Source: Escherichia phage P896. From it: a stretch of 64,000 nucleotides of DNA. The stretch is taken from the sequence record OL451225.1, one strand, 5' to 3'. This document shows, piece after piece, positions 1 through 64,000 of this stretch; positions within the stretch are counted from its first letter, which is position 1; the number at the start of each line of letters is the position of its first letter. A program made the position numbers and the translations under genes. The notes under the pieces are model-generated. The model saw only the letters and a list, made by a program, of their open reading frames with translations. It was not told the DNA's origin and ran no database searches.

Positions 1-513
1 CCCAGGGAATTTATGCAACTGGGTAAAGTCGCCATCTGAAGAAACAACCATAATCGGATGGCCGAGACCAGTGAGCAATTTTGTTAATACTGCAATATGG
101 TCATCAGCCTCGACTTTATCTATATTCATCACGATGTAAGGCATATGTTTTTCCATTTCATCGATGATGATGTGCATAGCAGCATGTAGACCTTCCCAAT
201 CAAATTGAGACTCTTCACGAGCTTTCGCACGGTTTTTCTTATAATAATAAGATTTTGTGCGGCGCCAATAGCCATTCTTCGAGTTATCAACACAAATAAT
301 TGGAATTGTATAACCAAGCTTCTTGAACTGCACAATATTTTTTCGGATAGAGTTCAGAACCAGATGTCTAGTCATTGCAGTTGTTACCTTCGGAAAGCCT
401 GCGTCTTTGCCGAATTCCTGGAAGGCGGCTGCCATAATAAGCTGGCTAAAATCGAGTAACAGAAAACCATCTTTTTGACGGTCTTCTTCGGGGAGTAAAA
501 AATCTAAATTCAT
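1..513 (-). CDS. rnh: RNase H (5'-3' exonuclease / flap endonuclease), N-terminal part; gene continues beyond window start
   Basis: Reverse-strand translation from ATG at 513 reads MNLDFLLPEEDRQKDGFLLLDFSQ...GYWRRTKSYYYKKNRAKAREESQFDWEG...EADDHIAVL...SSDGDFTQLHKFPG with no stop to the window edge; matches T4 RNase H as I recall it; lies directly upstream of gene 34 as in T4. Not in the ORF track because it is truncated. Confidence 0.8.
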   Translation of the reverse strand, partial: MNLDFLLPEEDRQKDGFLLLDFSQLIMAAAFQEFGKDAGFPKVTTAMTRHLVLNSIRKNIVQFKKLGYTIPIICVDNSKNGYWRRTKSYYYKKNRAKAREESQFDWEGLHAAMHIIIDEMEKHMPYIVMNIDKVEADDHIAVLTKLLTGLGHPIMVVSSDGDFTQLHKFPG

Positions 514-542
514 ATGAACCTCTGTTCAATTAGTTGACTCGA

Positions 543-571
543 TTATATTAGCATAAAATTTTTAAAGCAAT
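543..571 (-). promoter_or_regulatory. Putative MotA-box middle promoter for rnh (TGCTTTA box plus TATAAT)
   Basis: Minus strand reads tatTGCTTTAaaaattttatgctaaTATAATcgag about 30 nt upstream of the rnh ATG; the box-to-minus-10 spacing is slightly longer than the recalled consensus. Confidence 0.3.
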
Positions 572-578
572 ATAAATA
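571..578 (+). promoter_or_regulatory. T4-type late promoter (TATAAATA) for gene 34
   Basis: Exact TATAAATA 30 nt upstream of the gene 34 ATG; SD AGGA at 597-600. Confidence 0.7.
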
Positions 579-608
579 CACGTATACCAATCAATAAGGA
601 TAAAGCAC

Positions 609-3600
609 ATGGCCGATATTTTAAAACCAGCATTCAGAGCAACATCCGGTCTCGATGCTGCTGGTGAGAAAGTCATTAATGTCGCGAAAGCTGATTACTC
701 AGTTTTATCAGACGGCGTTAACGTAGATTTCTTTATAGAAGAAAACACAGTTCAACAATATGATGCGACACGAGGATACAAAAAGAACTTTGCAGTTATT
801 AACGATAACCGTATTTGGGTTGCTCAACGTGATATCGCGGCTCCGGCAGGGACATTTACCCCTCAGTATTGGTTAGCAACCCGTACTGACCCGAAATGGG
901 AAACTGTTGCATCTCCAACTCGTCAGCTTAGCTCGGGTGAATTTATCGCGGTCGACTCAGCTGCAAGCTTTACCACATTTACATTGCCTCCGAACCCGAC
1001 TGATGGTGATACCATCGTTATTAAAGATATCGGTGGCAATACCGGTTATAATGAAATCAAAGTTCAATCGAGCAATGTACCTGGTCAAGGTAACCAAAAG
1101 ATTGTTCGTTTCGGTAACCAATTTACTGAAATATTAATCAGTAAGCCGTTCTCTTACAACATGCTTATTTTCTCCAACCGCTTATGGCAGTTCTGGGAAG
1201 CAGGTAACGAAGAACGCGGAATAAGAATTGAACCAAGCTCTGGCAAATATCGAACTCAAGCATCAGATTTTATTATGCGTCATTATACGACTGCAGAAAA
1301 AATTACATTTATTCTTCCTAAGTATGCTAACCAAGGTGATATTATTAAATCTGTTGATATAGATGGATTAGGCCCATTATATCACCTGGATGTTGAAACG
1401 TTTGACGAGTCAAGTTCTCTGGGTAAACAAGGCCAACACAGTATGGAATTCCGTACTACTGGTGATGGTTTCTTCGTTTATAATGCCACCGAAAAATTGT
1501 GGGTGACCTGGGACGGTGATAATAAAACTCGTTTGCGTGTAATTCGTGACAATGTGAAATTGTTACCAAACGAAAGTATCATCGTGTTCGGTAATGATAA
1601 CAACACTGCGCAGACAATTAACATCGACCTTCCGACGGGTGTTCGTCCAGGTGATGTTGTTAAGATTGCTCTGAACTATCTCCGTAAGGCACAGACTGTT
1701 AATATTAAAGCTTCGGGTACTGATAAAATTGCATCTTCTGTTCAGTTGCTTCAGTTCCCGAAACGTTCGGAATATCCGCCGGATACTGAATGGGTACTGG
1801 TTGACTCTTTGACTTTCAATGGTAACATAAGTTATACTCCGGTTATTGAATTAAGTTACATGGAAGATACAGATAAAGGAATTAACTATTGGGTTGTTGC
1901 TCAGAACGTTCCGACTGTTGAGCGTGTTGACTCGAAGGATGATTTGACCCGTGCTCGCCTGGGTGTTATTGCATTGGCTAACCAGGCTCAGGCTAACGTT
2001 GACCATGAAAATAACCCTGAAAAAGAATTAGCAATTACTCCGCAGACTTTAGCTAACCGTGTGGCTACTGAATCACGTCGTGGTATTGCACGAATTGCTA
2101 ACACTGCCCAGGTAAACCAGGATACGACTTTTGCTTTCCAGGATGATATTATTATCTCTCCGAAAAAGTTAAACGAACGTACAGCTACTGAAACAAGACG
2201 TGGGCTTGCAGAAATCGCCACACAGCAAGAAACTGATGCAGGCACAGATGATACTACCATCATCACTCCACGTAAGCTACAAGCTCGTCAGGGCTCAGAA
2301 AGCCTATCTGGTATCGTTAAGTATGTTCCTACTACCGGGACTACTCCAGCAGCAAGCCGTATAACTGTTGGGACCAACGTTTATAATAAAAATACAACTA
2401 CTCTGGTAATTTCTCCGAAAGCTTTGGACCAATATAAAGCTGACCAGAACAACCAAGGTGCTGTATATTTGGCCACACAGTCAGAAGTTAACGCGGGGGC
2501 AACAAATACAGGATTCAGTAACTCGGTCGTGACTCCGGAAACATTAGGTGCACGCAGAGCAACAGATTCAAACCATGGTTTAATCGAGATTGCAACTCAG
2601 GCTGAAACTAATGCCGGAACCGATTATACCAGAGCTGTGACTCCTAAAACGTTGAATGACCGTAAAGCATCAGAATCATTATCCGGCATAGCCGAGATTG
2701 CTACGCAATCAGAATTTGATACTGGCACGGATGATACTCGTATCGCAACGCCATTAAAAATTAAAACTAGACTTAATAATACTGCTCGTACTTCTGTTAT
2801 TGCAGCAAGTGGTTTAGTAGAAACAGGGACGCTCTGGGACCATTATACGCTGAATATTCTTGAAGCAAATGAGACTCAACGTGGCACTGCAAGACTGGCT
2901 ACTCAACTTGAAGTTAATACCGGTACTGACGATAAAACAATCGTTACTCCGCTTAAGTTGATGTCGAAAAAAGCCACAGAAAGTACAGAAGGTATTGTTC
3001 GCATCGCTACTCGTGCAGAAACTATCACAGGAACAAGTTCGATTCTTGCTGTTTCTCCGGTTAGTCTGAAATGGATTGCACAGTCCGAACCAACATGGGC
3101 AGCAACCACGACGACCCGCGGTTTTGCTAAGATGTCCGAAGGCGCAATTACTTTTGTCGGTAATGCAACTGCAGGTTCGACCCAGGCTCTTGACCTGTAC
3201 GAGAAAAATAGCTATGCTATCTCTCCGTACGAGTTAAACAAAACTCTTGGTAACTTCCTGCCGCGGCTGGCTAAAGCAGCAGACTCGGATAAACTGGATA
3301 ACCTGGATAGCACGCAGTTTATTCGTCGTGATGTAGCACAAGATATTAATGCTAATATGACATTCAAACAGCCTGTTAGAATTGAAAGTACTTTAACAGT
3401 TACCGGCGTAGTTAATTTGAGTGGTTCTGTTACTTCAAATAATACTACATTAACCGGTGCTACTGCAATCAATAGCAATTCTACTGTAGGTGCTTTGAAT
3501 TACATTGAGTTCACTTCAGAATCTCAAGGTGCGGGTACTTGGAACTCTCAACATGATAGTAATGTTAAAGCTCCTGTATTTTTAAATATAACTACTCCGT

Positions 3601-4484
3601 CTGGCTCATCTAAATACGTTCCTTTAATTAAGCAACGTTATAAAGATGGGACATTTACCTTTGGTACATTGATAAATGAACCTACCTCAAATGATGAAGG
3701 TGCTTTTGTTCTTCATTATATAGATGCAGTAAAAACCCAGCGTAAATGGACCTTTAGACGGAATGGTGATTTAGAAATAACTGCAGGTAATTTCGTTATT
3801 GGTAATGGGTCTGCTGTAATTAATGGTGGTCTTAATGTTACTAAAGCTTCTGGTATTACAACCACTGGGCTAGTTGCCAATAGTGAATCCAGATTCGAAG
3901 GTGCTGTTGCTATTAACAACTTCCTTACGGTAAGCAACAAAGCTACACTTAACAACGGCTTAGCTGTTCAGAAATATGCAAGGGTTACAGGCGATAAGAC
4001 TTCTGACATCTATAACAGAAAACCTACAATGGATACTGTCGGCTTCTGGTCCGTTGATATCGATGACCCTGCTACATATAATCAGTTCCCGGGCTATTTC
4101 AAAATGGTCGAAAAGACTAACGAAGTAACTGGTCTGCCTTATTTGGAGCGTGGTGAAGAAGTTAAATCACCTGGCACATTGACTCAGTTTGGCAACACGC
4201 TGAATTCACTCTATCAAGACTGGATTACTTATCCGAATACTGCTAATGCCAGCACCACTCGTTGGACTCGTACATGGCAGCAGAACAAAAACGCGTGGTC
4301 TGGTTTTGTTCAGGTCTTTGATGGAGGTAACCCACCTCAGCCGTCGGATATTGGTGCATTGCCTGCTGATAACGCTTCGATGAGTAACCTGACTATCAGG
4401 GATTGGTTAAGAATCGGTAACGTACGTATTGTTCCGGACCCAGTAACCAAATCCGTTAAATTCGAATGGATTGATACACCATAA
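609..4484 (+). CDS. 34: Long tail fiber proximal subunit gp34
   Basis: 1291 aa ORF (T4 gp34 about 1289 aa); first gene of a 34-35-36-37-38 block; repetitive fibrous sequence (RxxGIARIAxxAE-type repeats). Confidence 0.9.
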   Translation: MADILKPAFRATSGLDAAGEKVINVAKADYSVLSDGVNVDFFIEENTVQQYDATRGYKKNFAVINDNRIWVAQRDIAAPAGTFTPQYWLATRTDPKWETVASPTRQLSSGEFIAVDSAASFTTFTLPPNPTDGDTIVIKDIGGNTGYNEIKVQSSNVPGQGNQKIVRFGNQFTEILISKPFSYNMLIFSNRLWQFWEAGNEERGIRIEPSSGKYRTQASDFIMRHYTTAEKITFILPKYANQGDIIKSVDIDGLGPLYHLDVETFDESSSLGKQGQHSMEFRTTGDGFFVYNATEKLWVTWDGDNKTRLRVIRDNVKLLPNESIIVFGNDNNTAQTINIDLPTGVRPGDVVKIALNYLRKAQTVNIKASGTDKIASSVQLLQFPKRSEYPPDTEWVLVDSLTFNGNISYTPVIELSYMEDTDKGINYWVVAQNVPTVERVDSKDDLTRARLGVIALANQAQANVDHENNPEKELAITPQTLANRVATESRRGIARIANTAQVNQDTTFAFQDDIIISPKKLNERTATETRRGLAEIATQQETDAGTDDTTIITPRKLQARQGSESLSGIVKYVPTTGTTPAASRITVGTNVYNKNTTTLVISPKALDQYKADQNNQGAVYLATQSEVNAGATNTGFSNSVVTPETLGARRATDSNHGLIEIATQAETNAGTDYTRAVTPKTLNDRKASESLSGIAEIATQSEFDTGTDDTRIATPLKIKTRLNNTARTSVIAASGLVETGTLWDHYTLNILEANETQRGTARLATQLEVNTGTDDKTIVTPLKLMSKKATESTEGIVRIATRAETITGTSSILAVSPVSLKWIAQSEPTWAATTTTRGFAKMSEGAITFVGNATAGSTQALDLYEKNSYAISPYELNKTLGNFLPRLAKAADSDKLDNLDSTQFIRRDVAQDINANMTFKQPVRIESTLTVTGVVNLSGSVTSNNTTLTGATAINSNSTVGALNYIEFTSESQGAGTWNSQHDSNVKAPVFLNITTPSGSSKYVPLIKQRYKDGTFTFGTLINEPTSNDEGAFVLHYIDAVKTQRKWTFRRNGDLEITAGNFVIGNGSAVINGGLNVTKASGITTTGLVANSESRFEGAVAINNFLTVSNKATLNNGLAVQKYARVTGDKTSDIYNRKPTMDTVGFWSVDIDDPATYNQFPGYFKMVEKTNEVTGLPYLERGEEVKSPGTLTQFGNTLNSLYQDWITYPNTANASTTRWTRTWQQNKNAWSGFVQVFDGGNPPQPSDIGALPADNASMSNLTIRDWLRIGNVRIVPDPVTKSVKFEWIDTP

Positions 4485-4492
4485 GAGGTATT

Positions 4493-5629
4493 ATGGAAAG
4501 ATTTATGGCTGAATTTGGACAGGGATATGTCCAAGTTCCCGTGCTTTCTGAAAATAACGCAGTAAGATATAAATTGTCGATTGCTGGGACTTGTACCAAA
4601 TCGCCAAACTATCCCTACGTTAAGTTTCAAGATGAGGCCTTCGGGCCTCAGAACTTCCAGAATGGATTAAACCTTATTGAGATTGACCCTGTAACAAATA
4701 CAATCACTGCAACCAAAAGTTATGGCTTCACAAAAGACTACGATGTTATTTCGCAGGCTTTTGTGGCTTATATTAATTCCATCCCGGCGGGTAGGATTGT
4801 TTGTTTGATATCACAGGGGAAATTGAATGCTTCTCAAACTTTAATTGATTGGTTCAGAACACACGGCTCGACTGCATTCCCGGATAAGTGGCTGATTGAC
4901 CAAGTTGATACTTCATATTCGGCATTTTATATAACTGGTCGAAATGCAATCGTTAAAGAGCATGTGTTGTATAATGACGGGAAAACTGTTGAGGATGTAT
5001 TGACTCCATTGGAAATGGTGTATGACAACTTTGCTGATGTGGGCGGCACAGGGTTCCCTCTGCGCATCGTGGAAGACGAAAACACATATTACAGTAATAG
5101 TACACAAGAAATAAAACGTTTCCCCACAGACTCTCCTATCACTCCTGCGGCCGATTATAATATGGCCCCTGGTGATACTTTTTACCTGAAGTTTCAGCTG
5201 ACATATGACCAGGCACTTAAAGACCTTGGAACAACTCAGATGTCTGTTCGATTCTTTAATGGTCAGACGATGATTCAGTCAAACGATTATGATATCCCAT
5301 CTTCAGGACAAGCAAGCCCACCGGCTGGTGCATGGATGACGTTTGAACGTTATGTAGTTGTTCCACCGAATGCTGATGGATTTACACTGTACGCAAGGAA
5401 GACTGTTACTGCTGGACAAGGTGGAGTAAGGAATATTTTCTTTACAGAAATCGCGCGACAAGAAACACAAGCTAAATCCGCGGAAATCGGTGTCAACGGT
5501 ATAAGAATGGTTGTAGCTGGAGAACCAGGAAATCTTGGTAATGTCATTGCACAATTGAATGATAAAAATGCAACTAAAGCAAGTCAGTCTGGATTTGTAT
5601 TTGCCGCAGAATTCCGTGAAAAAGAATAA
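4493..5629 (+). CDS. 35: Long tail fiber hinge protein gp35
   Basis: 378 aa ORF immediately after 34 (T4 gp35 about 372 aa); SD aagagg upstream. Confidence 0.85.
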   Translation: MERFMAEFGQGYVQVPVLSENNAVRYKLSIAGTCTKSPNYPYVKFQDEAFGPQNFQNGLNLIEIDPVTNTITATKSYGFTKDYDVISQAFVAYINSIPAGRIVCLISQGKLNASQTLIDWFRTHGSTAFPDKWLIDQVDTSYSAFYITGRNAIVKEHVLYNDGKTVEDVLTPLEMVYDNFADVGGTGFPLRIVEDENTYYSNSTQEIKRFPTDSPITPAADYNMAPGDTFYLKFQLTYDQALKDLGTTQMSVRFFNGQTMIQSNDYDIPSSGQASPPAGAWMTFERYVVVPPNADGFTLYARKTVTAGQGGVRNIFFTEIARQETQAKSAEIGVNGIRMVVAGEPGNLGNVIAQLNDKNATKASQSGFVFAAEFREKE

Positions 5630-5650
5630 GGACCTTCGGGTCCTTTTTTC
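5629..5650 (+). terminator. Intrinsic terminator-like hairpin after gene 35
   Basis: aggaccttcgggtcct hairpin followed by a T-run, just after the gp35 stop. Confidence 0.6.
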
Positions 5651-5652
5651 AT

Positions 5653-5660
5653 TATAAATA
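5653..5660 (+). promoter_or_regulatory. T4-type late promoter (TATAAATA) for gene 36
   Basis: Exact TATAAATA 25 nt upstream of the gene 36 ATG. Confidence 0.65.
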
Positions 5661-5685
5661 CTCTTATCTAATAAAGGGGAATAAT

Positions 5686-6333
5686 ATGGCCGATTTAAGA
5701 GTAGGCTCAACGACTGGAGGCTCAGTTATCTGGCACCAGGGTAACTTTCCGTTGACGCCAGTAAGCAATGATTTATTTTACAAAACATATAAAGTATATA
5801 CAGAATTCAATAAACCACAGGCAGCAGATAACGACTTTGTTTCAAAGGCTCTTGGTGGTAATTATAAAGCAAACGTATATTTCGAGCAAGGTCTGACCTT
5901 TAACGATACAAATGGTTATGGCATTAAACTCGGAGCAAGAACTGGTGGTGCACCATTTACGGCTTCATTCCGTATAAAAGGTCCGTTTGGTTTCGAAACC
6001 GAAACAGGCACGCCATTTATTATTTTTGACCCTGATACTACAACCGGAGCCAAAAGATTCACGGTTATGGGTGATACGCTGGCTCGTCAAGTTTATGATG
6101 ATTCGGGTCGTGTATTTTCCCCAGGGAATACTCCGTCAAAAGCACAAGTTGGATTAAGTGATGTGGATAACGCAAAACAGGTCCAAATAAATAATAGTAA
6201 CATACAATCTATGGCTGGCGTTCTTTCAGCCCCCAATTTTATATCTAGGAGCCCAGGTACATTGAACGAACACGTTCCTCGTATTGACCAGGTTGTTCTT
6301 AGAGGTACATCTGAAGATTTTGGATATTATTAA
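5686..6333 (+). CDS. 36: Long tail fiber distal-half connector gp36
   Basis: 215 aa ORF (T4 gp36 about 221 aa) between 35 and 37. Confidence 0.85.
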
Positions 6334-6341
6334 GAGGCATT

Positions 6342-9300
6342 ATGGCTACTTTAAAATCGATACAATTTAAAAGAAGTAAAACACCAGGAGCCAAGCCTAC
6401 TGCAGCTCAGTTAGATGAAGGCGAACTGGCTATTAACTTGCGTGACCGTACTATTTTTACCAAGTCAGACCAGGGACAGATTATTGATTTAGGCTTTGCT
6501 AAAGGTGGTACTATTGATGGTGATGTGACTATTAATGGTAAATTTACTTTAAATGGTGCGCATGTTCAGACATTAGGTGGTATTAATACTACTGGCGGAA
6601 TTTATTCCGGCGCGGATGTGAGTGCATTGATTTATCGTGCTCGAAATGGTTCGTTTTATTCTAGAGCGTCGAATGATACTTCTAATGCTCATTTGTGGTT
6701 TGAAAATACCAACGGTTCTGAACGCGGTGTTTTATATGCCAAACCCCAGCTTGAAAATGAAGGCGTAATTACCATGCGCGTTCGCCAGGGTACTGCTGCC
6801 GGTGCGCAAAATTCAGAGTTCCATTTTATTTCTAATGATGGTGGTATTTTCCAGGCACGCAAATTAACTGCTTTAACTTCTATTAGTACACCAACTATTA
6901 GTGTTAATTTAATTAATCATGATTCAAAAACATTTGGACAATACGACAGTCAATCTTTAGTTAACTACGTATATCCAGGCACCGGCGAAACAAATGGTGT
7001 AAACTATCTTCGTAAAGTTCGAGCTAAATCAGGCGGAACCATTTATCATGAAATTTGTACGGCTCAAACAGATCAGGCAGATGAGGTTTCTTGGTGGTCC
7101 GGTAATACACCATCATTTAAATTATATGGTATTCGTAATGACGGCCGAATGATCGTCCGCAATAGCGTAGCCATCGGGACCGTGACTGCAGGATACCCGT
7201 CAAGCGACTATGGTAATGGTGCCGCTTTAGGATTCGGTGTTTATTTAGCTCTAGGCGATAACGGGACGGGGCTGTCATACAAAAAAACCGGTGTATTTGA
7301 TTTAGTTGGTTCAGGGAATTCTGTCGCATCTATTACTCCAGATAGTTTCCGTAGTACTCGTAAAGGTATATTTGGTTGTTCAGAAGACCAAGGCACCACA
7401 TGGATTATGCCTGGCACTAATGCCGCTTTCTTGTCTGTTCAAACACAAGCTGATAATAACAATGCTGGAGACGGACAAACTCATATTGGATACAATGCTG
7501 GCGGTAAAATGAGTCATTATTTCCGCGGTAAAGGCAAAACTAATATTAATACTCAGGAAGGTGTAGACGTTAACCCTGGTATATTGAAGTTAACCACCGG
7601 CAGTGAAAGTATTAGCTTTAATGCCGCAACTGGAAGTATTAATTCTACATTAGCTTTTCGTCTTAATAAAGGCATAATTATTGACGGACCTGATAATCAG
7701 GGATTCCAGTTTAACGCCCCGACGGCCGCAGATGGTACTAGAAGTATATACTGGAATAGTGGTACTCTCGCAGGTCAAAACAAAAACCCTGTTACAGTTA
7801 AAGTGTGGGGTAATTCATTTAACGCATCTGGTGATCGTAATCGTGAAACCGTTTTTGAAGTAGCTGATGGGCAAGGTTATTATTTTTACGCTCAACGTAC
7901 TAATCCTGCATCAGGTCAAACGGTAGGTCCGGTCAACTTTAAATTTAACGGAACTGTCGAAACAGGTCATATCATAGGCCTTGGAAATATAAGTGCCTCC
8001 GGTACAGGTTCTTTCGGTGGCAATGTTACCATGTCTAATGGTTTGTTTGTCCAAGGTGGTTCTTCTATTACTGGACAAGTTAAAATCGGCGGAACAGCAG
8101 ATGCATTAAGAATTTGGAATGCTGAATATGGCGCTATTTTCCGTCGTTCAGAAAGTAACTTTTATATTCTTCCAACCAATCAAAATGAAGGCGAAAGTGG
8201 AGACATTCACAGCTCTTTGAGACCTGTGAGAATAGGATTAAACGATGGCATGGTTGGGTTAGGAAGAGATTCTTTTATAGTAGATCAAAATAACGCTTTA
8301 ACTACAATAAACAGTAACTCTCGCATTAATGCCAACTTTAAAATGCAATTGGGACAGTCGACATACATTTATGCAGAATGTACTGATGCTGTTCGTCCAG
8401 CAGGGTGTGGTTCCTTTGCATCACAGAATAATGAAAACGTCCGTGCTCCGATTTATATGAATATAGAGCGTACTGCTACTTCTGAATATATTCCTATTGT
8501 TAAACAGCGGTATGTTAAGGGTAACGGTTGCTATTCATTAGGGACTTTAATTAATAATGGTAACTTTAGAGTTCATTATCATGGTGGCGGAGATAATGGT
8601 TCAACAGGACCACAGACAGCTGATTTTGGATGGGAATTTATTAAAAACGGTGATTTTATTTCTCCTGGTAGAATTATTGCCGGTGCTGCTATTCTTGGCA
8701 CTGATGGTAATATCACCGGTGGCTCTGGTAACTTTGCTAACTTAAACAGTACAATTGAATCACTTAAAACTGATATTGTTTCAAGTTATCCTATTGGAGC
8801 CCCAATTCCATGGCCAACGGATACTCCTCCTAATGGTTATGCTTTGATGGAAGGTCAGACCTTTGATACTGCAGCTTATCCTAAGCTCGCTATCGCATAT
8901 CCTACAGGTACTATTCCGGATATGCGTGGACAAACTATCAAGGGTAAGCCAAGTGGGCGTGCTGTGTTGAGTGCAGAAGCTGATGGTATTAAGTCCCATA
9001 CCCATGGTGCATCTGCTTCGAGTACTGACTTGGGCACTAAAACCACATCAAGCTTTGATTATGGCACTAAAACATCTTCAAGCTTTGATTATGGTACTAA
9101 AACTACCAACACCACAGGTAACCATAACCATAGTGTTAGTGGTAATACCAACACCACAGGTAACCATAGCCATAGAGATGGACGTCGATTTAACCCCAGT
9201 ATTTTTAAAGATACTTATCAATATGGTTATACAAGCTCAGGTCAAAATAACTGGGGTGTACAAGGCTCAGTAGGTATGTCTATGGGGTGGTTAGCGAATA

Positions 9301-9530
9301 CCAGTACAGATGGTAATCATAGCCACTCGTTCTCGGCTACTACTAACACAACAGGTAACCACGCTCATACTGTTGGTATCGGTGCCCATACTCACACTGT
9401 AGGTATCGGCGCTCACACTCACACGGTAGCGATTGGTTCACATGGACACTCTGTTACCATTAACAGCACCGGTAATACAGAAAACACGGTTAAAAACATT
9501 GCTTTTAACTATATCGTTCGTTTAGCATAA
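6342..9530 (+). CDS. 37: Long tail fiber distal subunit gp37 (receptor-binding fiber, T4 type with His-box tip)
   Basis: 1062 aa ORF; C-terminal region has GNHSHS / [34 protein letters not shown] His-x-His repeats and ends [11 protein letters not shown], as I recall for T4 gp37; a phage tail collar-like motif ([23 protein letters not shown]) precedes it. Confidence 0.9.
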
Positions 9531-9557
9531 GGAGAGGGGCTTAGGCCCCTTCTGAAT
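9531..9557 (+). promoter_or_regulatory. Translation-initiation-region hairpin of gene 38 (split ribosome binding site)
   Basis: GGAG at 9531-9534, then a 6 bp stem/tetraloop hairpin (AGGGGC tta g GCCCCT, 9535-9550), then 7 nt to the ATG at 9558; linear SD-ATG spacing is 23 nt. Confidence 0.55.
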
Positions 9558-10103
9558 ATGAAAATTTATCATTTTTATTTTGACACAAAAGAATTTTACA
9601 AAGAAGAAAATTATAAACCAGTTAAAGGCCTTGGTCTCCCGGCCCATTCAACAGCTAAAAAGCCTTTAGAACCTAAAGAAGGATATGCAGTTGTATTTGA
9701 TGAACGCATTCAAGATTGGATTTATGAAGAAGACCATCGAGGCAAACGTGCATGGACTTTTAATAAAGAAGAAATCTTAATAAATGACATAGGAAGCCCA
9801 GTCGGTATAACTTTCGATAAACCTGGCGAGTTTGATATATGGACAGATGATGGCTGGAAAGAAGATGAAACATATAAACGAGTGATGATTCGCAATCGAA
9901 AAATTGACGATTTGTATAAAGAATTCCAGGTATTAAGTAATATGGTTGAAGCCTCAGTCGCCGATAAGAAAGAAAAATTCTATCACCAGAATCTTAAACG
10001 TTTCTTTGCTCTTTTAGAAAAACACGAACACCTCGGTGGTGAATTCCCGGCTTGGCCAGAAAAAGAGAAAAAATCATTCTTCAAAAGATGGTTTAAAAAA
10101 TAG
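9558..10103 (+). CDS. 38: gp38, T4-type tail fiber assembly chaperone (short form, not the T2-type adhesin)
   Basis: 181 aa ORF directly after 37 (T4 gp38 about 183 aa; the T2-type adhesin is about 260 aa). Confidence 0.85.
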   Translation: MKIYHFYFDTKEFYKEENYKPVKGLGLPAHSTAKKPLEPKEGYAVVFDERIQDWIYEEDHRGKRAWTFNKEEILINDIGSPVGITFDKPGEFDIWTDDGWKEDETYKRVMIRNRKIDDLYKEFQVLSNMVEASVADKKEKFYHQNLKRFFALLEKHEHLGGEFPAWPEKEKKSFFKRWFKK

Positions 10104-10117
10104 TAGCACAAAAGCAT

Positions 10118-10125
10118 TATAAATA
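10118..10125 (+). promoter_or_regulatory. T4-type late promoter (TATAAATA) for holin gene t
   Basis: Exact TATAAATA 18 nt upstream of the t ATG; SD aaggag. Confidence 0.65.
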
Positions 10126-10143
10126 TCTTTAAAGGAGAAAAGT

Positions 10144-10797
10144 ATGGAACCAAAAGTAGGATTTTCATTATCAGACCTACTTTTTGGACTTCTTGATAGA
10201 ATTTTTAAAGATAATGCGACCGGGAAAGTTGTTTTTTCCCGGGTACTAGTTATTGTTCTATTATTTTTAATGGCGGTAATCTGGTATAAAGGTGATGCAA
10301 TTTTAGATGCGTACAGGGATGCTTCATATGCCTCGTACACAGAAATGATAAGGCAAGACCAGGATAACAGATTTAAAATTGCAGCTATCGAGCAAATCCA
10401 GATAGTTCACTCATCAAGCGGGGCTGACTTCACGGCGATATATTCTTTTAGACCAACTAACCTTAACTACTTTGTGGATATGGTAGGGTACGAGGGGATA
10501 TTACCTGAATCAGTTGATGAAAAAAATTTGGGTGGGTTTCCAATAGATAAGACTTCAGCAGAATATTTGGCGGGGGTTAATGGTAATTATTTTGAATCCA
10601 GTACGGAATCTGTATTCTTACCAACAAAGAAAAAAAGCAGCTTCGCATATATGTTTAGCTGCCCATTCTTTAATTTGGAAAACGTTTATGCAGGTACAGT
10701 CTCGCTGTACTGGTATAAGCAAAAACCTATCCTTGGTTTTGATAGGCTTTCTGCTATGTGTGGACAAGCAGGTCGTACGCTTGGGCGTACACGTTAG
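10144..10797 (+). CDS. t: Holin T (lysis timing / lysis inhibition)
   Basis: 217 aa (T4 T about 218 aa); N-terminal TM segment (VLVIVLLFLMAVIWY) followed by a large periplasmic domain; position after 38. Confidence 0.9.
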   Translation: MEPKVGFSLSDLLFGLLDRIFKDNATGKVVFSRVLVIVLLFLMAVIWYKGDAILDAYRDASYASYTEMIRQDQDNRFKIAAIEQIQIVHSSSGADFTAIYSFRPTNLNYFVDMVGYEGILPESVDEKNLGGFPIDKTSAEYLAGVNGNYFESSTESVFLPTKKKSSFAYMFSCPFFNLENVYAGTVSLYWYKQKPILGFDRLSAMCGQAGRTLGRTR

Positions 10798-11069
10798 AAT
10801 CCGGAGGTATACATCATAAGATAACGGTGTATATCTTCGAATCCTTCGTTAAATTGTTCAATGATTTGTTCAATTTCATCTTCAGATAAACTTTTAAACA
10901 ACTTGTTAAACGATACATTGTTTAACTCATTACCATTCTCATTCCTCAATCCCAACTCATTCAAAAACGCGATAAACACATCACGCTTCATCGTAATATC
11001 TTCCCGGTCGGTTTTAATCAAAATTGAAGTTACAGTAACAATTTCAGAAACGATTTCAAATTTAGTCAT
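10794..11069 (-). CDS. asiA: Anti-sigma70 factor AsiA
   Basis: 91 aa; motifs ...VTSILIK..REDI...FIAFLNE...EQFNEGFE...RYLMMYT match my recollection of T4 AsiA (90 aa); convergent with t, overlapping by 4 nt. Confidence 0.85.
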   Translation of the reverse strand: MTKFEIVSEIVTVTSILIKTDREDITMKRDVFIAFLNELGLRNENGNELNNVSFNKLFKSLSEDEIEQIIEQFNEGFEDIHRYLMMYTSGF

Positions 11070-11127
11070 TTTAATTTACTCAAGTATTCAATAAGACATT
11101 CAATTATTCAGTAAGGATATTGTACTA

Positions 11128-11292
11128 TTATTCCTCTGGGTTGTACACATGATTTTCCATCTGTACAACATATTCCTGATACATCTGTTCAACTGGTTCC
11201 TGGAACTTAAAATCAGCTCCAAGGAATTCCTCAAAGCAAGACTGTTCGTGTGTACGTTGGCCAGTGATGGTGTTCTCTAAGTTATGACTCAT
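11128..11292 (-). CDS. Small hypothetical protein (asiA.1 position)
   Basis: 54 aa ORF (MSHNLENTITGQRTHEQSCFEEF...) read by hand, below the track length cut-off; fills the asiA-arn gap. Confidence 0.35.
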   Translation of the reverse strand: MSHNLENTITGQRTHEQSCFEEFLGADFKFQEPVEQMYQEYVVQMENHVYNPEE

Positions 11293-11301
11293 AACGATTC
11301 C

Positions 11302-11583
11302 TCAATCAATATAATATTCTAGACCAAAATCATCAATTTCTTCTTGAATTTCTCTTAATACTTGTTCTTCATCTAGACCAGACCCAAAAGTTACTTTAGC
11401 ATAACCTGGACGTTCACAAGAGAACCGAATTGTGTATTCCGGTTGGATATATCCAAAACTACTATCCAAATCACAAAGAATTTCTGCATAGATTTCGTCG
11501 CCGACAGCAGCATGAATTTTAAAAAGTTCATCAATGAGAATAACTAGTTCAGTTGCTTCGTACGTATGGAGTTTAGTAATCAT
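11302..11583 (-). CDS. arn: Acidic small protein, Arn-like (anti-restriction, DNA mimic) by size and position
   Basis: 93 aa, strongly acidic (many D/E), between asiA and motA; T4 Arn is about 92 aa. Assignment is by size, position and charge only. Confidence 0.45.
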   Translation of the reverse strand: MITKLHTYEATELVILIDELFKIHAAVGDEIYAEILCDLDSSFGYIQPEYTIRFSCERPGYAKVTFGSGLDEEQVLREIQEEIDDFGLEYYID

Positions 11584-11672
11584 AACCTTTACCCTTATGT
11601 TTCTGTTTACGATTAGATTCTTTAAAGTTTTTCTTCTTATCCTTATGGACAGACGCCTTATTGAAATCGTGT

Positions 11673-11951
11673 TTAGCTACCAGGTTGTTCATGTAATTTC
11701 CTTAATTGGTATTCAAGAGAGCTAATAATTTCTTTATTAGTCGCAATATACATATCACGCAGGAAGGGCTTCAGACCTTCTCTAACTCTATATGTGTTAT
11801 CACTAATATCCTTTATATATTCATGGTCTAGGGCATCCCAACCTGGCTGGTTAACATAAGTTCCCCAGTTGTCTTCCATCATGGTATTCAGATGTTTGAT
11901 ATGATTAATATGGTTTTCAATCGCATCAATTTGGAGTTGTTTAAGGTTCAT
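11673..11951 (-). CDS. Hypothetical protein
   Basis: 92 aa ORF in track; stop overlaps the next gene start. Confidence 0.5.
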   Translation of the reverse strand: MNLKQLQIDAIENHINHIKHLNTMMEDNWGTYVNQPGWDALDHEYIKDISDNTYRVREGLKPFLRDMYIATNKEIISSLEYQLRKLHEQPGS

Positions 11952-12412
11952 TAGTAAAGGTCCTCTGAATAAAGTTCTTTCTCACTGCCGCCACGTTCAA
12001 TGTGCACCTGATTTGCATAAGTCGCAATAATCATTGCTTCTTCGCGGGTCCAGTAATTGCTGTATTGGTCAATAAATCCTTGATTATCACCACAAACATG
12101 GTCTGACACAAGTTTATCACTTACCTGGTCAAGCACTTCTGCCATATCCTTGGAATAATGTCTGGCGCCGGGAATAACCAGAGTCCCGCCATCTTTCAAC
12201 TTAAAGCGGTTGGCTGCACACACAATCCTGCGCTGATATTTTTCATTGTTGTTCCAATGAGCAATCTGCCAACAGATTTCAGGAACTTCCTTTAGAATAT
12301 CTTCTTCTGTGCATTTATAACCATGTGCTTTAAATTTTTCAGCAAGACTTTCTGGAGTCTCACGAGATAAAGGAACATTCAGCATTTTTAAACGATTAAT
12401 AAATGGATTCAT
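11951..12412 (-). CDS. Hypothetical protein (153 aa from ATG overlapping the upstream stop)
   Basis: Track ORF 11951..12421; likely start is the ATG at 12412 in an ATGA overlap with the upstream gene stop. Contains IVCAANRF...DGG...PGARHYS...[10 protein letters not shown]; function unknown. Confidence 0.5.
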
Positions 12413-12741
12413 TTGAACCAACCTTTAACACGTTGCCACAGACTTTTCTGTTGAGCTTTATTAACACCAATTGAGCGAATAACTGGTTGTGATTCCTGGT
12501 ATTCTTTGTAGTCAGCTTTATATACTTCATATGCTGCTGGAACAAAGGCACCAATCGCTGCCATGAAGTTCTTGCGTGCACCAAACGGAGCTACTGCATC
12601 ATCCTGACGATGGATAAGATACTGGCCAGCTTTGACCTTGACAATAGTTCCAAGGTAAGCGCCATGATACCAAACATCCCAACCTTCTTGAGTAGGTTCC
12701 ACACAAGCGCGTAATTCATTAACAATATTCAGCTTATTCAT
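12409..12741 (-). CDS. Hypothetical protein
   Basis: 110 aa ORF in track. Confidence 0.5.
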
Positions 12742-12748
12742 AATTTCC

Positions 12749-13357
12749 TCACTTTAAGATGTTAATAACATGTTGAATGTTTTCAGTTGACATAACGTTG
12801 TCAATGTAGGTATTCAATCCACCTACTTTAACGCTAAATCCCACGTCTGTAAACTGTTTTACTATCTTTTGTTCAGTATTATACGCATGCACACGAATCT
12901 GACCATCACGACGTACATCAATCTGTTTTAATGTCTTGATACGTTTGAACTTCACAATCAGATTGCTGCGGTCTTCTGAAATGCTCTTAAAGTCAATACC
13001 AATAGACAACAATTGCTCTTTGATATATTCTGCAGTCGCTTCCATTTCATCAGTCACACCGCGTTTTGTTCTTGTCTTTTTCACTTCCAGAAGGTCAGGA
13101 TTATTTTCATTCGCCCAAAGTTCAGCTGCATCCAGAATAAGGTCAACGCCTTTTTCTGTAACCATCAAACCATCACCAGAAGCTTCAACATAGTTGTTAT
13201 TCAACAAGGTCTGTACGCTATCAATTGATGTGTTCTGCTGGTCTAAAACAACCTCTGGACTCACGAAGTTGTTTTTGTATACAAACACCAGAGCATTGAC
13301 ATCAGTCTCATGCAGCGCGTTCTGGGAGCATTTAACGATATAATTTAACTTGTTCAC
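12749..13357 (-). CDS. motA: Middle transcription activator MotA (candidate)
   Basis: 202 aa (T4 MotA 211 aa); between the asiA/arn block and gene 52 as in T4; divergent from the T4 sequence I recall, so partly positional. Confidence 0.6.
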   Translation of the reverse strand: MNKLNYIVKCSQNALHETDVNALVFVYKNNFVSPEVVLDQQNTSIDSVQTLLNNNYVEASGDGLMVTEKGVDLILDAAELWANENNPDLLEVKKTRTKRGVTDEMEATAEYIKEQLLSIGIDFKSISEDRSNLIVKFKRIKTLKQIDVRRDGQIRVHAYNTEQKIVKQFTDVGFSVKVGGLNTYIDNVMSTENIQHVINILK

Positions 13358-13359
13358 AA

Positions 13360-13587
13360 TTATCCCTTAATAGATTTCATGTAATTTGATGCATATGATT
13401 GTACCACAGTACGTTTCATATGGGAAGTAGAAACAATCACATCAATCGCTTGTTTACGTTCTTCTTTAGAATTCGCCAGTTTGAACATGTCAAAGTAATA
13501 ATAGCAAGCTTCTTTGTTAGATTTGAATTTAGCGTTGATGTATTCTTGACCTTCATTCTGTTGTGCAGTAAACATTTTATTCTCCAA
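13360..13587 (-). CDS. Hypothetical protein (motA.1 position)
   Basis: 75 aa ORF; preceded by an early promoter cassette. Confidence 0.5.
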   Translation of the reverse strand: MENKMFTAQQNEGQEYINAKFKSNKEACYYYFDMFKLANSKEERKQAIDVIVSTSHMKRTVVQSYASNYMKSIKG

Positions 13588-13624
13588 AGTTTTTGTGATT
13601 CAGTGTGTAACTCAGTATGGAATC

Positions 13625-13662
13625 ATTATGCCTCATGACCATCTGGTTGTACACTACTTTTT
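13625..13662 (-). promoter_or_regulatory. Early promoter cassette (A-rich / TGTACA / 17 bp / CATAAT), PeSL-like
   Basis: Minus strand: aaaaaagtagTGTACAaccagatggtcatgaggCATAATgattccatactgagttac; shares the aactcagtatggaatcattatg block with cassettes at 17721, 31066 and 39521. Confidence 0.6.
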
Positions 13663-13690
13663 TAAAATAAAAAAGGACCCCGAAGGGTCC
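13661..13690 (-). terminator. Intrinsic terminator-like hairpin downstream of gene 52
   Basis: ggaccccgaagggtcc hairpin (13675-13690) followed on the minus strand by a T-run. Confidence 0.55.
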
Positions 13691-13788
13691 TAGTCTTTAT
13701 CTATCTTATTACCAATAAACATACCAACAATCACACCTGCGATTGCCGCAAAAATACAAAGCAATGCAAACTCAACTCCAAAACTCAT
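13690..13788 (-). CDS. Small hydrophobic peptide (32 aa)
   Basis: MSFGVEFALLCIFAAIAGVIVGMFIGNKIDKD read by hand; ATG overlaps the gp52 stop (ATGA). Confidence 0.3.
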   Translation of the reverse strand: MSFGVEFALLCIFAAIAGVIVGMFIGNKIDKD

Positions 13789-15164
13789 AGAGCCTCCAAA
13801 TCATTAAGGTATTCAGTTTTAACATCAGTTGTCTTCCAGTACTCATGCTCAGCTTTCTTAGCCTTTGCTTCGTCTGCAAGCTTCTTGGCTTCATCAGAGG
13901 TCATATGGTAGATGTTCATCGCCACTAACTTCTCTGCATAATCGCCATATATTTCACTCGCCTGGAGTTCCTCAATCAACTTCTTACGAGGTTTCCCCTG
14001 GATAACAACCTTACCATCAATCACTTCTTTAATAAAGAAGACTTTCGCGCGGGCCAGTTTAAATGCCGCTTCAGTTTCTTTAATCTTACTGTCAATTCGC
14101 ACTTGAACATAAGTCTTACGGACATCAACGAAATCGCGAATCAGGTCAAGCGTGTTGGTGTATTCAGCCAGCTTGCCTTTGTGATTAAGCACCGTTAAGT
14201 TCTGGGAGAGCTTCTCAATCAGACCGAAGTCTTTCATGATTTTCTCATGATTCTCTTCTTCAGTACCATCCAGCTTGTATTCTTTGCGGAATTTAATCTT
14301 AAACCCGAAACCATGCTCGCCGCAGTTATCTTTCCAGGTGATAAAACCTTTCTCTTCCAGTGGGTCCAGAATTTTACTTATATACTTTTCCAGGTTCCAT
14401 TGGACCGGGATTTCAGTAATTTCCATTTGAGTCCTGGAGGTCATTTTGTATGTGCCATGAAGCTCATACTTGCCAGGCTCTTCCAATTCAACAACTTTGC
14501 CACGGAATTCTGGATATTTTACTTTCGGAGCAACCGGCTCACGACCTTCCACGATAGCTTTAACAGCTTCCTTGACGTCCTGGAACGAATGAGGAAGAAT
14601 ATCAGTAGCGAAGCCAACAGCAATCCCAGAAGTGGCGTTAAGTAATACAGTAGGAATAACAGGAAGATAAAAAGCAGGAGGCTTATGTTCTTCATCAGGA
14701 TGGACCGGAGCATATTCTGTATCCTTAAACAAGTTATAAAAGTTCTTTGAAACCCTTGCGAATACATAACGAGCTGATGATGCTTCTGGCACCATTCTGG
14801 AACCAAAGTTACCTTGCCCATCAAACATGGGGTATTCATTTTTATATGTTGCAACCAGACCAGAAGTTGCTTCTTCCGCTGATGCTTCGCCATGGTGATA
14901 ACCATAATCAGCTACGCCACCTGCAATGGATGCAACCTTATGGAATTTATTCTTATCACCGCGCGCCAGGTCTAATGCTCTCGCCATAACAAATCTGTGA
15001 ACTGGTTTAAAACCATCAATCATGTTTGGGATGGCACGACCTTCCACAGTGTATATAGCATATGACAATGCTTCCACATCAATAATGTCTTTTAGACTGC
15101 GTGGGTTAAGGGTCCCCATGGAATCACTGAACTGTTTGGACATCATACTTAAAACGTCAGACAT
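13785..15164 (-). CDS. 52: DNA topoisomerase II medium subunit gp52 (GyrA-like)
   Basis: 459 aa (T4 gp52 about 442 aa); GyrA/ParC-type N-terminal motifs (RAIPNMIDGFKPVHRFV...). Confidence 0.9.
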   Translation of the reverse strand: MSDVLSMMSKQFSDSMGTLNPRSLKDIIDVEALSYAIYTVEGRAIPNMIDGFKPVHRFVMARALDLARGDKNKFHKVASIAGGVADYGYHHGEASAEEATSGLVATYKNEYPMFDGQGNFGSRMVPEASSARYVFARVSKNFYNLFKDTEYAPVHPDEEHKPPAFYLPVIPTVLLNATSGIAVGFATDILPHSFQDVKEAVKAIVEGREPVAPKVKYPEFRGKVVELEEPGKYELHGTYKMTSRTQMEITEIPVQWNLEKYISKILDPLEEKGFITWKDNCGEHGFGFKIKFRKEYKLDGTEEENHEKIMKDFGLIEKLSQNLTVLNHKGKLAEYTNTLDLIRDFVDVRKTYVQVRIDSKIKETEAAFKLARAKVFFIKEVIDGKVVIQGKPRKKLIEELQASEIYGDYAEKLVAMNIYHMTSDEAKKLADEAKAKKAEHEYWKTTDVKTEYLNDLEAL

Positions 15165-15172
15165 ATATCACC

Positions 15173-15313
15173 TTACCAGATTAACGAATGTACTGCCATT
15201 ATAGCATCAGAAATAAAAAGCACAACCTGCACTAATGCAAATACAACTCCATAATACAGCGCTACCAATAATGCAGCAAGGGCTAACGAGTAGCCCAGGA
15301 TTTTCTTAATCAT
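15173..15313 (-). CDS. Small membrane peptide (46 aa; 52.1 position)
   Basis: MIKKILGYSLALAALLVALYYGVVFALVQVVLFISDAIMAVHSLIW read by hand; ATGA overlap with the upstream gene stop. Confidence 0.4.
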   Translation of the reverse strand: MIKKILGYSLALAALLVALYYGVVFALVQVVLFISDAIMAVHSLIW

Positions 15314-15474
15314 CTATTAACCACAGAAATCATAAATTTAACAAAAGCGTCAGTTACAAACCATCCACATAAGAAATAAACAAACCCCATAGGCGGAACA
15401 AAGACACCTGCAAGAAAAAGCGTTACCAAAACAACTACTGCTATCATATAAATGAACGAAAAGACCGTTGACAT
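15310..15474 (-). CDS. ac: Small membrane protein, Ac-like (acriflavine sensitivity) by size and position
   Basis: Track ORF 15310..15495 appears to use a non-ATG start; the first ATG gives a 54 aa protein MSTVFSFIYMIAVVVLVTLFLAGVFVPP... (T4 Ac is about 51 aa) between stp and 52. Confidence 0.45.
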   Translation of the reverse strand: MSTVFSFIYMIAVVVLVTLFLAGVFVPPMGFVYFLCGWFVTDAFVKFMISVVNR

Positions 15475-15481
15475 ATTTTCC

Positions 15482-15562
15482 TCAGGGGCGTCCAAAGACG
15501 CCAGTTAATTTCAGATTATGACGATGCCATTGCATCACATGTTCATTATGGAAATTACTCAT
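15482..15562 (-). CDS. stp: Stp peptide (26 aa; anti-restriction peptide that also triggers the PrrC anticodon nuclease)
   Basis: Hand translation [26 protein letters not shown] closely matches the T4 Stp peptide as I recall it ([26 protein letters not shown]); starts 1 nt after the ndd stop. Confidence 0.8.
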
Positions 15563-15563
15563 A

Positions 15564-16013
15564 TTAATAGCTCTGCAAAATGAATTTAAAGTTATCAGCA
15601 AGCATGCGATTCATTTCTGAAAGGGTCTGACAATCAGAACTATGTGAGCGAGTGAACGCCATCGCAATTTGACCTTTACCATAACCAGTTGTCAGAGATT
15701 TCATTTTAGAAACTGGGACAAACAGGACTTCATAGATAACACCATTGTTCGCCATTGTGCGAGACAGTTGAGAACGCTGTTTGCGGATGTGACTTAACAC
15801 AGTGTCAAACCCTTGTTGTGAACGTTGGTTACCAACATAAAAACGTGCCGCAACAATACGTGATTCACCTTCACCTTTAACCACGAAATAAAAACCTGGC
15901 TGGGCGATAGCTTCTTTAGTTGGACGCCCTGCAACATAATTACCATTATGGATGTAAGCAACAGTGGTAGCGCCGGCATTCAGTACGTCACGACGGGTCA
16001 TGTAAGTAGTCAT
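15564..16013 (-). CDS. ndd: Nucleoid disruption protein Ndd (candidate)
   Basis: 149 aa (T4 Ndd about 151 aa), immediately upstream of stp and ac as in T4. Confidence 0.6.
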
Positions 16014-16056
16014 ATTAATTTCCTCAGTAAGTTAAAGTTTTGTGCTCCAGTGGGGT

Positions 16057-16095
16057 CATTATACTCTGACCCCAAGAGTATGTACACTATTTTTG
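16057..16095 (-). promoter_or_regulatory. Early promoter cassette (TGTACA / 17 bp / TATAAT inside an inverted repeat), PeSL-like
   Basis: Minus strand: aaaaatagTGTACAtactcttGGGGTCAgagTATAATGACCCCactggag, 45 nt upstream of the ndd ATG; near-identical copy at 26650-26695. Confidence 0.6.
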
Positions 16096-16431
16096 AAGTT
16101 GTTCTAAAATAAATCCGCTGGTGTAAAGGCTTGCATTATACAGGCGGTCAAGAGACAACGAATCCAATCCATAAGCTTCGCGAATTGCATTGATAGCACT
16201 CTCATAACTTGTATAATAAACATCGCGATAATCGCGGTCCATAGTCATGCGGAACTTAATAAATTTGTAGAAACCAGTTTCAGGGTCCTGATAGAATGCA
16301 AATTCTGCAGACATCAAATTTTTAAGGTTAACAGCTTTTGTACCACCTGAATAACTTAAATCAAATGCTTCTGATATGCTAATCTGTTTAAAGAACATAA
16401 TGTTGCGATTACCAAAAAAGATTTTAGACAT
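16087..16431 (-). CDS. Hypothetical protein
   Basis: 114 aa ORF preceded by a promoter cassette. Confidence 0.5.
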   Translation of the reverse strand: MSKIFFGNRNIMFFKQISISEAFDLSYSGGTKAVNLKNLMSAEFAFYQDPETGFYKFIKFRMTMDRDYRDVYYTSYESAINAIREAYGLDSLSLDRLYNASLYTSGFILEQLQK

Positions 16432-16470
16432 AATGATTTCCTCAGTTAAATTTTATTATCCACTGGGAAC

Positions 16471-16510
16471 ATTATACTCTGCTCCCAAGAGTTTGTACAC
16501 TATTCTACAT
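16471..16510 (-). promoter_or_regulatory. Early promoter cassette (TGTACA / 17 bp / TATAAT), PeSL-like
   Basis: Minus strand: gaatagTGTACAaactcttgggagcagagTATAATgttcccagtgg. Confidence 0.6.
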
Positions 16511-16745
16511 CAACTGCGTCATCCCACAAGTCAACTTCTTCTGATGATTCCATCAGTTCATCAACTGTGAAGCACTCAGTATTATTTTCAATTGCAAAAC
16601 GCTTCTGATAAAAAGGATAATCCAAACAGTTTTCAGTGCGCACGGGGCGTTCACTGTTATCCATTAAAGGCGAAATGCGAATCAGTTGTTGACCATTACC
16701 CAGGACAAATTTTTCACCAACTGCAATGTCTTTAAAAAGTTTCAT
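16500..16745 (-). CDS. Hypothetical protein
   Basis: 81 aa ORF in track. Confidence 0.45.
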   Translation of the reverse strand: MKLFKDIAVGEKFVLGNGQQLIRISPLMDNSERPVRTENCLDYPFYQKRFAIENNTECFTVDELMESSEEVDLWDDAVDVE

Positions 16746-16948
16746 TGCTTAGCTCCATTCCAAATTACATCAACAACAGACTTCAAACCATTATCCTGGA
16801 TTTGTGTGAATACTTCAGCAGCAATCCAGACCTGGAAACCAATCATTGCAATGGCACCAATGAAAATCAGGATAATCATCGCCACAATAAACTTGAACAT
16901 AAAGTCAAAGCGACGATTGGATTTCTGAAAGTGTGAATTGTAATTCAT
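16742..16948 (-). CDS. Small membrane protein
   Basis: Track ORF 16742..16996; likely start is the internal ATG at 16948 (SD GAGGA upstream); hydrophobic core FIVAMIILIFIGAIAMIGF. Confidence 0.45.
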   Translation of the reverse strand: MNYNSHFQKSNRRFDFMFKFIVAMIILIFIGAIAMIGFQVWIAAEVFTQIQDNGLKSVVDVIWNGAKQ

Positions 16949-16958
16949 AATATTATCC

Positions 16959-17081
16959 TCAAAAGAAATAGTTAAAGTAAACACGCACATGGTCAATCAT
17001 AAAAACAATTGGGAAAATGCTCAGGACAACAAACAGTACAAACATGTTCCAAATGGCTTTAAGTAACTTTTTCATAATCAT
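16959..17081 (-). CDS. Small membrane peptide (40 aa)
   Basis: MIMKKLLKAIWNMFVLFVVLSIFPIVFMIDHVRVYFNYFF read by hand, directly downstream of a promoter cassette with the ATCAACTACTG leader. Confidence 0.35.
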   Translation of the reverse strand: MIMKKLLKAIWNMFVLFVVLSIFPIVFMIDHVRVYFNYFF

Positions 17082-17101
17082 CTCCAGTAGTTGATAGGTT
17101 C

Positions 17102-17140
17102 ATTATACTACAACCACCGGAGATGTACACTTTTTTATGC
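17102..17140 (-). promoter_or_regulatory. Early promoter cassette (TGTACA / 16 bp / TATAAT) with ATCAACTACTG leader
   Basis: Minus strand: aaaaaagTGTACAtctccggtggttgtagTATAATgaacctATCAACTACTGGAGATgattATG. Confidence 0.55.
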
Positions 17141-17220
17141 AAGTTTCATTAATAATAAACTAAAACAAACGCAAATTACTGGGATACACAACATCCAGAT
17201 AAGACACCAGGTTTTGCTGC

Positions 17221-17487
17221 TCAAAATATCACCTCTTTGATTTCAATCAGACCCCTGTGCAATGCGGTGCGAAGGTCATAAAGAATATCTATGCCATCAA
17301 CATTATCCAGTTTTCCATCAATAAGCTTTTTTAAATCATGCTTTGATGCAACTAGCGGGCGAAGAAATTTACATTCAGAAAGAGACAATTCTGTAGTAAT
17401 ATCATCACCATCACCTGACGCATCATACATGGCAGCAACAACCATACCTGTAACTTTGTGCTTGGCGTAATATAATTTGATATCCAT
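17221..17487 (-). CDS. Hypothetical protein
   Basis: Track ORF 17221..17583; likely start is the ATG at 17487 (MDIKLYYAKHK..., SD GAGGA), which avoids overlap with the upstream gene. Confidence 0.5.
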   Translation of the reverse strand: MDIKLYYAKHKVTGMVVAAMYDASGDGDDITTELSLSECKFLRPLVASKHDLKKLIDGKLDNVDGIDILYDLRTALHRGLIEIKEVIF

Positions 17488-17497
17488 TTTGTTTTCC

Positions 17498-17704
17498 TCA
17501 ATAATCAGCAAGCAAATCAACAATACAATCGCGAAGACATTTGTTTGCAATACGTTTAAGAGCAATTTCAGTTTCTGGAGCATTTTGAATAATCAAGGAA
17601 TTCAATTCAGCTTCAGCAAATTGCAATTCTTTAACCAGTTCAGCTTTATGCTTGCCTTCGCCTTGTTTTGCTTTAGCACGTTTTAATTCAGCAGTAGTCG
17701 ACAT
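17498..17704 (-). CDS. Hypothetical protein
   Basis: 68 aa ORF preceded by a promoter cassette. Confidence 0.5.
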   Translation of the reverse strand: MSTTAELKRAKAKQGEGKHKAELVKELQFAEAELNSLIIQNAPETEIALKRIANKCLRDCIVDLLADY

Positions 17705-17738
17705 TTTATTCTCCAGTTTGGTAACTCAGTATGGAATC

Positions 17739-17778
17739 ATTATGCACTGACTCCATACTGATGTACACTACTTTTTAA
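17739..17778 (-). promoter_or_regulatory. Early promoter cassette (TGTACA / 17 bp / CATAAT), PeSL-like
   Basis: Minus strand: aaaaagtagTGTACAtcagtatggagtcagtgCATAATgattccatactgagttacc. Confidence 0.6.
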
Positions 17779-18054
17779 TTAATTGTGCATTTGTTCTTTA
17801 ACTTCTTTATATGCGCCAACTGCATTCACGACCCCAGTAAAATCTGCAGTCCCACGATAGAGATAGAAAGCAATTTCAGTCAGGTGGTAGACTTCAAATT
17901 CTGAAAGATAAACGATAACGTCATAATATGCAACTTGGCCCTGGACTTCGTTGAATACCACATCAAAAATTTCATGGGTTGGAAAATTGATGTTGTTGTT
18001 TTTGAGTGCTTGAATAAGAATTTGTTTGATGTTGTGAGTAGTAACGTGTTCCAT
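17779..18054 (-). CDS. Hypothetical protein
   Basis: Track ORF 17779..18144; likely start is the ATG at 18054 (MEHVTTHNIKQ..., SD GAGGA). Confidence 0.45.
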   Translation of the reverse strand: MEHVTTHNIKQILIQALKNNNINFPTHEIFDVVFNEVQGQVAYYDVIVYLSEFEVYHLTEIAFYLYRGTADFTGVVNAVGAYKEVKEQMHN

Positions 18055-18101
18055 GATAATGTCCTCATTTGTTGGTGTGAGGACATTATTCCATAGTTGG
18101 T

Positions 18102-18695
18102 TCAGCTTGTAAACCGGTGATAGGGAAATTTTTCTTCTGAACAAGAACGGAGGTACCAGCCATCCCCTTGTGACTTCTGCACAAGACCAGACTCAGGAAC
18201 GAAAGCACCAGGTCCAGCAAGGAATTTTGGTTTAAATCTATAACCTTTGAGAGTCTCTTTTACATCGAGCATAATCATAAGGTCAGCAAGCTTGTGTTGC
18301 ATAAAAGGACCAAGATTGACCCCGTAACCATGCGGATAATCGCCCTGGTGACCAGTATGCACGGATATCCATTTGGAACCGGACTGATGAGTCTTGACTT
18401 CAATTCTTACGCCTTCTTTCGAAACTACATCAAATGCAAAGGAATAAGGATTATCGTAATCTTCATCACCGCCGCATAAAAAACCGGAGGTCCATTTGGC
18501 AATAGCTTGTTCAGCCATTGTGGCCACCATACATCTTTGCATGACTTGCTCACGGTCCTGACCTGGGTCTTTACGCAATGAATACCTGGCCGTGTCTACA
18601 ATCTTCTGCAGGGATTCAGGGGTTAAGTCTTCCTTCGTATAAAGAAAGGAGGGCATCTTTTTCAGATGCTCCCATGTTTTACTCTTCTGAATCAT
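18102..18695 (-). CDS. denB: Endonuclease IV DenB (candidate, by size and position)
   Basis: 197 aa ORF (T4 DenB about 185 aa) located before rIIB as in T4; no motif-level confirmation. Confidence 0.45.
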   Translation of the reverse strand: MIQKSKTWEHLKKMPSFLYTKEDLTPESLQKIVDTARYSLRKDPGQDREQVMQRCMVATMAEQAIAKWTSGFLCGGDEDYDNPYSFAFDVVSKEGVRIEVKTHQSGSKWISVHTGHQGDYPHGYGVNLGPFMQHKLADLMIMLDVKETLKGYRFKPKFLAGPGAFVPESGLVQKSQGDGWYLRSCSEEKFPYHRFTS

Positions 18696-18948
18696 TTACG
18701 ACCTCATCGATGCCGACGATTCCCCGGATATGAAGCTCGCCATAGTACAAACGGTCATTAGCATCAAATGTATCAGAATCCGGGTCAGGGAATTCCCCAA
18801 CAACTACTTCATCACATTCCAACCAGCCATAGTGAACATCACCTTCATGCTTGATGAGCTTACCGCAGTAAACTATTCCTGCGTAATGGTGACCCCGGAG
18901 ATTTGAAACTTTGATGTCACGGTCTGACACATTGAAATGCTTAATCAT
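18679..18948 (-). CDS. Hypothetical protein
   Basis: 89 aa ORF in track. Confidence 0.45.
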   Translation of the reverse strand: MIKHFNVSDRDIKVSNLRGHHYAGIVYCGKLIKHEGDVHYGWLECDEVVVGEFPDPDSDTFDANDRLYYGELHIRGIVGIDEVVNDSEE

Positions 18949-18951
18949 AAT

Positions 18952-19149
18952 TTATTCACCAAAATAAGAGATACGAGTTGCCAGTACATGAGCATATGCG
19001 CCCATCGCGTCAAGTTGTGAAATCAAAAAACCTTGTTGACGAGCATCGAGAGTTTCAAAAACACCGCCCTTAATAAATTCTTCAAGAGCATTAATTTTCA
19101 AAACCAGCTGGTCATGTTCTTCAACTACACGTGCTTGGAAACCTAACAT
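18952..19149 (-). CDS. Hypothetical protein
   Basis: 65 aa ORF in track. Confidence 0.4.
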   Translation of the reverse strand: MLGFQARVVEEHDQLVLKINALEEFIKGGVFETLDARQQGFLISQLDAMGAYAHVLATRISYFGE

Positions 19150-19182
19150 AAAGCCTCATTAGGGGCCGAAGCCCCGATTAAT

Positions 19183-20157
19183 TTAGAATTGTTCAGTTAC
19201 ATCATCAAGGACTAAGTAACCACACACCCTCATTTTTGCATTATTATAATCCACCGGGATACTTACAACATCACGCGGGTGAACTTTACAGGATACGATG
19301 CGTCCATCACCATGACCAAAACCACTTCCGATATAACCTTTAGAGCAAACATGCAACCCAGTCGAACAAGTCTGTTCGTCATTGTCATTCACACGAGAGC
19401 GCGGCATTTTAACATATTGACCAGGGCTGTTGTCAAATGTGTTTGAGTGGCAATCTTTGTAAGTTGCACGAACCATTTTCCATGCGATGAAATGACCGTC
19501 TTCGGTGATTTCGATATCGTTCGCAACCAGGAAGTCAAACAAACGCTGTACAGCTTTCTCACTCGGGTTCTCAAGGAGATTCTCGAGGAATGGCAGATAG
19601 AATTCAAAGTCTTCGCCATTTTGCATTGAATCAATGATACGAGTAACCAGGCCAGAGCGCAGTTCAATTCCCTGATAGAACAGGCTACCACCTTCAATAC
19701 GCACATCGCCTTTCACATATTTTTGTACTGCAGCTTTGATTGAGATAAACTCGATAGCATCATCAAAACGAGATTCAATCAATGCCTGAATAATATCATT
19801 AAAGTGTTTATGGTCTTTTGTTGCGTTCCAAACCGTACGACCTTCGGTGATGGAAACGAATTTGCTTGATGCATTCCATACGATTTCTGGGCGGCTACCG
19901 CCGATTGTATCTTCAACAACCGGAACTTCAACCGTTACTGCCACTGGAGCATTAATCGCCACCCCGACATCGGCTTTCAATGATGCAGAAATGGTTTTAG
20001 CTAATTTTGATTCTTTATCATTTTTCAAAACACGGCGAATGGTGTCAACCGATACACCGAAATTATCTGCTAGTTCCTGTTGGGTATAATTACCAGTTTT
20101 ATAAAGAGAAACTACCTGATTTTGGTCAAATTTGGATAAAGCTTTAATATTAAACAT
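19183..20157 (-). CDS. rIIB: rIIB (membrane-associated rapid-lysis / exclusion protein)
   Basis: 324 aa; MFNIKALSK..GNYTQQELAD.FGVSVDTIRRVLKN...GDVRIEGGSLFYQGIELRSGLV...FLENLLENPS.KAV.RLFDFLVANDIEITEDG...HPRDVVSIP.DYN.AKMR.C.Y matches T4 rIIB as I recall it. Confidence 0.92.
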   Translation of the reverse strand: MFNIKALSKFDQNQVVSLYKTGNYTQQELADNFGVSVDTIRRVLKNDKESKLAKTISASLKADVGVAINAPVAVTVEVPVVEDTIGGSRPEIVWNASSKFVSITEGRTVWNATKDHKHFNDIIQALIESRFDDAIEFISIKAAVQKYVKGDVRIEGGSLFYQGIELRSGLVTRIIDSMQNGEDFEFYLPFLENLLENPSEKAVQRLFDFLVANDIEITEDGHFIAWKMVRATYKDCHSNTFDNSPGQYVKMPRSRVNDNDEQTCSTGLHVCSKGYIGSGFGHGDGRIVSCKVHPRDVVSIPVDYNNAKMRVCGYLVLDDVTEQF

Positions 20158-20158
20158 A

Positions 20159-22393
20159 TTATTCCTTATTGGTCGCTTCCACGGCCTTCATGATTTGAGC
20201 AACGTTCTGCACTTGTTCAGTTGACATGGCGTTACGGTTATATAAAAAGTGTGAAACAATCGGGTGATTCTTTTCAAATTCAAAAACCATTTTATCGCTT
20301 GTTACCGAAGCGTTTTTGGTCAGGTCGTCATAAATCTTATTACAAAGGACCAGCGTTTCCTGCATGGTCTTATCAACCGTTCCACTGTTATATGCGTTAT
20401 AGGCAAAGAACTTATTGAACTGCATTAGTTCGGCATAGTCAGTATTCACATCTTTCTGAACATCTTTCGCATAAAAATACTTGAACATAAAATTCAGTTC
20501 TGCATATTCAGACAGGATAGGAATATAATAACGCGAACGGCTTGAAGCGGCAATGTACTGGTCCGCATCAACCGCATCAATCAATTCCACATAACGATTG
20601 ACTGCAGCTTCAATCAAACAATCACACTGTGCCAGCTTGGTAACCTTTTTCTGAAGCTGTGGACGAATAACACAGAATTCATTGATTTCCAACAGGTTTG
20701 CCAGTTTACACAATGTCTGGGTCCCGAAGGTCGTGGTGCCATATTCTTGATTCAACGGGGAAATGCTACTGCGGTTAATGAATACAGCATAACCATCGAT
20801 TTCCTCTGCATCAGCTGCACATGTAAATTCTTCAACAGACTGCCATTTGCCGTTGGTTTTAGTCCAACGAATCAATGATGGAGTCTTTGACTTAACGCGC
20901 GCTTTCGGGTCGGCAACCGGAATCCAGTCTTTTACAAGGGCAATCAGTTCAGACGTACGATAGATATTAACCGTATCGCCTTCAAATCGTTCCTGGAGTT
21001 GAACCATCAACCGTGTTTGAATTTCGCTGGTTGGGTCAACGAACAATAGACTACTACCTTGTACAGTCGGAACTTTACCAGATGCTTTGAGCTTTTTGGC
21101 TTTCGCGCTGGTGTCATACAGCATTGAACTGATACCACGAATCATCGCAATTCGCCCTTTAGCATCGTCAATAACAATATTCAAGGTATCATTATGAATA
21201 CCAAACATGCTTGTCAGGCTTGCAGTATTCGTGTTCGAGCTTGAGTTGCGCAGACGTTTCAGACGAGTAGTGCTATAGATATCATAGACAACCCCGGCAT
21301 TAACAAGGTCTTTGTCCAGCTCGAACATTTCGTACATCTGGTTAAAAGTCAATTGTGATTTTGTAAATTTCGTTTCAGCATTACGAGCTTTCAGAAAATT
21401 ACGAGCTTCATAATTCAAACTCTGCAATTCGCGATACGTATGGCGGATGCATTCTGATTCCTGCCATTTCTTACAATCATCTTCCATGACCTTCTTATCA
21501 AGGGATTCAATACGTTCAACGATATTTGCGACCGTACGTTTGTCCAGTGATAATGCTTCGCGAGAAGGTGCAATATCCAACGAACCCATCGGGAACTTAA
21601 TAAAGACAACATCATTTTTGGCAGTCATCCAGGTTTTCTTTGTATAACCGTCACCAATCGGATAAACAATACCACCGTAAATTGCATAAAGTCCATAACG
21701 TTCTGGACTGCTATAATTAATACGCGCTGGAGCATAATAATCATCAAATTCCGGGAAGTATTCAATTTCGCCAGCGCCTTGCACTTCAGCCAGCCCGGCA
21801 AATGGACGCATGATATATGCAATCTCGTGGCGGAACTTACCGAAATCATTACTATCAACCGGGACAACAACTTCAATCCCTGTGCGGTCACCAGGTTTCA
21901 TTGGTTCGCTAAAGGTTGGCTTAATCTGTGGACCATCGCCATCCATATAAGCGACATAACCATTAACTTGTCCATCATGATATGAAATCAGGCTAAACGT
22001 CTCTGTATAACTGAACGGAGATTTAGAACCCAGGCCAAAGCCACCAATAAAATCGTTGGATTCAGCCTTGGATGATGCAAAGAAACTGTTATACAGACCT
22101 GGAGTATTTTCATCACCACGAATCTGGAAATCACTCATACCCGGACCAAAGTCACGACATACAAAACGTGGGTCCAGTTCACCAGGAGCTTGCACAATGA
22201 ATTTATCCTGACAGCCATTGAGCATATGAGCATCAATCATATTGGTAATCAGCTCACGAACAACTGCGCGCACCTTATTTGTGTAAAGGTCGCTGGTCAG
22301 AATCTTAAACACCTTTGGAGATGCCTGGATTGTGAATGCTGACGCCTTGGCACCATTACCAAGGATTGTTTCCTTTTCAGTTTCTAAAATCAT
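20159..22393 (-). CDS. rIIA: rIIA
   Basis: 744 aa (T4 rIIA 725 aa), directly upstream of rIIB; N-terminal GHKL-type ATPase-like region. Confidence 0.9.
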   Translation of the reverse strand: MILETEKETILGNGAKASAFTIQASPKVFKILTSDLYTNKVRAVVRELITNMIDAHMLNGCQDKFIVQAPGELDPRFVCRDFGPGMSDFQIRGDENTPGLYNSFFASSKAESNDFIGGFGLGSKSPFSYTETFSLISYHDGQVNGYVAYMDGDGPQIKPTFSEPMKPGDRTGIEVVVPVDSNDFGKFRHEIAYIMRPFAGLAEVQGAGEIEYFPEFDDYYAPARINYSSPERYGLYAIYGGIVYPIGDGYTKKTWMTAKNDVVFIKFPMGSLDIAPSREALSLDKRTVANIVERIESLDKKVMEDDCKKWQESECIRHTYRELQSLNYEARNFLKARNAETKFTKSQLTFNQMYEMFELDKDLVNAGVVYDIYSTTRLKRLRNSSSNTNTASLTSMFGIHNDTLNIVIDDAKGRIAMIRGISSMLYDTSAKAKKLKASGKVPTVQGSSLLFVDPTSEIQTRLMVQLQERFEGDTVNIYRTSELIALVKDWIPVADPKARVKSKTPSLIRWTKTNGKWQSVEEFTCAADAEEIDGYAVFINRSSISPLNQEYGTTTFGTQTLCKLANLLEINEFCVIRPQLQKKVTKLAQCDCLIEAAVNRYVELIDAVDADQYIAASSRSRYYIPILSEYAELNFMFKYFYAKDVQKDVNTDYAELMQFNKFFAYNAYNSGTVDKTMQETLVLCNKIYDDLTKNASVTSDKMVFEFEKNHPIVSHFLYNRNAMSTEQVQNVAQIMKAVEATNKE

Positions 22394-22400
22394 GTTTTTC

Positions 22401-22610
22401 TCACTTTATGTTACGTTTGATTAATTCTGCAACTTCAAGAAGTTCATCCTTTGTTGCGGTGTCTGAAGCTATTTTATTACGGATTTCTTTGAAGCGTTCT
22501 TTAAACTCTTCGGCTTCTCTTATATCAAAAAATCGTTGGATAACGCGGTATTCTTTATGAACAGCTTTATCAAACAGCTCCATATTAACTTTGAAGTTCG
22601 TCATTTCCAA
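22401..22610 (-). CDS. Hypothetical protein (rIIA.1 position)
   Basis: 69 aa ORF in track. Confidence 0.45.
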   Translation of the reverse strand: MEMTNFKVNMELFDKAVHKEYRVIQRFFDIREAEEFKERFKEIRNKIASDTATKDELLEVAELIKRNIK

Positions 22611-22869
22611 TCTCCTGTAATATTTTTCTCATACTACGCATGGTAGCTTTATGTTCTTGGTCATGGTATATCAATGCAAGGAGTGCTTCAATTCGCTCCT
22701 CAGGGACCTTCTGGCCAGCCTTAATACTCATGGCTGTTGTTCTTACAGCTAATAAGTAACTTCGCTTCCTGTCGCTGTCTGGGAGCTCCTGCACCTTCCT
22801 CAGACCAGCTTCCATAATACAACGAGCAACATTTTGCAGATTAACTAAACTTCCGTCAGACATAATCAT
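22585..22869 (-). CDS. Hypothetical protein
   Basis: 94 aa ORF in track. Confidence 0.45.
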   Translation of the reverse strand: MIMSDGSLVNLQNVARCIMEAGLRKVQELPDSDRKRSYLLAVRTTAMSIKAGQKVPEERIEALLALIYHDQEHKATMRSMRKILQEIGNDELQS

Positions 22870-22917
22870 ATTTTCACCTCAAAGACATCTTAACACACTT
22901 TTTGTGGCTTGTACATA

Positions 22918-22942
22918 ATAAAAAGGTCTCCCGAAGGAGACC
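22918..22942 (-). terminator. Intrinsic terminator-like hairpin
   Basis: ggtctcccgaaggagacc hairpin followed on the minus strand by a T-run. Confidence 0.5.
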
Positions 22943-22947
22943 AAATT

Positions 22948-23136
22948 TTATTCTACTTTATAGACCTGACCATACGCCATGAAAGTTTCACCTTCCCAGG
23001 TTTCGCACGTGATTGTCACAAATTCTGCAAACAAAGGTTTTTTCTCTGCCCAGAGAAAACCATATTCACCGGTAGCGAGTGTAATCCAGTATTTAGTCAT
23101 ATTGTCTCCTAGTAGCGGGAGAATATTCTCCCACAT
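22948..23136 (-). CDS. Hypothetical protein
   Basis: 62 aa ORF in track, just downstream of gene 39. Confidence 0.4.
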   Translation of the reverse strand: MWENILPLLGDNMTKYWITLATGEYGFLWAEKKPLFAEFVTITCETWEGETFMAYGQVYKVE

Positions 23137-23140
23137 CTAT

Positions 23141-24973
23141 TTATAGCGTCGCATTCATCCAATCTTTACGCTGTTGGGAATCTTTACCGAATAGCATTTC
23201 GAACAGTTCTTTCCAGTTATCAGGCAATTGAACAACTTCGAATACCGGCTCGAGCAATACGCGTTTGTACTCAGAATCTTCCAAAGAACCAAGCCCCTTG
23301 ATATATCGGATGGTGTGCTTCGGAAGTTTATCCTTAGCTTCTTCATAGTCAGGAAGAGAATAGAACCATTCTTGTTTGTCTTTGAGCTGCGCAATAATAA
23401 CAGGAGTTTTCACAAAGCGAATTCGTCCTTCATGGAACAGCTCTGGCCAGTTACTGAAAAACGCCAATAACGATGGATAGATACTACCGACACCATCCAC
23501 ATCCGCATCTGTCATGATAGCAATGTTTCGGTAATTCATATTCTTGGCCGGTTGTCCAATCGTTAACCCAGTAATTGCACACACATCAAAGGCTTCAGCG
23601 TTCTTCATAACTTCAACAGCTTTCAGACCCCATGTGTTTTTAAACTTACCACGTAATGGATAAGCACCTTGCAATTCACGGTCGCGAACCTTAATAAATG
23701 GCCCTGTTGCAGAATCACCTTCGGTCAGGAACAGAGTCGTTTCCAACTTATCATTGCCCCATTCGTTGGCTTTGATATGCTTTTGTACCTTGGCCTTTGA
23801 AGCTTTCTTATTTGCTTTAGTCTCTGCTGCTTTCTCTGCAGCCAATTTACGGGCTAATGCAGCTTCAACAATCGGCATAATCAGCGGTTCATTTTTCAGA
23901 ATAGCTTGTGCGATTTTCTTGGCATCAATCTTGATGTGATTTCGAATTTCACCGGCCGGAGAAGTCAATCGCTCCTTAGTCTGGGAATCAAATCGCATAT
24001 TGCTCATATCGCGGATGAACATAAGCATGGTGAGGCATTCTTTAACTCGTGCCTTGGTCACCTCAATGCCTTTATATTTGCGCTTAATCGCTGGTTGAAG
24101 ATGTTCGCAGATATCATCCATAACACATTCAACGTGGTGCCCGCCATTCTTTGTATGAATGTTGTTGACATAAGTCAACTGACGAAAACCATCCGGGCTA
24201 GTCGTAAAGGCCATCGATACCGTATCAGTTTCCTGGATAACAACTTCGGTTCCAAATTGCTTGGAGAACTTCTTGAAGTTGCCATCAACCTTTTTACCAT
24301 TAAAGGTAAACTGAATATCCGGATAAACAACTGCAAGAGTCTGTAGACGGTCCAATGTAATATCCAGATAAATCTGGGACAGACTATTTTCTTCAAAGTG
24401 ACTAAAGTCTGGAATAAATATAACAGTCGTACCTTTACCCTTTGATTTCTTAGTCGACCAACATTTGTTTTCCATACCGTTGGAGCAGTTAACAGTGATT
24501 TCATTTGCACCATCAGCGGTAATCCCGGTGAACAATACAGAGAAAATATTAGTCAGAGAAGACCCGACGCCATTCATCCCGCCAGTTTTACGTTCAGCAT
24601 CATCGCCAAAGTTGCCACCTGCTTTTGGAATAGTCCATGCTGCAACAGGGCCAGGGATTTGTTCACCGTTTTGGTCTGTAACCATTGCTTGTGGAATACC
24701 ACGGCCATTATCAGAAACCGAAATCTGATTATCTTTAATTTGGACATCAATTTTATTGGCAAATTTAAAACTGGTGCGAATTGCTTCATCAACAGAGTTA
24801 TCGATAATTTCATCAATCAGTTTTACAATACCAGGAACATAGCTTACGGACTTATATTCACCAAACAAGAATCGCTCATGCGCTTCATTTGAACTGGAAC
24901 CAATATACATCCCGGAACGTTTTTTGATATGCTCGACGTCCGAGAGTACTTTAATTTCATTATTAATCATCAT
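23141..24973 (-). CDS. 39: DNA topoisomerase II large subunit, unsplit (T4 gp39 + gp60 equivalent; GyrB-like ATPase plus Toprim)
   Basis: Single 610 aa ORF with GHKL ATPase motifs (IDNSVDEA, DNGRGIP, GGMNGVGSS) and a Toprim-type C-terminal half (LFLTEGDSA...); T4 splits this into 39 (about 516 aa) and 60 (160 aa). Confidence 0.9.
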   Translation of the reverse strand: MMINNEIKVLSDVEHIKKRSGMYIGSSSNEAHERFLFGEYKSVSYVPGIVKLIDEIIDNSVDEAIRTSFKFANKIDVQIKDNQISVSDNGRGIPQAMVTDQNGEQIPGPVAAWTIPKAGGNFGDDAERKTGGMNGVGSSLTNIFSVLFTGITADGANEITVNCSNGMENKCWSTKKSKGKGTTVIFIPDFSHFEENSLSQIYLDITLDRLQTLAVVYPDIQFTFNGKKVDGNFKKFSKQFGTEVVIQETDTVSMAFTTSPDGFRQLTYVNNIHTKNGGHHVECVMDDICEHLQPAIKRKYKGIEVTKARVKECLTMLMFIRDMSNMRFDSQTKERLTSPAGEIRNHIKIDAKKIAQAILKNEPLIMPIVEAALARKLAAEKAAETKANKKASKAKVQKHIKANEWGNDKLETTLFLTEGDSATGPFIKVRDRELQGAYPLRGKFKNTWGLKAVEVMKNAEAFDVCAITGLTIGQPAKNMNYRNIAIMTDADVDGVGSIYPSLLAFFSNWPELFHEGRIRFVKTPVIIAQLKDKQEWFYSLPDYEEAKDKLPKHTIRYIKGLGSLEDSEYKRVLLEPVFEVVQLPDNWKELFEMLFGKDSQQRKDWMNATL

Positions 24974-25014
24974 CTTTCCTCTTGTGTATGGAGGTATTAT
25001 AAGTCACATATTTT

Positions 25015-25038
25015 AAAGCAAAAAGGCCCGAAGGCCTT
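25015..25038 (-). terminator. Intrinsic terminator-like hairpin
   Basis: aggcccgaaggcct hairpin followed on the minus strand by a T-run, at the 3' end of the lipoprotein gene. Confidence 0.5.
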
Positions 25039-25297
25039 ATTCAAATCGGATGGTACTGTTCTTGAACAATAATCCAGAACAAACAGTTCCTTCAACTTTC
25101 TTACCAGTTGGCCCCACGGCTGTAAAACCTGTGTGTTGAAAATCATCTTTACCACAAGAGAACCAGTTATATCCGGTGATTTGGATTTGCTCATAGCCGT
25201 TTGCATCTAATACCCGAATGGCATTATCTGCATCAGTACAACCTGCCAATGAAACCGCCAGCACCAGCGCGGCAATAGAACGATTAATGTATTTCAT
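25037..25297 (-). CDS. Small lipoprotein (signal peptide with lipobox LAGC)
   Basis: 86 aa; N-terminus MKYINRSIAALVLAVSLAGCTD is a typical lipoprotein signal peptide. Confidence 0.6.
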   Translation of the reverse strand: MKYINRSIAALVLAVSLAGCTDADNAIRVLDANGYEQIQITGYNWFSCGKDDFQHTGFTAVGPTGKKVEGTVCSGLLFKNSTIRFE

Positions 25298-25303
25298 AAT
25301 TTC

Positions 25304-25480
25304 TCACTTAGTCAGCAGGTCATAGAACCCGCCGTTAACATGTTTAGGAGCTGAAACTAACCGAACAGCCAGCCGATGGCAATCAGGACAAACATCATTA
25401 TCTCTTTCAGAGATTTTCTTGATTTTTTCGTATTCTTTCGCGCAGTCTTCGGATTGGCATTTGTAGTCATAAAGTGGCAT
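25304..25480 (-). CDS. FmdB-family-like zinc-ribbon protein (58 aa)
   Basis: Hand translation MPLYDYKCQSEDCAKEYEKIKKISERDNDVCPDCHRLAVRLVSAPKH... shows the M-P-x-Y-x-Y-x-C...C / CPxC zinc-ribbon pattern; below the track length cut-off. Confidence 0.45.
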   Translation of the reverse strand: MPLYDYKCQSEDCAKEYEKIKKISERDNDVCPDCHRLAVRLVSAPKHVNGGFYDLLTK

Positions 25481-25481
25481 G

Positions 25482-25856
25482 TTATTCCTTAAAGTGTGCT
25501 TTCAACATCTGGTAAACGGTCCAGGCTTCAGAGTTATTAGAAATGGTGATTTTAGTCAAAGGGAATTCGCTTGGTTCAAATGCTTCATCAGCGTCTTCGC
25601 ATTCGTCTTCAGTATCGTCATCTTTTTCTTCTTCAAAGAAACGACGCTCATCTTCCTTTATGAATATTCTCTCCATTCCACCGGTCGAAAATTCTATCCG
25701 ATATACATCACCGCCTTCAATTCCGACTGGTCTAAATCCTTCACCATTGATTATAGCATCAGCTATATTATCATTATCAGAGCATAACAAACGAAATCTG
25801 CTTTCAGCAACATTATCTTTAAAATAATACCATTTATCAGTTTCAAATTTCAACAT
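25482..25856 (-). CDS. Hypothetical acidic protein
   Basis: Track ORF 25482..25979; likely start at the internal ATG (MLKFETDKWYYF...) to avoid a long overlap with the upstream gene; acidic C-terminal stretch. Confidence 0.45.
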   Translation of the reverse strand: MLKFETDKWYYFKDNVAESRFRLLCSDNDNIADAIINGEGFRPVGIEGGDVYRIEFSTGGMERIFIKEDERRFFEEEKDDDTEDECEDADEAFEPSEFPLTKITISNNSEAWTVYQMLKAHFKE

Positions 25857-26073
25857 GATAAGTCTCCTTCCAAAAATCTGTACCATCTTCTGATTCTTCG
25901 CGGAACAGTGCATAGCTAGGTAATTCCGCACCTTCATACGCATACACATAAATGATATCAGTGGTGCAAAGAAATTCATTGATGTTTTTCTTCACAATCA
26001 CTTTATCACTTTCAGCGGTTTCCCAGAACTCTTCAGCGGTCAGGGAAGTGGTCACACAATCTTCATTAAACAT
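25843..26073 (-). CDS. Hypothetical protein
   Basis: 76 aa ORF in track. Confidence 0.45.
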   Translation of the reverse strand: MFNEDCVTTSLTAEEFWETAESDKVIVKKNINEFLCTTDIIYVYAYEGAELPSYALFREESEDGTDFWKETYHVEI

Positions 26074-26120
26074 AATATTCTCCTCATTGATAGGGCAAAT
26101 TACCCTATCATTTTTATAAT

Positions 26121-26612
26121 TTAGGCAAAATGAATATCAGCATACTCAACGATAAAGCTTTCAGGAACAACCTTAAAGGTTCCAAGGAACACAATATTAT
26201 ACAATTTAACCCCTTCTTCAACCCACTGGTCGGTGATGTAACCGGACATACTAGTGGTTTCATAAGTCGGACCATACATGCAATTGTATTCAAACGGTTT
26301 AGGTGAAACAAAAAAGACACCTTTGCCCAATTTCCATTTAAAATCAACCCCAACATGAGACTGGTCAATGGTTTCAACGTCTTCGGCCACAGGAGCGATG
26401 TACCCAGTAAATTCGGTTGATTCCAGGAATTTAGGATGCACATAAGCCAATTGAGTTTCAGTCTGACCATGTTTAGGAATAATACGCACTTTAACTTCTT
26501 TAATTCCGCCTACTAAATTAGTGCGAAGACTCACAACCTCAACAAAACGACCAGCCGCTTTAGAACGAGATTCTTTAGAAACACGTACAATATCACCAGC
26601 TTCAACTTTCAT
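26121..26612 (-). CDS. Hypothetical protein (MotB-position; paralogous C-terminal domain with 26689..27444)
   Basis: 163 aa; C-terminus GYITDQWVEEGVKLYNIVFLGTFKVVPESFIVEY resembles the C-terminus of the adjacent 251 aa protein. Confidence 0.55.
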   Translation of the reverse strand: MKVEAGDIVRVSKESRSKAAGRFVEVVSLRTNLVGGIKEVKVRIIPKHGQTETQLAYVHPKFLESTEFTGYIAPVAEDVETIDQSHVGVDFKWKLGKGVFFVSPKPFEYNCMYGPTYETTSMSGYITDQWVEEGVKLYNIVFLGTFKVVPESFIVEYADIHFA

Positions 26613-26654
26613 AATTTTCTCTCTTGGTTAATAAATTTATTCTCCAGTGGGGTC

Positions 26655-26695
26655 ATTATACTCTGACCCCAAGAGTTTGTACACAAATTTAATTA
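26655..26695 (-). promoter_or_regulatory. Early promoter cassette (TGTACA / 17 bp / TATAAT inside an inverted repeat), PeSL-like
   Basis: Minus strand: aatttgTGTACAaactcttGGGGTCAgagTATAATGACCCCactggagaa; near-identical to the cassette at 16051-16095. Confidence 0.6.
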
Positions 26696-27444
26696 AAAAT
26701 TTCAACAACCATGGAACGTGGTACAACAGTAAATTCACCAGCATGGACAACGTTCAGGAGTTCAACACCATCTTCAATCCACTGGTCTGTTACCCAACCA
26801 CAAATGGAACTATTAAATGGACGTTTGATTTGAACTGGTTTGCACAACAAGTCAATAGGGTCACCCAGTTCGCTAACTTCTTTCAGCAGTACAGATTCAC
26901 GCGGATAAAGGATAGCTTCAAGATTGTCACCTGATTCATTGACTGCAGTAAATTCAAAGATGCTTTGGTGATTGTGGTACTTAACTGTTTTAACGGTAAA
27001 TGGAGTAAATCCAAAAATACCTTTTAGTACACGCCAACCAGCATGCATTGCAACGGTCTTTCCAAACTGACTGGCATCTTCAATAAGCTGATAGGTTTTA
27101 CCAACTTTGATAGGAGTTTCTTCAACTTCTTTGAAGAGTTCAATCTCAGCTTCATAAACCATAATTTTTTCTACTTCATTTGTATCAAGGCGACGTGCAT
27201 GTAGAATATATGCTTTATCAAACCAGTTACTTTTTACAAAAGTTTCAACAATAAATTCACCTTCGCCTAAAGCATCAGTCAGAGTATTATACCCAGAAAC
27301 CATAGCTGCATTTTGAATAATAGGTTCAATCAGTTGATAAGTTTTGTTAATTTCAATAGTCATATTTTGTTTCTCAAGTTTTAATGGTTTAATTGGGCGA
27401 ACATACATACTTACAACATCAAAGTCAATAAATTCTGGTTTCAT
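26689..27444 (-). CDS. Hypothetical protein with internal duplication and a C-terminal domain paralogous to 26121..26612
   Basis: 251 aa; two KTYQLIE-containing segments; C-terminus GWVTDQWIEDGVELLNVVHAGEFTVVPRSMVVE. Confidence 0.55.
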   Translation of the reverse strand: MKPEFIDFDVVSMYVRPIKPLKLEKQNMTIEINKTYQLIEPIIQNAAMVSGYNTLTDALGEGEFIVETFVKSNWFDKAYILHARRLDTNEVEKIMVYEAEIELFKEVEETPIKVGKTYQLIEDASQFGKTVAMHAGWRVLKGIFGFTPFTVKTVKYHNHQSIFEFTAVNESGDNLEAILYPRESVLLKEVSELGDPIDLLCKPVQIKRPFNSSICGWVTDQWIEDGVELLNVVHAGEFTVVPRSMVVEIFN

Positions 27445-27701
27445 TATGCAACCTTATTGAACATCGCCAGTTGATTAGGTTGTACAACCATAATTTCACG
27501 ACGACCTTTTGTATTTGACACGTTCAGGTAGATGCCTTTGTTCATGTCTGTTTCTTTATCATATACCGCAATTTTATTGACAGTAAAGATTTTACCACGA
27601 ATATTTGCAAATGCACATTCAAACGCTTTAGTCAGACCTGCTTCAGCAGCTTGAAGAGCGGACATTTCATATTGTTGGCCAATTTCAAAAGAAGTAATCA
27701 T
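27444..27701 (-). CDS. Hypothetical protein (85 aa)
   Basis: Track ORF 27444..27749; likely start is the ATG at 27701 (MITSFEIG...), preceded by a promoter cassette and the ATCAACTACTGATGAGGA leader. Confidence 0.5.
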   Translation of the reverse strand: MITSFEIGQQYEMSALQAAEAGLTKAFECAFANIRGKIFTVNKIAVYDKETDMNKGIYLNVSNTKGRREIMVVQPNQLAMFNKVA

Positions 27702-27732
27702 TTTGTTGTCCTCATCAGTAGTTGATGAGATG

Positions 27733-27772
27733 ATTATGTCTCTTTCCATTGGCCTTGTACACTACTTTTTAT
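27733..27772 (-). promoter_or_regulatory. Early promoter cassette (TGTACA / 17 bp / CATAAT) with ATCAACTACTG leader
   Basis: Minus strand: aaaaagtagTGTACAaggccaatggaaagagaCATAATcatctcATCAACTACTGATGAGGAcaacaaaATG. Confidence 0.6.
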
Positions 27773-28452
27773 CGTTTTTTCGGCAAAGATAATGGGTCTG
27801 CATCTTCTTCGGAAGGAACTTCATCTAAACCAAGGGCATAGCGCTGGGCATACTTCAACATCAAAATATCTTTCGCGCAGTCATGTACCGAATCGTGCGC
27901 CACGAATCCATCTAAAGTCCCCTTTGGTAATGGAGTTTCACACATTTTACGGACGAGTGACAGGGCTTCGATTGCTGTTCTGATATCTCGCTGGTTCCAG
28001 AATACAACCGGCTCCAGGTTATAGGTATTCAATTCGCGCTCAGGAATCCCCTCATTGCGCTGTAGGTCACGGATAAGGTCAACAAACAACGGGAAGTCAA
28101 AAGACATTCCACGACACCACATAAGGCTTTCGTATTTGTTAATTCCATTACCATTCAGATAATCAATTGCCTGTTGGATACCAGTTAAAGTATCAACATC
28201 TTGCGCAGAAGGGACCAGGTTAACACGTGCTTCTGCTGATTGCTTTTTCCACCAATCCATGGTTGTTGTATCGAACAGACGCTTACCTTTTTGGTATTCA
28301 AGGCTGAACTTGATACGTTTGCCGCGATTAACTAGGGTTTCGAATGATTCCACAATAGCAGGGTCAGATTCGAATGTAATCAGAGCCAGGTCAATAACGG
28401 CTCCCTTCGAGCCGTTTCCCAGAGTTTCAAAGTCAATAATAGCATCAATCAT
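27769..28452 (-). CDS. dexA: Exonuclease A DexA (DnaQ-like 3'-5' exonuclease)
   Basis: 227 aa (T4 DexA 227 aa); N-terminal DxE exonuclease motif (MIDAIIDFETLGN) and C-terminal H...D motif (HDSVHDCAKD). Confidence 0.85.
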   Translation of the reverse strand: MIDAIIDFETLGNGSKGAVIDLALITFESDPAIVESFETLVNRGKRIKFSLEYQKGKRLFDTTTMDWWKKQSAEARVNLVPSAQDVDTLTGIQQAIDYLNGNGINKYESLMWCRGMSFDFPLFVDLIRDLQRNEGIPERELNTYNLEPVVFWNQRDIRTAIEALSLVRKMCETPLPKGTLDGFVAHDSVHDCAKDILMLKYAQRYALGLDEVPSEEDADPLSLPKKR

Positions 28453-28720
28453 CGCACATCTCTTTTAATTTCTGAATTTCACCAGCAACATAGTCGGAGA
28501 TAAAAATCCCTGGCTCTTCATTGTTAAAATATTCAATCGCGGCCATACGTTTCCGAATAAGATTCAGTTCCAGTAAAACGTAATTACCCTGCACGACGAT
28601 AGTCGGATTATCTTCGAAAAATTCAACCGCGTCCTGAATACCATAGATGAGATTATCTAAATCTTCTTTATGTACCTTATACATAATATGCGTCGTACCT
28701 CGCTCGTGTGATTCCAACAT
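28445..28720 (-). CDS. Hypothetical protein
   Basis: 91 aa ORF in track between dda and dexA. Confidence 0.45.
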   Translation of the reverse strand: MLESHERGTTHIMYKVHKEDLDNLIYGIQDAVEFFEDNPTIVVQGNYVLLELNLIRKRMAAIEYFNNEEPGIFISDYVAGEIQKLKEMCDD

Positions 28721-30005
28721 AAGCTAACTGGCTCGCTAATGAAGCTTCGGCCATATGGATGCATGGAGTATAGATGAATGCTTTGTCCACTGAAACACCC
28801 TGTGCCTTATGGATTGTACTGACCGGAAGAGCACGAACTTTCAAGAAGGTCCGGCGAGCTTTCCAGAAGTCTTTCCATTCTGGACGTTTACCAGCGGCTT
28901 TCATCTGTTTGTATGTGTCAGCAACTTTAGCCAGGTATGCCTGGAATTTTGGTTGCTGGTCTTCTGGTAAAACTTTGATGCGGTCAACCTGATATTCTTC
29001 ATCTTCATCAATTGACTCAACTTCCAGGTCCCAGTAATTAATCACCAACTGGTGCGATTCGCCTTTACAACGGAGAATTGTGGAAGTGTATTTGCAATCC
29101 TTGATGCGAACCAACTGACCATTATTAAAAATGGTTTCGCTGAATTTCTTGCCTTCAAATTCCAGCTCTTTCATGTGTGGCTCTTGCATAACCAGGACTT
29201 CATACGGTAAAAATGCTTTATCTGTTTCATAGAGCTTGCGACGAATAATATTGTTCAGTTTTTCAACTGATTTATTCGTGTACGCATACATCCTGTTTTC
29301 CATCAACATATCAGCATCTTTTACAATACCGAAATAGTTTATCATGAAATCCTTTAAAGCGGTTTGTGAGGTAAAACCCTGCACACCATGACCATCATAC
29401 ATACAGTCGCGGAACCAACCACCATTGCGAATTTCTGTCGCCACTTCAATGATAGGAGCATTGCTTCGCATGACTTCAGTCAGATGAATCTGTTTGAACT
29501 TAGGATGCGTAAAGAATGGGCTTATCTTTTGTTGTGTGCTTCCTGGGTCAACTGGCTGCAGCTGGTGCATATCACCAATCCCAAGAATAGTACACCATTC
29601 AGGAACAGAGTTAAGAATAATCTTAAACAGAGACCCGTCATACATACTCGCTTCATCACAAACCAGAACATTACATTTTGACATATCAGGCATTTCGCGC
29701 TGTTCAAAAACGTTTTGGTCTTCATATGTGGTCGGGTTAATCTTCAAGATACTATGGATTGTATTCGCTGTTTGACCAGACAATTTAGATAAAACTTTTT
29801 TCGCCTGGTGAGTTGGTGCAGCAAGCACAATTCCCATAACTCCATTACGCACTAAATGGTCAATGACAAATTTTGTCAGAGTAGTTTTACCTGTACCAGC
29901 TGGACCATTCAGAGTGATACATTCCCCTGAACGTCGCTGAATAGCTTCAGTGATATAATCAAAAGCTTCTTTTTGTCCTGTGTTCAAGTCTTCAAATTTA
30001 ATCAT
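28677..30005 (-). CDS. dda: Dda DNA helicase (SF1B)
   Basis: 442 aa (T4 Dda 439 aa); Walker A GPAGTGKTT and blocks LAAPTH.AKK.LSKLSG..A.TIHSILKINP and YVG.TR.RYD match T4 Dda as I recall it. Confidence 0.92.
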   Translation of the reverse strand: MIKFEDLNTGQKEAFDYITEAIQRRSGECITLNGPAGTGKTTLTKFVIDHLVRNGVMGIVLAAPTHQAKKVLSKLSGQTANTIHSILKINPTTYEDQNVFEQREMPDMSKCNVLVCDEASMYDGSLFKIILNSVPEWCTILGIGDMHQLQPVDPGSTQQKISPFFTHPKFKQIHLTEVMRSNAPIIEVATEIRNGGWFRDCMYDGHGVQGFTSQTALKDFMINYFGIVKDADMLMENRMYAYTNKSVEKLNNIIRRKLYETDKAFLPYEVLVMQEPHMKELEFEGKKFSETIFNNGQLVRIKDCKYTSTILRCKGESHQLVINYWDLEVESIDEDEEYQVDRIKVLPEDQQPKFQAYLAKVADTYKQMKAAGKRPEWKDFWKARRTFLKVRALPVSTIHKAQGVSVDKAFIYTPCIHMAEASLASQLAYVGITRARYDAYYV

Positions 30006-30301
30006 GCCAATTTTACTCGCTTAACATATAAAGTATCTAAAACTAATTTCAATTCTCGTGCGTGTTCTTCAGTAGGAAAAACAGTTTTTGTTTCCCGCTT
30101 ATCAAACCACCATTTTCTGGGAGTACACCGTGTTTCTATACGTCCCATACTTAAATATCTTTTTGTATTATATAAATAGCCAGCCATTTCATAATCTGCG
30201 ACAGCTTTTGTGGCGTATAAGGTCACCTTTCCATCATACTCCAATGGGCGTTCAAAACCATCTTTATCTTTGTGGACCAGCACATATGCGTAGTACATCA
30301 C
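30002..30301 (-). CDS. Hypothetical protein (dda.1 position)
   Basis: 99 aa ORF in track. Confidence 0.45.
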   Translation of the reverse strand: MMYYAYVLVHKDKDGFERPLEYDGKVTLYATKAVADYEMAGYLYNTKRYLSMGRIETRCTPRKWWFDKRETKTVFPTEEHARELKLVLDTLYVKRVKLA

Positions 30302-30302
30302 A

Positions 30303-31046
30303 TTAACCTCTAATCAGTTTAAAAATTGACGCGTTCAAAGGTAGACCTTTTTTCAGTTTAAGGCGGTCAATGAATGACAACTTATCTAAACGCTCCAGAC
30401 CTTGAATAATTTTATCATACATATCGTAACGCGTTTCAGCGTCAGATGATTTCATTTTCAGACGCCAGTCAGGACCGCCCATAACCATTTTCAGTCCACG
30501 TTGACTAGTTCCGATGGAAGCCATTTGTCCATGGATACGAGCCTTGACTGCAATCACAGAAGGGGTGGTATCTTTAGCGCCACTTTTATAAAGCTCTTTT
30601 AAATGTTTTTGACGCTTCTTGATTCCACGTTCGGTATCTTTAATATTTTTAACAATTTTGCGAATTTTATAATAGTCAGCAGGAGTTACTTTAAAACTAT
30701 TGGGCATCTTAGAACCACCATTAATACGCACCGCCAAACGAGTCTGTGCACGTTTAAGTTCATCAAGAGATAAATCAGCACGTAAACCGTTGTACTTAGT
30801 TTTGACAGGGATAACATTGCCTTCAATATAACCTATATCATTGTTAAAGCGTTCAAAGGAAACTTTATCTTGAGTTGAATTTTCATCAAAACGTTCACCA
30901 GAATACGCACAGAATTCTTGTTTCAAAAGATTGGCGATATACTTACTAGACAGATTGAAATCCTTGTTACGACGTTTTGCAGACGTTTTGGTATGCTCGC
31001 GACGTTTGTAAACTTTTAATTCAAACTCTTCTTTTGACATATTCAT
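30303..31046 (-). CDS. Srd-like protein (by size and position)
   Basis: 247 aa basic protein between dda.1 and the ART genes, where T4 carries srd (about 250 aa); no motif confirmation. Confidence 0.4.
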   Translation of the reverse strand: MNMSKEEFELKVYKRREHTKTSAKRRNKDFNLSSKYIANLLKQEFCAYSGERFDENSTQDKVSFERFNNDIGYIEGNVIPVKTKYNGLRADLSLDELKRAQTRLAVRINGGSKMPNSFKVTPADYYKIRKIVKNIKDTERGIKKRQKHLKELYKSGAKDTTPSVIAVKARIHGQMASIGTSQRGLKMVMGGPDWRLKMKSSDAETRYDMYDKIIQGLERLDKLSFIDRLKLKKGLPLNASIFKLIRG

Positions 31047-31082
31047 GATATTTTTCTCATCTTACGGACGATTGAAAACTCA

Positions 31083-31120
31083 GTATGGATTCATTATACA
31101 CTATTCATCTTTTATGTACA
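31083..31120 (-). promoter_or_regulatory. Early promoter cassette (TGTACA / 16 bp / TATAAT), PeSL-like
   Basis: Minus strand: aaaaagtagTGTACAtaaaagatgaatagtgTATAATgaatccatactgagtttt. Confidence 0.55.
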
Positions 31121-31202
31121 CTACTTTTTAGCCTTTAACGCTTTTATTTTTACTGTGTATAATGGTTCTAAGGTCTTTGGCCTTTTGTTAACCCAGAATA
31201 CT

Positions 31203-31817
31203 TCAGTAAGAAAGAACGGAAAGATTCCATAATTTATAGTCTTCCCATCTATAAATGCTCTCAATAGAGTCCACGCGTAGCGTAGTTCCCGCAGGGAACA
31301 TCATCTCATCTTCATCATTTACTAATTGTAAGTTTGAAGAACGAGTTATTTCAGGATATAGTCCGTTGAACTCTTCAGGAGGTGCCGCACAAATCATTTT
31401 AAAAATCGCTTCCTGATAATCAAATGCGAATGGTGCATCATTAATACAGAAAATATTTTTGGTTCCATAGAAGCTAAAGGAAGCAAAGTTACGCGCAACA
31501 CTGAAATCTTTGGAGAAACTCATTACACGGTCAAACTCAATCGTAGCACCAACACATCCTACGGTTTCAAGATATGCCAAAGTTTTCTTAGAAATCCCGC
31601 GATATAACTTACCAGGCACAACAGAAGTCAAATTCTTACGAATAATTTTGTTCAAAGTTTCCTGGATAGTGTCTGGCTTATTTTCCATGCACTGCCAGAG
31701 TGTACTCTGTTCCAACTCAGAGTAAATTTCATCAATTTCAATCTGGGTATTTTCGCGAAAATATTCACATTTAACTGCATTGATGTACTCTGCTAATTGG
31801 TGACTTGCGTACAGCAT
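31203..31817 (-). CDS. ModA/ModB-family mono-ADP-ribosyltransferase (R-S-ExE class)
   Basis: Track ORF 31203..31850; likely start at ATG 31817 (MLYASHQ...). Motifs in order: LYRG (Arg), SFSKD (S-x-S), DEDEMMF (ExE). Which of the pair is modA and which modB is not resolved. Confidence 0.7.
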   Translation of the reverse strand: MLYASHQLAEYINAVKCEYFRENTQIEIDEIYSELEQSTLWQCMENKPDTIQETLNKIIRKNLTSVVPGKLYRGISKKTLAYLETVGCVGATIEFDRVMSFSKDFSVARNFASFSFYGTKNIFCINDAPFAFDYQEAIFKMICAAPPEEFNGLYPEITRSSNLQLVNDEDEMMFPAGTTLRVDSIESIYRWEDYKLWNLSVLSY

Positions 31818-31848
31818 TTTATTATCCTCATCAGTAGTTGATAGGAAC

Positions 31849-31885
31849 ATCTTAACATGTCTTATTGTGCTTGTACACAGTCAAG
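31849..31885 (-). promoter_or_regulatory. Early promoter cassette (TGTACA / 17 bp / TAAGAT) with ATCAACTACTG leader
   Basis: Minus strand: TGTACAagcacaataagacatgtTAAGATgttcctATCAACTACTGATGAGgataataaaATG. Confidence 0.5.
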
Positions 31886-32422
31886 AACATAATAATCACC
31901 AACAAATCCAGCATCAACTATCACGAATTTCTGGTCAACTGGAACAAACCATTCAAGCTCAGAATCAATCATGTCCATGTATTCTTCACGTCTTAACGTT
32001 GCCGCCTGTTCGGAACCAGAAGCAGTATTGAAGAATTCCAGTGGGACGTCAAGCGCGATTTTGCGCATCGCATCATGGTAACAAAAAGCTTTGGTCTGAT
32101 TCAATCTGACGATAGTCCTAGTCACATATTCCATTGCAGCAAAATCTCTGGCAATACCATAGTCTTCTGTAAAGGAGGTTATCCTTCCAAATTCAAAAGG
32201 TTGCATTGATTCTTTTGCTTCATCTAACAAATCAATCTCTTGTTGGGTAACCCCGCGATACAAGACTGTATCGGGTATAGATAACCTTGACTTGATGATT
32301 GAGTTAACGTTTGAATGCAAGGTCTTATCAACCTTTGATGTGCGGCATTCAAATAATGAAGCTATCTCCATTTCATTAAATTTTAACTGGTTGGGTTCGG
32401 TATCAGATTTGATGATGTTCAT
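31862..32422 (-). CDS. ModA/ModB-family mono-ADP-ribosyltransferase (R-S-ExE class)
   Basis: 186 aa; motifs VLYRGV (Arg), ITSFTEDYG (S-x-S/T), SELEWFVP (ExE); adjacent to its paralogue as modA-modB are in T4. Confidence 0.7.
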   Translation of the reverse strand: MNIIKSDTEPNQLKFNEMEIASLFECRTSKVDKTLHSNVNSIIKSRLSIPDTVLYRGVTQQEIDLLDEAKESMQPFEFGRITSFTEDYGIARDFAAMEYVTRTIVRLNQTKAFCYHDAMRKIALDVPLEFFNTASGSEQAATLRREEYMDMIDSELEWFVPVDQKFVIVDAGFVGDYYVLDCVQAQ

Positions 32423-32478
32423 AATGGCCTCTCTGTTGTAAGAAAGACCATTATGTCATTAGGAGGGGAGTAAGTAAA

Positions 32479-32733
32479 CTACTTAAATACTCCAAGTGGG
32501 ACGCCAAAGACTGCAATGTCTACGGCCATGCCAATCGGAGATTGATATGATGAGTAAGAACTTTTCGATTCTGGCGGTCGTTCGGCTTTAATTGTCTTGG
32601 ATTCAGTCTTAATCCTTTGTAAGCGATTAATTTTTTGTTGCTCAATTTCCTTATGAGCATGTTTACGGTCGATATCCAGTGCCGATATGGGGATATTTGT
32701 TAACCAGTTCATCGTTTCACCCATGGTGCCCAT
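32479..32733 (-). CDS. Hypothetical protein
   Basis: 84 aa ORF; hydrophobic C-terminus and an SSYSSY low-complexity stretch. Confidence 0.4.
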   Translation of the reverse strand: MGTMGETMNWLTNIPISALDIDRKHAHKEIEQQKINRLQRIKTESKTIKAERPPESKSSYSSYQSPIGMAVDIAVFGVPLGVFK

Positions 32734-32887
32734 GGAGGTGGGTCGTCGTAATATGAGGCCAGGTCGCGCAGAACTTCCGTTGGGAGACTAAAACCATGCT
32801 TCTGTATAATCGCATCAAGTTCGTCAACTAGGTCCACACGGGCTTCCGTATGAGCTTTAGGCTCTTCAAAAAGTTCAAATAAATCCA

Positions 32888-33376
32888 TTAGTAACCACCA
32901 ATCGGACCGTAACCATACATACGAGCACGCATTTTAGTATCTTGAATAGCTTCTTCTGTTAAAGTAAAGCGTAAACCAATATCAAAGTGCTTCCAAATCT
33001 GACGTTCAACTTCAGCAAGGTCGTCGGTAGTGGAAATCAGATATGTGCGACCTTTAAGTCGTTCTTCCGAAATTCTATCGGTATCTTTATAGAAAATATC
33101 CGCAGTACCTTCTGCATACGGGTCCGGGTGGCGATAGCCTTTGATGTGTAGAGCTTCGGAAACAGTAAACGGACACCCTTCAGCCACATTAACGTTTTTG
33201 TTATGATATACCTTCAACATAATATTTTCTGGCATCGTCAGGTTCATTAATTTTGTTTCCAACTCAGTAACCGAATCCATGCCATTATATGCAAAGATAA
33301 GACAGGCTGTTGCATCGTAAGGCCGTGTTTGCCCAGCAGAATCACGGACATAGAATTCTAATTCATATACTTTCAT
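32888..33376 (-). CDS. Hypothetical protein (Mrh-position)
   Basis: 162 aa ORF between the ART genes and soc, where T4 has mrh (about 161 aa). Confidence 0.45.
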
Positions 33377-33522
33377 AATGTTTTCCTCTTACCAACTAAT
33401 GGACCATCAGGAACTTTATTTTCCTTGATGTACTTTTCATTTTCTTCCATCATTTTACTGCCAATTTTCAAAAGCAAATCCAGTGCTTCTTTTGCCTGAC
33501 GTTCAGCTTCTTCTTGTGTCAT
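33373..33522 (-). CDS. Small hypothetical protein (49 aa)
   Basis: [49 protein letters not shown] read by hand; ATGA/TGATG overlaps with both neighbours. Confidence 0.35.
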
Positions 33523-33713
33523 GATTTATCTCCGTAGATATCACGCATCAGTTTAAGCACAGCTCGTTCAGCCTTCTTTTCCTGCATGACTTTAAGCCCT
33601 GTAGCCGCCCATTCTTCCGCTTCGCGCTGCATTTCTTCCTCGGCTCTGGCCACCCAAGAATCATCAATCCCTGGAGTAACCAACCAATCTTTAAGCCAAC
33701 TTGTAATTCTCAT
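33519..33713 (-). CDS. Hypothetical protein
   Basis: 64 aa ORF in track. Confidence 0.4.
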
Positions 33714-34073
33714 TTAATCACACGAGCTGGAAGACGAATCGCAGCTTCCTGAATCATAGGAGGAATAAGACGAATCACCAGTCCACGAACTGACAGCGGC
33801 CGCAGTAACCACAATCGGAGTGGTATCTATAATCGGAGTAGTATCAACATGACTCGTAGAACGTCTTGAATCCAGATGCTCTTTTAACTTTTTCGAATTC
33901 AATGGCAATGCACCTGGTCCGACATTACCGGCTTTTTCTGGTCGGCGACGAACTTCTTCCATCATACCATCGCCCATGTAAACATATTCTCTTAGCTTGA
34001 CATCTGGTAGGCTAACAGGAACCACACCTTCATTCGGTTTAGTCTTGAATAAATTCTTGAGCCAACTAATCAT
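33714..34073 (-). CDS. Hypothetical protein with Ser-rich C-terminus
   Basis: 119 aa; C-terminal SSYSSYDSGSCDSSSSSCD low-complexity tail. Confidence 0.4.
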   Translation of the reverse strand: MISWLKNLFKTKPNEGVVPVSLPDVKLREYVYMGDGMMEEVRRRPEKAGNVGPGALPLNSKKLKEHLDSRRSTSHVDTTPIIDTTPIVVTAAAVSSWTGDSSYSSYDSGSCDSSSSSCD

Positions 34074-34267
34074 AGGAAACCTCGTTTAAATTCAACTTTA
34101 CCATCATCACAACGGATTTCAATATTGAATTCTAAAGAATCATCATCGTGCATCATGAACGAGTGTACGACAACCTCATCAAACACACCCAGACCATACT
34201 TAAAATGTACATCATGGGCAATAACTTCGTCTAAAGTTTTGTTCGGTTTAATCCAACGGTTTAACAT
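34070..34267 (-). CDS. Hypothetical protein
   Basis: 65 aa ORF in track. Confidence 0.4.
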   Translation of the reverse strand: MLNRWIKPNKTLDEVIAHDVHFKYGLGVFDEVVVHSFMMHDDDSLEFNIEIRCDDGKVEFKRGFL

Positions 34268-34312
34268 AGTATTCTCCTCTGTAGTTGAGATAATTATACC
34301 ATCTCTATTAAA

Positions 34313-34338
34313 AGCAAAAAGGGAACCCGAAGGTTCCC
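34313..34338 (-). terminator. Intrinsic terminator after soc
   Basis: gggaacccgaaggttccc hairpin followed on the minus strand by a T-run, immediately 3' of soc. Confidence 0.6.
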
Positions 34339-34343
34339 TATAA

Positions 34344-34577
34344 TTAAACTACTGGGGTAGGCGTAAACATTGCCGCGTTCTTAGTTCGCCAATCGGCTGC
34401 ATCAGTCACTACAGTAGTATATGCTGCAACGGCCGAAGGGAAAGTCTGATAGTGCGCATCAGCAATACGGTGCTCGTTCGAATAGATTTCAAACGGAACT
34501 GATACTTCAACGCCTTTAACTTCTTTACCTTCACCAGCTGGATGCGTGAAGGTTTTGATATTAACGAAACCACCCAT
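34344..34577 (-). CDS. soc: Small outer capsid protein Soc
   Basis: 77 aa; GFVNIKTF and ADAHYQTFPS motifs match T4 Soc (GYVNIKTF, GAHYQTFPS) as I recall it. Confidence 0.85.
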   Translation of the reverse strand: MGGFVNIKTFTHPAGEGKEVKGVEVSVPFEIYSNEHRIADAHYQTFPSAVAAYTTVVTDAADWRTKNAAMFTPTPVV

Positions 34578-34608
34578 AATAAACTCCTTTGTTGTTTAAT
34601 TACAGGTG

Positions 34609-34616
34609 TATTTATA
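34609..34616 (-). promoter_or_regulatory. T4-type late promoter (TATAAATA) for soc
   Basis: Minus strand reads TATAAATA 31 nt upstream of the soc ATG. Confidence 0.6.
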
Positions 34617-34618
34617 AC

Positions 34619-34900
34619 TTACAATTTGGCGGCTTGGACTGCTTTATTGGCTTCAGTCATTTTAGCTAGATTTTCAGCAGTAGGATTGGCAATGTATTCG
34701 GCTGTAGCTTGAGCAAAAACATTATGAGTTTCGATTACATTTTTAGCATTTTCAGTATTCATATCAATTTCTTGTTTAGATAAATTTTTTAGTTGATTGG
34801 CTAAGAGTTCTACAAAGATTTCAACATTAGCGTTTTCAATTATAGCATTAATATGCTTCTTACGAGCTTTCTTAAGTTGACGTTTATTTAAACGAGCCAT
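34619..34900 (-). CDS. Hypothetical protein (soc.1 position)
   Basis: 93 aa ORF in track. Confidence 0.45.
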   Translation of the reverse strand: MARLNKRQLKKARKKHINAIIENANVEIFVELLANQLKNLSKQEIDMNTENAKNVIETHNVFAQATAEYIANPTAENLAKMTEANKAVQAAKL

Positions 34901-35418
34901 TAATAACCTCGGTCTTGGCGAGCAAAGTTCTCGGCATTTTTCAGGTAATACAGTTTAAAGATTTCTTCTGCTGTCAGACCAAGACCATGGAACATATTCA
35001 GAACAAAGTGCAGGATATCAATCATTTCGAATTTAATTTCGAGCTGGTCTTCAGGAGACAATTCATCAATACGACGATTACGGAATTCAGCATGTTGCGC
35101 TTTCCACGGCTTCCAGCAACTGGATGCGGCTTTCTCACCATTAGACATGCCACCGAGCGAAGTCAGAAGTTCACGGAATTCGTCGTCGACATAATCTTTC
35201 TGGTTACGAAGCCATGCAACAACATCGCCTGCGGTTGCCAATTCATCTGGATGTGTGTTATATTCTGGTTTTTCTGTAGCCAGACGAACCTGCAAAGATT
35301 TCTGCATATCAAGCATAATCTGCAGAGGGTCATCATTGCCTTTTAGGACATCATTATACGCATCTTGCGCTTTATCAACACCAGCAATCAGTTGAGAACA
35401 CTCGTTAAAATGAGCCAT
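34900..35418 (-). CDS. 56: dCTP pyrophosphatase (dCTPase/dUTPase) gp56
   Basis: Track ORF 34900..35436; likely start at ATG 35418 (MAHFNECSQLIAGVDKAQ...); MAHFNEC, DPLQ.MLDMQ, ETAGDVV.W, IDDEFRELLTSLG, SPEDQLEIKFE..DI.HFVLNMF and EEIFKLYYLKN.ENFARQDRGY blocks match T4 gp56 as I recall it. Confidence 0.88.
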   Translation of the reverse strand: MAHFNECSQLIAGVDKAQDAYNDVLKGNDDPLQIMLDMQKSLQVRLATEKPEYNTHPDELATAGDVVAWLRNQKDYVDDEFRELLTSLGGMSNGEKAASSCWKPWKAQHAEFRNRRIDELSPEDQLEIKFEMIDILHFVLNMFHGLGLTAEEIFKLYYLKNAENFARQDRGY

Positions 35419-35502
35419 TATATTTTTCCTTATCAATTCATATTGTTTGTATGTTAATTATATCATATTGGTTTAAAGCATAAATACAAGAAAGGAGGAT
35501 GT

Positions 35503-35700
35503 ATGCTCAAACTATCTAGTCTAATTCAAGCCATCAAAGGCAGTCGTAAGCGAACGATTCTGGTCCTTTCGATACTCTGTTTTGTTCTACTCTGGAATTT
35601 CATTGTTGTCCCTATTGCATTGGCACATGGTGTTATATTGCCAGTCGTCGCGCTCGAATCAGTTGTAGATGTTTCACTGGCATTAATCGGCCTTATATAA
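35503..35700 (+). CDS. Small two-TM membrane protein on the opposite (+) strand
   Basis: 65 aa ORF with a strong SD (aaaggagg, 5 nt before the ATG); hydrophobic segments TILVLSILCFVLLWNFIVVPIALA and VVDVSLALIGLI; the only plausible + strand gene inside the minus-strand early block. Confidence 0.45.
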   Translation: MLKLSSLIQAIKGSRKRTILVLSILCFVLLWNFIVVPIALAHGVILPVVALESVVDVSLALIGLI

Positions 35701-35808
35701 ATGGAACTTACTGGTTGTGCCTATCGCTGCAACACAAGGGGTGCACTTACCCCAGGTCACAATAGAACATATTCATTCCATCATCGGTTACTTTACCGGA
35801 ATCCCTTC

Positions 35809-36837
35809 CTAAACTTTTGCGTACTTCGAAAGTCGCATTCTCGCCATCAATCCTTGAGCAACGTTATCGGCCATATATGATTCGATTTGTTCAGGGGTTG
35901 CCCCTTCTGATTTAACCATCTCATTTATGTCTTTCGTATGCCATGGTGCATTGTCCCAGAACATAACAGCTTCGCCAGCTTCAACGAGCTTCTTCATACG
36001 TTTAATCGTATCCGGATGTCTTGGCTCGTTGTCCATTACCCATACTCTTGTTTCAGCATAAGGAACAGCTTCCAATGCCAATGTGCCACCGGTTATCGCA
36101 ATGCTGTTAGGGATAAACAAACTATCAATTGGACCTTCCATTACCCATACGCGTTTACGCTCATCAATCTTGTCTACTCCATAGACTTTGGAAGCTTCTG
36201 GGTGAGCTTTGATTGTGATATATTTTTGTGGTGCATCTTTGCGAAGAGCTCGTCCTTGGAAAGATTCGATTTCTTTTTTGCCGTTGAAGATAGGAATAAC
36301 CAAGCGTGGTTCATTCGTTTCATTCTTATACGTCCCAGGATTGACGGAGTTAACTAATGCAGGCCATTTGTTTGTAAACCATAACCGGTTCCAAACATTG
36401 CTAGGAATACACCGACTTTTTACATACTTAATTATCGGATGTGCTTCTGGTAAAGTATCGAGTCTTTCACAAAAAGCAAGCTGCTCGATAACCGGAGTTT
36501 TTTCTGGTTCTTTCGGAGTTTCTGCAACTTCATTGCGCTGTCTGCCAAAGGCATTCTCCTTATACTTCTCAACCATATATTCCCGGTGTAAATCCGGCTC
36601 AAACTCTTTTATGTATTTGCTTATATGCGTGGAGTAGTCACAGTTAAAACATTTCACGTAAACCGCGCCATCAGACGGATTGGTATACGCCCAGAATCTG
36701 GCTTTATGTGAATCTTTCTGGGAGTCGCCACAAACTTTACATCTGCAGTTTGCCTTAAATGTGCTCCCGGTGACTTCTCTATAACGTGGTTGATACGATA
36801 AAGCTCTGATTGCAAATTCTCTATCAATATATGACAT
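35809..36837 (-). CDS. 61: DNA primase gp61
   Basis: 342 aa (T4 gp61 342 aa); zinc-binding CxxC...C.NC motif at the N-terminus and a Toprim region (SFQGRAL.KDAPQKYITI, EGPIDSLFI, RVWV.DNEPRHPDTIKRM) matching T4 gp61 as I recall it. Confidence 0.92.
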   Translation of the reverse strand: MSYIDREFAIRALSYQPRYREVTGSTFKANCRCKVCGDSQKDSHKARFWAYTNPSDGAVYVKCFNCDYSTHISKYIKEFEPDLHREYMVEKYKENAFGRQRNEVAETPKEPEKTPVIEQLAFCERLDTLPEAHPIIKYVKSRCIPSNVWNRLWFTNKWPALVNSVNPGTYKNETNEPRLVIPIFNGKKEIESFQGRALRKDAPQKYITIKAHPEASKVYGVDKIDERKRVWVMEGPIDSLFIPNSIAITGGTLALEAVPYAETRVWVMDNEPRHPDTIKRMKKLVEAGEAVMFWDNAPWHTKDINEMVKSEGATPEQIESYMADNVAQGLMARMRLSKYAKV

Positions 36838-37056
36838 AGTTTCCTCATTTCAATGGCCCCGAAGGACCATTATACTGTAGGTTTATCGTCTTTGTTCTTA
36901 CGCTTTTTTGATGGGATTTGTTCAGGGCCTTTATTGACAACTGCCCCGGAAGTGGTACCTGTTGTGATATTAGTTGGGTTTCCACCTGCATCACCTGCAA
37001 CCATATCTTCGTTGATAAAATCTTTGAATGTTTTCATAACACCCCCTTTCCGCTAT

Positions 37057-37248
37057 TTATACAACAAAGATAGCTTTATCACCATTTGCATCAGTCACTT
37101 CATAAGTGTCTTCATGATACAACGGAATAATCCAGGTAACACCATCATCAGCGATAACATGGATTGCTTCTTGGTCTTGCGACACGATTTCATATTCTTC
37201 AAAAAGCTGGAAGACCGAAATCTTAGAGCCCGTACACATTGCACTCAT
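37057..37248 (-). CDS. Hypothetical protein
   Basis: 63 aa ORF in track. Confidence 0.4.
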   Translation of the reverse strand: MSAMCTGSKISVFQLFEEYEIVSQDQEAIHVIADDGVTWIIPLYHEDTYEVTDANGDKAIFVV

Positions 37249-37444
37249 ATTGTTCCCTTCTTTTAATCAATTGACGATGTGCCTTTTTAAGTTTACGAAT
37301 CTGACGTTTAGTCGGTCGCGCAACGTAAGCTTGTGTAGTTACTCGTCCAAAAACACCATACTTAGGCGAAGGAGTATCAATAAAGACTTCCCACTGGCAA
37401 GAGTAACTATATATTGCTTTAGAGAATTGGGTCAAAACAAACAT
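37223..37444 (-). CDS. Hypothetical basic protein
   Basis: 73 aa ORF; start codon lies inside the 45 nt junction repeat. Confidence 0.45.
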   Translation of the reverse strand: MFVLTQFSKAIYSYSCQWEVFIDTPSPKYGVFGRVTTQAYVARPTKRQIRKLKKAHRQLIKRREQYECNVYGL

Positions 37445-37485
37445 ATTAACCTCGCTTCATGAAGGCATTAAAAATCTGGTCATCA
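37441..37485 (-). repeat. Direct repeat copy 1 (gene-junction cassette: last 12 codons + stop + 5 nt + ATG)
   Basis: catattaacctcgcttcatgaaggcattaaaaatctggtcatcaa matches 37801-37845 at 42 of 44 positions. Confidence 0.8.
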
Positions 37486-37805
37486 ATATCAGTAGGCGGT
37501 TCTTGAGCTTTGACCCAAGCCCCTTCCAGAATGTCATTTGCTTCAGTAGATATCATGACCCCAATTTCAGGGTTTCCGGTTATCCAGGCTGCACAATCGC
37601 GGACATTCTTTTTATCAAATGGATAACCACGATTATCTTCACAAGGCCCATTCATTGTCATAAATGAACGAGCCTTTATGATAACATCATCTTTAACGAT
37701 AATATAACCAATCGCCTGATTAAACCGTGGCTCACGAAATTCATAATGGGCATTACCATCATTATTGCTCGCCAGTTCAAAATTCAGAAAATTATAATAA
37801 CTCAT
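37446..37805 (-). CDS. Hypothetical protein ending in DDQIFNAFMKRG
   Basis: 119 aa ORF; C-terminal 12 residues and the downstream junction are shared with the next gene upstream. Confidence 0.5.
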   Translation of the reverse strand: MSYYNFLNFELASNNDGNAHYEFREPRFNQAIGYIIVKDDVIIKARSFMTMNGPCEDNRGYPFDKKNVRDCAAWITGNPEIGVMISTEANDILEGAWVKAQEPPTDIDDQIFNAFMKRG

Positions 37806-37845
37806 ATTAATCTCGCTTCATGAAAGCATTAAAAATCTGGTCATC
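37801..37845 (-). repeat. Direct repeat copy 2 (gene-junction cassette)
   Basis: catattaatctcgcttcatgaaagcattaaaaatctggtcatcaa; see copy 1. Confidence 0.8.
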
Positions 37846-38241
37846 AACTGAATATACAGGGGTTTCCAGAAGTTTCAAAAGACTGTTTTTGATGTACTTA
37901 CCCGGGATACCCTTAACAATACTGTCATTCAACTCATTATCAGGGTTGATGTCTTTAAATTCAAACCCGTCAAACTCAACCTTGTCAGGAATACCGTCAG
38001 CGAAAAAATAAACCAATTGGTGCATTGTATTGCGCGAAAATAATTTAGACTTGACCGCAATAAGTTCTTGCCAATGGTTTAATTCTTTGTTAAGAAGTTT
38101 ATGAGCAAACGTAATTCTATTATCACTATCAACAAGAAAATAACCCAGGTATTGAATCTCGTCGCTCCAAAACACCCTGTATGCCTGCGCATTTGGATTT
38201 TTACAACGAAGTTTTTTGATAACCAAATTTCTGTTAATCAT
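37807..38241 (-). CDS. Hypothetical protein ending in DDQIFNAFMKRD
   Basis: Track ORF 37807..38376; likely start at ATG 38241 (MINRNLVIKK...) in a TAAAATG overlap with the upstream lipoprotein gene stop. Confidence 0.5.
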   Translation of the reverse strand: MINRNLVIKKLRCKNPNAQAYRVFWSDEIQYLGYFLVDSDNRITFAHKLLNKELNHWQELIAVKSKLFSRNTMHQLVYFFADGIPDKVEFDGFEFKDINPDNELNDSIVKGIPGKYIKNSLLKLLETPVYSVDDQIFNAFMKRD

Positions 38242-38242
38242 T

Positions 38243-38536
38243 TTATTCACCTGTAACCCATTGAACAATTTTGCTATTGTCAAATGAAGCATCGCAATAC
38301 AGAATATAGTTATACTGCATAACGTCACCAGAAGACAATTGGTCAGATACTTCTTTAACCATATCAGGGCGGTCACGTTTGGTTATGTTCATGATATCAG
38401 CACGAATCTGGGTTTCAACTTCAGATTGCTCTGCTGTCATAGACCATTCACAAAGGTTTTTATCAAGCCCAGCAGTAACTGGAGCTGTACCACATGATGC
38501 TACGGTAAGAATTGCTGCAATAATTAACTTTTTCAT
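38243..38536 (-). CDS. sp: Periplasmic lipoprotein, Spackle (Sp)-like by size and position
   Basis: 97 aa with signal peptide/lipobox MKKLIIAAILTVASCG; T4 Sp (61.3) is a 97 aa secreted protein in the 61-41 interval. Assignment is by size and position only. Confidence 0.45.
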   Translation of the reverse strand: MKKLIIAAILTVASCGTAPVTAGLDKNLCEWSMTAEQSEVETQIRADIMNITKRDRPDMVKEVSDQLSSGDVMQYNYILYCDASFDNSKIVQWVTGE

Positions 38537-38564
38537 AATGTTCTCCTCAGTAGTTGATATGGAT

Positions 38565-38594
38565 AATATACTGCATTATCCCTTTGATGTAAAC
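38565..38594 (-). promoter_or_regulatory. Early promoter (GTTTACA minus-35 / 17 bp / TATATT) with ATCAACTACTG leader
   Basis: Minus strand: GTTTACAtcaaagggataatgcagTATATTatccatATCAACTACTGAGGAGaacattATG. Confidence 0.5.
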
Positions 38595-38596
38595 TG

Positions 38597-38800
38597 TTAT
38601 TTTTCGTTAGAACGATAATCACATTCAAAAACTTTATTGTCATTAACAAAGGCTTTAACCAGCGCATTATTCACTTCTGCATACTGCACTGTAACCCATT
38701 CAATCATATTTTTGTCACTGACATCCAGCGCGGTTTCTTTGGTAAACATATTACCATTTTCAAACCAACCAATAAACAATACGTTCTCTAATTTATACAT
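38597..38800 (-). CDS. Hypothetical protein
   Basis: 67 aa ORF in track. Confidence 0.45.
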   Translation of the reverse strand: MYKLENVLFIGWFENGNMFTKETALDVSDKNMIEWVTVQYAEVNNALVKAFVNDNKVFECDYRSNEK

Positions 38801-39118
38801 TTAGATTTCCTCACAAAACGCCCAGGCAGCGTGATAAACTGTTGCGCCTTTAGTATCATTTAAACAAACCACGTCAACAGGTGCAATCACACGATAAAGA
38901 CGGGGTTCTCCTCCATATGAGCGAGCTGCTCTTCCTGCATAGATACGCGCCAAACCAATATCTTCAGTAAAAAACACACGCCCTAAATTTTTCTTACGCC
39001 CAACTTCTGACAGAACACCAGTTGCATCAGGAGGACAAAGCATATTTTGGATTCCAGCATTAGAGCTTGACCCATGATAATAAACTTTGTATTCTGCCTT
39101 GCAATCAATGGTTTTCAT
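38801..39118 (-). CDS. Hypothetical protein with possible H-G-S (PARP/diphtheria-toxin-class) ADP-ribosyltransferase-like signature
   Basis: 105 aa; YHGSSSNAGIQNM..PP....G then GRVFFTEDIGLARIYAG resembles the PARP catalytic-core pattern HGS..NFAGIL......PP....G...GKGIYFA; too short for a canonical domain, so speculative. Confidence 0.5.
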   Translation of the reverse strand: MKTIDCKAEYKVYYHGSSSNAGIQNMLCPPDATGVLSEVGRKKNLGRVFFTEDIGLARIYAGRAARSYGGEPRLYRVIAPVDVVCLNDTKGATVYHAAWAFCEEI

Positions 39119-39154
39119 TTTATTCTCCAGTAGTTGATAGGGTCATTATAACAT

Positions 39155-39177
39155 AAGAAAAAGGGGCTGTAAGCCCC
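39155..39177 (-). terminator. Intrinsic terminator-like hairpin
   Basis: ggggctgtaagcccc hairpin followed on the minus strand by a T-run; next is a TATAAT plus ATCAACTACTGGAGA leader for the downstream gene. Confidence 0.5.
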
Positions 39178-39186
39178 TTTGTTCAC

Positions 39187-39489
39187 TTACGCCAACTCAT
39201 AGTTGTGCATAGTCAGACAACGAATTTTCCCAGTAGTTGGGTGCATAACAGTCACACTAATTGTGTAATCATCGCACACGTTAACAAAAGGTTCAGCGAT
39301 AACATATACTGCCCCGCCTGCAAGCAGATACTCACGAAGAGAGCTGCGAACAGATGAAGGTTGAACATCGCTTTTGAGCTTTATTAATTTACCAGTTTGA
39401 ATGCCTGATGCGATAAGAGCAGCACAGTTTTCATCACGGCGAGCGAATTGTCCAAAATAGTAACGATTCATATCGGTTTGATTAAACAT
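39187..39489 (-). CDS. Hypothetical protein
   Basis: 100 aa ORF in track, preceded by a promoter cassette. Confidence 0.45.
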   Translation of the reverse strand: MFNQTDMNRYYFGQFARRDENCAALIASGIQTGKLIKLKSDVQPSSVRSSLREYLLAGGAVYVIAEPFVNVCDDYTISVTVMHPTTGKIRCLTMHNYELA

Positions 39490-39538
39490 ATGGTTTTCCT
39501 TTTAACAGTTGGTTTATTGTGTAACTCAGTATGGAATC

Positions 39539-39578
39539 ATTATGTCCTAAGACAAGGGGCTTGTACACTATTTTAATT
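39539..39578 (-). promoter_or_regulatory. Early promoter cassette (TGTACA / 17 bp / CATAAT), PeSL-like
   Basis: Minus strand: aaaatagTGTACAagccccttgtcttaggaCATAATgattccatactgagttacac. Confidence 0.6.
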
Positions 39579-39816
39579 CATTAATTAAATGAAAATCTTG
39601 TGCATTGAAAGTAATGAAAAAATAATCATTCCCTTCAACTGAAGCATGACAGGCAACACTACACCAGCGCCTTGCTCTGTTCAAGGAGCAATCCAAAATT
39701 TTAAAAGGCTTCAGACCAACAATGGCAGCTGTTCTTTTATTATGCTCACAAATATCAGCATACTTTTGGAGAGCTTCTTCAGATTTGAACTGGTAATGCA
39801 CATTAACTAATAACAT
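39568..39816 (-). CDS. Hypothetical protein (adjacent to gene 41, where T4 carries dmd)
   Basis: 82 aa ORF with the ATCAACTACTGATGAGGA leader upstream; T4 Dmd is 60 aa, so equivalence is only positional. Confidence 0.4.
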   Translation of the reverse strand: MLLVNVHYQFKSEEALQKYADICEHNKRTAAIVGLKPFKILDCSLNRARRWCSVACHASVEGNDYFFITFNAQDFHLINELK

Positions 39817-39882
39817 TTTATTATCCTCATCAGTAGTTGATGGGATAATAGTACACCCTTTTTATGAGGATGTAAACCCCTA

Positions 39883-39905
39883 AATGAAAAAAGGTCCACC
39901 CGAAG
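39883..39905 (-). terminator. Weak terminator-like hairpin after gene 41
   Basis: Short GC stem (accc..gggt) followed on the minus strand by a T-run, just 3' of the gp41 stop. Confidence 0.3.
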
Positions 39906-39910
39906 GGTCT

Positions 39911-41350
39911 TTAGAATTTCATTTGAGCAGCAAGGTCGTCCAGGTCGCTCCTGTTGACCCTGGTTTGTCTATTCATTTCAGCCTGGCGATTCATCTCACC
40001 GGTGGCTTCTTTAACCGTAGGGCCTTGTTTAGGAGCTGAATCATCATCAACCTCGTACCAGCGCTGATTACCTTTCTTAACACCCATCTTGAATTTATTA
40101 TAGTAGTTCTTATCGCCATAACGAGACTTAAGCTGTTTGATTAACTGCAGACCCATTTGAGCGAATTCTTCAGTCTCAACAACACCCAACATAAAGTCGG
40201 CCGTGTGAGCAATACCAAAGGATTCTGCGATGTCAGCCATATCAATCTCAGCTGCAACGTTCGCGCCCCTGGTTGTCTGTGCTGCAGTCCACAGGACCAC
40301 ATTTTTCTCAACAGCCAGACCACGAAGTTCTTCTGCAACCATCTTAATCAGGCCGTAACTGTTTTCGGTAAACGTTTTCAGTCTTGAGCTTGCACAGATT
40401 GCCAGGTAGTCAACAATAATCACATCCGGCACAAACCCTTGCTTCAGTTTGTATTCATTCAATAATGCACGGAAGGTATCTGCATGAGCACCGCCAGTTG
40501 GATATTGTTTTATCTTCAGAGTCCCAAGAGTCCCTGATGCCCGCCATTTTTCCATCTTAGCTTTGTATTCTGCCCATGATATATGACCTTCATCAATATC
40601 ATCCAGAGACACATCCAGCAAGTTGGCATCAATACGTTTGGCACATACTTCTTCAGCCATTTCCATGCTTATATAAAGCACGTTATGACCAGTCTGAAGA
40701 TAGTCGGCCGCTAACGAACAAAGTCCCAGAGATTTCCCGACGTTGGTCCCGGCCAGTAAAACGTTCTCTGTGCCATACTCAACCCCACCCTTTGTGATTT
40801 TATTCAGGATGTTAATACGGAACGGAACCTTCTTCGATTTGTTCAGATAAGTCTGGAATCGAGCCTCGTAATCGTTTAACCAGTCATGGCCGAGGGCAGA
40901 ATCAAAACAGATGGACAATGCATCACGCATGATGTCAGGGATAGCACCGATATCCGGGATTCGTTTATCACGTTTATCTTTCGGAAGTTCGGCATTACTC
41001 TGGATTTCGATAATCCTGGATGTGGCATTGAACATCGCAGATTTCTGCACATACTTCTCGGTTTCTCTAACCAACCATTCTTGGTCTTCTGGAGTATCGG
41101 CCAGGACTCCTAAGAGTTTCTTTGTGCCTTCATATTCGACTTCAGAAAGGTCAGAACTGTCGAGCGCGATATCAAGTGCAGTCTTAGTTGGTACCGCTTG
41201 ATATTCTTTTACGTGTTCGTTAATCGTATTAAAAAGAGTCTTCGCGGGACCCTTTTCAAAATATGTGTTATTCAGATACGGCCAGACTTTAACAAAATAT
41301 TCCTTGTTAAAGAGTAGCTGGGATAAAATAGTTTCTACCACTTCCACCAC
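39911..41350 (-). CDS. 41: Replicative DNA helicase gp41 (DnaB-like)
   Basis: 479 aa (T4 gp41 475 aa); Walker A GTNVGKS and DnaB-family blocks. Confidence 0.92.
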   Translation of the reverse strand: MVEVVETILSQLLFNKEYFVKVWPYLNNTYFEKGPAKTLFNTINEHVKEYQAVPTKTALDIALDSSDLSEVEYEGTKKLLGVLADTPEDQEWLVRETEKYVQKSAMFNATSRIIEIQSNAELPKDKRDKRIPDIGAIPDIMRDALSICFDSALGHDWLNDYEARFQTYLNKSKKVPFRINILNKITKGGVEYGTENVLLAGTNVGKSLGLCSLAADYLQTGHNVLYISMEMAEEVCAKRIDANLLDVSLDDIDEGHISWAEYKAKMEKWRASGTLGTLKIKQYPTGGAHADTFRALLNEYKLKQGFVPDVIIVDYLAICASSRLKTFTENSYGLIKMVAEELRGLAVEKNVVLWTAAQTTRGANVAAEIDMADIAESFGIAHTADFMLGVVETEEFAQMGLQLIKQLKSRYGDKNYYNKFKMGVKKGNQRWYEVDDDSAPKQGPTVKEATGEMNRQAEMNRQTRVNRSDLDDLAAQMKF

Positions 41351-41679
41351 CTCTTTTTCATTTTAATTTTATCAATTTCATCTTGTATTTGCATTGTAAC
41401 ACACTTTTCTACATGCACAGCAAGCTCCGCTTTGCGGTCTTCAGAAGGGGTGCCGAAATCAACTGAAACTTTTCCAGATGGTTCAATTTTAATTCCGGTT
41501 ACGTACACAATGTGACTGGACCCATCAGGGAGTGATAACAGAATTTCCTGCCGTACAGTTCCCATGGATTGCCGGATAATCTCCAAACTTTTTTCGTAGT
41601 AAGGTACAGAAGGAGCCTTAGCTCCCTCCGCATCTTTCTCGAAATTATCTAAATCAGATAAATCGATATCATTCATCAA
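41335..41679 (-). CDS. 40: gp40 (head vertex assembly chaperone)
   Basis: 114 aa ORF between uvsX and 41 as in T4. Confidence 0.7.
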   Translation of the reverse strand: MMNDIDLSDLDNFEKDAEGAKAPSVPYYEKSLEIIRQSMGTVRQEILLSLPDGSSHIVYVTGIKIEPSGKVSVDFGTPSEDRKAELAVHVEKCVTMQIQDEIDKIKMKKRWWKW

Positions 41680-42847
41680 GGTCTTCCATCATATCTAAAT
41701 CGTTTTCGATATCTGCCGCAGACGGTTTTGTCTTACCTTCAGGAGCAGTGTATTTTTCAACCTTGGAGGCAATAAGCGCATCAACTTCGGCATCAACAAC
41801 AGCATTGCTATCGATTGCACCCAGTTGGTAATGGCGTTTGATTGCATCACGGAAAGGTTCGTGCTTGAACAGCGGGCCCCAGAATTCGGTGCAGTTAGTA
41901 TCTTTTGCGCGCCATGATTTTTCTTCGCGGACCATTTCACCGGTCTCAACATCAAGATATTCACGGTTATACCAACCAACTTTTGGTTTCACCACAAATC
42001 CGATTTCCATTGCCATATCAAGCAGGCCAGAATACGGGTCAATACCCCCATCGAATTTTACATCAATGAAGAATTTACTTTTCTCTTTGACCATACGAGA
42101 TTTTTCGGCGTTCAGAACAAATTGGAAGCCTTCAAGTTCTTTACCAGTTTCTTTAATCTGGCGTTTGCCGATAATGAATACGGTGTCCGCAGAATACATA
42201 ACACCTGTACCGCCGGTCATAACGGTTTTACTGTACATCTCAATCGTCTCGATTGTATGGTTAACCGCGACACAAGGAATATCCTTGATGCTAAAATACG
42301 GGGTAACAATACGGAACAGAGATTTCAGGGATTTGGCACGAGTCATATCACCAACGACTTTTTCGTTCATCGCATCTTCTGTTTCTTTTTTCGACGCCAT
42401 GTTACCGATTGAGTCAATAAAAATAATGACTTTTTCACCACGCTCAATTGCTTCAAGCTGGTTAACCATATCAACTTTCAATTGTTCAACCGACTGGATT
42501 GGTGTATGGATAACACGTTCCGGGTCAACTTTCATTGCACGAAGATATGCTTCTGTGATACCAAATTCTGAATCATAGAACAAACAGATTGCATCGGGGT
42601 ATTTGTTCATATATGCAGAGACCATCGTTAAACCCATATTGGATTTAAAGTGTTTTGACGGACCAGCAAAAATAGTCAAACCTGACTGCATACCACCATC
42701 TAGTGCACCGCTGATTGCAATGTTCAGCATCGGGATTTTTGTACGAACTACATCTTTACCATTAAAGAACTTGGACTTGGTAAGAGTCGCGGTCATTTTG
42801 GATGTAGAAGCTTTAATCAAACGGGATTTCAAATCTGCAATAGACAT
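41669..42847 (-). CDS. uvsX: Recombinase UvsX (RecA-like)
   Basis: 392 aa (T4 UvsX 391 aa); Walker A GPSKHFKS and RecA-fold blocks. Confidence 0.92.
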   Translation of the reverse strand: MSIADLKSRLIKASTSKMTATLTKSKFFNGKDVVRTKIPMLNIAISGALDGGMQSGLTIFAGPSKHFKSNMGLTMVSAYMNKYPDAICLFYDSEFGITEAYLRAMKVDPERVIHTPIQSVEQLKVDMVNQLEAIERGEKVIIFIDSIGNMASKKETEDAMNEKVVGDMTRAKSLKSLFRIVTPYFSIKDIPCVAVNHTIETIEMYSKTVMTGGTGVMYSADTVFIIGKRQIKETGKELEGFQFVLNAEKSRMVKEKSKFFIDVKFDGGIDPYSGLLDMAMEIGFVVKPKVGWYNREYLDVETGEMVREEKSWRAKDTNCTEFWGPLFKHEPFRDAIKRHYQLGAIDSNAVVDAEVDALIASKVEKYTAPEGKTKPSAADIENDLDMMEDLDE

Positions 42848-42932
42848 TCATTTTTTCCATAGGCACCATCATATTTTTCTCACAGGTTTAAGATATGATA
42901 ATTATATCACTGTATTTTTAGAGCAATTAATG

Positions 42933-43436
42933 TTAGTTAATACCTTGGCGTGCTTTCTCTTTAGCTACACATTTATTAATATAGCTCAGACGGTTTTGAG
43001 CAGAACGCTGATACATATCGCGGTACTCATTAGCTTTTGGAGAACCCGTCTCCGCTGCCTGATAAGCTTCTGCGCGCATGATGTTTATCTGCATATTGAT
43101 ATATGACATGCAGACCTGCGAAATCTGGTTAACAGTATCCAGGTCATTTTGTCGCTTGGTTTCTGCTTCCAGCTTGGCAATGATTTCGTCATGCTTCGCA
43201 GCTTGCTCGCGTTTGTACTCAATTTCTTGTTGAGCATATTTCGCGCAGTTGTTTCCACATTGATTGTTGTCGCGTTTGTAGATAAGTCCAGTACCACCTT
43301 TGAAATCAAAGGAACCATTATGCACCTGACGGTCTGCAGCAATTCGCGCTTTACCAATCTCGTTGGCATTAACAACATCACCCTGGTAAGCACAACCAGA
43401 TAGCAGCATAACAGCTGCGATAGCTAACTTTTTCAT
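42933..43436 (-). CDS. Lipoprotein with coiled-coil region
   Basis: Track ORF 42933..43463; likely start at ATG 43436 (MKKLAIAAVMLLSGC..., SD GAGGA); it occupies the interval where T4 carries beta-gt and gene 42. Confidence 0.55.
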   Translation of the reverse strand: MKKLAIAAVMLLSGCAYQGDVVNANEIGKARIAADRQVHNGSFDFKGGTGLIYKRDNNQCGNNCAKYAQQEIEYKREQAAKHDEIIAKLEAETKRQNDLDTVNQISQVCMSYINMQINIMRAEAYQAAETGSPKANEYRDMYQRSAQNRLSYINKCVAKEKARQGIN

Positions 43437-43446
43437 TGTATTTTCC

Positions 43447-43590
43447 TCAATTAAAACATTCATAGCGGGCTTGGAGCCCCAAAAATACCCAACCCAAAAT
43501 TAAAGTTGGAATCATATGTGGAGTCATTATTGCCCAGTAGATTGACATACTAAAAAATGCAATCAGTACAATAATTGTAATTATCTTCAT
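43447..43590 (-). CDS. Small membrane peptide (imm.1 position)
   Basis: 47 aa MKIITIIVLIAFFSMSIYWAIMTPHMIPTLILGWVFLGLQARYECFN read by hand; ATGA overlap with the imm stop. Confidence 0.4.
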   Translation of the reverse strand: MKIITIIVLIAFFSMSIYWAIMTPHMIPTLILGWVFLGLQARYECFN

Positions 43591-43829
43591 TTTGCTTCCT
43601 TGATGATAATTACTTGTGCATTTGATTTACGTTCAGCAACGAGTGCCCAGATAAATGCAATAAACCATCCGACCATTGTCCAACCTAACAGGAGGTTAAC
43701 AAAGAAGATTCCGCAATTACTTTTGGTTCCACGCAGTAGCGCGATAATCCACGGCAGAAAATATACCAGTGCAGCCAGGAAGAAAGAACCAGCCCCAAGA
43801 ACAACAGTACCCGCAATTAATGCTTCCAT
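43587..43829 (-). CDS. imm: Superinfection immunity protein Imm (membrane)
   Basis: Track ORF 43587..43901; likely start at ATG 43829, giving an 80 aa two-TM protein (T4 Imm 83 aa) directly downstream of gene 43. Confidence 0.7.
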   Translation of the reverse strand: MEALIAGTVVLGAGSFFLAALVYFLPWIIALLRGTKSNCGIFFVNLLLGWTMVGWFIAFIWALVAERKSNAQVIIIKEAK

Positions 43830-43901
43830 TTTAATATCCTCAAGTTTGTAATCAGTAGTTGATGGAACAATCATACGGCAATCCTTTGCCGTTGTAAACA
43901 C

Positions 43902-46616
43902 TTAAAAATCAAACATATCAAAAAGAGTTGCTTTCTTTTCGTAATCAACCTTTGCAGCTTCGGAGAAACCTGTTAATGGCTTAACAAAAGTCTTCTGGAA
44001 CAGTGTGTTGTAGTCCATCCACTGCAGAACCTGGTCACGGATTTCAATCGGGAGTTCAATCCCAGATGGCCATGCAATCACGGTTTCACCAAACGGGTTG
44101 CCGACTTTGAGCGGAAGTACATACACCTTTTCCCCTTCCATGATTTGCGGAACAGTCTTCAGACCTTTAGTTGCACGCATATATGCAAGCACACCTTTGA
44201 TATGAGCCGGACACTTAAATCCAGGGAAACCGCCTTCATTATATTTCTGGATGTTGTTAACCGATGATACACCTGCGATGGTCATGTAGTTAAGCTCATT
44301 AAATTCCTTATTGAATTCCTTGAAGTATGTCTGCAGAGATTCTTCACCTTCTTGCAGCATACGGCGGATACATTCTTTCAGAGCTTTCTGACATGCCTTT
44401 GGAGTACTCGACTTTTGAGTTTCCAGACCCATGATTTTCAGTTTCGGAACAGCATATCGTGTGCCTTCCATATCGTACACGTTCAACGCATAACGCTTCT
44501 TCGCTGTCCAGAATCCACCAACACCCTTCGAACCCAGTGGAGGACATGCAATCGCCTCACGGTCCATAAACATAAGGTGCTGTTTGTTGTTCATGTATTC
44601 AGCCAGCTCACGGAAAGCTTTATCGATTGCCGGTTCCAGACGGTCTTTCGCAAACTTGTCCATGAAGTCAACCAGGTGGTTTGTATCGCGGAATTTAGAT
44701 TCACCACCAACCTTTTTAATCAGGTTATCGCACTGGATATAAATGGAGTCAGTGTCACCATAGAATACGTAGGTTTCGCCGCTTGTCCCACAGACACTAT
44801 CGAAGTATTCGTTAACTTTACGCTCAATCCACTGCAATGCAAGTTGTCCGAAAGATGTAATCGCGGTTGCATTTCGCAGGTCAAAGTAACGGAACCATAT
44901 ATTGCCCAGAGCGCCATAACAACTGTTGATAAGCAGTTTACGGTTAATCTGTGCGGTCATGCCTGCAACTTCTTCCATCTGCGCTTTGTACAGCATACCA
45001 TTTAGGACTGTTTGATTCAGACCATGCAGGGCCGTTTTCATATTGTCATCAAAGTCATGACGATAATCAACTTCAGGCTCGGTTGTACCAGTTCCTGGAT
45101 TACGCAGAGCTTCCTTAATCAGTTCACCATTACGTTGAGCCGCAAGCATATAGCCTTTGTGTTCTTTACGCTGATTAAACACCTTGGTGACTTCTGTCGG
45201 AATAATACCCGCAACATCTTTAAAATACATCATACCATTTGGAGCACAACTAAATGTATCAGATGGACGGTCAGCAGTTCCTGCAATGTATTCGTACATC
45301 GGCGCTGGCGCAAATGACCCGGCAATCGTTTCTGGACTGATGTTAATCTGTCGGATAATGCTTGGATACAGAGATGTTAAGTCACAGCTCATTACATATT
45401 TGTATGCGTTCGGAATCGGTTCCTTAACAAATGCACCAGGGAACGATTGGCGAACATGTGATTTGGTTTCCGGAATGACTTTGTTTTGAGTCTTCAGGCT
45501 GTTAAAGATAATCGCATCCCAAGTTTTGATTGGGCTGAATACAGACTGAATCTGCATTTTTGCATAATAACCCATTGACTGGCTCAGGTTAATAAACTGC
45601 CGCTTACGGTCAATCTGCACAACACGATAAACGTCGATGATGTTATAAGAAATATACCGCTGGTGATTTGATTCACGCAGTTTAGAAATCGGGCCATCAT
45701 ACGGGAGTTTACCAACACCCAGTTCAGATTCCGCAACATAATCCAACGAATAAGACGGTTGGTTTGTGAAGCTGAACTTTTTATACAGGTCCAGATAATC
45801 CAGAACAGAGATACCCAGAATCTGAATGATTTCTTGTTCTTCACCAAAGCCGTTGTTAATGACTTTAACTTTTGTACGACGATGTGGGCTCAGACGTTTT
45901 GCCGTAGCTTCACCAAATACATTTTTAAGGCGGTTGTAGATATATGGAATATCAAACTTCTCGATGTTCCAACCAGTTAACATAACCGGAGTTTTCTCGT
46001 TCCAGAATACCAAATACTGCTGGAGCATTTCTTCTTCTGAATCGAAAGCCATATAAACAATTTTTTCCAGGATTTCTTCCGGGACTTCATCACCACCATC
46101 TTCCTGCAGCTTAGCAGCAATATCAATAGACCATTGCTCCACAGTGGCGTATGGTGAGCCCAAAAGGTCAAAGACATAGAATTTATCGTCTACCGAATCA
46201 TAGTGCGTCAGGGCGTCAATAGGGTGACGTGCTTCAGACGGCTCAGGGAACCCATCAGGAGATGTCACCTCGATATCGAAGTTAGCCACACGGATTTTAC
46301 TTGAATCGTATTTGATTTCGTGCGGGTAACGGTCGGACAAGTATGCGAGTTTAAAGTCGTCCATGCCCATGGCTTCGAGGCCCATGTCATTCATTCGCTT
46401 CATCCACTGGGATGCATCACGCATGGAATCGAATTCTTTTTTCACACAACCTTTATTATAGATGTCTGTATACTTTGCAGCTTGGTCTTCACGGGCGTGC
46501 ATAAACAAGCATGGAGCATAAGGGATTTCACGAACACGTTCATGACCATTCTTGTCAATATATCGTTCGTGTAGGTTGTCACCGATTTGTTCGATAGTTA
46601 AATAAAATTCTTGCAT
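43902..46616 (-). CDS. 43: DNA polymerase gp43 (family B, with 3'-5' exonuclease)
   Basis: 904 aa (T4 gp43 898 aa); exonuclease motifs (FDIEV, YNIIDV) and polymerase motifs (SCYGALG, YGDTDS). Confidence 0.95.
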   Translation of the reverse strand: MQEFYLTIEQIGDNLHERYIDKNGHERVREIPYAPCLFMHAREDQAAKYTDIYNKGCVKKEFDSMRDASQWMKRMNDMGLEAMGMDDFKLAYLSDRYPHEIKYDSSKIRVANFDIEVTSPDGFPEPSEARHPIDALTHYDSVDDKFYVFDLLGSPYATVEQWSIDIAAKLQEDGGDEVPEEILEKIVYMAFDSEEEMLQQYLVFWNEKTPVMLTGWNIEKFDIPYIYNRLKNVFGEATAKRLSPHRRTKVKVINNGFGEEQEIIQILGISVLDYLDLYKKFSFTNQPSYSLDYVAESELGVGKLPYDGPISKLRESNHQRYISYNIIDVYRVVQIDRKRQFINLSQSMGYYAKMQIQSVFSPIKTWDAIIFNSLKTQNKVIPETKSHVRQSFPGAFVKEPIPNAYKYVMSCDLTSLYPSIIRQINISPETIAGSFAPAPMYEYIAGTADRPSDTFSCAPNGMMYFKDVAGIIPTEVTKVFNQRKEHKGYMLAAQRNGELIKEALRNPGTGTTEPEVDYRHDFDDNMKTALHGLNQTVLNGMLYKAQMEEVAGMTAQINRKLLINSCYGALGNIWFRYFDLRNATAITSFGQLALQWIERKVNEYFDSVCGTSGETYVFYGDTDSIYIQCDNLIKKVGGESKFRDTNHLVDFMDKFAKDRLEPAIDKAFRELAEYMNNKQHLMFMDREAIACPPLGSKGVGGFWTAKKRYALNVYDMEGTRYAVPKLKIMGLETQKSSTPKACQKALKECIRRMLQEGEESLQTYFKEFNKEFNELNYMTIAGVSSVNNIQKYNEGGFPGFKCPAHIKGVLAYMRATKGLKTVPQIMEGEKVYVLPLKVGNPFGETVIAWPSGIELPIEIRDQVLQWMDYNTLFQKTFVKPLTGFSEAAKVDYEKKATLFDMFDF

Positions 46617-46660
46617 TTGGTTTCCTTTATAGTCGAGTGATTGACTTTTGTTTTATGACT
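46617..46660 (-). promoter_or_regulatory. Putative gp43 translational operator hairpin next to the SD
   Basis: mRNA leader agtcAATCACTCgactataaaggaaaccaaATG: 4 bp stem with 8 nt loop immediately 5' of the SD, resembling the T4 gene 43 autoregulatory operator. Confidence 0.4.
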
Positions 46661-46671
46661 TGACGCTATTA

Positions 46672-46686
46672 TACTACAAAAGGGAC
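46672..46686 (-). terminator. Terminator-like hairpin between regA and 43
   Basis: gggaccgaagtccc hairpin followed on the minus strand by a T-rich run. Confidence 0.45.
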
Positions 46687-46706
46687 CGAAGTCCCTTTGC
46701 TTTAAA

Positions 46707-47075
46707 TCAATTACCAATTGTATATTTGGCTACGAGCTTCCAGTCGTCTTTTTGTTTGAAGGAGATAACACGGAAGTTATTTGTTACTGCGAACAATTCA
46801 TTATGCTCTTCTTCTTTGATAGCGATTAAGCCCCAGTCTTCAAGCAGTTGAGCAATGGAATCACGGCGCTGATAGTCTTCGCCATCAATATCCACCTGAC
46901 GACCATCCATGCGCAGCATTTCTTTGAAGTGAACAATATAATAACGACCTTGCTTTTGGAGGATGTGGCAGCTCTGGTACAGCACACGGTCTTTATTATT
47001 TGCGATGCCCATACGGGTCAGAGTTTCTTTAACTTTCAGGAAGTCTTCAGGTTGCTTTAATGTAATTTCAATCAT
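46707..47075 (-). CDS. regA: Translational repressor RegA
   Basis: 122 aa; MIEITLK.PEDFLKVKETLTRMGIANNKD.VLYQSCHILQK.G.YYIVHFKEMLRMDGRQV...NNFRVISFKQK..WKLV.KYTIGN matches T4 RegA as I recall it. Confidence 0.92.
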   Translation of the reverse strand: MIEITLKQPEDFLKVKETLTRMGIANNKDRVLYQSCHILQKQGRYYIVHFKEMLRMDGRQVDIDGEDYQRRDSIAQLLEDWGLIAIKEEEHNELFAVTNNFRVISFKQKDDWKLVAKYTIGN

Positions 47076-47076
47076 T

Positions 47077-47655
47077 TTACCATTCCAATATTTGTTTTTT
47101 AATTTCTTTTTGTTCTTTCACATTACTGGTAACGGTCTTTAAGAATTCATCCGTTACCAGACCTTTTGTCTTTTTCAAAACATCTTTAAGACTACCTTTG
47201 ACTTTCAATGTTTCCATATACATCAAAGCATCATCTGCATTAATTGTATAATATTTCATTAAAAGCTTGAGCACAAGCTGAACGCTGACTACATCCGGTT
47301 CAGACTTGGCCCATTTGCCATAACGCTTGCCTTGCGGAACCGCATGCAGCAAATAATTATAATGCTGCTGGTCTGTTAACCCGGAACCGATTAAGTTCAT
47401 CACGTTCACCTGCATGATGCAATCAACATGTTGACTCAATGCGTTATCCAGCCAGAATTTATTGTAGTTTTCCGATTGAATCAGGTTCCGTGGTTTTTTG
47501 CTAACGGTTATGTCGTTAAGAATCGCGAACAATTCATTTTCTGCTTTCTCTTTGTATGAATCGGACAATTCCTGAATTTTGTTAAAGTCGCGTGATTTCC
47601 ACGCAACCTCATGTTCGTTTAATTGAACGTCATCATCAAAGAGACTTACAGCCAT
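47077..47655 (-). CDS. 62: Clamp loader small subunit gp62
   Basis: 192 aa (T4 gp62 187 aa), between regA and 44. Confidence 0.85.
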   Translation of the reverse strand: MAVSLFDDDVQLNEHEVAWKSRDFNKIQELSDSYKEKAENELFAILNDITVSKKPRNLIQSENYNKFWLDNALSQHVDCIMQVNVMNLIGSGLTDQQHYNYLLHAVPQGKRYGKWAKSEPDVVSVQLVLKLLMKYYTINADDALMYMETLKVKGSLKDVLKKTKGLVTDEFLKTVTSNVKEQKEIKKQILEW

Positions 47656-48605
47656 TTCATTTCCCCAGCCAGTTGAGCAAACAAATAAGTCAAGTGAACT
47701 TCGGTATTGGCCGCAATGCCATGGTACTGATTATTCTCACCTACAATCTCATACATGCGGATGATACTTGCACCAGTCAGTTTGCCATACATTTCATCAG
47801 CCAGCTTTGCGATGAAGCTTGAATAATCATTTGCATGCTTAGGAGCCAGGCCACGGAGAACTTTAAAGTTACGGTCCTTAAGGGCATCAATCACATCATC
47901 AATTGGTGTGCGATTGTTTGTCACGATACTCAGAATACCAGAATCGATAACACCCTTTGCCGAGTAACGGTCAAGCTCGTTAATTGTCTTACGCAGGTCC
48001 GGGAAGTTATGCTTAACCAGAGCAGCAACAACTTTCAGGTCTTCGATTTCAACGCCTTCATTTTTACATACCGCAACTGCACGATGAATCATCTCTTTCA
48101 TCATGGTAGTCTGGTCAGCCGGAGTTGCTTCACCGAACTTAATGACGCGACAACGAGACTGCAACGGAGTAATGATGCCATCAATATTGTTCGCGGTCAT
48201 AATGATTGAACAGTTGCTCGAATAAGCTTCCATAAAGCTACGGAGGTGCCGTTGTGATTCAGCCAGACCTGCACGGTCGAACTCATCGATAACGATTACC
48301 TTGCGGCGACCTTCGATTGATTTGGATGATGCAAAGCGAGTCAATTCATTACGCACAAAGTCAATTCGACAATCGGAGCCGTTAACAAACAGCATATCAG
48401 AATTCGTATCTGCGCACATAGCTTTTGCAACTGTTGTCTTACCAGTACCAGGGGAACTACTGACCAGAATCAAGTTAGGAATCAAACCTTTTTTAACAAT
48501 CGCCTCTAATGTTTCTTTATCATGAGCCGGGAGAATACACTCTGATAATGTACCTGGGCGGTATTTTTGTTCCCACATGAATTCTTTGTCATTAACCGTT
48601 AACAT
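47646..48605 (-). CDS. 44: Clamp loader ATPase gp44 (AAA+)
   Basis: 319 aa (T4 gp44 319 aa); Walker A SPGTGKTT, Walker B VIVIDEFD. Confidence 0.92.
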   Translation of the reverse strand: MLTVNDKEFMWEQKYRPGTLSECILPAHDKETLEAIVKKGLIPNLILVSSSPGTGKTTVAKAMCADTNSDMLFVNGSDCRIDFVRNELTRFASSKSIEGRRKVIVIDEFDRAGLAESQRHLRSFMEAYSSNCSIIMTANNIDGIITPLQSRCRVIKFGEATPADQTTMMKEMIHRAVAVCKNEGVEIEDLKVVAALVKHNFPDLRKTINELDRYSAKGVIDSGILSIVTNNRTPIDDVIDALKDRNFKVLRGLAPKHANDYSSFIAKLADEMYGKLTGASIIRMYEIVGENNQYHGIAANTEVHLTYLFAQLAGEMKWL

Positions 48606-48661
48606 ATATTTTCCTCATATTAGTTTCTACTTTGTACTCCATGGGGTCAAAGCCCCATTTA

Positions 48662-49357
48662 TTAATCTTGGAATTCGTGGCTAGAGCCTTGTTCCATTGC
48701 AATCACATAGCTTGCTTGTGTGCCTTCAAACTTCGTAGCAAATTTATCATCTTTCGCCCAAAGCATAACACGGTAATCAGCCGGAATCATTTTCATGTTC
48801 AGTTTGTTAATGATAAATTTGAACGCTGCATCGCCTTCATAATCACCACACACCAGGGAATACAATGGACGCGTTAATTCTTTATCTTCGAGCTGGTTAT
48901 AACCATGGATAACAATCTTACCGTCTTTGTTGGTGATTGCAAAAGTATCCAGAGACAAACCACCAGCCACACGCAGAAGCTGCTGCAGGTCACTACCTTT
49001 CAGGTCGAAGATAACCTTAGCTACCGGGAAAGGAATCTTCTTAGCAGGGAACACGATAGTGCTCGGGTCAGCTGCAGGCCAGTGAATCGTTGAACGTTGG
49101 TCTTTGATAATGATATTCGATGCATCTTCAGCCAGGGATACTTCAGCTTGGTCAGTTACCAGGCCCAGAATACTTAAGAAGCCGTTCAGGTCATAAATTG
49201 CAGCTTCAAAGTCAATTGTATCATTGATTTCAGATTCACCATATGACGCTCCAGTTACAGAACGAGTCAGGATGGTATTACCCGGCTTAAGCATAATGCC
49301 AGAGTAAATGGAAGTGAAGTTTTTCAGAACTGCGATAGTGTCTTTAGAGAATTTCAT
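48662..49357 (-). CDS. 45: Sliding clamp gp45
   Basis: 231 aa; MKFSKDT.A.LKNF..I.SGIMLK, FWPAADPST.V.P.K.IPFPVA and MKM.P..Y..LLWAKG blocks match T4 gp45 as I recall it. Confidence 0.92.
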   Translation of the reverse strand: MKFSKDTIAVLKNFTSIYSGIMLKPGNTILTRSVTGASYGESEINDTIDFEAAIYDLNGFLSILGLVTDQAEVSLAEDASNIIIKDQRSTIHWPAADPSTIVFPAKKIPFPVAKVIFDLKGSDLQQLLRVAGGLSLDTFAITNKDGKIVIHGYNQLEDKELTRPLYSLVCGDYEGDAAFKFIINKLNMKMIPADYRVMLWAKDDKFATKFEGTQASYVIAMEQGSSHEFQD

Positions 49358-49387
49358 TTAATTACCTTTTATTCAAATCAAAATTAA

Positions 49388-49819
49388 TTAAGCAACAACT
49401 GCCATTTGTTTGCGGATAGCTTCTGGAAGAGATTCAATATACTCTGGAAGTTGCGCAGCAATAATAGAACCAGCTTGCACCAGATGGTCGTCAGAGTTAA
49501 CACAATAATCATCTTCAAGACGTTCGGAACCGTCGCGGTCGATAACCAGTTTAGCACCAGCAGCCAGTGAATCGTTGTAGTGATTGCGCATCAGTTCAAT
49601 CCACTTATCAGATACATCAGTATCAATCACACCATACAACATGAATTTAACTTCTTGAGGAAGTGATTTCAAACGGGTGGCAGATGCTTCATCACATGCC
49701 AGGACCCAGGATTTGCGGACGCGGTTTTGGTTATGTGGGTTGGCGTCGGTGCGGATGGTTTTAACTTGGATATCTTTAGCAGTTACGTTGTTCATAATAT
49801 TCTCTCTATTCATTATCAA
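49388..49819 (-). CDS. rpbA: RNA polymerase-binding protein RpbA (candidate)
   Basis: 143 aa ORF between 45 and 46 (T4 RpbA about 129 aa); positional. Confidence 0.5.
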   Translation of the reverse strand: MIMNRENIMNNVTAKDIQVKTIRTDANPHNQNRVRKSWVLACDEASATRLKSLPQEVKFMLYGVIDTDVSDKWIELMRNHYNDSLAAGAKLVIDRDGSERLEDDYCVNSDDHLVQAGSIIAAQLPEYIESLPEAIRKQMAVVA

Positions 49820-50071
49820 TTAATCAAAGTATTCATATGCAAACCAGGCTTTGTGTCTGTTCGCGATTATTTTAACATATTCTTCACCGAAAGCGTTTTG
49901 TAAGTCACGTTCAGTAACAAGGTGTTCATCTTTCGAAAAGGTATTAACTAACACATACCGTTTAATTTCAGGGACAGCCAGTAAATGCTGCCCGGTTAAG
50001 AAGTCAGCCATAATAGCCTCTATTATAACATCCTTGTTTAAAGCATTATTCCATAACAGTGAATCGACCAA
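49820..50071 (-). CDS. Hypothetical protein (45.2 position)
   Basis: 83 aa ORF in track. Confidence 0.45.
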   Translation of the reverse strand: MVDSLLWNNALNKDVIIEAIMADFLTGQHLLAVPEIKRYVLVNTFSKDEHLVTERDLQNAFGEEYVKIIANRHKAWFAYEYFD

Positions 50072-51728
50072 CTTTTTTCATCTGGAGATGTTGCCCGTAT
50101 GCTTCCGGGTCATGGTCTCGGTGACTGATAATAAAGATGTTGGTGTCTTCCAATTTGTTCAGGATGGTAGCAATTGCTTTAACCCCCTCTACATCAGTAG
50201 CTGAATCGAAAACTTCGTCCAGAATCAAGGTGTTAATATTAACACCAGATACTTTCGCAGCAATATCACGCCATGTAAACAGCAATGCAATATCGATACG
50301 AGCTTTTTCACCTTGGCTAAATGATGCATAGCTGAAGTCTTCACGTCCACGAGATTTAATCGTTTCGTTGAACTCTTCATCTAACGTAAAACTATAATCA
50401 GCTTCCATAACTTTAAGGTAAGCGTTTATCTGCTTATTAAAGATAGGAATATATTTCTTAATAATAGCACCTTTGATACCGGAATCTTTCAACATATCCG
50501 TTAGGATACCACGTTGATATTTTTCCATCACAAGGTCGGATTTCTGTTTGACTATTTTATCAAGCTGGTCTTGAAGCATTTTAATGTCTGCCGCATGGTC
50601 AATGAATTCTGACTTAGCTTGCTCGATTAATGCTTTAACCTTTTTAGCTTTTTCGACAGTCTGGACTAAGGTTTGTTTCTTAGTTTGAATGTCTTGAGCT
50701 ATTGTACGTTGTTTTTGTCTTGCAGCAGAATACGCATCAAATTGCTCCTGAACAGCGTTCTGGCGAGCTTTATGGTTATCAGCTGATACATTACATTCTT
50801 CAATCTTTGACTCAATCCTGGCGACAATGGGGTCTCCTGGATGCAACTGACTGGCACAAGTCTGACAACAACCACCTTTCTCGTACAGACCAACAACCTT
50901 TCGGTAATCGTCTATCTTCGACTTAATCAGGAATGATTCCTGCTTTAACTTCGTGAGTTCATGCTCAGGGTCTTCTCCCAAGATTATCTCGGTCAGTCTT
51001 GTCGTTGCTTCTTCGATAGTCGTTTTGATTCCACGTGCTTCCGTAGCAAGTTCATCATACATCGTTTGTAGCCGCAACAGATTATCACCTGATAATTTTC
51101 TTTGACGGTCTTCGTTGTCCTGATAGATTTTAATCTGTTGAACAATACCATCATGCTGCACATCCATCACCTGGATTTGACTATTGACTTCGCGGATAAG
51201 AGATTTGTTCAGCTTATCCATATCGGCCAGTACAGAAACCTCTAAAAGGTCTTCGACAAGTTTTCTTCTTGCAGGAGTGGATAGGCCCATAAAAGGGGTA
51301 TATCCAGCTGTGCCGAGTACGACAATCTGTTTGAAGCTTGCATAGGACATTCCGATAAGCTGTTCAAATTCCGCTTGGAAGTCTTTACTGCTGGCAGATT
51401 CATCAAGACGTTTACCGCCACAAGAGATTTCAAAAACATTGGGTTTTTGCCCGCGTTTGATATAGTATTCTTTTCCATCATATTCCATCCACAATTCAAC
51501 GAGCATATCTTTTTTGTTGCTCGAGTTAATCAACTGGCCTTTCTTTACATCACGGAAAGGCTTACCGAACATAGCAAAGGTAACCGCTTCAAGGAACGTA
51601 GATTTACCCGCGCCATTCTTACCGGTGACCAGAGTTTTTTGGACTTTATCCAGTTCAACAGTAATCGGTTGAGCACCAACCGACATAATATTTTTATAGA
51701 TAACTTTCTTAAGCTTAAAAGTCTTCAT
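50046..51728 (-). CDS. 46: Recombination endonuclease subunit gp46 (Rad50/SbcC-like)
   Basis: Track ORF 50046..51740; likely start at ATG 51728 (MKTFKLKKVIYKNIMSVG...), giving 560 aa (T4 gp46 560 aa); Walker A GKNGAGKST, signature FSQGEKARIDIALL, Walker B LILDEVFD. Confidence 0.92.
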   Translation of the reverse strand: MKTFKLKKVIYKNIMSVGAQPITVELDKVQKTLVTGKNGAGKSTFLEAVTFAMFGKPFRDVKKGQLINSSNKKDMLVELWMEYDGKEYYIKRGQKPNVFEISCGGKRLDESASSKDFQAEFEQLIGMSYASFKQIVVLGTAGYTPFMGLSTPARRKLVEDLLEVSVLADMDKLNKSLIREVNSQIQVMDVQHDGIVQQIKIYQDNEDRQRKLSGDNLLRLQTMYDELATEARGIKTTIEEATTRLTEIILGEDPEHELTKLKQESFLIKSKIDDYRKVVGLYEKGGCCQTCASQLHPGDPIVARIESKIEECNVSADNHKARQNAVQEQFDAYSAARQKQRTIAQDIQTKKQTLVQTVEKAKKVKALIEQAKSEFIDHAADIKMLQDQLDKIVKQKSDLVMEKYQRGILTDMLKDSGIKGAIIKKYIPIFNKQINAYLKVMEADYSFTLDEEFNETIKSRGREDFSYASFSQGEKARIDIALLFTWRDIAAKVSGVNINTLILDEVFDSATDVEGVKAIATILNKLEDTNIFIISHRDHDPEAYGQHLQMKKVGRFTVME

Positions 51729-51978
51729 CGTAATAAGCATCCTTGATACATGATTCAGCCATATGGATTAATGCCTCTGGAGTATCATCTTCCATTACAT
51801 TAAAGCTAAATTCCACGGCCCAATCGGTGACTACATAGACTTTGATAAGTTGACCAGTTTCCCGGTCAGTGATAGCTTCAAACCAATACTTAATAGTATT
51901 CGGTTGATTATCGTCGTCAACCACATCACATTCGCGGATATGCTCAAGTCCCGCTTCATTAAAATCATAAAGTCTCAT
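51715..51978 (-). CDS. Hypothetical protein (46.1 position)
   Basis: 87 aa ORF in track. Confidence 0.45.
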   Translation of the reverse strand: MRLYDFNEAGLEHIRECDVVDDDNQPNTIKYWFEAITDRETGQLIKVYVVTDWAVEFSFNVMEDDTPEALIHMAESCIKDAYYDEDF

Positions 51979-52994
51979 TGTTGCACCTCAAGATATAATT
52001 TGTTGGCCAATGCTTTGAGAGCTTTTGATTCTTTCTCATTGGCGTCAGGTAATGCATCGATATATTCTGCCATCATATCTGTTAAGCGTTTTATGTCTAA
52101 CTCTTCATCAGAGTCTGACGTATCAACACTGTTATCAACCTTATTGACAACACGCAATTCATGCACACGCTTTTCTAATTCAGATTCGAACTTGGTCAGG
52201 TCTTTATCGACTTTTTCTACAATAACACGGACTGATAAGTCTTTGAAGTCGTCGTAGTTAATAGTTTCGTTTGGATAGAAAATCTTCCGATGCCAGGTGG
52301 TTTCATTCGGAATAAATTTCATCTCTTCGGTTTCGGTATCAAATTCCCAGAACCCGCGCGGGTCGTTCTCATCACCTGCTGTTAATGTCCATGGTGTCCC
52401 GATGTACTTAACGTTTGCGGCTTCTGAAATGGTATGAAAGTGACCAGACCAAACTTGCTTGTACTTCTTAAGGAAATCAGGCTCAAGTCCGTGGGATTTC
52501 AATCCTTTATAGAAATAAAACCCGGTTAATTCCCAGTGACCGATGCAATATTCAGCCCCAGAAGTTTTGATGTGTTGATGAATGTCAGTTGCGTTCTCGT
52601 CACACATCCATGGAATCATATCAATCTGATAACCGTCAAAATCAACAGTCGTTGGCTTATCGTAGATTTTAACATGGTCATACTTATTCAGGAGTTCAGT
52701 GATAGCATTGGGATGAATCTTATTCTTCAGATTCATGTCATGGTTCCCGACTATCGTGTGCATAGTAATTCCTGCTTCACGAAGGAGTTCCATAATCTCA
52801 CGGCTGAATTCCATCGTCTTATGCGTTACGGCCTTACGGACGTCAAAAATATCACCATATTGAATCCAGACTTTAATCCCATTCGCTTTGGAATATGCAA
52901 TCGCCTGTAAAATACCATCGCGTTGAATGTTTTGAGCCCATGGGTCGTCAGCTTTGACACCCAAGTGCCAATCACCTAAATTTAAAATTTTCAT
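51975..52994 (-). CDS. 47: Recombination endonuclease subunit gp47 (Mre11/SbcD-like)
   Basis: Track ORF 51975..53021; likely start at ATG 52994 (MKILNLGDWHLG...), giving 339 aa (T4 gp47 339 aa); calcineurin-like phosphoesterase motifs GDWH, GNHD, GHFH. Confidence 0.9.
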   Translation of the reverse strand: MKILNLGDWHLGVKADDPWAQNIQRDGILQAIAYSKANGIKVWIQYGDIFDVRKAVTHKTMEFSREIMELLREAGITMHTIVGNHDMNLKNKIHPNAITELLNKYDHVKIYDKPTTVDFDGYQIDMIPWMCDENATDIHQHIKTSGAEYCIGHWELTGFYFYKGLKSHGLEPDFLKKYKQVWSGHFHTISEAANVKYIGTPWTLTAGDENDPRGFWEFDTETEEMKFIPNETTWHRKIFYPNETINYDDFKDLSVRVIVEKVDKDLTKFESELEKRVHELRVVNKVDNSVDTSDSDEELDIKRLTDMMAEYIDALPDANEKESKALKALANKLYLEVQQ

Positions 52995-53181
52995 AAGCCA
53001 AGCACCGTTATCGCAATGCAAAATAAAATTATTGAAATGAACCCGTCAGGAGTGGAAAAGAATCCTATCCAACAAGCTCGTGTGAATGTATAGAATGCCA
53101 TGAATAGCACGACATATCCTAAAAATAATTCCATATGTTCTCCTCAGTTGGTTCATTTTATCATCCCGAATATAAAGCAAA

Positions 53182-53198
53182 AAGGAAGCACTAGGCTT
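53182..53198 (-). terminator. Terminator-like hairpin
   Basis: ggaagcactaggcttcc hairpin followed on the minus strand by a T-run. Confidence 0.4.
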
Positions 53199-53422
53199 CC
53201 TTTCCAATTAATACACCATACAGAGGTTCATGAGAAGACCTGAACTTGATAGGCTTATAGGTAATAGTACCTTCATTTTCTGCTTTAATACGAGCGGCTT
53301 CAAATTGAAGTATCATCTCATTTTTGTCAGATTTAATCTTATCAAAATCCGTCGAATTCGTCATTCATATGACCTCTTAAACTTTTTCGTATTCGTCGTT
53401 CATTAGCCTGCTGTCCATGTTA

Positions 53423-53629
53423 TCATCGTTGCCACCATTTCTTAAGTTGATGTGAGTCTACCCAAACTTTGGATGTCGGCTCAATTTTAACAATACCTTT
53501 TGGAACACCATAAGGGCCAAGGAGCTTACATTCGGTTTCGGACTGCTTGATACAGATATTACCGTATGAGCGAAGTCTGAAAGCGGCTCCAATAAGAAGC
53601 CGTTTAAAAGGTTTATTTACTAATGCCAT
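53423..53629 (-). CDS. Hypothetical protein
   Basis: 68 aa ORF in track. Confidence 0.4.
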   Translation of the reverse strand: MALVNKPFKRLLIGAAFRLRSYGNICIKQSETECKLLGPYGVPKGIVKIEPTSKVWVDSHQLKKWWQR

Positions 53630-53924
53630 TTACGATTTCCCAAATTTGTTTGCGAGTAGAATCCCACATCAACTTAATCAGGTCTTCCGTAACGGGTTGG
53701 CGGTAAATCCCACGCAGTTTAACTAAAGCGTATTTGTATGCTTCAAAATTGTTTTCCAGCACTGCGCCTTGAGCATGCTTATTCAGTCGTGCAATTTCAC
53801 GAGCATTCTTTTTCAGAATCTTCGCTGCTTGGCTGGTTGCTTCAAGTGCGTTCGCTTCTTCGAGACGTTCCTGTGCTTCTTCAATCTGCTTATCGGTCAG
53901 TTGAGAAATATCTGGAGCTTGCAT
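53613..53924 (-). CDS. Hypothetical protein
   Basis: 103 aa ORF in track. Confidence 0.45.
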   Translation of the reverse strand: MQAPDISQLTDKQIEEAQERLEEANALEATSQAAKILKKNAREIARLNKHAQGAVLENNFEAYKYALVKLRGIYRQPVTEDLIKLMWDSTRKQIWEIVNGISK

Positions 53925-53925
53925 A

Positions 53926-54177
53926 TTAATCCTTGGGAGTTAACTCAATTGTAAAATATAGATTAGCATTATCCACATGATAACGGTAATCAACGTTATT
54001 ATCCGGTGAAGTAAATTCCAGATTCCGGACGTTTAAAGGGTCGATATCAATTGGAAGACCTTTTATGTCTCGCAGATAAAGTTTAATGAAATATGGGAGC
54101 GCCGTAAAGTCTTCCTCGATTTTATCTAAAAAATCGGTAATATCAAATTGATGTTCCATATAAAAAATCCAAATCAC
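53926..54177 (-). CDS. Hypothetical protein
   Basis: 83 aa ORF in track. Confidence 0.45.
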
Positions 54178-54700
54178 CCTCTTTATCTTTGGCGCTCTTA
54201 TCAGACCCTGGCGCTTTAACTAAGGAGGATTCGTACTGTGTCATTTTGTCGTAGATGTCCTGGATAAATGTTTCATCAGCCAGAGCCACCATATCGTCAT
54301 CACGTGAATCGTATACGTTATGGACGAAGTAGCTATATTTCTTTGCCATTTCTTTACGTTCTTTTTTGATACGCTGAACGAAAGCATTGAAGCAAGCCAT
54401 TGTTATGTAAGCATGTGGATTATCGTATTTTGTTTCGTCGAAGTTGTGAAGACCTTTTATTGCGGCCTCAATTCCGTCCGCTATCATTTCTTGCTTCCAG
54501 GATTGGGTATATCCGGAGAAGTTGAAACGTTTGCTAAGACCTTCGGCTATAAGCATAATCGCCAGACCAATAACATCGTTCTGGCGAATAATTTTGTTCG
54601 GGTCAGTGTTCGCATTCAGCTTCTGTTTCCACTCCGAAATAGCTTTCAAAAGCTCTTTATTATTTACATAGTTATTCTTGGTTAATTTAATTTCGTTCAT
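54143..54700 (-). CDS. 55: Late-transcription sigma factor gp55
   Basis: 185 aa (T4 gp55 185 aa); [127 protein letters not shown] matches T4 gp55 as I recall it. Confidence 0.93.
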
Positions 54701-54748
54701 ATCGCCTCACTTAGTATATGAATATTATATCATCCTTTATACAAAGCA

Positions 54749-55015
54749 TTAGCGAAGTAAACAGTAAGCCTGGAAGACCTTCTCCATAATTGCCTTAAAT
54801 TCATGGATGTCAATATAAGGGATAACCTCGGCATCACTAATGAATTCCATCAGACGGTCATGCTCGTTGCGGTATTGTCCTTCATTCAACATGCCGATAT
54901 GGGACTCCCACGAGCCATACCCTTCTACGTGTGGGAAGAATGTTATTTTCATGAATTCATCCACCCAAAACGTTCCCAGGTCCTGGATGGATATCATTGT
55001 ATGATTGATGTGCAT
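54749..55015 (-). CDS. Hypothetical protein
   Basis: 88 aa ORF in track. Confidence 0.45.
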   Translation of the reverse strand: MHINHTMISIQDLGTFWVDEFMKITFFPHVEGYGSWESHIGMLNEGQYRNEHDRLMEFISDAEVIPYIDIHEFKAIMEKVFQAYCLLR

Positions 55016-55281
55016 CAGTACACCAATTGAGCAGCTTCTAAAACATCATCAAGCTTATCAAACTGGTCAATATAATCAATCCCACCAACTTCATCTTTAG
55101 CATACAACCAATATTGGTGGAATTCATATTCAATAATAAAGTGGTCACCTTCAATCTGGAGAACCCCATCACCATTAAATTGAACTGCATAACCCGTAAA
55201 GCGGACATCATTCAGGAGTTCTTCTTTCATAGTAATCATTTCCAAGTTTTTATCGTAATTAGAGAGTTTTATTTTAATCAT
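55015..55281 (-). CDS. Hypothetical protein
   Basis: 88 aa ORF in track. Confidence 0.45.
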   Translation of the reverse strand: MIKIKLSNYDKNLEMITMKEELLNDVRFTGYAVQFNGDGVLQIEGDHFIIEYEFHQYWLYAKDEVGGIDYIDQFDKLDDVLEAAQLVY

Positions 55282-55537
55282 TTAAGTAGTCCAGGAATTC
55301 GTCTAATGTCATGCCTTCCGCCCAAGCTTCCCAAGCATCGATTTTAGTGTACTTGGTTTTAGTACACATAGGATAGATTCTGAATTCATATCCCATTGCA
55401 ATGAAATAATTTAAAGTCCTTTGTAAATAGTATCCTTGGCTAATTTTATGAGCTCGGCGAATTCCATTAGCATACGTATGTTTGTAAGATACTATCACCG
55501 CAACACCTTCAGGTAATTCAATAGCAGGACACATCAT
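55274..55537 (-). CDS. Hypothetical protein
   Basis: 87 aa ORF in track. Confidence 0.45.
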   Translation of the reverse strand: MMCPAIELPEGVAVIVSYKHTYANGIRRAHKISQGYYLQRTLNYFIAMGYEFRIYPMCTKTKYTKIDAWEAWAEGMTLDEFLDYLND

Positions 55538-55860
55538 TTCGCACCCTTAATAATTTTCAGGTCAACAAAACCTTTCTTACGCTGGGAATTCATGCGCTTG
55601 ATGGCTTTGTCAGAAACTTCTTTGTTTTCACGTGGAAGCGGCAGACCAAACGCTACTACATCAAATTCATTCAGGATATACTGGACAAGGCTTTCACGAA
55701 TACGCGCTTTACCCATTGTCTGACCTTCTGCAATAATTAGCTTCTGTACATCGCCTTCCCACTGGTCCAGAATTTCAGGGGTAACGAAACCAGATTTCAT
55801 CAGAGTGTTGACTTTAGCAAACGCGAAATTAGCGATGGTGTTAGTGATAGATGCAGTCAT
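55534..55860 (-). CDS. Hypothetical protein
   Basis: 108 aa ORF in track; first gene of a four-gene overlapping operon. Confidence 0.5.
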   Translation of the reverse strand: MTASITNTIANFAFAKVNTLMKSGFVTPEILDQWEGDVQKLIIAEGQTMGKARIRESLVQYILNEFDVVAFGLPLPRENKEVSDKAIKRMNSQRKKGFVDLKIIKGAK

Positions 55861-55902
55861 GATATATTCCTCAGTCTCATTAAATTAAAATTTTATTATC
55901 CT

Positions 55903-55924
55903 GGGGTCATTATACCATGACCCC
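55903..55924 (-). promoter_or_regulatory. Extended minus-10 promoter (TGgTATAAT) embedded in an 8 bp stem hairpin
   Basis: Minus strand: GGGGTCATGgTATAATGACCCC, about 45 nt upstream of the ATG at 55860; same ggggtca..tgacccc arms as the cassettes at 16051 and 26650. Confidence 0.5.
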
Positions 55925-55932
55925 GTTGGTTT

Positions 55933-56130
55933 TTATTGCGCTTTAGCCGCTTTCCAGCCTTCATACATCATTGCGGCTGATATTAATATCGCTCCTGAAC
56001 AACTTGAATACTTGTGATTCCAAAACCAGTTTAGAAAAACTTCGTCATCGATACCTTGAGCTATCATATTTTCAAAGAACTGACGACGAGCTTCAGCAAT
56101 TCGCTGTGATAATTTAGATTCAGGGTTCAT
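55933..56130 (-). CDS. Hypothetical protein
   Basis: 65 aa ORF in track. Confidence 0.4.
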   Translation of the reverse strand: MNPESKLSQRIAEARRQFFENMIAQGIDDEVFLNWFWNHKYSSCSGAILISAAMMYEGWKAAKAQ

Positions 56131-56262
56131 TTAAATTTTCCAGTTACCGTTTTCATCAATAAATTCAATCCAGTCATTTACTGACCACTTGGTTGTATCG
56201 CCTTTTGGAGCAGAATTTAAAGCGTATAATCCTTGTTTAAAAAGCATTCGTTTGATATTCAT
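56131..56262 (-). CDS. Small hypothetical protein (43 aa)
   Basis: Track ORF 56131..56355; likely start at ATG 56262 (MNIKRMLF..., SD GAGGA), avoiding overlap with the upstream gene. Confidence 0.35.
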   Translation of the reverse strand: MNIKRMLFKQGLYALNSAPKGDTTKWSVNDWIEFIDENGNWKI

Positions 56263-56269
56263 GTTTTCC

Positions 56270-56563
56270 TCAGCTGTAACGATAGCACTCGTTTGATTTA
56301 CGTTTTGCAACACGGTGAGAAGTATTATAATCAAAATCATCCTCAACGTATACATCTTTTTTCAACTGACGAACTTCTTTACGCAGTTGACGATTCATCT
56401 CATTCTTGACTTCTGAATCAACGCCACGCATACGCTTCCATTTGTCTGAACGGAAGATATTTTCTTCAACTTGTTCCTGACTTACACCATCAGGCGCTCG
56501 GCGACGCCCTGAATAATAAAAATCTTTTACAGACAATTCTTTGCGACGAATAGTTTTACCCAT
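56270..56563 (-). CDS. Hypothetical basic (Arg/Lys-rich) protein
   Basis: 97 aa ORF in track. Confidence 0.45.
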   Translation of the reverse strand: MGKTIRRKELSVKDFYYSGRRRAPDGVSQEQVEENIFRSDKWKRMRGVDSEVKNEMNRQLRKEVRQLKKDVYVEDDFDYNTSHRVAKRKSNECYRYS

Positions 56564-56565
56564 AG

Positions 56566-56820
56566 TTACCTCAGCAGTTTGTATCCAATAAGCTTTTTAA
56601 TGTACTGGATATCTTTGACATCCAAATCCAACTTAAGGTCTTTCAGACGGTCGACCAGGGTCAAAAAGGTTACATGTTTCCAATTCTTCACTGGGCAACA
56701 ATAAGTCTTAGGACCATTTGCAATTTCAATATTTTTATCTGTGACGGTGATAAAAATCAAACGTTCATCATCAAGATTAAGGGTGGCGACATTTTTCATT
56801 GAATGTAATTTCAGGCTCAT
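56566..56820 (-). CDS. Hypothetical protein
   Basis: 84 aa ORF in track. Confidence 0.45.
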   Translation of the reverse strand: MSLKLHSMKNVATLNLDDERLIFITVTDKNIEIANGPKTYCCPVKNWKHVTFLTLVDRLKDLKLDLDVKDIQYIKKLIGYKLLR

Positions 56821-56999
56821 AATTTAGGTCCTTTTGCAACTGTATTGAACAAGCTACGGTCACACACCATCAACGGAGCATCAGGCCATTTCAAAGGACG
56901 ATACCATACATCTTGGTCCGTCACTTTGGTTACTTGCACAGGATAGCCATTTACTGAATAATACTGGTCGGCTTTAATTTCTTTATCTTCAATAACCAT
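56817..56999 (-). CDS. Hypothetical protein (60 aa)
   Basis: Track ORF 56817..57077; likely start at ATG 56999 (MVIEDKE...), preceded by a promoter cassette and the ATCAACTACTGATGAGGA leader. Confidence 0.45.
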   Translation of the reverse strand: MVIEDKEIKADQYYSVNGYPVQVTKVTDQDVWYRPLKWPDAPLMVCDRSLFNTVAKGPKL

Positions 57000-57030
57000 T
57001 TTGTTTTCCTCATCAGTAGTTGATGGGATA

Positions 57031-57065
57031 ATGATACACCGTTCAAAGGGGCTTGTACACCCCTT
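57031..57065 (-). promoter_or_regulatory. Early promoter cassette (TGTACA in a hairpin loop / 17 bp / TATCAT) with ATCAACTACTG leader
   Basis: Minus strand: aaaaaGGGGtGTACAagCCCCtttgaacggtgTATCATtatcccATCAACTACTGATGAGGAaaacaaaATG. Confidence 0.55.
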
Positions 57066-57066
57066 T

Positions 57067-57384
57067 TTAATCTTCAATTAAGTCCTGGTCATACCCCAGG
57101 GATATCAGTTTTGTTTTAAAGGCAGGAATATTTGTCATTTTTTCATCATTGACAAAAATCACTGGGTAACGAATGTTAAGGGTAGGATATCCAGCACGCT
57201 TAGCCAAAGACACGATTAATGGCCTGTCATAAGCGATTTCAGAGCCTTGTTTGTTAAGGACTGAATAGAATGTATAAGGAAGGTTTAAGGAGCCCAGAAG
57301 GCTCCTGACGTGCATACAACCTGGGCATCGACCGACTTCTTCGGGGATACCATAGATTTCAATCTTAGTCGAGTTTTGGTCCAC
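57067..57384 (-). CDS. nrdH: Glutaredoxin-like redoxin (NrdH-like)
   Basis: 105 aa with a CPGC redox motif near the N-terminus; between 55 and nrdG as T4 nrdH is. Confidence 0.6.
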   Translation of the reverse strand: MDQNSTKIEIYGIPEEVGRCPGCMHVRSLLGSLNLPYTFYSVLNKQGSEIAYDRPLIVSLAKRAGYPTLNIRYPVIFVNDEKMTNIPAFKTKLISLGYDQDLIED

Positions 57385-57664
57385 AGGAAATCACTCCTTG
57401 GTAGTTCCAGGTTTTAATAACTTCTTCATCGCTGGCAGTTGCGTACGGGACATAAACCTGAATAAGGAAACCCGTGTCATCGAAAGAGAAATAAACCGTC
57501 GGTTTGATTCCATGAATCTCAGACAATGCATAGATGTCTTTAAGGTCTTCTTCCTTACCGACAAAGAATTCCGGGTCCAGGTCACAGTCGTGGAAGTACC
57601 ATTCATCACCGAACTTGTCCCATGCGGTCCAATTAGTAGCTACATATTCTTCAAAACGTTTCAT
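57365..57664 (-). CDS. Hypothetical protein
   Basis: 99 aa ORF in track. Confidence 0.45.
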   Translation of the reverse strand: MKRFEEYVATNWTAWDKFGDEWYFHDCDLDPEFFVGKEEDLKDIYALSEIHGIKPTVYFSFDDTGFLIQVYVPYATASDEEVIKTWNYQGVISCGPKLD

Positions 57665-57900
57665 TCTTTCACCTTCAGCATTTTTGCAATGGTACTATGA
57701 ATAGTCTGGATTCTTTTGTTGAATTCAGAGCTTTCGAGGCCAGGATTGGTGCTTAACCAACCGATAATAACAAACAGCAAACCAAACGGGATAGCCAGAA
57801 TAAGCAGACAAACGATGAACAAAACAAGCGTTATGTTTGCCAGAATATCTGCTGTAGCATTACGAAATTTATTCATATTTACCCTTAATTGATTAACCAA
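57661..57900 (-). CDS. Small membrane protein
   Basis: 79 aa; two hydrophobic segments (ILANITLVLFIVCLLILAIPFGLLFVIIGWL). Confidence 0.45.
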   Translation of the reverse strand: MVNQLRVNMNKFRNATADILANITLVLFIVCLLILAIPFGLLFVIIGWLSTNPGLESSEFNKRIQTIHSTIAKMLKVKE

Positions 57901-57990
57901 GCATTGATAAACACTAAACTATACTGCGAATAAAATTCTGGACCAAAACGAAAAATCATATCATTTATAGTATCCATAATGTAATTCAAT

Positions 57991-58461
57991 TTAATCATGT
58001 TTCCACACCCCATCGGTATTTGACCAAAGTCGCTGATTATCCGACCCTCGCCACAGTTTTTTGGTCGGAAGATTTTTCTCATACTTCCCATCAATAATAA
58101 CATCAACATATTTAAGCATTTCTAGTTGTTTAATATCTTCAAACTTATATCCTGTCCACATCCAAATGCTTTTATTGGGATAAAGATTTTTAATAGTTTG
58201 AACCACAGAGTGAATAACATCTCGGTTATCAGGATAGAGAGGGTCTCCTCCGGTTATAGTTAATCCTTCTATATAATCATTATTCAAACATTCAATTAAT
58301 TGTTCTAGTGTTTTACCAGTAAATGGAACACCATTTCTAGCATTCCATGTTGATTTATTATAACACCCTTCGCATTTATGCAAACAACCTGTAACGAAAA
58401 GAACGACCCTGCATCCAGGGCCATTCACAAAATCGCAAGGATAAAATCTATCATAATTCAT
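57991..58461 (-). CDS. nrdG: Anaerobic ribonucleotide reductase activating protein NrdG (radical SAM)
   Basis: 156 aa (T4 NrdG 156 aa); Cys cluster GCLHKCEGC. Confidence 0.9.
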   Translation of the reverse strand: MNYDRFYPCDFVNGPGCRVVLFVTGCLHKCEGCYNKSTWNARNGVPFTGKTLEQLIECLNNDYIEGLTITGGDPLYPDNRDVIHSVVQTIKNLYPNKSIWMWTGYKFEDIKQLEMLKYVDVIIDGKYEKNLPTKKLWRGSDNQRLWSNTDGVWKHD

Positions 58462-60275
58462 TGGTGTTTAACCCTATGCATGATTTCTTTATTTTTGCCG
58501 AGATTAAATCCGCGTTCGTTCGGATTTCCCAAATAACCACAAGTTCTTCTTATTGTGTTCATCTTTTTAGGGTCAGTTTCTCCACAAATAGAACAAACAA
58601 ATCCGTTTTCAGTAGGAGTCATTTCATGGGTACTTCCACATGTAAAACATTTATCTACTGGCATATTAACACCAAAATAATCTAAATGTTGTGCAGCATA
58701 ATCCCACACAGCCTCAAGACCTTTTAGGTTATTTTTCATATCAGGAAGTTCAACATAAGAAATGTGACCGCCTGTCGCAATGAAATGATACGGTGCTTCG
58801 CGAGAAATCTTTTCAAACGGAGTAATATTTTCTTCTACTGAAACATGGAAACTATTAGTGTACCAGCCTTTATCAGTAACATCTTTTACACTTCCATATT
58901 TTTCAGTATCAAGTTTACAGAAGCGATAGCACAGGTTTTCAGCAGGAGTAGAATACAAGCTAAAAGCAAAACCGGTTCTTTCGGTCCACTGCTTAAGACG
59001 AGCATTCATTTTAGTTAAAATTTCTTGCCCAATATCACGACCGACAAGAATATTCAATTCGTGAATACCAATGTATCCCAAAGACACTGAACTTCTACCG
59101 TTTTTAAATAACTCAATTATATCATCATCGGGTTTAAGACGAACCCCGAATGCACCTTCTTGGTAAAGAATAGGAGCAACAGTCGCTTTAACTCCTTTTA
59201 AGGAATTAATTCTACACATCAAAGCTTCAAAACACAAATCCATTCGCTCATTGAACAATTCAGTAAATTTCTGTTCATTGAACTGTGTTCCAATATAAGA
59301 ATCTAACGCAATACGAGGAAGATTCAGTGTTACAACGCCAAGATTATTACGCCCATCAAGAATTTCATTACCAGCCGAATCTTTCCATACGCTCAAGAAA
59401 CTACGGCAACCCATCGGAGAAACAGGAACTGAAGAACCGGTAATAGCTTTATTATTCTTAACCGAAATAATGTCAGGATACATTCTTTTGCTTGCACACT
59501 CTAAAGCAAGCTGCTTAATATCATAGTTCGGGTCGTCTTTATAAAGATTAACACCTTCTTCAACGAACATAACAAGTTTAGGGAAAATAGGAGTTATCCC
59601 ATCACGACCAAGACCTTTAATACGATTTTTCAGAATTGCTTTCTGAATCATTCGTTCGGTCCAGTCAGTTCCGGTACCAAATGTAATTGTCACAAAAGGA
59701 GTCTGACCATTTGAGCTAAAGAGAGTATTTACTTCATATTCATAAGCTTGGAATGCGTCGTATACGTCTTTTTCTGTTTTAGATTGTGCATAATTCAACG
59801 CATCAGTGATTTGCCATTTTTCCGCGTCCTCAATATGTTTCGCATAGGTACGTTTAACATAAGGAGAAAGTACTTTATCTACATTCGCAAAAGTCGTTCC
59901 GCCATATTGATGGGAAGCAACCTGTGCAGTAATTTGTGCCATAATTGCAGTAGCAACACTGATTGATTTAGGAGTTTCAATCTGTGCATTACCGAGCTTA
60001 AACCCGTTCTCAAGCATTCCTTTTAAATCTACTAAACAGCAATTAGTAAATGGAAGAGCAGGGGAATAATCAATATCATGGAAATGAATAATTCCACTTT
60101 CATGTGCTTTCATAATAAAAGACGCGACCATATTTTTGGCAATGTGTTTAGATACAATACCAGCCATAAGGTCCCGTTGAGTTGGAAAAACACGAGAATC
60201 TTTATTAGCATTCTCGTTTAAAAGGTCTTTATTAGTTTTATGAATCAATCCTTCAATTTCGTTTTCAATTGTCAT
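58458..60275 (-). CDS. nrdD: Anaerobic ribonucleoside-triphosphate reductase NrdD (glycyl radical enzyme), uninterrupted
   Basis: 605 aa continuous ORF (T4 NrdD 605 aa after intron splicing); C-terminal glycyl-radical motif RRTCGYLG and Zn-ribbon cysteines. Confidence 0.93.
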   Translation of the reverse strand: MTIENEIEGLIHKTNKDLLNENANKDSRVFPTQRDLMAGIVSKHIAKNMVASFIMKAHESGIIHFHDIDYSPALPFTNCCLVDLKGMLENGFKLGNAQIETPKSISVATAIMAQITAQVASHQYGGTTFANVDKVLSPYVKRTYAKHIEDAEKWQITDALNYAQSKTEKDVYDAFQAYEYEVNTLFSSNGQTPFVTITFGTGTDWTERMIQKAILKNRIKGLGRDGITPIFPKLVMFVEEGVNLYKDDPNYDIKQLALECASKRMYPDIISVKNNKAITGSSVPVSPMGCRSFLSVWKDSAGNEILDGRNNLGVVTLNLPRIALDSYIGTQFNEQKFTELFNERMDLCFEALMCRINSLKGVKATVAPILYQEGAFGVRLKPDDDIIELFKNGRSSVSLGYIGIHELNILVGRDIGQEILTKMNARLKQWTERTGFAFSLYSTPAENLCYRFCKLDTEKYGSVKDVTDKGWYTNSFHVSVEENITPFEKISREAPYHFIATGGHISYVELPDMKNNLKGLEAVWDYAAQHLDYFGVNMPVDKCFTCGSTHEMTPTENGFVCSICGETDPKKMNTIRRTCGYLGNPNERGFNLGKNKEIMHRVKHQ

Positions 60276-60745
60276 TTTAAACTCTTTCTAAGCTGCTTCT
60301 TAAATGAAGCCATTAATTGTGTTTTTGTGTCAGATTCATTATAATTCATACCGTTCAAAAGCATTTCCCGAATCATTTCTTCTTTCCCCAGGCGACCGAA
60401 CTCTTTGGCTTTGTCTGCCACAAAATTAGGGTGAATATTGTTTTCGGTATAATCAGATTTCAGATAGACAAGCAAACTCTCTAACCATTCCAGGTAGTCA
60501 ACATCGCGACCTTTTAGACCCGAACGGCTGAACTTATGCTTCATTTGTCCTTCTGTTCCATTGCACAGATTGCATAGTAACCCGCGAACCTTACCGGCTT
60601 TTGGTCCGTTCAATTCGTGGTCATGGTCAAGATGGTTGGCCTGAACATCAGAGTCCAAATCACGGTGGCAAATTGGACACTTACCAGCTTGTGCATCATA
60701 AAGTTTTTGTTTTTCTTCTTTGTATAATTTGCCAGTCAACAACAT
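60272..60745 (-). CDS. 49: Endonuclease VII gp49 (Holliday junction resolvase)
   Basis: 157 aa; near-identical over its full length to T4 endonuclease VII as I recall it (MLLTGKLYKEEKQK.YDAQ.GKC.IC.R.L..DVQANHLDHDHELNGPKAGKVRGLLCNLCN..EGQMKHKF.RSGLKG...DYLEWLE.LL.YLKSDYT.NNIHPNFV.DK.KEF.RLGKEEM..EML..G..YNESDTKTQL.ASFKKQLRKSLK). Confidence 0.95.
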   Translation of the reverse strand: MLLTGKLYKEEKQKLYDAQAGKCPICHRDLDSDVQANHLDHDHELNGPKAGKVRGLLCNLCNGTEGQMKHKFSRSGLKGRDVDYLEWLESLLVYLKSDYTENNIHPNFVADKAKEFGRLGKEEMIREMLLNGMNYNESDTKTQLMASFKKQLRKSLK

Positions 60746-60780
60746 AATAAACCCTTACCATTATTAGATAAGGGTATTTA

Positions 60781-60966
60781 TTATTTTTCAAATGTGCTAT
60801 AGAACGAACGATGCAACCGTTTAAATTGACGAATCATCTTTTTGGTAGGACGAGTATACAATCCTACACAGGTGGCCATAAACTGGTCAGTAGGACTTCC
60901 TTTGATAAGAAGTTTCCAGACCTTGTCACCGTTTAACTTTTCGGTATAGACTAATTTAGTTTTCAT
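60781..60966 (-). CDS. Hypothetical protein
   Basis: 61 aa ORF in track. Confidence 0.4.
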   Translation of the reverse strand: MKTKLVYTEKLNGDKVWKLLIKGSPTDQFMATCVGLYTRPTKKMIRQFKRLHRSFYSTFEK

Positions 60967-61235
60967 TAAACAATCCTAAAACAAGGATAATGGCAGTCAA
61001 CGTTACCATTATCAATTATCATATACTCAGTGATACAGGTCCATGACCCTTCAATTTCTATGGTATCAAAAAGGTATTCATCTGTTTCAACAACGTCCCA
61101 AACATTACATTCAACGTCAGGGTCAAAACGTTGTCTTAACGCATGGATAACATCACCATTTTTAAATCCTGCGTCTTGAAGCTCTTTCATAAAACCTGAT
61201 TGAGCAGCATGAATATTAACAATTTCTAAAAACAT
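60966..61235 (-). CDS. Hypothetical protein
   Basis: 89 aa ORF in track. Confidence 0.45.
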   Translation of the reverse strand: MFLEIVNIHAAQSGFMKELQDAGFKNGDVIHALRQRFDPDVECNVWDVVETDEYLFDTIEIEGSWTCITEYMIIDNGNVDCHYPCFRIV

Positions 61236-61525
61236 TAAAAGACCTCATCAGAAAAGCGGAGTTGAGCTTCAAGCCAATGAATGTAGTCAGCTGCAGCAAA
61301 AATTAAAGCAGATTCTTCATCAGGTAACTTACGGGAATCCGACAATTCGTAAAGTGAATGTTCAATCAGACGGCCTTTATGACGGCCAACTTCAATTTTG
61401 GTACTCATATCCAAACTCCATATCGATTAAATCATTGTTTGAAGGTTCATTATAATCTATTTCGGAATCGTTGTAAACCGGTTCCTCTGGCTCGACGGTT
61501 TCCCATCGAGCGGTATACCATGGTT

Positions 61526-61846
61526 TTATAGCGTAATCCATTCTCGGATAGTTTGGGTTACGACACGTTCTTGGAGCTTAACCAGTTCAACAGTCGGGAC
61601 CATATGGTCCCAGTCGGTATGATAAGAGCCGGTACGAGTTTCGTTTACAGCCACATGCACATTATGTTTTTTGCTGAAATAAATTGCCTGGCGATATTGG
61701 TATTTGCCGGTTTGTGTCCATTCGCCTAATTCAACCGGAACCAGGTAGTCCGAAAATTCAAACTCGTATGATTCAGTAAACGCATCATGGTCTTCAATGA
61801 TTTCGCTTAAAACAGCATCAACATCTAATTCATTTTCAATAGTCAT
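61526..61846 (-). CDS. Hypothetical protein
   Basis: 106 aa ORF in track. Confidence 0.45.
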   Translation of the reverse strand: MTIENELDVDAVLSEIIEDHDAFTESYEFEFSDYLVPVELGEWTQTGKYQYRQAIYFSKKHNVHVAVNETRTGSYHTDWDHMVPTVELVKLQERVVTQTIREWITL

Positions 61847-62151
61847 TGGTCACTCCAATAGCTTGATACTTCAAAATCAGGCTCGCCGTTTTCCCAGTAC
61901 CAAGGACCAACCGGATGCCAATCGCCATGCTTATCTTCTTCATATTCTTCAGATTCAAGCCCAACGTATTGCCATTGGACTTCATAAGCAGTGCCGCCGA
62001 TTACAACAGTGTTCTCACCATACGGGTGAGCCACAGCAAAGTCAATACCTTCTGCTTTAGCCAACCAAACCATATATTCGTATAGTTTATATTCCAGGTC
62101 ATCTTCGGTACCATCACCTAGAAAAATGGTTTGTTCGTTTAATTCAATCAT
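61843..62151 (-). CDS. Hypothetical acidic protein
   Basis: 102 aa ORF in track. Confidence 0.45.
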   Translation of the reverse strand: MIELNEQTIFLGDGTEDDLEYKLYEYMVWLAKAEGIDFAVAHPYGENTVVIGGTAYEVQWQYVGLESEEYEEDKHGDWHPVGPWYWENGEPDFEVSSYWSDQ

Positions 62152-62336
62152 AATTCCACCATAAATTCAAATAGCTGGTCACGTACACAAGTATCAGTCC
62201 AACCCCATTCGTTGGCTTCTTCTTTTAACCAATCCGGGAGATTTGCCAATACGGTTTCTTTACTAGGCGCGGGAGTATCAAACTCTCTCGTCAACTCTCT
62301 TGCGCAGGTTTTATAGGCCATATCAAATTCAGTCAT
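62148..62336 (-). CDS. Hypothetical protein
   Basis: 62 aa ORF in track. Confidence 0.4.
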   Translation of the reverse strand: MTEFDMAYKTCARELTREFDTPAPSKETVLANLPDWLKEEANEWGWTDTCVRDQLFEFMVEL

Positions 62337-62490
62337 TTAAAGTTCCAGAATGAAGCACCAACCAGAAATAAAGGCCAACAAATCATAGACGTCAGCCACC
62401 AACAAAAGTCACCTGAATCATCTAATTTAGCTAGGGTCTTAGCATAACCAATACCGATGATAAGATACAAAACAACCAACATTAATTCAA

Positions 62491-62754
62491 TCATTTGAAA
62501 TACGCTCGCAGTTGGTCAAAGCCACCAATATGACTTCCATCAGGGGCAAATACCTGTGGCAAGGTCAAACCAATTTGAGATTCACGACCAAGTGCCGCCA
62601 GGAGTTGAGCAATCTTCTCATCATCAAACACACCTTTTTCTGGCATAACGTTGATGAACTCGTAAGGTTGTTTTTTAACATCCAAAAAACGTTTTGCATT
62701 ATCGCAGAATACACAGCGATGAATAGATGAATCATAACCATATACTTTAAACAT
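62491..62754 (-). CDS. nrdC: Thioredoxin/glutaredoxin NrdC
   Basis: 87 aa; MFKVYGYDS.IH.CV.CDNAKR.L.VKKQP.EFIN.MPEKGVFDDEKIA.LL..LGR..QIGLT.PQVFAPDGSHIGGFDQLR.YFK matches T4 NrdC (87 aa) as I recall it. Confidence 0.92.
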   Translation of the reverse strand: MFKVYGYDSSIHRCVFCDNAKRFLDVKKQPYEFINVMPEKGVFDDEKIAQLLAALGRESQIGLTLPQVFAPDGSHIGGFDQLRAYFK

Positions 62755-62755
62755 A

Positions 62756-63013
62756 TTATTCCTTAATTCCTAATACTTGTTTGAAGGTCTCAGTATAATC
62801 GGGGTATTGACCGGTTTGTTCTTTATGTTTGACCATAATACCATAAACTTCTGAACGCATATTATTATATGAACGAGTTAAAGCAGATTTCAATACTGAA
62901 TAACTATCCGGAAGTTTACCGTGTTCTTTATAATAGGCCAGAGTTAATTCACGGACCGCCTTATCAGCAGTCTCAAGATATTCTTTACGCTTTGCCATTT
63001 TCTTCTCGCTCAA
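62756..63013 (-). CDS. Hypothetical protein (nrdC.1 position)
   Basis: 85 aa ORF in track. Confidence 0.45.
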
Positions 63014-63278
63014 ATTTGTGTTTGCAATGTCTGCATTTATAACGAAGATTACTAGTCTGCCAATGGACTAACTGGACCTGTTCAGTTCCACATTCTGGAC
63101 AGTTTGGAACGCTCTTAGAAGCACGTTCCCGGCGGCGAACCATAGCCATTACCATATCCCAATCAGGAACCTGACTATAATCATCAGTCCAGTTTATAAG
63201 ACCTTTATTAACCCCCGCTGCGGGGGTCCATTCTGGAAATGCAGTTTCTGCAATATCTTCAGCTAAACGTTGTTTCAT
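62985..63278 (-). CDS. Zinc-ribbon protein
   Basis: 97 aa; C-terminal CPECG...CRHCKHKF zinc-ribbon pattern. Confidence 0.45.
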
Positions 63279-63868
63279 TTCAGCAGCTCCAGAGCTTGTT
63301 CCAGTTTATCCAGACGATTGGTTGATTCTTCCCAAAGTCGCTTGGCTTTAGTATAGTCTTCAGTTGCCTTTTTATTAACAGCAAGAGCTTTATTATACGC
63401 CATTTCCAGAGCAATAATTTCAGGCGCTTTTTGTTTCACTGGCTCATTGTTCAGATTATCAATCAGGTCTTCAAGGGTGGTTTCTTGTGGTGCATTCATA
63501 ATTTCCTCACTTTTCTTTTTATGGATTTCTGTAACAGTTGGTTGCTTTGCACATTTAACTTCGCGTAATGTCACCACAATTTTCCAACCTTTCCAACCAT
63601 GAGTACTGGTGATAGGGTCTACTTTAATTTTTTCAACAGTGCGCATATAGTTAAGGGCACACACCAGCTGATGAGTAAGCGTACAGGCAACATCAAGATA
63701 CTTTTTGACATTTTCTGGAGTAGCCACCGGCGTAAAGAACTCATGCTTAACTGTAATAATTACCTGGTTTTCACCAGACTCTTTAACCTTTATCATGTGC
63801 TCAGCCAAATGGGAGATAGTGCGAAAATCACCGCCCATCAATTTTGTCGCTGATTTTATGATAGACAT
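63275..63868 (-). CDS. Hypothetical protein; start uncertain
   Basis: 197 aa from the ATG at 63868 in the track; by my hand reading the same frame stays open upstream to the window edge, so the true start may lie beyond the window. Confidence 0.45.
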   Translation of the reverse strand: MSIIKSATKLMGGDFRTISHLAEHMIKVKESGENQVIITVKHEFFTPVATPENVKKYLDVACTLTHQLVCALNYMRTVEKIKVDPITSTHGWKGWKIVVTLREVKCAKQPTVTEIHKKKSEEIMNAPQETTLEDLIDNLNNEPVKQKAPEIIALEMAYNKALAVNKKATEDYTKAKRLWEESTNRLDKLEQALELLK

Positions 63869-64000
63869 TTTATTATCTCTGAATTCACGAGCCCAGCAAT
63901 GTGCGAATTCAGAAACAGTATAGCCTTGTTTATCAAGGTAGTATTTTTCAACATCGCCAAACCAATGATACCCAATTGTACCTTTACCGCGGTTGGATTC

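Follow-up and report, generated by a model that had tools for sequence, protein, structure and literature searches.

T4 early promoters (Pe) are described as carrying 'additional regions of consensus' beyond the UP, -35, TGn and -10 elements (PMC2988021). In the phages RB49/phi1, PST and nt-1, promoter-early stem-loop (PeSL) cassettes have been reported (Arbiol et al., 2010, PMC2839356; Comeau et al., 2014, PMC4122927). In the T4 genes e, soc, 49 and I-TevI, hairpins conceal the ribosome-binding site when transcription reads through from upstream, and an internal promoter allows these hairpins to be bypassed (PMC3014915).

The window analysed here, a stretch of 64,000 nucleotides from the Escherichia phage P896 (OL451225.1), is of Gaprivervirus (SP18/VR7-like) type and contains eight exact copies of the 11-mer ATCAACTACTG, all on the minus strand (Table 1), against a chance expectation of 0.06; none of 100 shuffles got to eight. 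A preliminary description had reported these eight sites ahead of minus-strand genes, and the same sites were recovered. It had also placed the motif 6 nt past a -10 hexamer, which holds for all eight copies, each -10 (.A...T) being preceded at 16-17 nt by a T4-type -35 (T[G/T]TACA or CTTACA). From the first A of the 11-mer to the ATG there are 20-34 nt, and from the motif end 9-23 nt, close to the 10-25 nt given before; at copy 17085 the nearest ATG lies 3 nt past the motif and the following one is the likely start. The sequence continues 3' as ATGAGGA in four copies, GAGA in two (reading CTGGAGA), AGGAGA in one and ATTACAAAC in one. The genes served include, as previously proposed, imm, the Sp-like lipoprotein (spackle) and a ModA/ModB-like ADP-ribosyltransferase, and besides these a goF-like gene and small ORFs with no assigned function.

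Table 1. Early-promoter cassettes carrying the 11-mer, and a degenerate ninth copy, in the P896 window (the 11-mer spans +1 to +11).
Gene served	Position	Strand	-35	-10	11-mer	SD	ATG	Other elements
ndd.4-like 38-aa ORF	17073..17129	-	TGTACA 17124-17129	TATAAT 17102-17107	17085-17095	GGAG 17082-17085	17073-17075	
85-aa ORF (phrog_17795)	27699..27761	-	27756-27761	CATAAT 27733-27738	27716-27726	GAGG 27710-27713	27699-27701	
ModA/ModB-like ADP-ribosyltransferase (204 aa)	31815..31877	-	31872-31877	TAAGAT 31849-31854	31832-31842	31826-31829	31815-31817	
spackle (sp, 97 aa)	38534..38593	-	TTTACA 38588-38593	TATATT 38565-38570	38548-38558	38545-38548	38534-38536	
105-aa ORF (phrog_2110)	39116..39180	-	CTTACA 39168-39173	TATAAT 39145-39150	39128-39138	GGAG 39125-39128	39116-39118	terminator-like GC hairpin and T run overlapping -35, 39160-39180
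goF-like 82-aa ORF	39814..39876	-	39871-39876	TACTAT 39848-39853	39831-39841	39825-39828	39814-39816	
imm (80 aa)	43827..43898	-	43893-43898	TATGAT 43870-43875	43853-43863	43838-43841	43827-43829	spacer hairpin 43875-43892
gp55.6-like 60-aa ORF	56997..57075	-	TGTACA 57054-57059	TATCAT 57031-57036	57014-57024	57008-57011	56997-56999	GC hairpin overlapping -35
mrh.2-like ORF (degenerate copy CTCAACTACAG, promoter-linked, upstream)	34279..34289	-	none	TGgTATAAT (extended), 3 nt before the copy				copy directly past an intrinsic-terminator-like hairpin

The 11-mer always lies 6 nt past a sigma-70 -10, which makes its first A the predicted start of transcription. The 11-mer is +1 to +11 of a T4-type early-promoter/leader cassette that runs, in order, through a UP-like A-rich region, a GTTTAC-type -35, the -10, a C/T-rich 6-nt discriminator, the A-T-C-A-A-C... 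start, the SD and the ATG. Within the window the 11-mer is invariant, yet the -10 hexamers are of seven kinds and the spacers share an identity of only 0.34.

The preliminary description had suggested a search of other T4-like genomes, and this located the motif in T4 and at least four further lineages of Tevenvirinae. In T4, six exact copies lie at early promoters (motA, motB, imm.1, e.8, trna.4 and the ndd region), with a further, inverted one within the motB promoter spacer and one-mismatch forms at four more promoters. In TH41, a close relative with a complete Gaprivervirus genome, all 16 exact copies are at promoters. Three further copies in a Dhakavirus-like phage and two in a Mosigvirus are at early promoters, while a Klebsiella T4-like phage has one at a promoter and one inside coding sequence; exact copies are thus essentially confined to promoters and to the gene strand in the genomes compared. 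All 50 ATCAACTA sites linked to promoters, drawn from six sequences of five lineages, keep one and the same distance to the -10, while that to the ATG ranges over 19-37 nt, which ties the element to the transcript 5' end and not to the ribosome-binding site. The sequence-specific 5'-end element postulated in the preliminary description is therefore supported; of the three roles it had listed, an initial-transcribed-region signal fits best, and a processing site and a regulator-binding site gained no support from the tests applied.

The start sequence is not limited to exact copies. When promoters were picked by -35, -10, SD and ATG only, blind to the motif, the majority sequence from +1 was ATCAACTAC(T)G in T4, the Dhakavirus-like phage and TH41, and in five of five genomes the G content of +1..+10 was 0.07-0.13 against a background of 0.19-0.21. 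Starts form a graded family, ATC being commonest, followed by ATCAAC, ATCAACTA and the full 11-mer. Rather than a discrete site of 11 nt, the 11-mer is accordingly the modal version of a preferred initial transcribed sequence that is graded, common to enterobacterial Tevenvirinae and particularly uniform and numerous in Gaprivervirus. A G-poor, A/C-rich composition rule alone does not explain why 16 copies in a single genome are exactly identical. Motif-bearing promoters make up 15-40% of early promoters per genome (3% in the Klebsiella phage), so that the motif is not required for early transcription.

At the orthologous promoters of ndd.4, denV, nrdC.8, sp, trna.4, e.8 and the 105-aa gene, ATCAACTA is retained across genera, with unrelated spacers; for the last, both the Mosigvirus and the Dhakavirus-like orthologue keep it. 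The T4 ndd.4 promoter carries ATCAACTATGG, and that of T4 sp has ATAAACTACTGAGGAGA behind a spacer unrelated to the one in the window, the exact 11-mer being retained in the Dhakavirus-like orthologue of sp. By contrast, the T4 55.6 promoter starts differently (ATGAATTACCT), and the imm cassette of TH41 reads ATCA-ACT-G, shorter by one ACT unit. In an orthologue test without motif selection, ATCAACTA was found in 10 of 27 cases and an ATC start in 18 of 27.

The most serious alternative is that the 11-mer is a recombination linker without sequence-specific function, its identity arising by concerted evolution only, from cassette exchange (PeSL shuffling or gene conversion) in which the shared block serves as homology. 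There are signs that cassettes recombine: in TH41, at 163440, a class-B -10 and discriminator (CATAATgattcc) are joined to a class-A start, as part of a wider mosaic of discriminator and start types; between the window and TH41, indel and gene-replacement boundaries fall at promoter edges (38605/38618, 17702); and in RB49, Arbiol et al. (PMC2839356) placed PeSL crossovers in the interval from the -10 to the ATG. The linker is also favoured by sub-families with longer common blocks (28 nt for 31832/39831, 26 nt for 39831/57014), by about 90 bp nearly identical in five T4 copies, and by copy numbers of 1 to 16 between genera. However, most pairs in the window share a block of 11-13 nt (median 12.5), which is too little for homologous exchange, and flanks should have been carried along in conversion tracts. 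Orthologous promoters retain the same start though their spacers, and even the -10 hexamers, have fully diverged, which speaks for purifying selection and against recent copying, and conservation falls 5' to 3' from +1, the pattern of a start-site element. A pure linker is therefore rather unlikely.

Still less probable is that the 11-mer is a binding site for a phage or host factor, either at the mRNA 5' end or as a DNA operator at +1..+11, through which a subset of immediate-early transcripts would be shut off, stabilised or processed. The exact 11-nt identity, stronger in P896 than that of the -10, exceeds what a composition rule needs; +1..+11 is a classic operator position; the motif marks a subset of early genes only, as for a regulon; and the mechanism of T4 early-promoter turn-off is given as unknown, and the determinants of Alt stimulation as unresolved, in PMC2988021. 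Against these points, the graded consensus across genera, with the length variants ATCAACTG, ATCAACAAC and ATCAAATCAA, has no sharp bounds, the 11-mer itself lacks dyad symmetry, no candidate binder emerged for it, and no Rfam family matches the window. A RegB determinant was rejected (RegB with S1 requires sequence 3', not 5', of GGAG; PMC1702504), and pairing of the 11-mer with 16S rRNA was likewise rejected.

It is very improbable that the 11-mer owes its conservation to RNA structure, namely to a stem-loop of which it would be the 3' arm, the 5' arm being located in the spacer or discriminator, ahead of the transcription start. The SD would then be masked in read-through RNA, while RNA from the local promoter would be translated. 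Complementarity between spacer and leader does reach 13-15 bp and -19 to -25 kcal/mol at some sites, with z down to -7; in the 17073..17129 cassette a helix of 15 bp, some of them G-U, joins the spacer to +2..+18 (-25 kcal/mol, z = -6.6), and such G-U pairs point to RNA. Compensatory variants occur (TCTCCTGTAG/CTACAGGAGA, TCTCCATTAG/CTAATGGAGA, TTCCTCCAAG/CTTGGAGGAA, TCTCCAGTAGTTG/CAACTACTGGAGA), the tested helix is 96% paired against 32-59% with the partner columns slid, and read-through RNA has a fully paired SD at some 15 of the 50 sites, above the shuffled-upstream control. Yet motif promoters do not stand out: complementarity at z < -2 occurs in 12 of 41 of them and in 27 of the 146 remaining early promoters (Fisher p = 0.19), and ATCAA, the most conserved part, usually lies in the loop. 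Covariation, a check proposed earlier for the flanking hairpin, was not significant in the shuffle control (55/500). In the window only two of the eight copies exceed the shuffled control. At 27699..27761, a local hairpin (CUCAUCA/UGAUGAG) forms in read-through RNA only, and the SD is masked more than in the shuffled-upstream control, where a fraction of 0.03 of the shuffles reached the same level. The spacer TCCTCAT of 39814..39876 is complementary to ATGAGGA (z = -2.2). A variant in which a 5'-terminal AUCA/UGAU hairpin protects the 5' end was rejected as a stable structure, since it is present in only five of eight window copies, at only -1 to -2 kcal/mol. The SD-masking stem-loop in read-through RNA is thus real at some promoters and independent of the 11-mer; the partial sequestration of the SD claimed before stands for read-through RNA at two copies and is weak in the promoter's own transcript, and the accompanying view that primary sequence rather than a local hairpin is conserved was borne out.

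A recently duplicated longer segment or a chance repeat has nothing in its favour beyond the repeat itself and is practically negligible, given the excess over expectation, the motif's presence in five phage lineages and the unrelated flanks (ungapped identity 0.36 over the upstream 100 nt and 0.27 in coding sequence); copies identical over more than 100 bp, which the preliminary description had held out as the contrary case, do not occur, the longest block common to any two being 28 nt.

The 11-mer is genuine and under selection, an ordinary early-promoter feature of T4 and its relatives, and we infer that it probably helps to set the start site, to let polymerase escape from the promoter and to keep the leader G-poor and unstructured, with spread via cassette recombination. 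This reading as a whole, comprising the identity of the cassette, its part in initiation, escape and leader, and its spread, is moderately likely; exact-string literature searches for the 11-mer returned nothing relevant, and no experiment addressing it came to light. The predicted start-site rule, by which +1 is the seventh nucleotide past the -10, reproduces two published T4 coordinates, Pe133295 (RefSeq note) and map unit 150,727, the latter being the beginning of the Pe148.6 schematic in Figure 4 of PMC6024815. The motif would act first at the level of DNA and RNA polymerase, where the start would be fixed by a pyrimidine at -1 together with an A at +1, in the canonical seventh position after the -10, and the G-free, A/C/U-rich composition of the first ten nucleotides may allow the host polymerase to start and clear very tightly bound promoters fast. 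In the RNA, a short, essentially unstructured, G-poor leader would leave the SD open; RNAs that begin with the motif have almost no structure, their minimum free energies being 0 to -4.3 kcal/mol. That the copies in any one genome are nearly identical probably reflects both purifying selection and the spread and recombination of promoter cassettes by PeSL-type shuffling.

At strong phage promoters the initial transcribed sequence affects promoter escape, as with T5 N25 versus N25anti, and T7 A1 and lambda PL likewise start AUC. In each case a lytic phage has a very strong sigma-70 promoter that combines an A at +1 with a defined early transcribed sequence, and very strong promoter contacts are expected to make escape the step that limits output. 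The resemblance of ATCAACTACTG to their initial sequences offers a lead.

As at T4 e, soc, 49 and I-TevI, the start of a minority of early promoters falls within a stem-loop that covers the SD with its 3' arm and can form only in upstream-initiated RNA; those T4 genes use late or middle internal promoters, whereas here the promoter is early, and the stem-loop is independent of the 11-mer and significant at only two of eight window copies. The T4 early promoters of motA, motB, imm.1, e.8, trna.4 (PE1), denV, nrdC.8 and sp have the same architecture and spacing as the P896 cassettes and the same early-gene-strand orientation, several being orthologous gene for gene (sp, ndd.4, the imm region). 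The T4 copies are tied to a single -10 type (TGgTACTAT) and often precede a long leader (ATCAACTACTGATACAG...GGAG), whereas in P896 it accompanies seven -10 hexamers, a -35 that is often GTGTAC, and short leaders; copies number eight in 64 kb of P896 and 16 per TH41 genome against six in T4. The accessible text of PMC2839356 and PMC4122927 defines PeSLs by promoter, stem-loop and SD and does not single out a conserved initial transcribed sequence. As described there, PeSLs and the P896 cassettes are both composite, with an AT-rich region, a sigma-70-like promoter, a variably placed stem-loop and a 3' SD and ATG, and both are repeated ahead of small accessory genes with indel boundaries adjoining the elements; we read the cassette with the 11-mer as a PeSL-type early-promoter element.

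The window contains eight copies of the 11-mer ATCAACTACTG, all on the minus strand, and each copy begins exactly 6 nt past a -10 hexamer; both points had been made in the preliminary description and were borne out for every copy. The -10 hexamers all have A as their second and T as their sixth base, and are preceded at a distance of 16-17 nt by a -35 element (T[G/T]TACA or CTTACA), with an A-rich stretch ahead of it. Since the copies start 6 nt past the -10, the first A of the motif is the seventh base after this hexamer, which is the canonical start position for sigma-70, and the base at -1 is a pyrimidine. The start codons lie 20-34 nt beyond this first A and belong to an ndd.4-like ORF, an 85-aa ORF, a ModA/ModB-like ADP-ribosyltransferase, spackle, a 105-aa ORF, a goF-like ORF, imm and a gp55.6-like ORF. 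While seven different -10 hexamers are found among these promoters, the 11-mer is invariant. The coordinates of the copies, together with those of the other features considered here, are collected in the table.

Positions of the 11-mer copies and of associated or comparable features in the window, in T4 and in the related Gaprivervirus TH41 (class A, start of the 11-mer type; class B, other promoter family)
Genome	Coordinates	Strand	Feature	Structure, sequence or remark
Window	17085	minus	exact 11-mer	spacer-to-leader stem
Window	27716	minus	exact 11-mer	local hairpins
Window	31832	minus	exact 11-mer	stem-loop weak
Window	38548	minus	exact 11-mer	hairpin over -10
Window	39128	minus	exact 11-mer	GC hairpins over -35
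Window	39831	minus	exact 11-mer	local hairpins
Window	43853	minus	exact 11-mer	hairpin in spacer
Window	57014	minus	exact 11-mer	GC hairpins over -35
Window	34279		degenerate ninth copy	CTCAACTACAG, likewise after a -10
Window	34279-34340	minus	terminator-like hairpin, then extended -10	GGGAACCTTCGGGTTCCCTTTTT, then TGgTATAAT without -35, then AACTACAGAGGAG; gene downstream mrh.2-like
Window	43853-43863		imm promoter start, tandem ACT	ATCA-ACT-ACT-G (ATCAACTACTG)
TH41	~115150		imm promoter start, one ACT	ATCA-ACT-G (ATCAACTG)
T4	55348		short (one-ACT) form	
Window	39532, 31086, 17732, 13618	minus	second start family, predicted starts	aaaagtagTGTACA...CATAAT/TATAATga(t/a)tccATACTGAGTT(A/T)
Window	26648, 16464, 16051	minus	third start family, predicted starts	TGTACAaactcttggggtcagagTATAATgaccccACTGGAG...; GGGGTC/GACCCC stem around -10
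T4	near 7214		promoter of same design as third family	GGGACC...GGTCCC
T4 (NC_000866.4)	~6590-6630		perfect inverted 11-mer copy in motB promoter spacer	CAGTAGTTGAT ... ATCAACTACTG
Window	39160-39180, 57045-57075	minus	GC-rich hairpins, then T runs, -35 in loop	AAAGGGGCTTACAGCCCCTTTTT, AAAAGGGGTGTACAAGCCCCTTT
Window	17500-17702		68-aa gene after class-B promoter at 17732	replaced in TH41 from the start codon on
Window	38605-38618		site directly upstream of sp promoter	~355 bp extra in TH41
Window	38605/38618; 17702; 18941		breakpoints against TH41 at promoter edges	
TH41	163440		mosaic promoter	class-B CATAATgattcc with class-A start

Judged by its sequence, the element satisfies the definition of a T4-type early promoter (Pe), as all eight copies combine a -35 of the GTTTAC kind, a spacer of 16-18 nt and a -10 with A2 and T6. 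Moreover, a UP-like region lies upstream of the -35, in which, by a qualitative judgement of the eight copies, A is commonest at -50, -49 and -44 to -39 (for example aaaaagTGTACA and ataaaaagtagTGTACA). A generic sigma-70 scan lists all five copies in its range, yet the whole scan is at chance level (54 sites vs 52.6 expected), so that the Pe assignment rests on the T4-type hexamers and on orthology. The copies precede, in the same orientation, orthologues of T4 early genes (sp, imm, ndd.4, 55.6, goF-like and ModA/B-like), and in T4 itself sp and ndd.4 each have a Pe whose start is the same as that of the window promoters. The preliminary description had located the element correctly and had rightly placed its primary sequence above the hairpin, but missed the link to T4 early promoters.

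The predicted position of the start is in line with T4. The seventh-base rule reproduces early promoter Pe133295 (RefSeq note) as well as map unit 150,727, the first position in the Pe148.6 schematic (PMC6024815), and this lends indirect support to the A of ATCAAC as the predicted +1. In the promoter logos of Nolan et al. the putative start is nucleotide 0, and the passages on these logos discuss nothing downstream of it. T4 early promoters have been described as "uber" UP/-35/TGn/-10 promoters with 'additional regions of consensus' (Hinton's review, PMC2988021). A conserved start is absent from the elements listed in reviews (UP, -35, TGn, -10), and literature searches with the exact string returned unrelated primers only; such a start consensus may already be on record in Miller et al. 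(2003) or in older T4 work (Liebig and Rüger, 1989; Wilkens and Rüger).

The window shares 97% identity with members of Gaprivervirus, namely Escherichia phages 212 and CJ20, Shigella phage SP18 and the VR7/VR20 group. A search of other T4-like genomes, proposed earlier as a check, found the motif in T4 and several further lineages. With a 40-nt stretch taken from one copy as query, matches were obtained in 600 phage records, the hosts including Escherichia, Klebsiella, Shigella, Salmonella and Yersinia; among these matches are the T4 promoter PE1 upstream of trna.4 (GTTTACA...TACTATtaccctATCAACTACTGAGGAGAATAAAATG) and the cef promoter of Klebsiella phage KP179. The complete T4 genome contains the exact 11-mer six times on the early strand, every time 6 nt past a -10; it precedes motA, motB, imm.1, e.8 and trna.4 and also occurs in the ndd region. 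The promoters of denV, nrdC.8, sp and ndd.4 have one-mismatch forms. Beyond T4, the count was extended to unannotated records from other lineages, each complete or large: promoters carry 16 exact copies and one with one mismatch in TH41, a complete Gaprivervirus genome closely related to the window (MT446412.1), three and five in a Dhakavirus-like record of 100 kb, and two and six in a Mosigvirus, with no exact copy elsewhere in these three; a Klebsiella phage has one exact copy at a promoter, no one-mismatch form and one exact copy elsewhere, in coding sequence. A scan of IMG/VR with the motif plus GAG gave, among the matches listed, almost exclusively single chance matches, and a related-locus search with spackle recovered only five close relatives.

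For the analysis of spacing and variation, 50 promoter-linked sites of ATCAACTA, a shorter conserved start within the 11-mer family, were gathered. Their distance to the -10 is constant at 6 nt and that to the ATG is 19-37 nt; positions +9/+10 read CT at 33 sites, of which 32 have the full 11-mer, CA at nine, AT at three, CG at two and three other dinucleotides once each. In a motif-blind set, whose promoters were chosen solely on -35, -10, SD and ATG, the majority sequence from +1 is ATCAACTAC(T)G in T4, the Dhakavirus-like phage and TH41, and ATCAACTA stands at +1 in 7 of 36 promoters of T4, 7 of 46 of the Mosigvirus, 1 of 29 of the Klebsiella phage, 11 of 31 of the Dhakavirus-like phage and 15 of 38 of TH41. 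The G content from +1 to +10 is about half of background in all five genomes, and the motif itself is devoid of G as far as +10. Furthermore, the motif-bearing genes of TH41 were followed to their orthologues in other genomes, any form of promoter being accepted: among 27 orthologues with a promoter of their own, ATCAACTA is present in 10 and an ATC start in 18, the remaining starts being related forms (ATCAACTG, ATCAACAAC, ATCAAATCAA, ACCAACTAATG). At the orthologous promoters of ndd.4, denV, nrdC.8, sp, trna.4, e.8 and the 105-aa gene, the motif is kept and the spacers are unrelated. The motif-blind majority and the retention in orthologues together point to a graded start consensus, decaying from 5' to 3' and under purifying selection, of which the 11-mer is the modal form, unusually uniform and numerous in Gaprivervirus. 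The motif belongs to the promoter and its start, rather than to the ribosome binding site, is restricted to early promoters and is selected across genera. At the imm promoter the window and TH41 differ in the number of ACT units, and the discriminator and the next 8 nt differ as well, within surrounding DNA that is about 97% identical.

The reading that we favour, with some reserve, is that of a preferred start and leader of early promoters plus the exchange of promoter cassettes. The pyrimidine at -1 and the A at +1 would set the start site, the initial transcript would let RNA polymerase quit these exceptionally strong promoters fast, and the motif would also leave the SD in an open leader; the uniformity within a genome probably owes something to promoter cassettes being copied and exchanged. 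Homogenisation only, acting on a motif without a function of its own, would also suit this uniformity, and seems rather unlikely beside the retention of the start among unrelated spacers.

A binding site for a regulator, suggested earlier along with a processing site, is improbable, and neither proposal found support. No Rfam 15 family was matched at the gathering threshold in the whole window. Cleavage by RegB/S1 requires sequence 3', not 5', of GGAG (PMC1702504); the site was defined as GGA followed by A-rich sequence, with 11 nt single-stranded and no 5' context required. Since the 11-mer sits 5' of GGAG, it is not a RegB determinant; GGAGAAUAAAA, just downstream of the motif at 39128, resembles a RegB site and is an element distinct from the 11-mer. 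A translational enhancer acting by pairing with 16S rRNA was rejected, as the motif pairs less well than its shuffled versions do (-7.2 kcal/mol for the best E. coli 16S duplex vs a shuffle mean of -9.5, with 95% of shuffles binding at least equally well; longest perfect match 5 nt). On inspection, a -10-like element within the motif, causing a sigma-dependent pause, was also discarded, because TACTGA lacks the essential final T. There is, moreover, a slim chance that the exact ATCAACTACTG start marks an immediate-early regulon, read by a phage factor or by Alt-modified RNA polymerase, either on DNA at +1 to +11 or on the nascent 5' end; if true, this would explain the rapid shut-off of T4 early promoters or the Alt stimulation of only some of them.

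A structural role of the motif is given little credence. The RNAs beginning at the motif are almost without structure (minimum free energy 0 to -4.3 kcal/mol), and the AUCA/UGAU hairpin described earlier does exist in five of the eight copies and is weak, about -1 to -2 kcal/mol. A stabilising stem-loop of the ompA type is a stable hairpin placed right at the transcript's 5' terminus, and such a hairpin was rejected here on those same two grounds. A separate stem is present at some promoters, where the SD together with the 3' part of the motif has its reverse complement in the spacer, directly behind the -35. This pairing covers 13-15 bp, G-U pairs included, at -19 to -25 kcal/mol (z down to -7 vs shuffled upstream sequence), and both arms show matched variants (TCTCCTGTAG/CTACAGGAGA, TCTCCATTAG/CTAATGGAGA, TTCCTCCAAG/CTTGGAGGAA, TCTCCAGTAGTTG/CAACTACTGGAGA). 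In an alignment of eight sequences the helix is 96% paired, vs 32-59% with slid partners; just two pairs vary in both bases, and against shuffles the result is not significant (55/500). The stem could form only in read-through RNA from upstream, in which the SD would be hidden. The mean SD-pairing probability is 0.72, compared with 0.64 when the upstream sequence is shuffled. Of 50 motif sites only about 15 exceed their own shuffles, and of the eight window copies only two do (17085 and 27716). Complementarity between upstream sequence and leader is found at 12 of 41 motif promoters vs 27 of 146 early promoters without the motif (p = 0.19). By these controls, shuffles and motif-free promoters alike, the stem-loop appears to be a general trait of between a fifth and a quarter of these promoters, similar to that of the promoter-early stem-loop (PeSL) cassette. 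An SD-masking stem-loop was thus rejected as the cause of the conservation of the 11-mer, being as common without the motif and with most of the apparent masking reproduced by shuffled upstream sequence.

Chance or a recent long duplication carries negligible probability, as 0.06 copies are expected from shuffles, none of 100 of which reached eight, and, far from the identity over more than 100 bp that had been named as fatal to the motif, the copies share short blocks (longest exact block in any pair 28 nt, median 12.5 nt) between unrelated flanks (ungapped identity 0.36 in the upstream 100 nt, 0.34 in promoter spacers and 0.27 in coding parts).

Several related arrangements were observed alongside. 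Among the predicted early promoters of five Tevenvirinae genomes, 39 of 187 (about a fifth) have upstream-leader complementarity with z < -2 relative to shuffles; in those inspected, the 5' arm adjoins the -35 and is anti-SD (TCTCC or TCCTC), and would mask the SD only in read-through RNA. The inverted copy in the T4 motB spacer places the -10 in the loop of an 11-bp stem. The four promoters of the second start family in the window have longer leaders, and their ACTG is common to the 11-mer (ATCAACT-ACTG) and to the third family. The element at 34279-34340 may be an extended -10 or middle-type promoter using the 3' part of the same leader. Where the -35 lies in the loop of a terminator-like hairpin, a putative terminator and the promoter that follows it share a single stretch of 25 nt.

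The 11-mer is a genuine feature, non-random and under selection, and forms an ordinary part of T4-type early promoters; it leaves the picture of how these phages work unchanged and is of modest interest. It indicates that the first 5-11 transcribed bases of these promoters are selected across genera, as part of the 'additional consensus' of the reviews. For the annotation of Gaprivervirus and related Tevenvirinae the motif is a reliable marker of early promoters and transcription starts (16/16 in TH41), and it reveals small accessory genes with their own predicted immediate-early promoter, such as imm, sp, the ADP-ribosyltransferase paralogue and several ORFs. In T4 the motif stands at motA, motB and further well-characterised genes, so that a role in start-site choice, promoter escape, Alt stimulation or early shut-off is directly testable in a model system.

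As regards cassette exchange, some of the breakpoints that separate the window from TH41 fall at promoter edges and others elsewhere, and upstream and start types are found in mosaic combination. A stem-loop adjoins or overlaps the promoter at most copies, and the SD and start codon stand at the 3' end of the element in all eight. The PeSL cassettes of T4-type phages consist of the same parts, namely promoter, stem-loop, SD and ATG (Arbiol et al., 2010; Comeau et al., 2014), and, as far as nucleotide sequence can tell, the window element satisfies their definition. In PeSLs, termination or attenuation at the stem-loop and recombination to mini-circles are experimental properties, and crossovers have been mapped between the -10 and the ATG (Arbiol et al., PMC2839356).

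Follow-up and report, generated by a model that had tools for sequence, protein, structure and literature searches.

The open reading frame (ORF) on the minus strand at positions 23141–24973 of the 64,000-nucleotide stretch of the Escherichia phage P896 genome analysed here (the window) is almost certainly an ordinary, never-interrupted gene 39 of the genus Gaprivervirus, encoding the GyrB/ParE-like large subunit of a T-even type IIA topoisomerase, in a phage whose long tail fibre is of the T4/lambda-type design. No result of the analysis spoke against this identification. Both the gene and the P896 genome are already deposited and annotated in GenBank, and the observation of an unsplit gene 39 is, in itself, an ordinary one. 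The initial annotation of this DNA had described the gene as a 39+60 fusion and had taken its combination with a T4-type fibre module as the mark of a mosaic T-even phage that is not T4. The evidence on the topoisomerase gene supports a different history from the one implied by the word fusion, and the signs of mosaicism lie in the fibre locus.

Gene 39 and its partner subunit

Gene 39 is a single ORF of 610 amino acids with an ATG start codon and zero in-frame stops, according to both the ORF listing and a check of the sequence. Two adjacent ATG codons open the frame, one at position 24973, which gives a protein of 610 aa, and one at 24970, which gives 609 aa. The GenBank entry UHS65224.1, which bears the name "DNA topoisomerase large subunit" and is an exact match of the 609-aa gp39, uses the second ATG, and the N-terminus of T4 gp39 aligns from the same codon. 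The assignment of the gene draws on the ORF list, Pfam, PHROG and the available protein structures. In Pfam, gp39 matches HATPase_c (E=2e-10), DNA_gyraseB (E=4e-15, residues 251–386) and TOPRIM_C (residues 523–608), and in PHROG residues 1–609 match phrog_543, 'DNA topoisomerase II large subunit', with E=2e-278. The GHKL ATPase domain is present with its N-box, G1 and G2 motifs (DNSVDE at residue 58, DNGRGIP at 88 and GGMNGVG at 131), the transducer domain carries the QTK loop (residue 331), and the Toprim domain, which shares one chain with the ATPase, contains EGDSA (residue 418), PLRGK (439) and the acidic motif DADVDG (residues 489–494; 23492..23509, minus strand), with no stop codon after the last of these in the motif scan or in the sequence. 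Each of these catalytic motifs is intact. The best match among solved structures is the single-chain gp39 of phage T6 (PDB 8ylu_C; 1034 bits, residues 2–607), behind which ranks the artificially fused T4 gp39–gp60 (8yo3). At the level of primary sequence, gp39 is 99.5% identical to the gp39 proteins of phages TH54 and SP18, and that of SP18 is annotated as 610 aa. Gene 39 also contains antisense ORFs, one of them of 146 aa at 23906..24346, which lie entirely inside this strongly conserved coding gene.

The GyrA/ParC-like partner subunit is encoded by gene 52 (13785..15164, minus strand), the product of which matches Pfam DNA_topoisoIV (E=1.4e-77) and shares 69% amino acid identity with T4 gp52. 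With its GHKL ATPase, transducer and Toprim domains, gp39 would assemble with gp52, encoded 8 kb away, into an A2B2 type IIA topoisomerase like that of T2 and T6, and this enzyme would relax DNA during phage replication. The topoisomerases II of T2 and T6 are active two-subunit enzymes, and the structure of the single-chain T6 gp39 has been solved (2024, PMC11461880). From the continuous ORF and this active, solved T6 homologue, we infer that P896 gp39 would be made as one polypeptide and would support ATP-dependent relaxation.

The region 5' of gene 39 (24996..25038, minus strand) contains, as seen in the sequence and in a hairpin scan, a terminator-like hairpin (25038–25023) followed by TTTGCTTTA (25022–25014), a spacer of 12 nt and TATAAT (25001–24996). 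The combination of TTTGCTTTA, 12 nt and TATAAT resembles the consensus of the T4 MotA-dependent middle promoters, and gene 39 is probably transcribed from this putative MotA-type middle promoter just upstream. A sigma-70 promoter scan near gene 39 returned fewer sites than expected from shuffled controls (5 versus 6.9), and terminator-like hairpins near the gene were more numerous than expected (7 versus 1.6). Scanned against Rfam at the gathering thresholds, the entire window gave zero matches to known RNA elements.

The site of the T4 split and the distribution of the unsplit form

The unsplit 610-aa gene described in the initial annotation is confirmed: its frame is uninterrupted, and the protein is collinear with T4 gp39 followed by gp60. 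Residues 1–473 of T4 gp39 (516 aa) align with residues 2–476 of the window protein at 73% identity, and residues 28–159 of T4 gp60, a sequence built for the comparison by deleting the annotated 50-nt gap, align with residues 476–607 at 70% identity, the two homologies abutting at codon 476 of the window gene (nt 23546–23548). The position of the T4 MobA cassette and of the 50-nt bypass gap corresponds to codons 476–495 (23489..23548, minus strand), which are continuous here, as judged from the alignment end points, the sequence itself and a gap-free alignment. The T4 take-off site, after the glycine of DADHDG, is equivalent to G494|V495 (nt 23492/23491) of the window protein. The sequence at this bypass position reads GAT GGT GTC GGT AGT (D-G-V-G...), with no stop, 50-nt gap or T4 gap sequence, and neither GGATAG nor a take-off/landing GGA pair with a stop was found there. 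In the alignment, window gp39 has no counterpart of T4 gp39 residues 474–516 (the 43-aa CTE) or of T4 gp60 residues 1–27 (the NTE), and no HNH endonuclease ORF or remnant splits gene 39, which remains a single ORF. An in-frame stop or a bypass element, which the initial annotation had named as evidence that would speak against it, is absent from the whole of 23141–24973. Compared with T4 gp39 plus gp60, P896 thus encodes a homologous enzyme without the MobA ORF, the CTE, the NTE, the GGA pair and the coding gap.

The same gene, with 609 or 610 aa, is present in the Gaprivervirus phages SP18 (YP_003934630), VR7, VR20, VR25, TH54, CJ20 and UPEC01, where it is accompanied by the same neighbours as in the window (rIIA, rIIA.1, 39.1, 39.2 and goF) and differs from the window gene by point substitutions only. 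SP18 has an additional 132-aa ORF between 39 and 39.1, and an ORF annotated as an endonuclease lies close by in VR7, RZ and VR26; neither of these ORFs is found in the window. The unsplit gp39 of the T2/T6 type, exemplified by T6 (PDB 8YLU) and KIT03, is likewise a single chain that contains the ATPase, transducer and Toprim domains, pairs with gp52 and is collinear with the window protein over its full length. This protein belongs to another genus and shares about 74% amino acid identity with window gp39, which differs from it by three additional internal residues and, slightly, in how the C-terminus ends.

With the 610-aa protein as query, tblastn identified a gp39 homologue in 2,198 phage records, and in 1,986 of these at least 80% of gp39 is found in one place. 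The MobA-derived 43-aa CTE of T4, searched for in the same way, is present in only 62 phage records, of which 43 represent the T4 clade; those outside that clade are Proteus, Acinetobacter and Aeromonas phages, and none of the 62 belongs to Gaprivervirus. The unsplit gene is the default form, found in approximately 97% of the phage records with a gp39 homologue. The split of the topoisomerase gene has been attributed to endonuclease insertion (Edgell et al. 2010, PMC2988022), and the MobA element has been described as a mobile cassette that was independently inserted in several clades, near-identical 'parental' relatives without the interruption existing for each of these (Manning and Atkins, bioRxiv 10.1101/2022.08.31.505936). 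The unsplit gene 39 is therefore ancestral and uninvaded, and the T4 split is derived. The description of the gene as a '39+60 fusion' reverses this history, and fusion is the wrong word because the unsplit gene is parental and the T4 arrangement arose from it when the MobA homing-endonuclease/bypass cassette was inserted.

In the P896 lineage, this cassette would never have entered gene 39. The opposite possibility, that the gene was at one time split by a MobA cassette and regained its single ORF when the cassette was lost by excision ('hit and run'), as proposed for one clade of Aeromonas phages, appears extremely improbable. Real cases of such secondary re-fusion exist, but they retain CTE- and NTE-derived residues at the insertion site (bioRxiv 10.1101/2022.08.31.505936), whereas codons 455–520 of the window gene align gap-free to both SP18 and the unsplit Tequatrovirus KIT03, the gp39 of which is annotated with 'identity to both gp60 and gp39 of T4', and include no residues resembling the 43-aa CTE or the NTE of about 27 aa. 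The lack of CTE matches among Gaprivervirus records also speaks against such an excision, and no scar of a MobA 'hit-and-run' event was found when sought in gene 39. The region of gene 39 equivalent to the deleted/homR region, compared to see whether a good target for T4 MobA is preserved, shows only 69% nucleotide identity to the Tequatrovirus parental sequence.

The distal fibre module and the question of mosaicism

Gene 37 (6342..9530, plus strand) encodes the distal subunit of the long tail fibre, a protein of 1062 aa that is an exact match of UHS65192.1, an entry from the same P896 record as those matched by gp38 and gp39, and was assigned on the basis of PDB 2XGF, phrog_1699 and the count of HxH motifs. 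Residues 789–1062 match the T4 gp37 tip (PDB 2XGF) with E=6e-95, and the C-terminus, which includes the Pfam domain Collar, shows the T4/lambda-type succession of collar, HxH needle and head, with 8 HxH motifs in the needle versus 7 in T4. Across the entire protein, amino acid identity is 70% to T4 gp37 and only 54% to that of SP18, and among approximately 15 billion proteins gp37 is the sole member of its 90% cluster. Gene 38 (9558..10103, plus strand) encodes a T4-type, Tfa-like tail-fibre assembly chaperone of 181 aa (phrog_105, 'tail fiber assembly'; exact match of UHS65193.1), which is 88.9% identical to T4 gp38, 95% to that of VR25 and 99.4% to that of DCP80, and which falls with T4 gp38 in one 90% cluster. 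The gp38 adhesin of the T2/T6 type is a protein of about 260 aa, as against about 180 aa for the short chaperone (Trojet 2011). No T2-type adhesin is present between gene 37 and the holin gene t, where gene 38 is the only ORF. In an arrangement of this kind, the C-terminus of gp37 would itself be the adhesin, its head setting the receptor, and gp38 would act as a Tfa-like chaperone that helps the gp37 trimer to fold.

The T4-type fibre tip, which the initial annotation had recognized from a His-box gp37 and a short gp38 without a T2-type adhesin, is supported by the match to 2XGF, the HxH motifs and the 88.9% identity of gp38. The likeness extends to lambda: like the T4 gp37 tip (2XGF) with gp38, and like Stf with Tfa in lambda, the window module combines a collar, an iron-binding HxH needle and a Tfa-like chaperone, and an 11-residue C-terminal ending is common to window gp37, the T4 gp37 tip and lambda Stf. 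Compared with the T4 tip, window gp37 has one more HxH layer and one more SSFDYGTKT repeat, both of which are also found in lambda orf-314; two small repeat duplications are shared with lambda orf-314 and absent from T4 and from PhiR68_2. The T4/lambda-type fibre design is common to other members of Gaprivervirus.

P896 is a member of the genus Gaprivervirus (SP18/VR7 group; subfamily Tevenvirinae according to the NCBI classification), and its nucleotide identity to the group comprising SP18, VR7, TH54, TH57 and CJ20 is 92–96% by megablast over the gene 39 region and the first 25 kb; the G+C content of the window is approximately 40%. The backbone is 65–78% identical to that of T4 at the nucleotide level, and the phage is, as the initial annotation held, not T4. 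Amino acid identity to T4, gene by gene, is lowest for MotA (33%) and reaches 73% for gp39, with gp38 as the outlier at 89%. In a sliding profile, nucleotide identity to T4 is 62–66% before position ~8000, rises to 80–96% over 8000–9000 and again over 9400–9900, and drops back to approximately 60% in gene t. Because the identity of gp37 and gp38 to T4 jumps above that of the flanks, and because gp37 is closer to T4 than to SP18, it follows that the Tequatrovirus and Gaprivervirus lineages have traded the distal fibre and chaperone module. The fibre locus is the usual hot spot of recombination, and its plasticity is well known (Trojet et al. 2011); the gp37/gp38 ('chaperone') cluster has been described as the variable block within the genus in a 2022 paper on Gapriverviruses. 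In the 2010 annotation of SP18, gp37 and gp38 are labelled 'similar to T4' and most of their neighbours 'similar to JS98'.

These identity values, 80–96% of nucleotides to T4 in the fibre tip and gene 38 (89% of amino acids for gp38) versus approximately 60–78% of nucleotides in the backbone and 33–73% of amino acids in other proteins, are what can be said in favour of regarding the unsplit gene 39 and the T4-type fibre as an unusual pairing, derived from a mosaic of T4-like and T2/T6-like parents. Such a parentage is nonetheless very unlikely, as the unsplit gene is the default among gp39-homologue records and the two characters are not linked: a T4-type gp38 (at least 60% identity) is present in 206 phage records, the T4-clade split of gene 39 in only 43, and it follows that most phages with a T4-type fibre carry an unsplit gene 39. 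The same pairing occurs in SP18, VR7, VR25 and Tequatrovirus teqskov (H111, H164), and the backbone of P896 is that of Gaprivervirus, not of T2 or T6. The pairing of an unsplit gene 39 with a T4-type fibre is uninformative on mosaicism. Of the view of P896 as a mosaic T-even, what survives is the mosaic character of the fibre locus, evident in the identity profile; the gene 39/fibre combination is no marker of it, and P896, with the sequence backbone of a separate genus, is not a mosaic of T4, T2 and T6.

A lambdoid-like receptor-binding head in gp37

Between the two T4-like stretches of the fibre module, at approximately 9000–9400, lies a part of gene 37 that is unlike T4. In tblastn searches, the best matches to this stretch are the Stf proteins of seven lambdoid temperate phages (80–85% identity over 81 aa), and the best T-even match reaches only about 49%. 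A codon-level comparison places the difference in the head: residues 942–992 are identical to Stf of PhiR68_2 at 94% of amino acids and 96.7% of nucleotides, versus 27% and 41%, respectively, for T4, whereas the collar and both needle segments show 65–71% nucleotide identity to PhiR68_2 and 75–80% to T4. In the nucleotide alignment, the stretch of near-perfect identity runs between approximately 9160 and 9327, and each of its breakpoints falls within a GNHSH codon block. Together, the tblastn matches, segment identities and breakpoints outline a receptor-binding head cassette of approximately 170 nt (9159..9328, plus strand) that is bounded by the codons of the GNHSH His-boxes. A sensitive blastn search of 50,697 phage genomes detected this cassette in only 7, all of them lambdoid, at 95–96% identity, and in no other T-even record. 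The heads of the lambdoid Stf proteins of PhiR68_2, mEp460 and Kati are 94% identical to the window gp37 head in amino acids and 97% in nucleotides. The receptor-binding head of T4, with its OmpC/LPS specificity, is not the head of window gp37, to which it is 27% identical in amino acid sequence.

Related prophage stf genes are common in the host species, being present in 1,142 of 5,426 complete E. coli genomes, which, along with the solitary position of gp37 in its 90% cluster, could point to an assembly chimera of phage and host prophage reads. The cassette is, however, only about 170 nt long, in frame and flanked on both sides by sequence that is T4-like rather than prophage-like; the His-box codons that bound it span 15 nt, too short to mislead an assembler; it differs by approximately 4% from every lambdoid copy; and the same sequence is present in the deposited P896 genome of 170,656 bp. 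An assembly artefact thus has very little probability. A genuine exchange, in which a virulent T-even phage recently traded just the fibre head of approximately 170 nt with the stf gene of a lambdoid phage or prophage of E. coli through recombination inside the GNHSH codons, is the account that we favour with some reserve, based on the near-perfect identity within the cassette and the location of its breakpoints. The swap would have taken place by homologous recombination between the His-box motifs and could have proceeded in either direction. The lambdoid head represents a new allele, and a clear instance of an old principle rather than a new category, because a lambda origin has already been assigned to the T4 g37-C/g38 module (Trojet et al. 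2011) and RBPs of both phages have been grouped in a 'T4- and lambda-based RBP family' (Magaziner and Salmond 2022).

For the topoisomerase, P896 adds another unsplit T-even gene 39, which is usable as a 'naive target' sequence in studies of MobA homing. The fibre head offers a tidy illustration of the classical His-box-mediated swapping of adhesins between T-even and lambdoid phages, and its breakpoints represent natural, functional graft points, with a lambdoid Stf head on a T4-type needle, that could serve the engineering of host range. Should an infecting phage have picked up the head from a prophage resident in its host, P896 would provide a clean example from nature of host range being retargeted by exchange of a single cassette, here with a temperate siphovirus and a lytic myovirus as the two partners.

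The surroundings of gene 39

Upstream of gene 39 (23141..24973, minus strand), the uninterrupted gene for the topoisomerase large subunit, the minus strand carries at 24996-25038 a terminator-like hairpin, AAGGCCTTCGGGCCTT, with a T-run, directly followed by TTTGCTTTA, 12 nt and TATAAT. We take the arrangement of TTTGCTTTA, 12-nt gap and TATAAT to resemble a MotA-dependent middle promoter of T4, which makes it a candidate promoter of gene 39; the window also encodes homologues of motA (12749..13357) and asiA (10794..11069).

The spacer separating gene 39 from 39.1 is just 63 nt long (24974-25036), as it is in TH54, TH57, VR20 and VR25, whereas SP18, also a Gaprivervirus, has an additional 132-aa ORF (SP18_gp006) at this place, and in VR7, RZ and VR26 an ORF near gene 39/39.1 is annotated as endonuclease VII or "putative endonuclease". 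On these comparisons, the interval looks like an indel hot spot adjoining gene 39.

The nrdG-nrdD-gene 49 region

On the minus strand at 57991-60745 lie nrdG, nrdD and gene 49. The nrdD of the window (58458..60275, 605 aa) lacks an intron and overlaps nrdG by 4 nt, and mobC does not lie between these two genes. The 3' part of nrdD is 94.0% identical in nucleotide sequence to T4 nrdD exon 2, and its 5' part together with gene 49 is 86.8% identical to T4, values that far exceed the 65-80% of the backbone. The alignment break in nrdD falls at the exact position of the T4 I-TevII intron site. The high identity to T4 in nrdD and gene 49 could reflect either strong conservation or past exon co-conversion.

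The distal tail fibre subunit gp37

The receptor-binding head of gp37 (9159-9328, plus strand) matches, at approximately 96% nucleotide identity, the side-tail-fibre gene (stf) found in seven temperate phages of the lambdoid group, including PhiR68_2, mEp460_ev081 and Kati, and a search of phage records found it in no other T-even record. Both flanks of the head are T4-like, and the breakpoints fall within GNHSH His-box codons.

Relative to T4, gp37 also contains two small in-frame duplications, an additional SSFDYGTKT (9045-9075) and an additional GIGAHTHTV (~9375-9401), the latter adding one more HxH layer to the needle; lambda orf-314 likewise has both.

Over its whole length (6342-9530), gp37 is 70% identical to T4 gp37 but 54% to that of SP18, with which it shares an identical first 60 aa followed by strong divergence. 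This pattern of sequence identity argues that the distal-fibre shaft, too, is a patchwork within the genus.

Follow-up and report, generated by a model that had tools for sequence, protein, structure and literature searches.

The Flagged Genes Form a Conserved T4-type Set

The early region of Escherichia phage P896 contains a scatter of small genes for putative secreted, lipid-anchored, and membrane proteins. This raises the question of whether these genes are peculiar to this phage and whether the lipoproteins among them act in superinfection exclusion. We analyzed a 64-kb stretch of record OL451225.1 (64,000 nucleotides, hereafter the window), with a flagged interval at positions 25037 to 43829. 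The window corresponds to the early region of a T4-type coliphage that resembles VR7 and belongs to the genus Gaprivervirus: identity is 96.7% with PSD2001 of that genus and 89% with VR7, whose genes carry T4-style names. All ORFs named in a preliminary description are indeed present on the minus strand, at the positions used below. Some of the smallest could in principle be chance open frames rather than genes: very short hydrophobic ORFs commonly arise by chance, our hydropathy scan also picked up many ORFs in non-coding frames, and there are three chance lipobox matches on the plus strand. This is extremely unlikely here, as each ORF on the list falls in a PHROG family (E-values from 1e-9 to 1e-47) and a counterpart of each is annotated in VR7, PSD2001, or both. 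The dN/dS values against VR7 range from 0.04 to 0.20 for the five genes of the flagged interval, all of which are under purifying selection.

The four micro-proteins suspected to be membrane peptides each contain a strongly hydrophobic 19-residue window and have a PHROG match. The first, a 32-residue counterpart of VR7ORF278c (13690..13788, minus strand, phrog_16377), adjoins gene 52, is 100% identical in PSD2001, and is preceded by a GGAGG Shine-Dalgarno sequence. The second is a 46-residue gp52.1 homolog (15173..15313, minus strand, phrog_3595; 96% identical to VR7 gp52.1), a predicted membrane protein with a maximum 19-residue hydropathy of 2.55. The remaining two are homologs of Ndd.3 (16742..16948, minus strand, phrog_2401), which comprises 68 residues from MNYNSH with one hydrophobic segment and is 94% identical to the VR7 protein, and of Ndd.4 (16959..17081, minus strand, phrog_3098), a membrane micro-protein of 38-40 residues that is 100% identical to VR7 Ndd.4. 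We also noted in the flagged interval a 65-residue membrane protein encoded on the plus strand (35503..35700; phrog_2024, E 1.2e-26), which was absent from the preliminary list. This homolog of VR7ORF033w and RB32 ORF030w has an AAGGAGG Shine-Dalgarno sequence upstream and is 52% identical to the product of a T4 ORF between dam and gene 61, which is unannotated in the T4 reference.

By homology, each flagged secreted, lipid-anchored, or tiny membrane protein has a counterpart in T4, and the gene set thus appears to be an ordinary one. Judged by sequence comparison, the flagged ORFs encode early, envelope-targeted proteins that are standard for a T4-type phage and not peculiar to the P896 genome. 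Two lipoproteins had been singled out as extra, but one is the homolog of gp39.1, and the other belongs to phrog_1754 together with T4 Imm.1.

Lipobox Motifs and Lipoprotein Prediction

We scanned all possible starts in the six frames of the window with a PROSITE PS51257-type lipobox rule. Exactly three ATG-initiated minus-strand ORFs in the 64 kb pass the strict rule, the same three named from the sequence before: 25037..25297 (LAGC, Cys-20), 38243..38536 (VASC, Cys-15), and 42933..43436 (LSGC, Cys-15). Each is preceded by a Shine-Dalgarno-like GAG/GAGG sequence. The chance rate of the scan is 3/812 candidate starts, as counted on the non-coding plus strand, where the matches are TTG-initiated. 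The claim of three lipobox signal peptides thus holds for the motifs but not for the second protein, Sp, which is not a demonstrated lipoprotein, its T4 counterpart being cleaved by signal peptidase I. In the other two families the attachment cysteine is conserved: 87 of 99 gp39.1 homologs pass the strict rule and most others keep the cysteine, 33 of 34 members of the Imm.1-like family pass the rule, and the +2 residue is never Asp. Together with invariant cysteine pairs in the mature parts, this agrees with the earlier assignment, and we infer that gp39.1 and the protein of the Imm.1 family are lipoproteins made through Sec and signal peptidase II; both should be disulfide-bonded in the periplasm. 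Their sorting to the outer membrane is predicted by the E. coli +2 rule alone. The searchable literature yielded no experiments on how gp39.1 or members of the Imm.1 family are lipidated, where they localize, or what they do, and a PDB fold search with models of both proteins returned no significant match, T5 Llp complexes included.

Spackle Is Probably a Soluble Periplasmic Protein

The ORF at 38243..38536 (minus strand, phrog_1586) was correctly recognized as Sp (Spackle), a 97-residue protein that inhibits the gp5 tail lysozyme in the periplasm, and scores 144 bits against PF25676, far above the cut-off of 27. T4 Sp (gp61.3) and the P896 protein are both 97 residues long, match the Pfam domain over their full length, and are encoded between genes 61 and 41. 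They share the Cys-29/Cys-81 pair, invariant in our alignment A7, and an AxA-type cleavage site before Gly-23; here, the predicted signal peptidase I site lies between VTA and Gly at residues 22/23. With just 65% identity to T4 Sp and 73% to VR7 Sp, the P896 protein is a strongly diverged allele relative to the neighboring genes. Processing and function of T4 Sp have been shown experimentally (PMC7650644, PMC7677548), and the protein is early at the RNA and protein level (PMC9697503 supplements). By homology, P896 Sp would be exported, lose its 22-residue signal peptide, and, once in the periplasm, bind and inhibit the gp5 tail lysozyme that incoming phages carry.

A conserved pseudo-lipobox, VASC at residues 12-15, lies inside the signal peptide. 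Were [AS]-S-C at residues 13-15 a working lipobox, a form anchored through Cys-15 could exist beside the soluble Gly-23 form. The motif passes the strict rule, is invariant in Sp of five Tevenvirinae genera while neighboring signal-peptide residues vary, and is missing as a block in the Providencia homolog. The N-terminal sequencing of T4 Sp, moreover, was confined to soluble material released by freeze-thaw from over-expressing cells (PMC7650644). However, this direct experiment identified Gly-23 as the mature N terminus, with cleavage after residue 22 (PMC7650644), and T4 Sp occurs in large amounts in the soluble periplasmic fraction and crystallizes as residues 23-97 (PMC7650644, PMC7677548). 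A cysteine in the hydrophobic core of a signal peptide can also be conserved for other reasons. We thus regard a partly lipid-anchored Sp as improbable and retain the soluble protein released by signal peptidase I, contrary to its initial listing among the lipoproteins.

The imm-42.1-Lipoprotein Unit

The imm gene (43587..43829, minus strand, phrog_1039) encodes the superinfection immunity inner-membrane protein, and its initial identification is borne out by a score of 64.3 bits against PF14373 (cut-off 27.9). Its product comprises 80 residues from MEALIAG; alignment with Imm of T4 and JS98 confirms this start, as does a GAGGA Shine-Dalgarno sequence. P896 Imm is ~50% identical to Imm of T4 and other Tequatrovirus phages, with the same domain and hydrophobic character, and both genes lie downstream of gene 43. 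By homology to T4 Imm, this small inner-membrane protein would block the transfer of superinfecting DNA. The 47-residue membrane peptide reported downstream is the conserved 42.1 protein (43447..43590, minus strand; phrog_3610, E 7.6e-27; dN/dS 0.058 against VR7). We aligned it with 42.1 of T4, VR7, JS98, CHI14, PEi20, EcS1, and PM2 (alignment A4); hydrophobic stretches, which we read as two putative membrane spans, flank a conserved TPxMIPT turn. T4 and P896 both have imm followed by 42.1 with overlapping stop and start, in P896 as ATGA, and the 42.1 stop codon in turn overlaps the Shine-Dalgarno sequence of the lipoprotein gene downstream, as read from the sequence. The three genes probably form one tightly packed, translationally coupled unit 3' of gene 43. 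A putative promoter, identified by consensus match only, lies in the gap from the stop of gene 43 to the start of imm (43870..43898, minus strand; sigma-70-like TTTACA, 17-nt spacer, TATGAT; 10/12 positions).

The lipoprotein gene (42933..43436, minus strand) starts at the ATG at 43436, with GAGGA upstream, and not at 43463. It encodes 167 residues, with the predicted signal peptide MKKLAIAAVMLLSG ending before the lipobox cysteine, and is the homolog of VR7ORF049c and JS98 orf43 (dN/dS 0.044 against VR7). The mature part contains a CxxxC pair (C60, C64) and, in a helical bundle at the C terminus, C109 and C156; the AF2 model has a pLDDT of 72 overall and >90 for residues 90-165. The protein and T4 Imm.1 both belong to phrog_1754 (E 4.9e-47 and 6.1e-43, respectively), and both genes are linked to imm, although the lipoprotein gene lies upstream of imm in T4 and downstream of 42.1 in P896. 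T4 Imm.1, which is early at the RNA and protein level (PMC9697503 supplements), likewise has a lipoprotein signal peptide, with an LAGC lipobox, and shares the mature N-terminal motif C-x-x-Q-G-x-V-V-N-x-x-[DE]-[VI]-G-K and two C-terminal cysteines that align in MAFFT. At 125 residues it is shorter, however, and the CxxxC motif and longer helical region are features of the P896 protein. An hhalign comparison of the two gives 97% for the signal peptide and N-terminal motif, whereas profile-profile comparison with T4/JS09 Imm.1 left homology beyond the first 30 columns unconfirmed. Within the family, identity is ~50% for Dhakavirus and falls to 25-35% in more distant genera and in T4 Imm.1. A search of 1.84 billion representatives with the A3 profile returned 21 proteins at E <= 0.001; among the 14 of these whose sequences were read, none is T4-type.

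The Imm.1-family gene adjoins imm in five genera, represented by T4, Mosigvirus JS09, Gaprivervirus, Dhakavirus, and Muldoonvirus PS2. In JS09, the lipoprotein-imm cassette has moved next to sp; in PS2, the two genes overlap, and the hhalign alignment is full-length at 95.9%. This repeated linkage in several arrangements lends some circumstantial support to the putative exclusion or envelope-remodeling role of this family. Serratia phage CHI14, however, keeps an Imm.1-like gene and 42.1, whereas no Imm was detected in 146 of its 171 kb, so the lipoprotein cannot depend strictly on Imm, which weakens the support from linkage. Lu and Henning reportedly obtained immunity with plasmid-expressed Imm alone, and thus no partner would be required. 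It is possible, though doubtful, that the Imm.1-family lipoprotein acts on the periplasmic side of the entry block by Imm; from the outer membrane, its 70-residue helix could extend toward the inner one.

gp39.1 and the Role of the Lipoproteins

The gene at 25037..25297 (minus strand; phrog_902, E 2.3e-36), whose VR7 counterpart is annotated gp39.1, encodes an 86-residue prolipoprotein with the predicted signal peptide MKYINRSIAALVLAVSLAG before the lipobox cysteine. The mature protein has 67 residues, with two invariant cysteines (C48, C73) and a C-terminal STIRF motif (AF2 model pLDDT 78; dN/dS 0.115 against VR7), and may be held near the membrane by a tether of only ~3 residues. T4 gp39.1 (phrog_902) is ~76% identical over all 86 residues, as seen in resequenced T4 and other Tequatrovirus phages. 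The T4 reference gp39.1, 65 residues without a signal peptide, differs only apparently, an effect of sequencing errors in that old record; in resequenced T4 (MT984581), gp39.1 is an intact lipoprotein of 86 residues, and there is no difference of substance. In both phages, the gene follows 39.2 and has the same terminator downstream: an intrinsic-terminator-like hairpin found by a terminator scan (AAGGCCTTCGGGCCTT plus a T run; 25023..25038, minus strand) overlaps the gp39.1 stop codon and is identical in sequence 3' of T4 39.1. It would end the goF-39.2-39.1 transcription unit ahead of gene 39.

Homologs of gp39.1 are present in 1068 phage records. In the set scored for the lipobox, the +2 residue is Thr or Ser, and 83 of 87 proteins have two mature cysteines. 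Identity is 50-60% across phages of Escherichia, Pseudomonas, and Stenotrophomonas and 36% for Agrobacterium phage Atu_ph07; further homologs occur in Aeromonas phages and jumbo phages. Conservation over so wide a range of hosts speaks against a receptor-specific exclusion role. T5 Llp and phi80/T1 Cor, the functional model that the preliminary description had in mind, are small, early-expressed outer-membrane exclusion lipoproteins; like them, the P896 proteins are predicted to be small, early outer-membrane lipoproteins, and they too come from a virulent phage. If one or both of the latter bound and inactivated the phage's own receptor at the periplasmic face of the outer membrane, superinfection would be blocked and progeny would not be lost on cell debris. 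Both are small, early, disulfide-containing, predicted outer-membrane lipoproteins, which matches the architecture of T5 Llp, and the fast divergence of Imm.1 between genera would fit an arms-race or receptor-specific protein. However, gp39.1 of a coliphage myovirus and that of a Pseudomonas podophage share 51% identity, and the phages of Stenotrophomonas, Agrobacterium, and Aeromonas that carry it cannot share a receptor. There is also no sequence or fold similarity to Llp or Cor: neither model resembles any PDB chain, and the sole hint of the Cor family comes from the PS2 homolog, of which just the signal peptide matches, at E 8e-4. Finally, the Imm.1-like protein is 98% identical to that of VR7, while Sp and Imm differ by 27% and 16%, respectively. 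Receptor inactivation is thus an unlikely role.

A role in lysis or its timing, as spanin-like proteins, in lysis inhibition, or as murein hydrolase inhibitors, appears very unlikely. Phage outer-membrane lipoproteins are classically o-spanins, Sp, also encoded in this region, inhibits lysozyme and has a lysis phenotype (PMC7650644), and T4 gp39.1, detected as a protein, is classed as accumulating late despite its early RNA (PMC9697503 supplements). Neither gene, however, adjoins or sits within an i-spanin, holin, or endolysin gene, and in phage YA3 the gp39.1 homolog is found among recombination genes rather than in a lysis cassette. Separate PseT.2/PseT.3 spanins are encoded elsewhere in T4-type phages (the CHI14 pseT.2 lipoprotein is annotated at ~137.5 kb), and both P896 proteins are globular or helical and Cys-stapled, unlike the short, proline-rich o-spanins.

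We tentatively propose, at a little short of an even chance, that gp39.1 binds or inhibits a broadly conserved envelope component and not a specific phage receptor. Overall, a conserved T4-type envelope set, together with the roles proposed here for its lipoproteins, is the best explanation of the flagged genes and, in our view, a moderately probable one.

An ordinary T4-type set of envelope genes

The 19-kb interval at 25037-43829 shares 96.7% identity with Escherichia phage PSD2001 and 89% with vB_EcoM_VR7 (Gaprivervirus, Tevenvirinae), and we mapped all ORFs via the T4-style gene names used in VR7. The early genes of the interval are encoded on the minus strand and follow the T4 order (39 ... 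dexA, dda, modA/B, 56, 61, sp, 41, 40, uvsX, imm, 43). To every possible start of the 64-kb window, in six frames, we applied a PROSITE PS51257-type rule, which asks for positive charge near the N-terminus, followed by a hydrophobic core and then the lipobox [LVI][ASTVI][GAS]C with its Cys at 15-35. Exactly three ATG-initiated minus-strand ORFs passed (25037..25297, 38243..38536 and 42933..43436), each with a Shine-Dalgarno-like sequence 5' of its start, and these are the same three that the preliminary description had picked out. The chance level of the scan was 3 TTG-initiated plus-strand matches in 812 candidate starts.

The small membrane peptides in that description are likewise real. A hydropathy scan returned them, added 15310..15495, 17135..17224 and 35503..35700 (plus strand), and every membrane micro-protein has a PHROG family match. 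They include the conserved T4-type ORFs 52.1 (15173), Ndd.3 (16742..16948), Ndd.4 (16959), VR7ORF281c (15310) and a VR7ORF278c-like peptide (13690). For five genes of the interval, dN/dS against VR7 ranged from 0.04 to 0.20. Together, the lipobox scan, hydropathy, PHROG matches and dN/dS values uphold the original observation. The flagged set is the normal T4-type complement and holds no new kind of element. Two of the lipoproteins had been regarded as extra, which they are not: 25037..25297 encodes a homologue of gp39.1, and the product of 42933..43436 matches the T4 Imm.1 profile phrog_1754. Both are known, uncharacterised ORF families, and since conserved T4-type genes are being described again, the finding changes little. 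The ORF at 35503..35700 encodes a 65-aa membrane protein on the strand opposite to its neighbours, has a strong Shine-Dalgarno sequence, is conserved in VR7 and PSD2001, and shares 52% identity with an unannotated ORF between dam and gene 61 of the T4 reference.

gp39.1 is a widespread phage family

The gp39.1 homologue (25037..25297, minus strand, 86 aa; phrog_902) starts with MKYINRSIAALVLAVSLAG-C20, including K2 and R6, and passes the PS51257-type rule. A strict lipobox is present in 87 of 99 relatives; of the remainder, most retain the Cys within a less strict box, and it is missing from about four. Residue +2 is Thr or Ser, never Asp, and the mature protein has exactly two Cys in 83/87. 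On these sequence features, gp39.1 is predicted to be a Sec / signal peptidase II lipoprotein. An AF2 model (pLDDT 78) has one helix and four strands starting about 3 residues past the lipid Cys, and we found no fold match for it in the PDB. The gene ends in an intrinsic-terminator-like hairpin, which is also present in T4.

By tblastn, gp39.1 is found in 1068 phage records, nearly all T4-like genera among them. The records also include Stenotrophomonas phage Mendera, the Agrobacterium jumbo phage Atu_ph07 and a Pseudomonas podophage with 51% identity, and further jumbo phages with homologues were identified in BFVD. The lipobox reads LAGC in the YA3 copy and LTGC in the Mendera copy. We found no bacterial homologue in bacterial genomes; the sole locus sits in a phage-like 178-kb contig, so that no chromosomal context can be used for gp39.1. 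This contig (Flagellimonas marina NZ_JBHSCL010000010.1, 178,077 bp), in which the neighbouring genes include peptidase-like and HNH/AP2-type endonuclease-like genes, probably represents a prophage or the genome of a T4-like phage that was co-assembled.

In the T4 reference, 39.1 is annotated as a 65-aa protein without a signal peptide. We considered a frameshift, together with loss of the lipobox Cys, by which T4 would no longer have a functional 39.1. This was ruled out: apart from the composite reference AF158101/NC_000866, the short allele is confined to two old fragments, every T4 genome that was resequenced independently differs from it, and it thus looks like a legacy sequencing error, which also cuts the reference 39.2 from 58 to 45 aa. 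The region compared for both genes is NC_000866 5398..5839 (2399..2840 in our stretch of it, L009) and, in the resequenced T4 MT984581, 74..513 of our stretch L016. Indeed, MT984581 encodes an intact 86-aa gp39.1 with an LIGC lipobox, and T4 therefore has the predicted lipoprotein. In T4, its transcript is early and its protein product has been detected (PMC9697503 supplements).

A predicted, divergent Imm.1-like lipoprotein

The second lipoprotein (42933..43436, minus strand, 167 aa) has VR7ORF049c and JS98 orf43 as counterparts. It gives a full-length match to phrog_1754 with E = 4.9e-47, compared with 6.1e-43 for T4 Imm.1 (also full length), 5.1e-29 for JS09 Imm.1 and 1.5e-27 for PS2_047. 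Its N-terminus, MKKLAIAAVMLLSG-C15, passes the lipobox rule, and a lipobox is found in 33/34 relatives, in which residue +2 is Ala, Gln or Val and most mature proteins have four Cys. This sequence pattern predicts a Sec / signal peptidase II lipoprotein. A longer ORF from 43463 was rejected, as all its homologues start with MK(K), the Shine-Dalgarno sequence is found ahead of 43436, and the added stretch would run into 42.1.

T4 Imm.1 carries an LAGC lipobox, and its mature N-terminus is strikingly like that of the window protein (CVAQGPVVNQSDVGK versus CAYQGDVVNANEIGK). Two C-terminal Cys of both proteins align in MAFFT. Comparing the window protein with T4/JS09 Imm.1 in hhalign gave 97% probability over 30 columns only, covering the signal peptide and the mature N-terminus. 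A search of 1.84 billion representatives with our profile A3 returned 21 proteins at E <= 0.001, and none of the 14 sequences inspected was T4-type. Because profile-profile support is limited to the first 30 columns and given the A3 result, we assign the window protein, with moderate confidence, to the Imm.1 family as a divergent member. This small family is restricted to phages, and roughly 800 genomes have phrog_1754 members.

In the AF2 model, an ill-defined N-terminal segment of 60 residues is followed by a 70-residue helix packed against two more helices (pLDDT above 90), with no match in the PDB. The long helix carries C109 and the last one C156, and the pair could thus staple the modelled bundle. 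Diversifying selection on the gene was not seen against VR7 (dN/dS 0.044). For both lipoproteins, sequence comparison with Pfam, NCBIfam, PADLOC and the PDB turned up no annotated family and nothing above signal-peptide-level noise, and no paper on the function of gp39.1, imm.1 or T-even lipoproteins emerged from the literature searches. Several database names look spurious: "iduronate sulfatase" for T4 imm.1 in RefSeq NC_000866, "capsid and scaffold protein" for the Imm.1-like lipoprotein of PSD2001 (UIS66270.1) and "heat shock protein" for the gp39.1 homologue of Klebsiella phage VAC66.

Sp and its pseudo-lipobox

The third ORF passing the scan (38243..38536, minus strand) encodes Spackle, as had been proposed: it matches PF25676 at 144.3 bits (Pfam cut-off 27), with residues 1-96 covering the 96 profile positions. 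T4 Sp is soluble (PMC7650644; PMC7677548), and its processing has been shown by N-terminal sequencing (PMC7650644). The window protein has a matching signal peptidase I site, VTA|GLDK, before Gly23, and together with the T4 processing data this means that Sp should be read as a signal peptidase I substrate. The earlier reading of a lipobox in Sp thus holds for the motif, VASC, which formally passes the rule, but probably not for its use. C29 and C81, the disulfide pair of the mature helical bundle, are invariant in our Sp alignment (A7). Binding and inhibition of the gp5 lysozyme domain in the periplasm have been demonstrated only for T4 Sp (PMC7650644; PMC7677548); by extension, the window protein would inhibit gp5 lysozyme there.

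An [AS]-S-C pseudo-lipobox at Sp residues 13-15 (38492..38500) is invariant in Tequatro-, Mosig-, Dhaka-, Gapriver- and Jiaodavirus, while the adjoining signal-peptide residues vary; in Providencia phage Sp it is deleted as a block. Its conservation is an oddity, as T4 Sp begins at Gly23 after cleavage. Invariance across five Tevenvirinae genera would fit a partial lipidation of Sp, and the published T4 purification covered the soluble fraction only (PMC7650644), which leaves room for a lipidated pool. We consider this unlikely, and retain signal peptidase I processing as the better reading.

Linkage of the lipoprotein gene to imm

Imm (43587..43829, minus strand) matches PF14373 at 64.3 bits (cut-off 27.9), with a maximum 19-residue hydropathy of 2.23. 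The downstream 47-aa peptide (43447..43590, minus strand) is 42.1, which is conserved across T4-like phages, and both proteins stand as initially described. Invariant residues are shared by the 42.1 proteins of T4, VR7, JS98, CHI14, PEi20, EcS1 and PM2. This 47-49-aa protein is conserved in at least seven T4-like genera and absent from the T4 RefSeq annotation (L009 23228..23377). In the window, imm, 42.1 and the lipoprotein gene are contiguous: the imm stop and the 42.1 start overlap in ATGA, and the lipoprotein gene has its Shine-Dalgarno sequence overlapping the 42.1 stop, 10 nt 5' of its ATG. The imm/42.1 overlap is found in T4 as well.

We compared the gene order across T4-like phages. 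The window, VR7 and JS98 (Gapriver- and Dhakavirus) have 43, imm, 42.1, lipoprotein, and T4 (Tequatrovirus) has 43, imm.1, imm, 42.1, 42. In JS09 (Mosigvirus) the cassette is relocated beside sp (61.4, imm.1, imm, sp, 61.2); in such RB69-like phages (JS09, L017 1195..2230) imm.1-imm lies directly upstream of sp, so that three envelope proteins are encoded contiguously, away from gene 43. In PS2 (Muldoonvirus) the lipoprotein gene overlaps the imm start, and hhalign aligned its product over the full length (95.9%). PEi20 (Kanagawavirus), CHI14 (Winklervirus), EcS1 (Kagamiyamavirus) and PM2 (Mosugukvirus) have 43, lipoprotein, arabinose-5-phosphate isomerase, 42.1-like, with imm not adjacent; the gene in the isomerase position of PEi20 is annotated as hypothetical, and IME523 (Kanagawavirus) has 43, lipoprotein, hypothetical. 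No Imm was found in Serratia phage CHI14 by tblastn with five Imm queries over 146 of 171 kb, the remaining block at 100-125 kb holding late genes. CHI14 (stretches L019, L020 and L021) retains gp39.1, Sp, the Imm.1-like lipoprotein and a 42.1-like peptide, and its isomerase gene is flanked by the lipoprotein and 42.1 genes. Given CHI14 and similar phages without an adjacent imm, the linkage between lipoprotein gene and imm is real but not obligatory.

Several genes of the interval are diverged alleles. Identity to VR7 is 73% for Sp (38243..38536), 84% for Imm (43587..43829), 50% for Srd (30303..31046), 65% for ModA (31203..31850) and 70% for gp56 (34900..35436), amid flanking genes at 96-100%. 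Where estimable, dS against VR7 comes close to 1 or exceeds it for Sp, Srd and gp56, and is 0.46 for Imm. This pattern points to mosaic allele replacement.

Possible roles of the lipoproteins

Imm of T4 blocks DNA entry at the inner membrane, and in E. coli lipoproteins without Asp at +2 are sorted to the outer membrane. Both phage lipoproteins would be exported, lipidated, sent to the outer membrane, as neither has Asp at +2, and oxidised. The tether of gp39.1 is very short and the protein is conserved across hosts to an unusual degree, which makes it quite plausible, though short of probable, that it binds a broadly conserved envelope component at the inner leaflet of the outer membrane, and we favour this role. 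For the Imm.1 family, linkage, co-translation and early expression tentatively suggest a function on the periplasmic side of the Imm-mediated entry block, which is our favoured, if less secure, proposal.

The main rival is that one or both lipoproteins block a receptor in the manner of Llp/Cor. The two lipoproteins gave no PDB sequence match and no Foldseek match at E below 0.6, and the one weak similarity to Cor involves only the signal peptide of the PS2 homologue; we regard a receptor block as rather unlikely. Lysis-related roles appear less likely still: an o-spanin would be expected in or beside an i-spanin gene within a lysis cassette, and neither gene is so placed, their neighbours being gene 39 and 39.2 (gp39.1) and 42.1 and uvsX (Imm.1-like).

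Beyond a periplasmic role for the Imm.1 family, a more doubtful possibility is that its lipoprotein, 42.1 and Imm work together in T-even phages as one superinfection-exclusion module that spans the envelope. Anchored in the outer membrane, the lipoprotein would reach across the periplasm with its long Cys-stapled helical domain to the inner-membrane proteins. It would help to shut the route by which DNA enters or, in Imm-less phages such as CHI14, would be a periplasmic block of its own. If true, the system that has been described as Imm plus Sp since the 1980s would gain a third component, one not yet characterised, and the repeated imm linkage makes a cheap and concrete test for such a component possible. 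As useful by-products, the analysis brought out the lipoproteins hidden in T4, the recurrent linkage of the lipoprotein gene to imm and the conserved Sp pseudo-lipobox. The two predicted lipoproteins of T4, gp39.1 and Imm.1, are expressed but unstudied, and the T4 reference annotation hides or mislabels both. The unusually good conservation of gp39.1 over phages of unrelated hosts points to a conserved envelope target.
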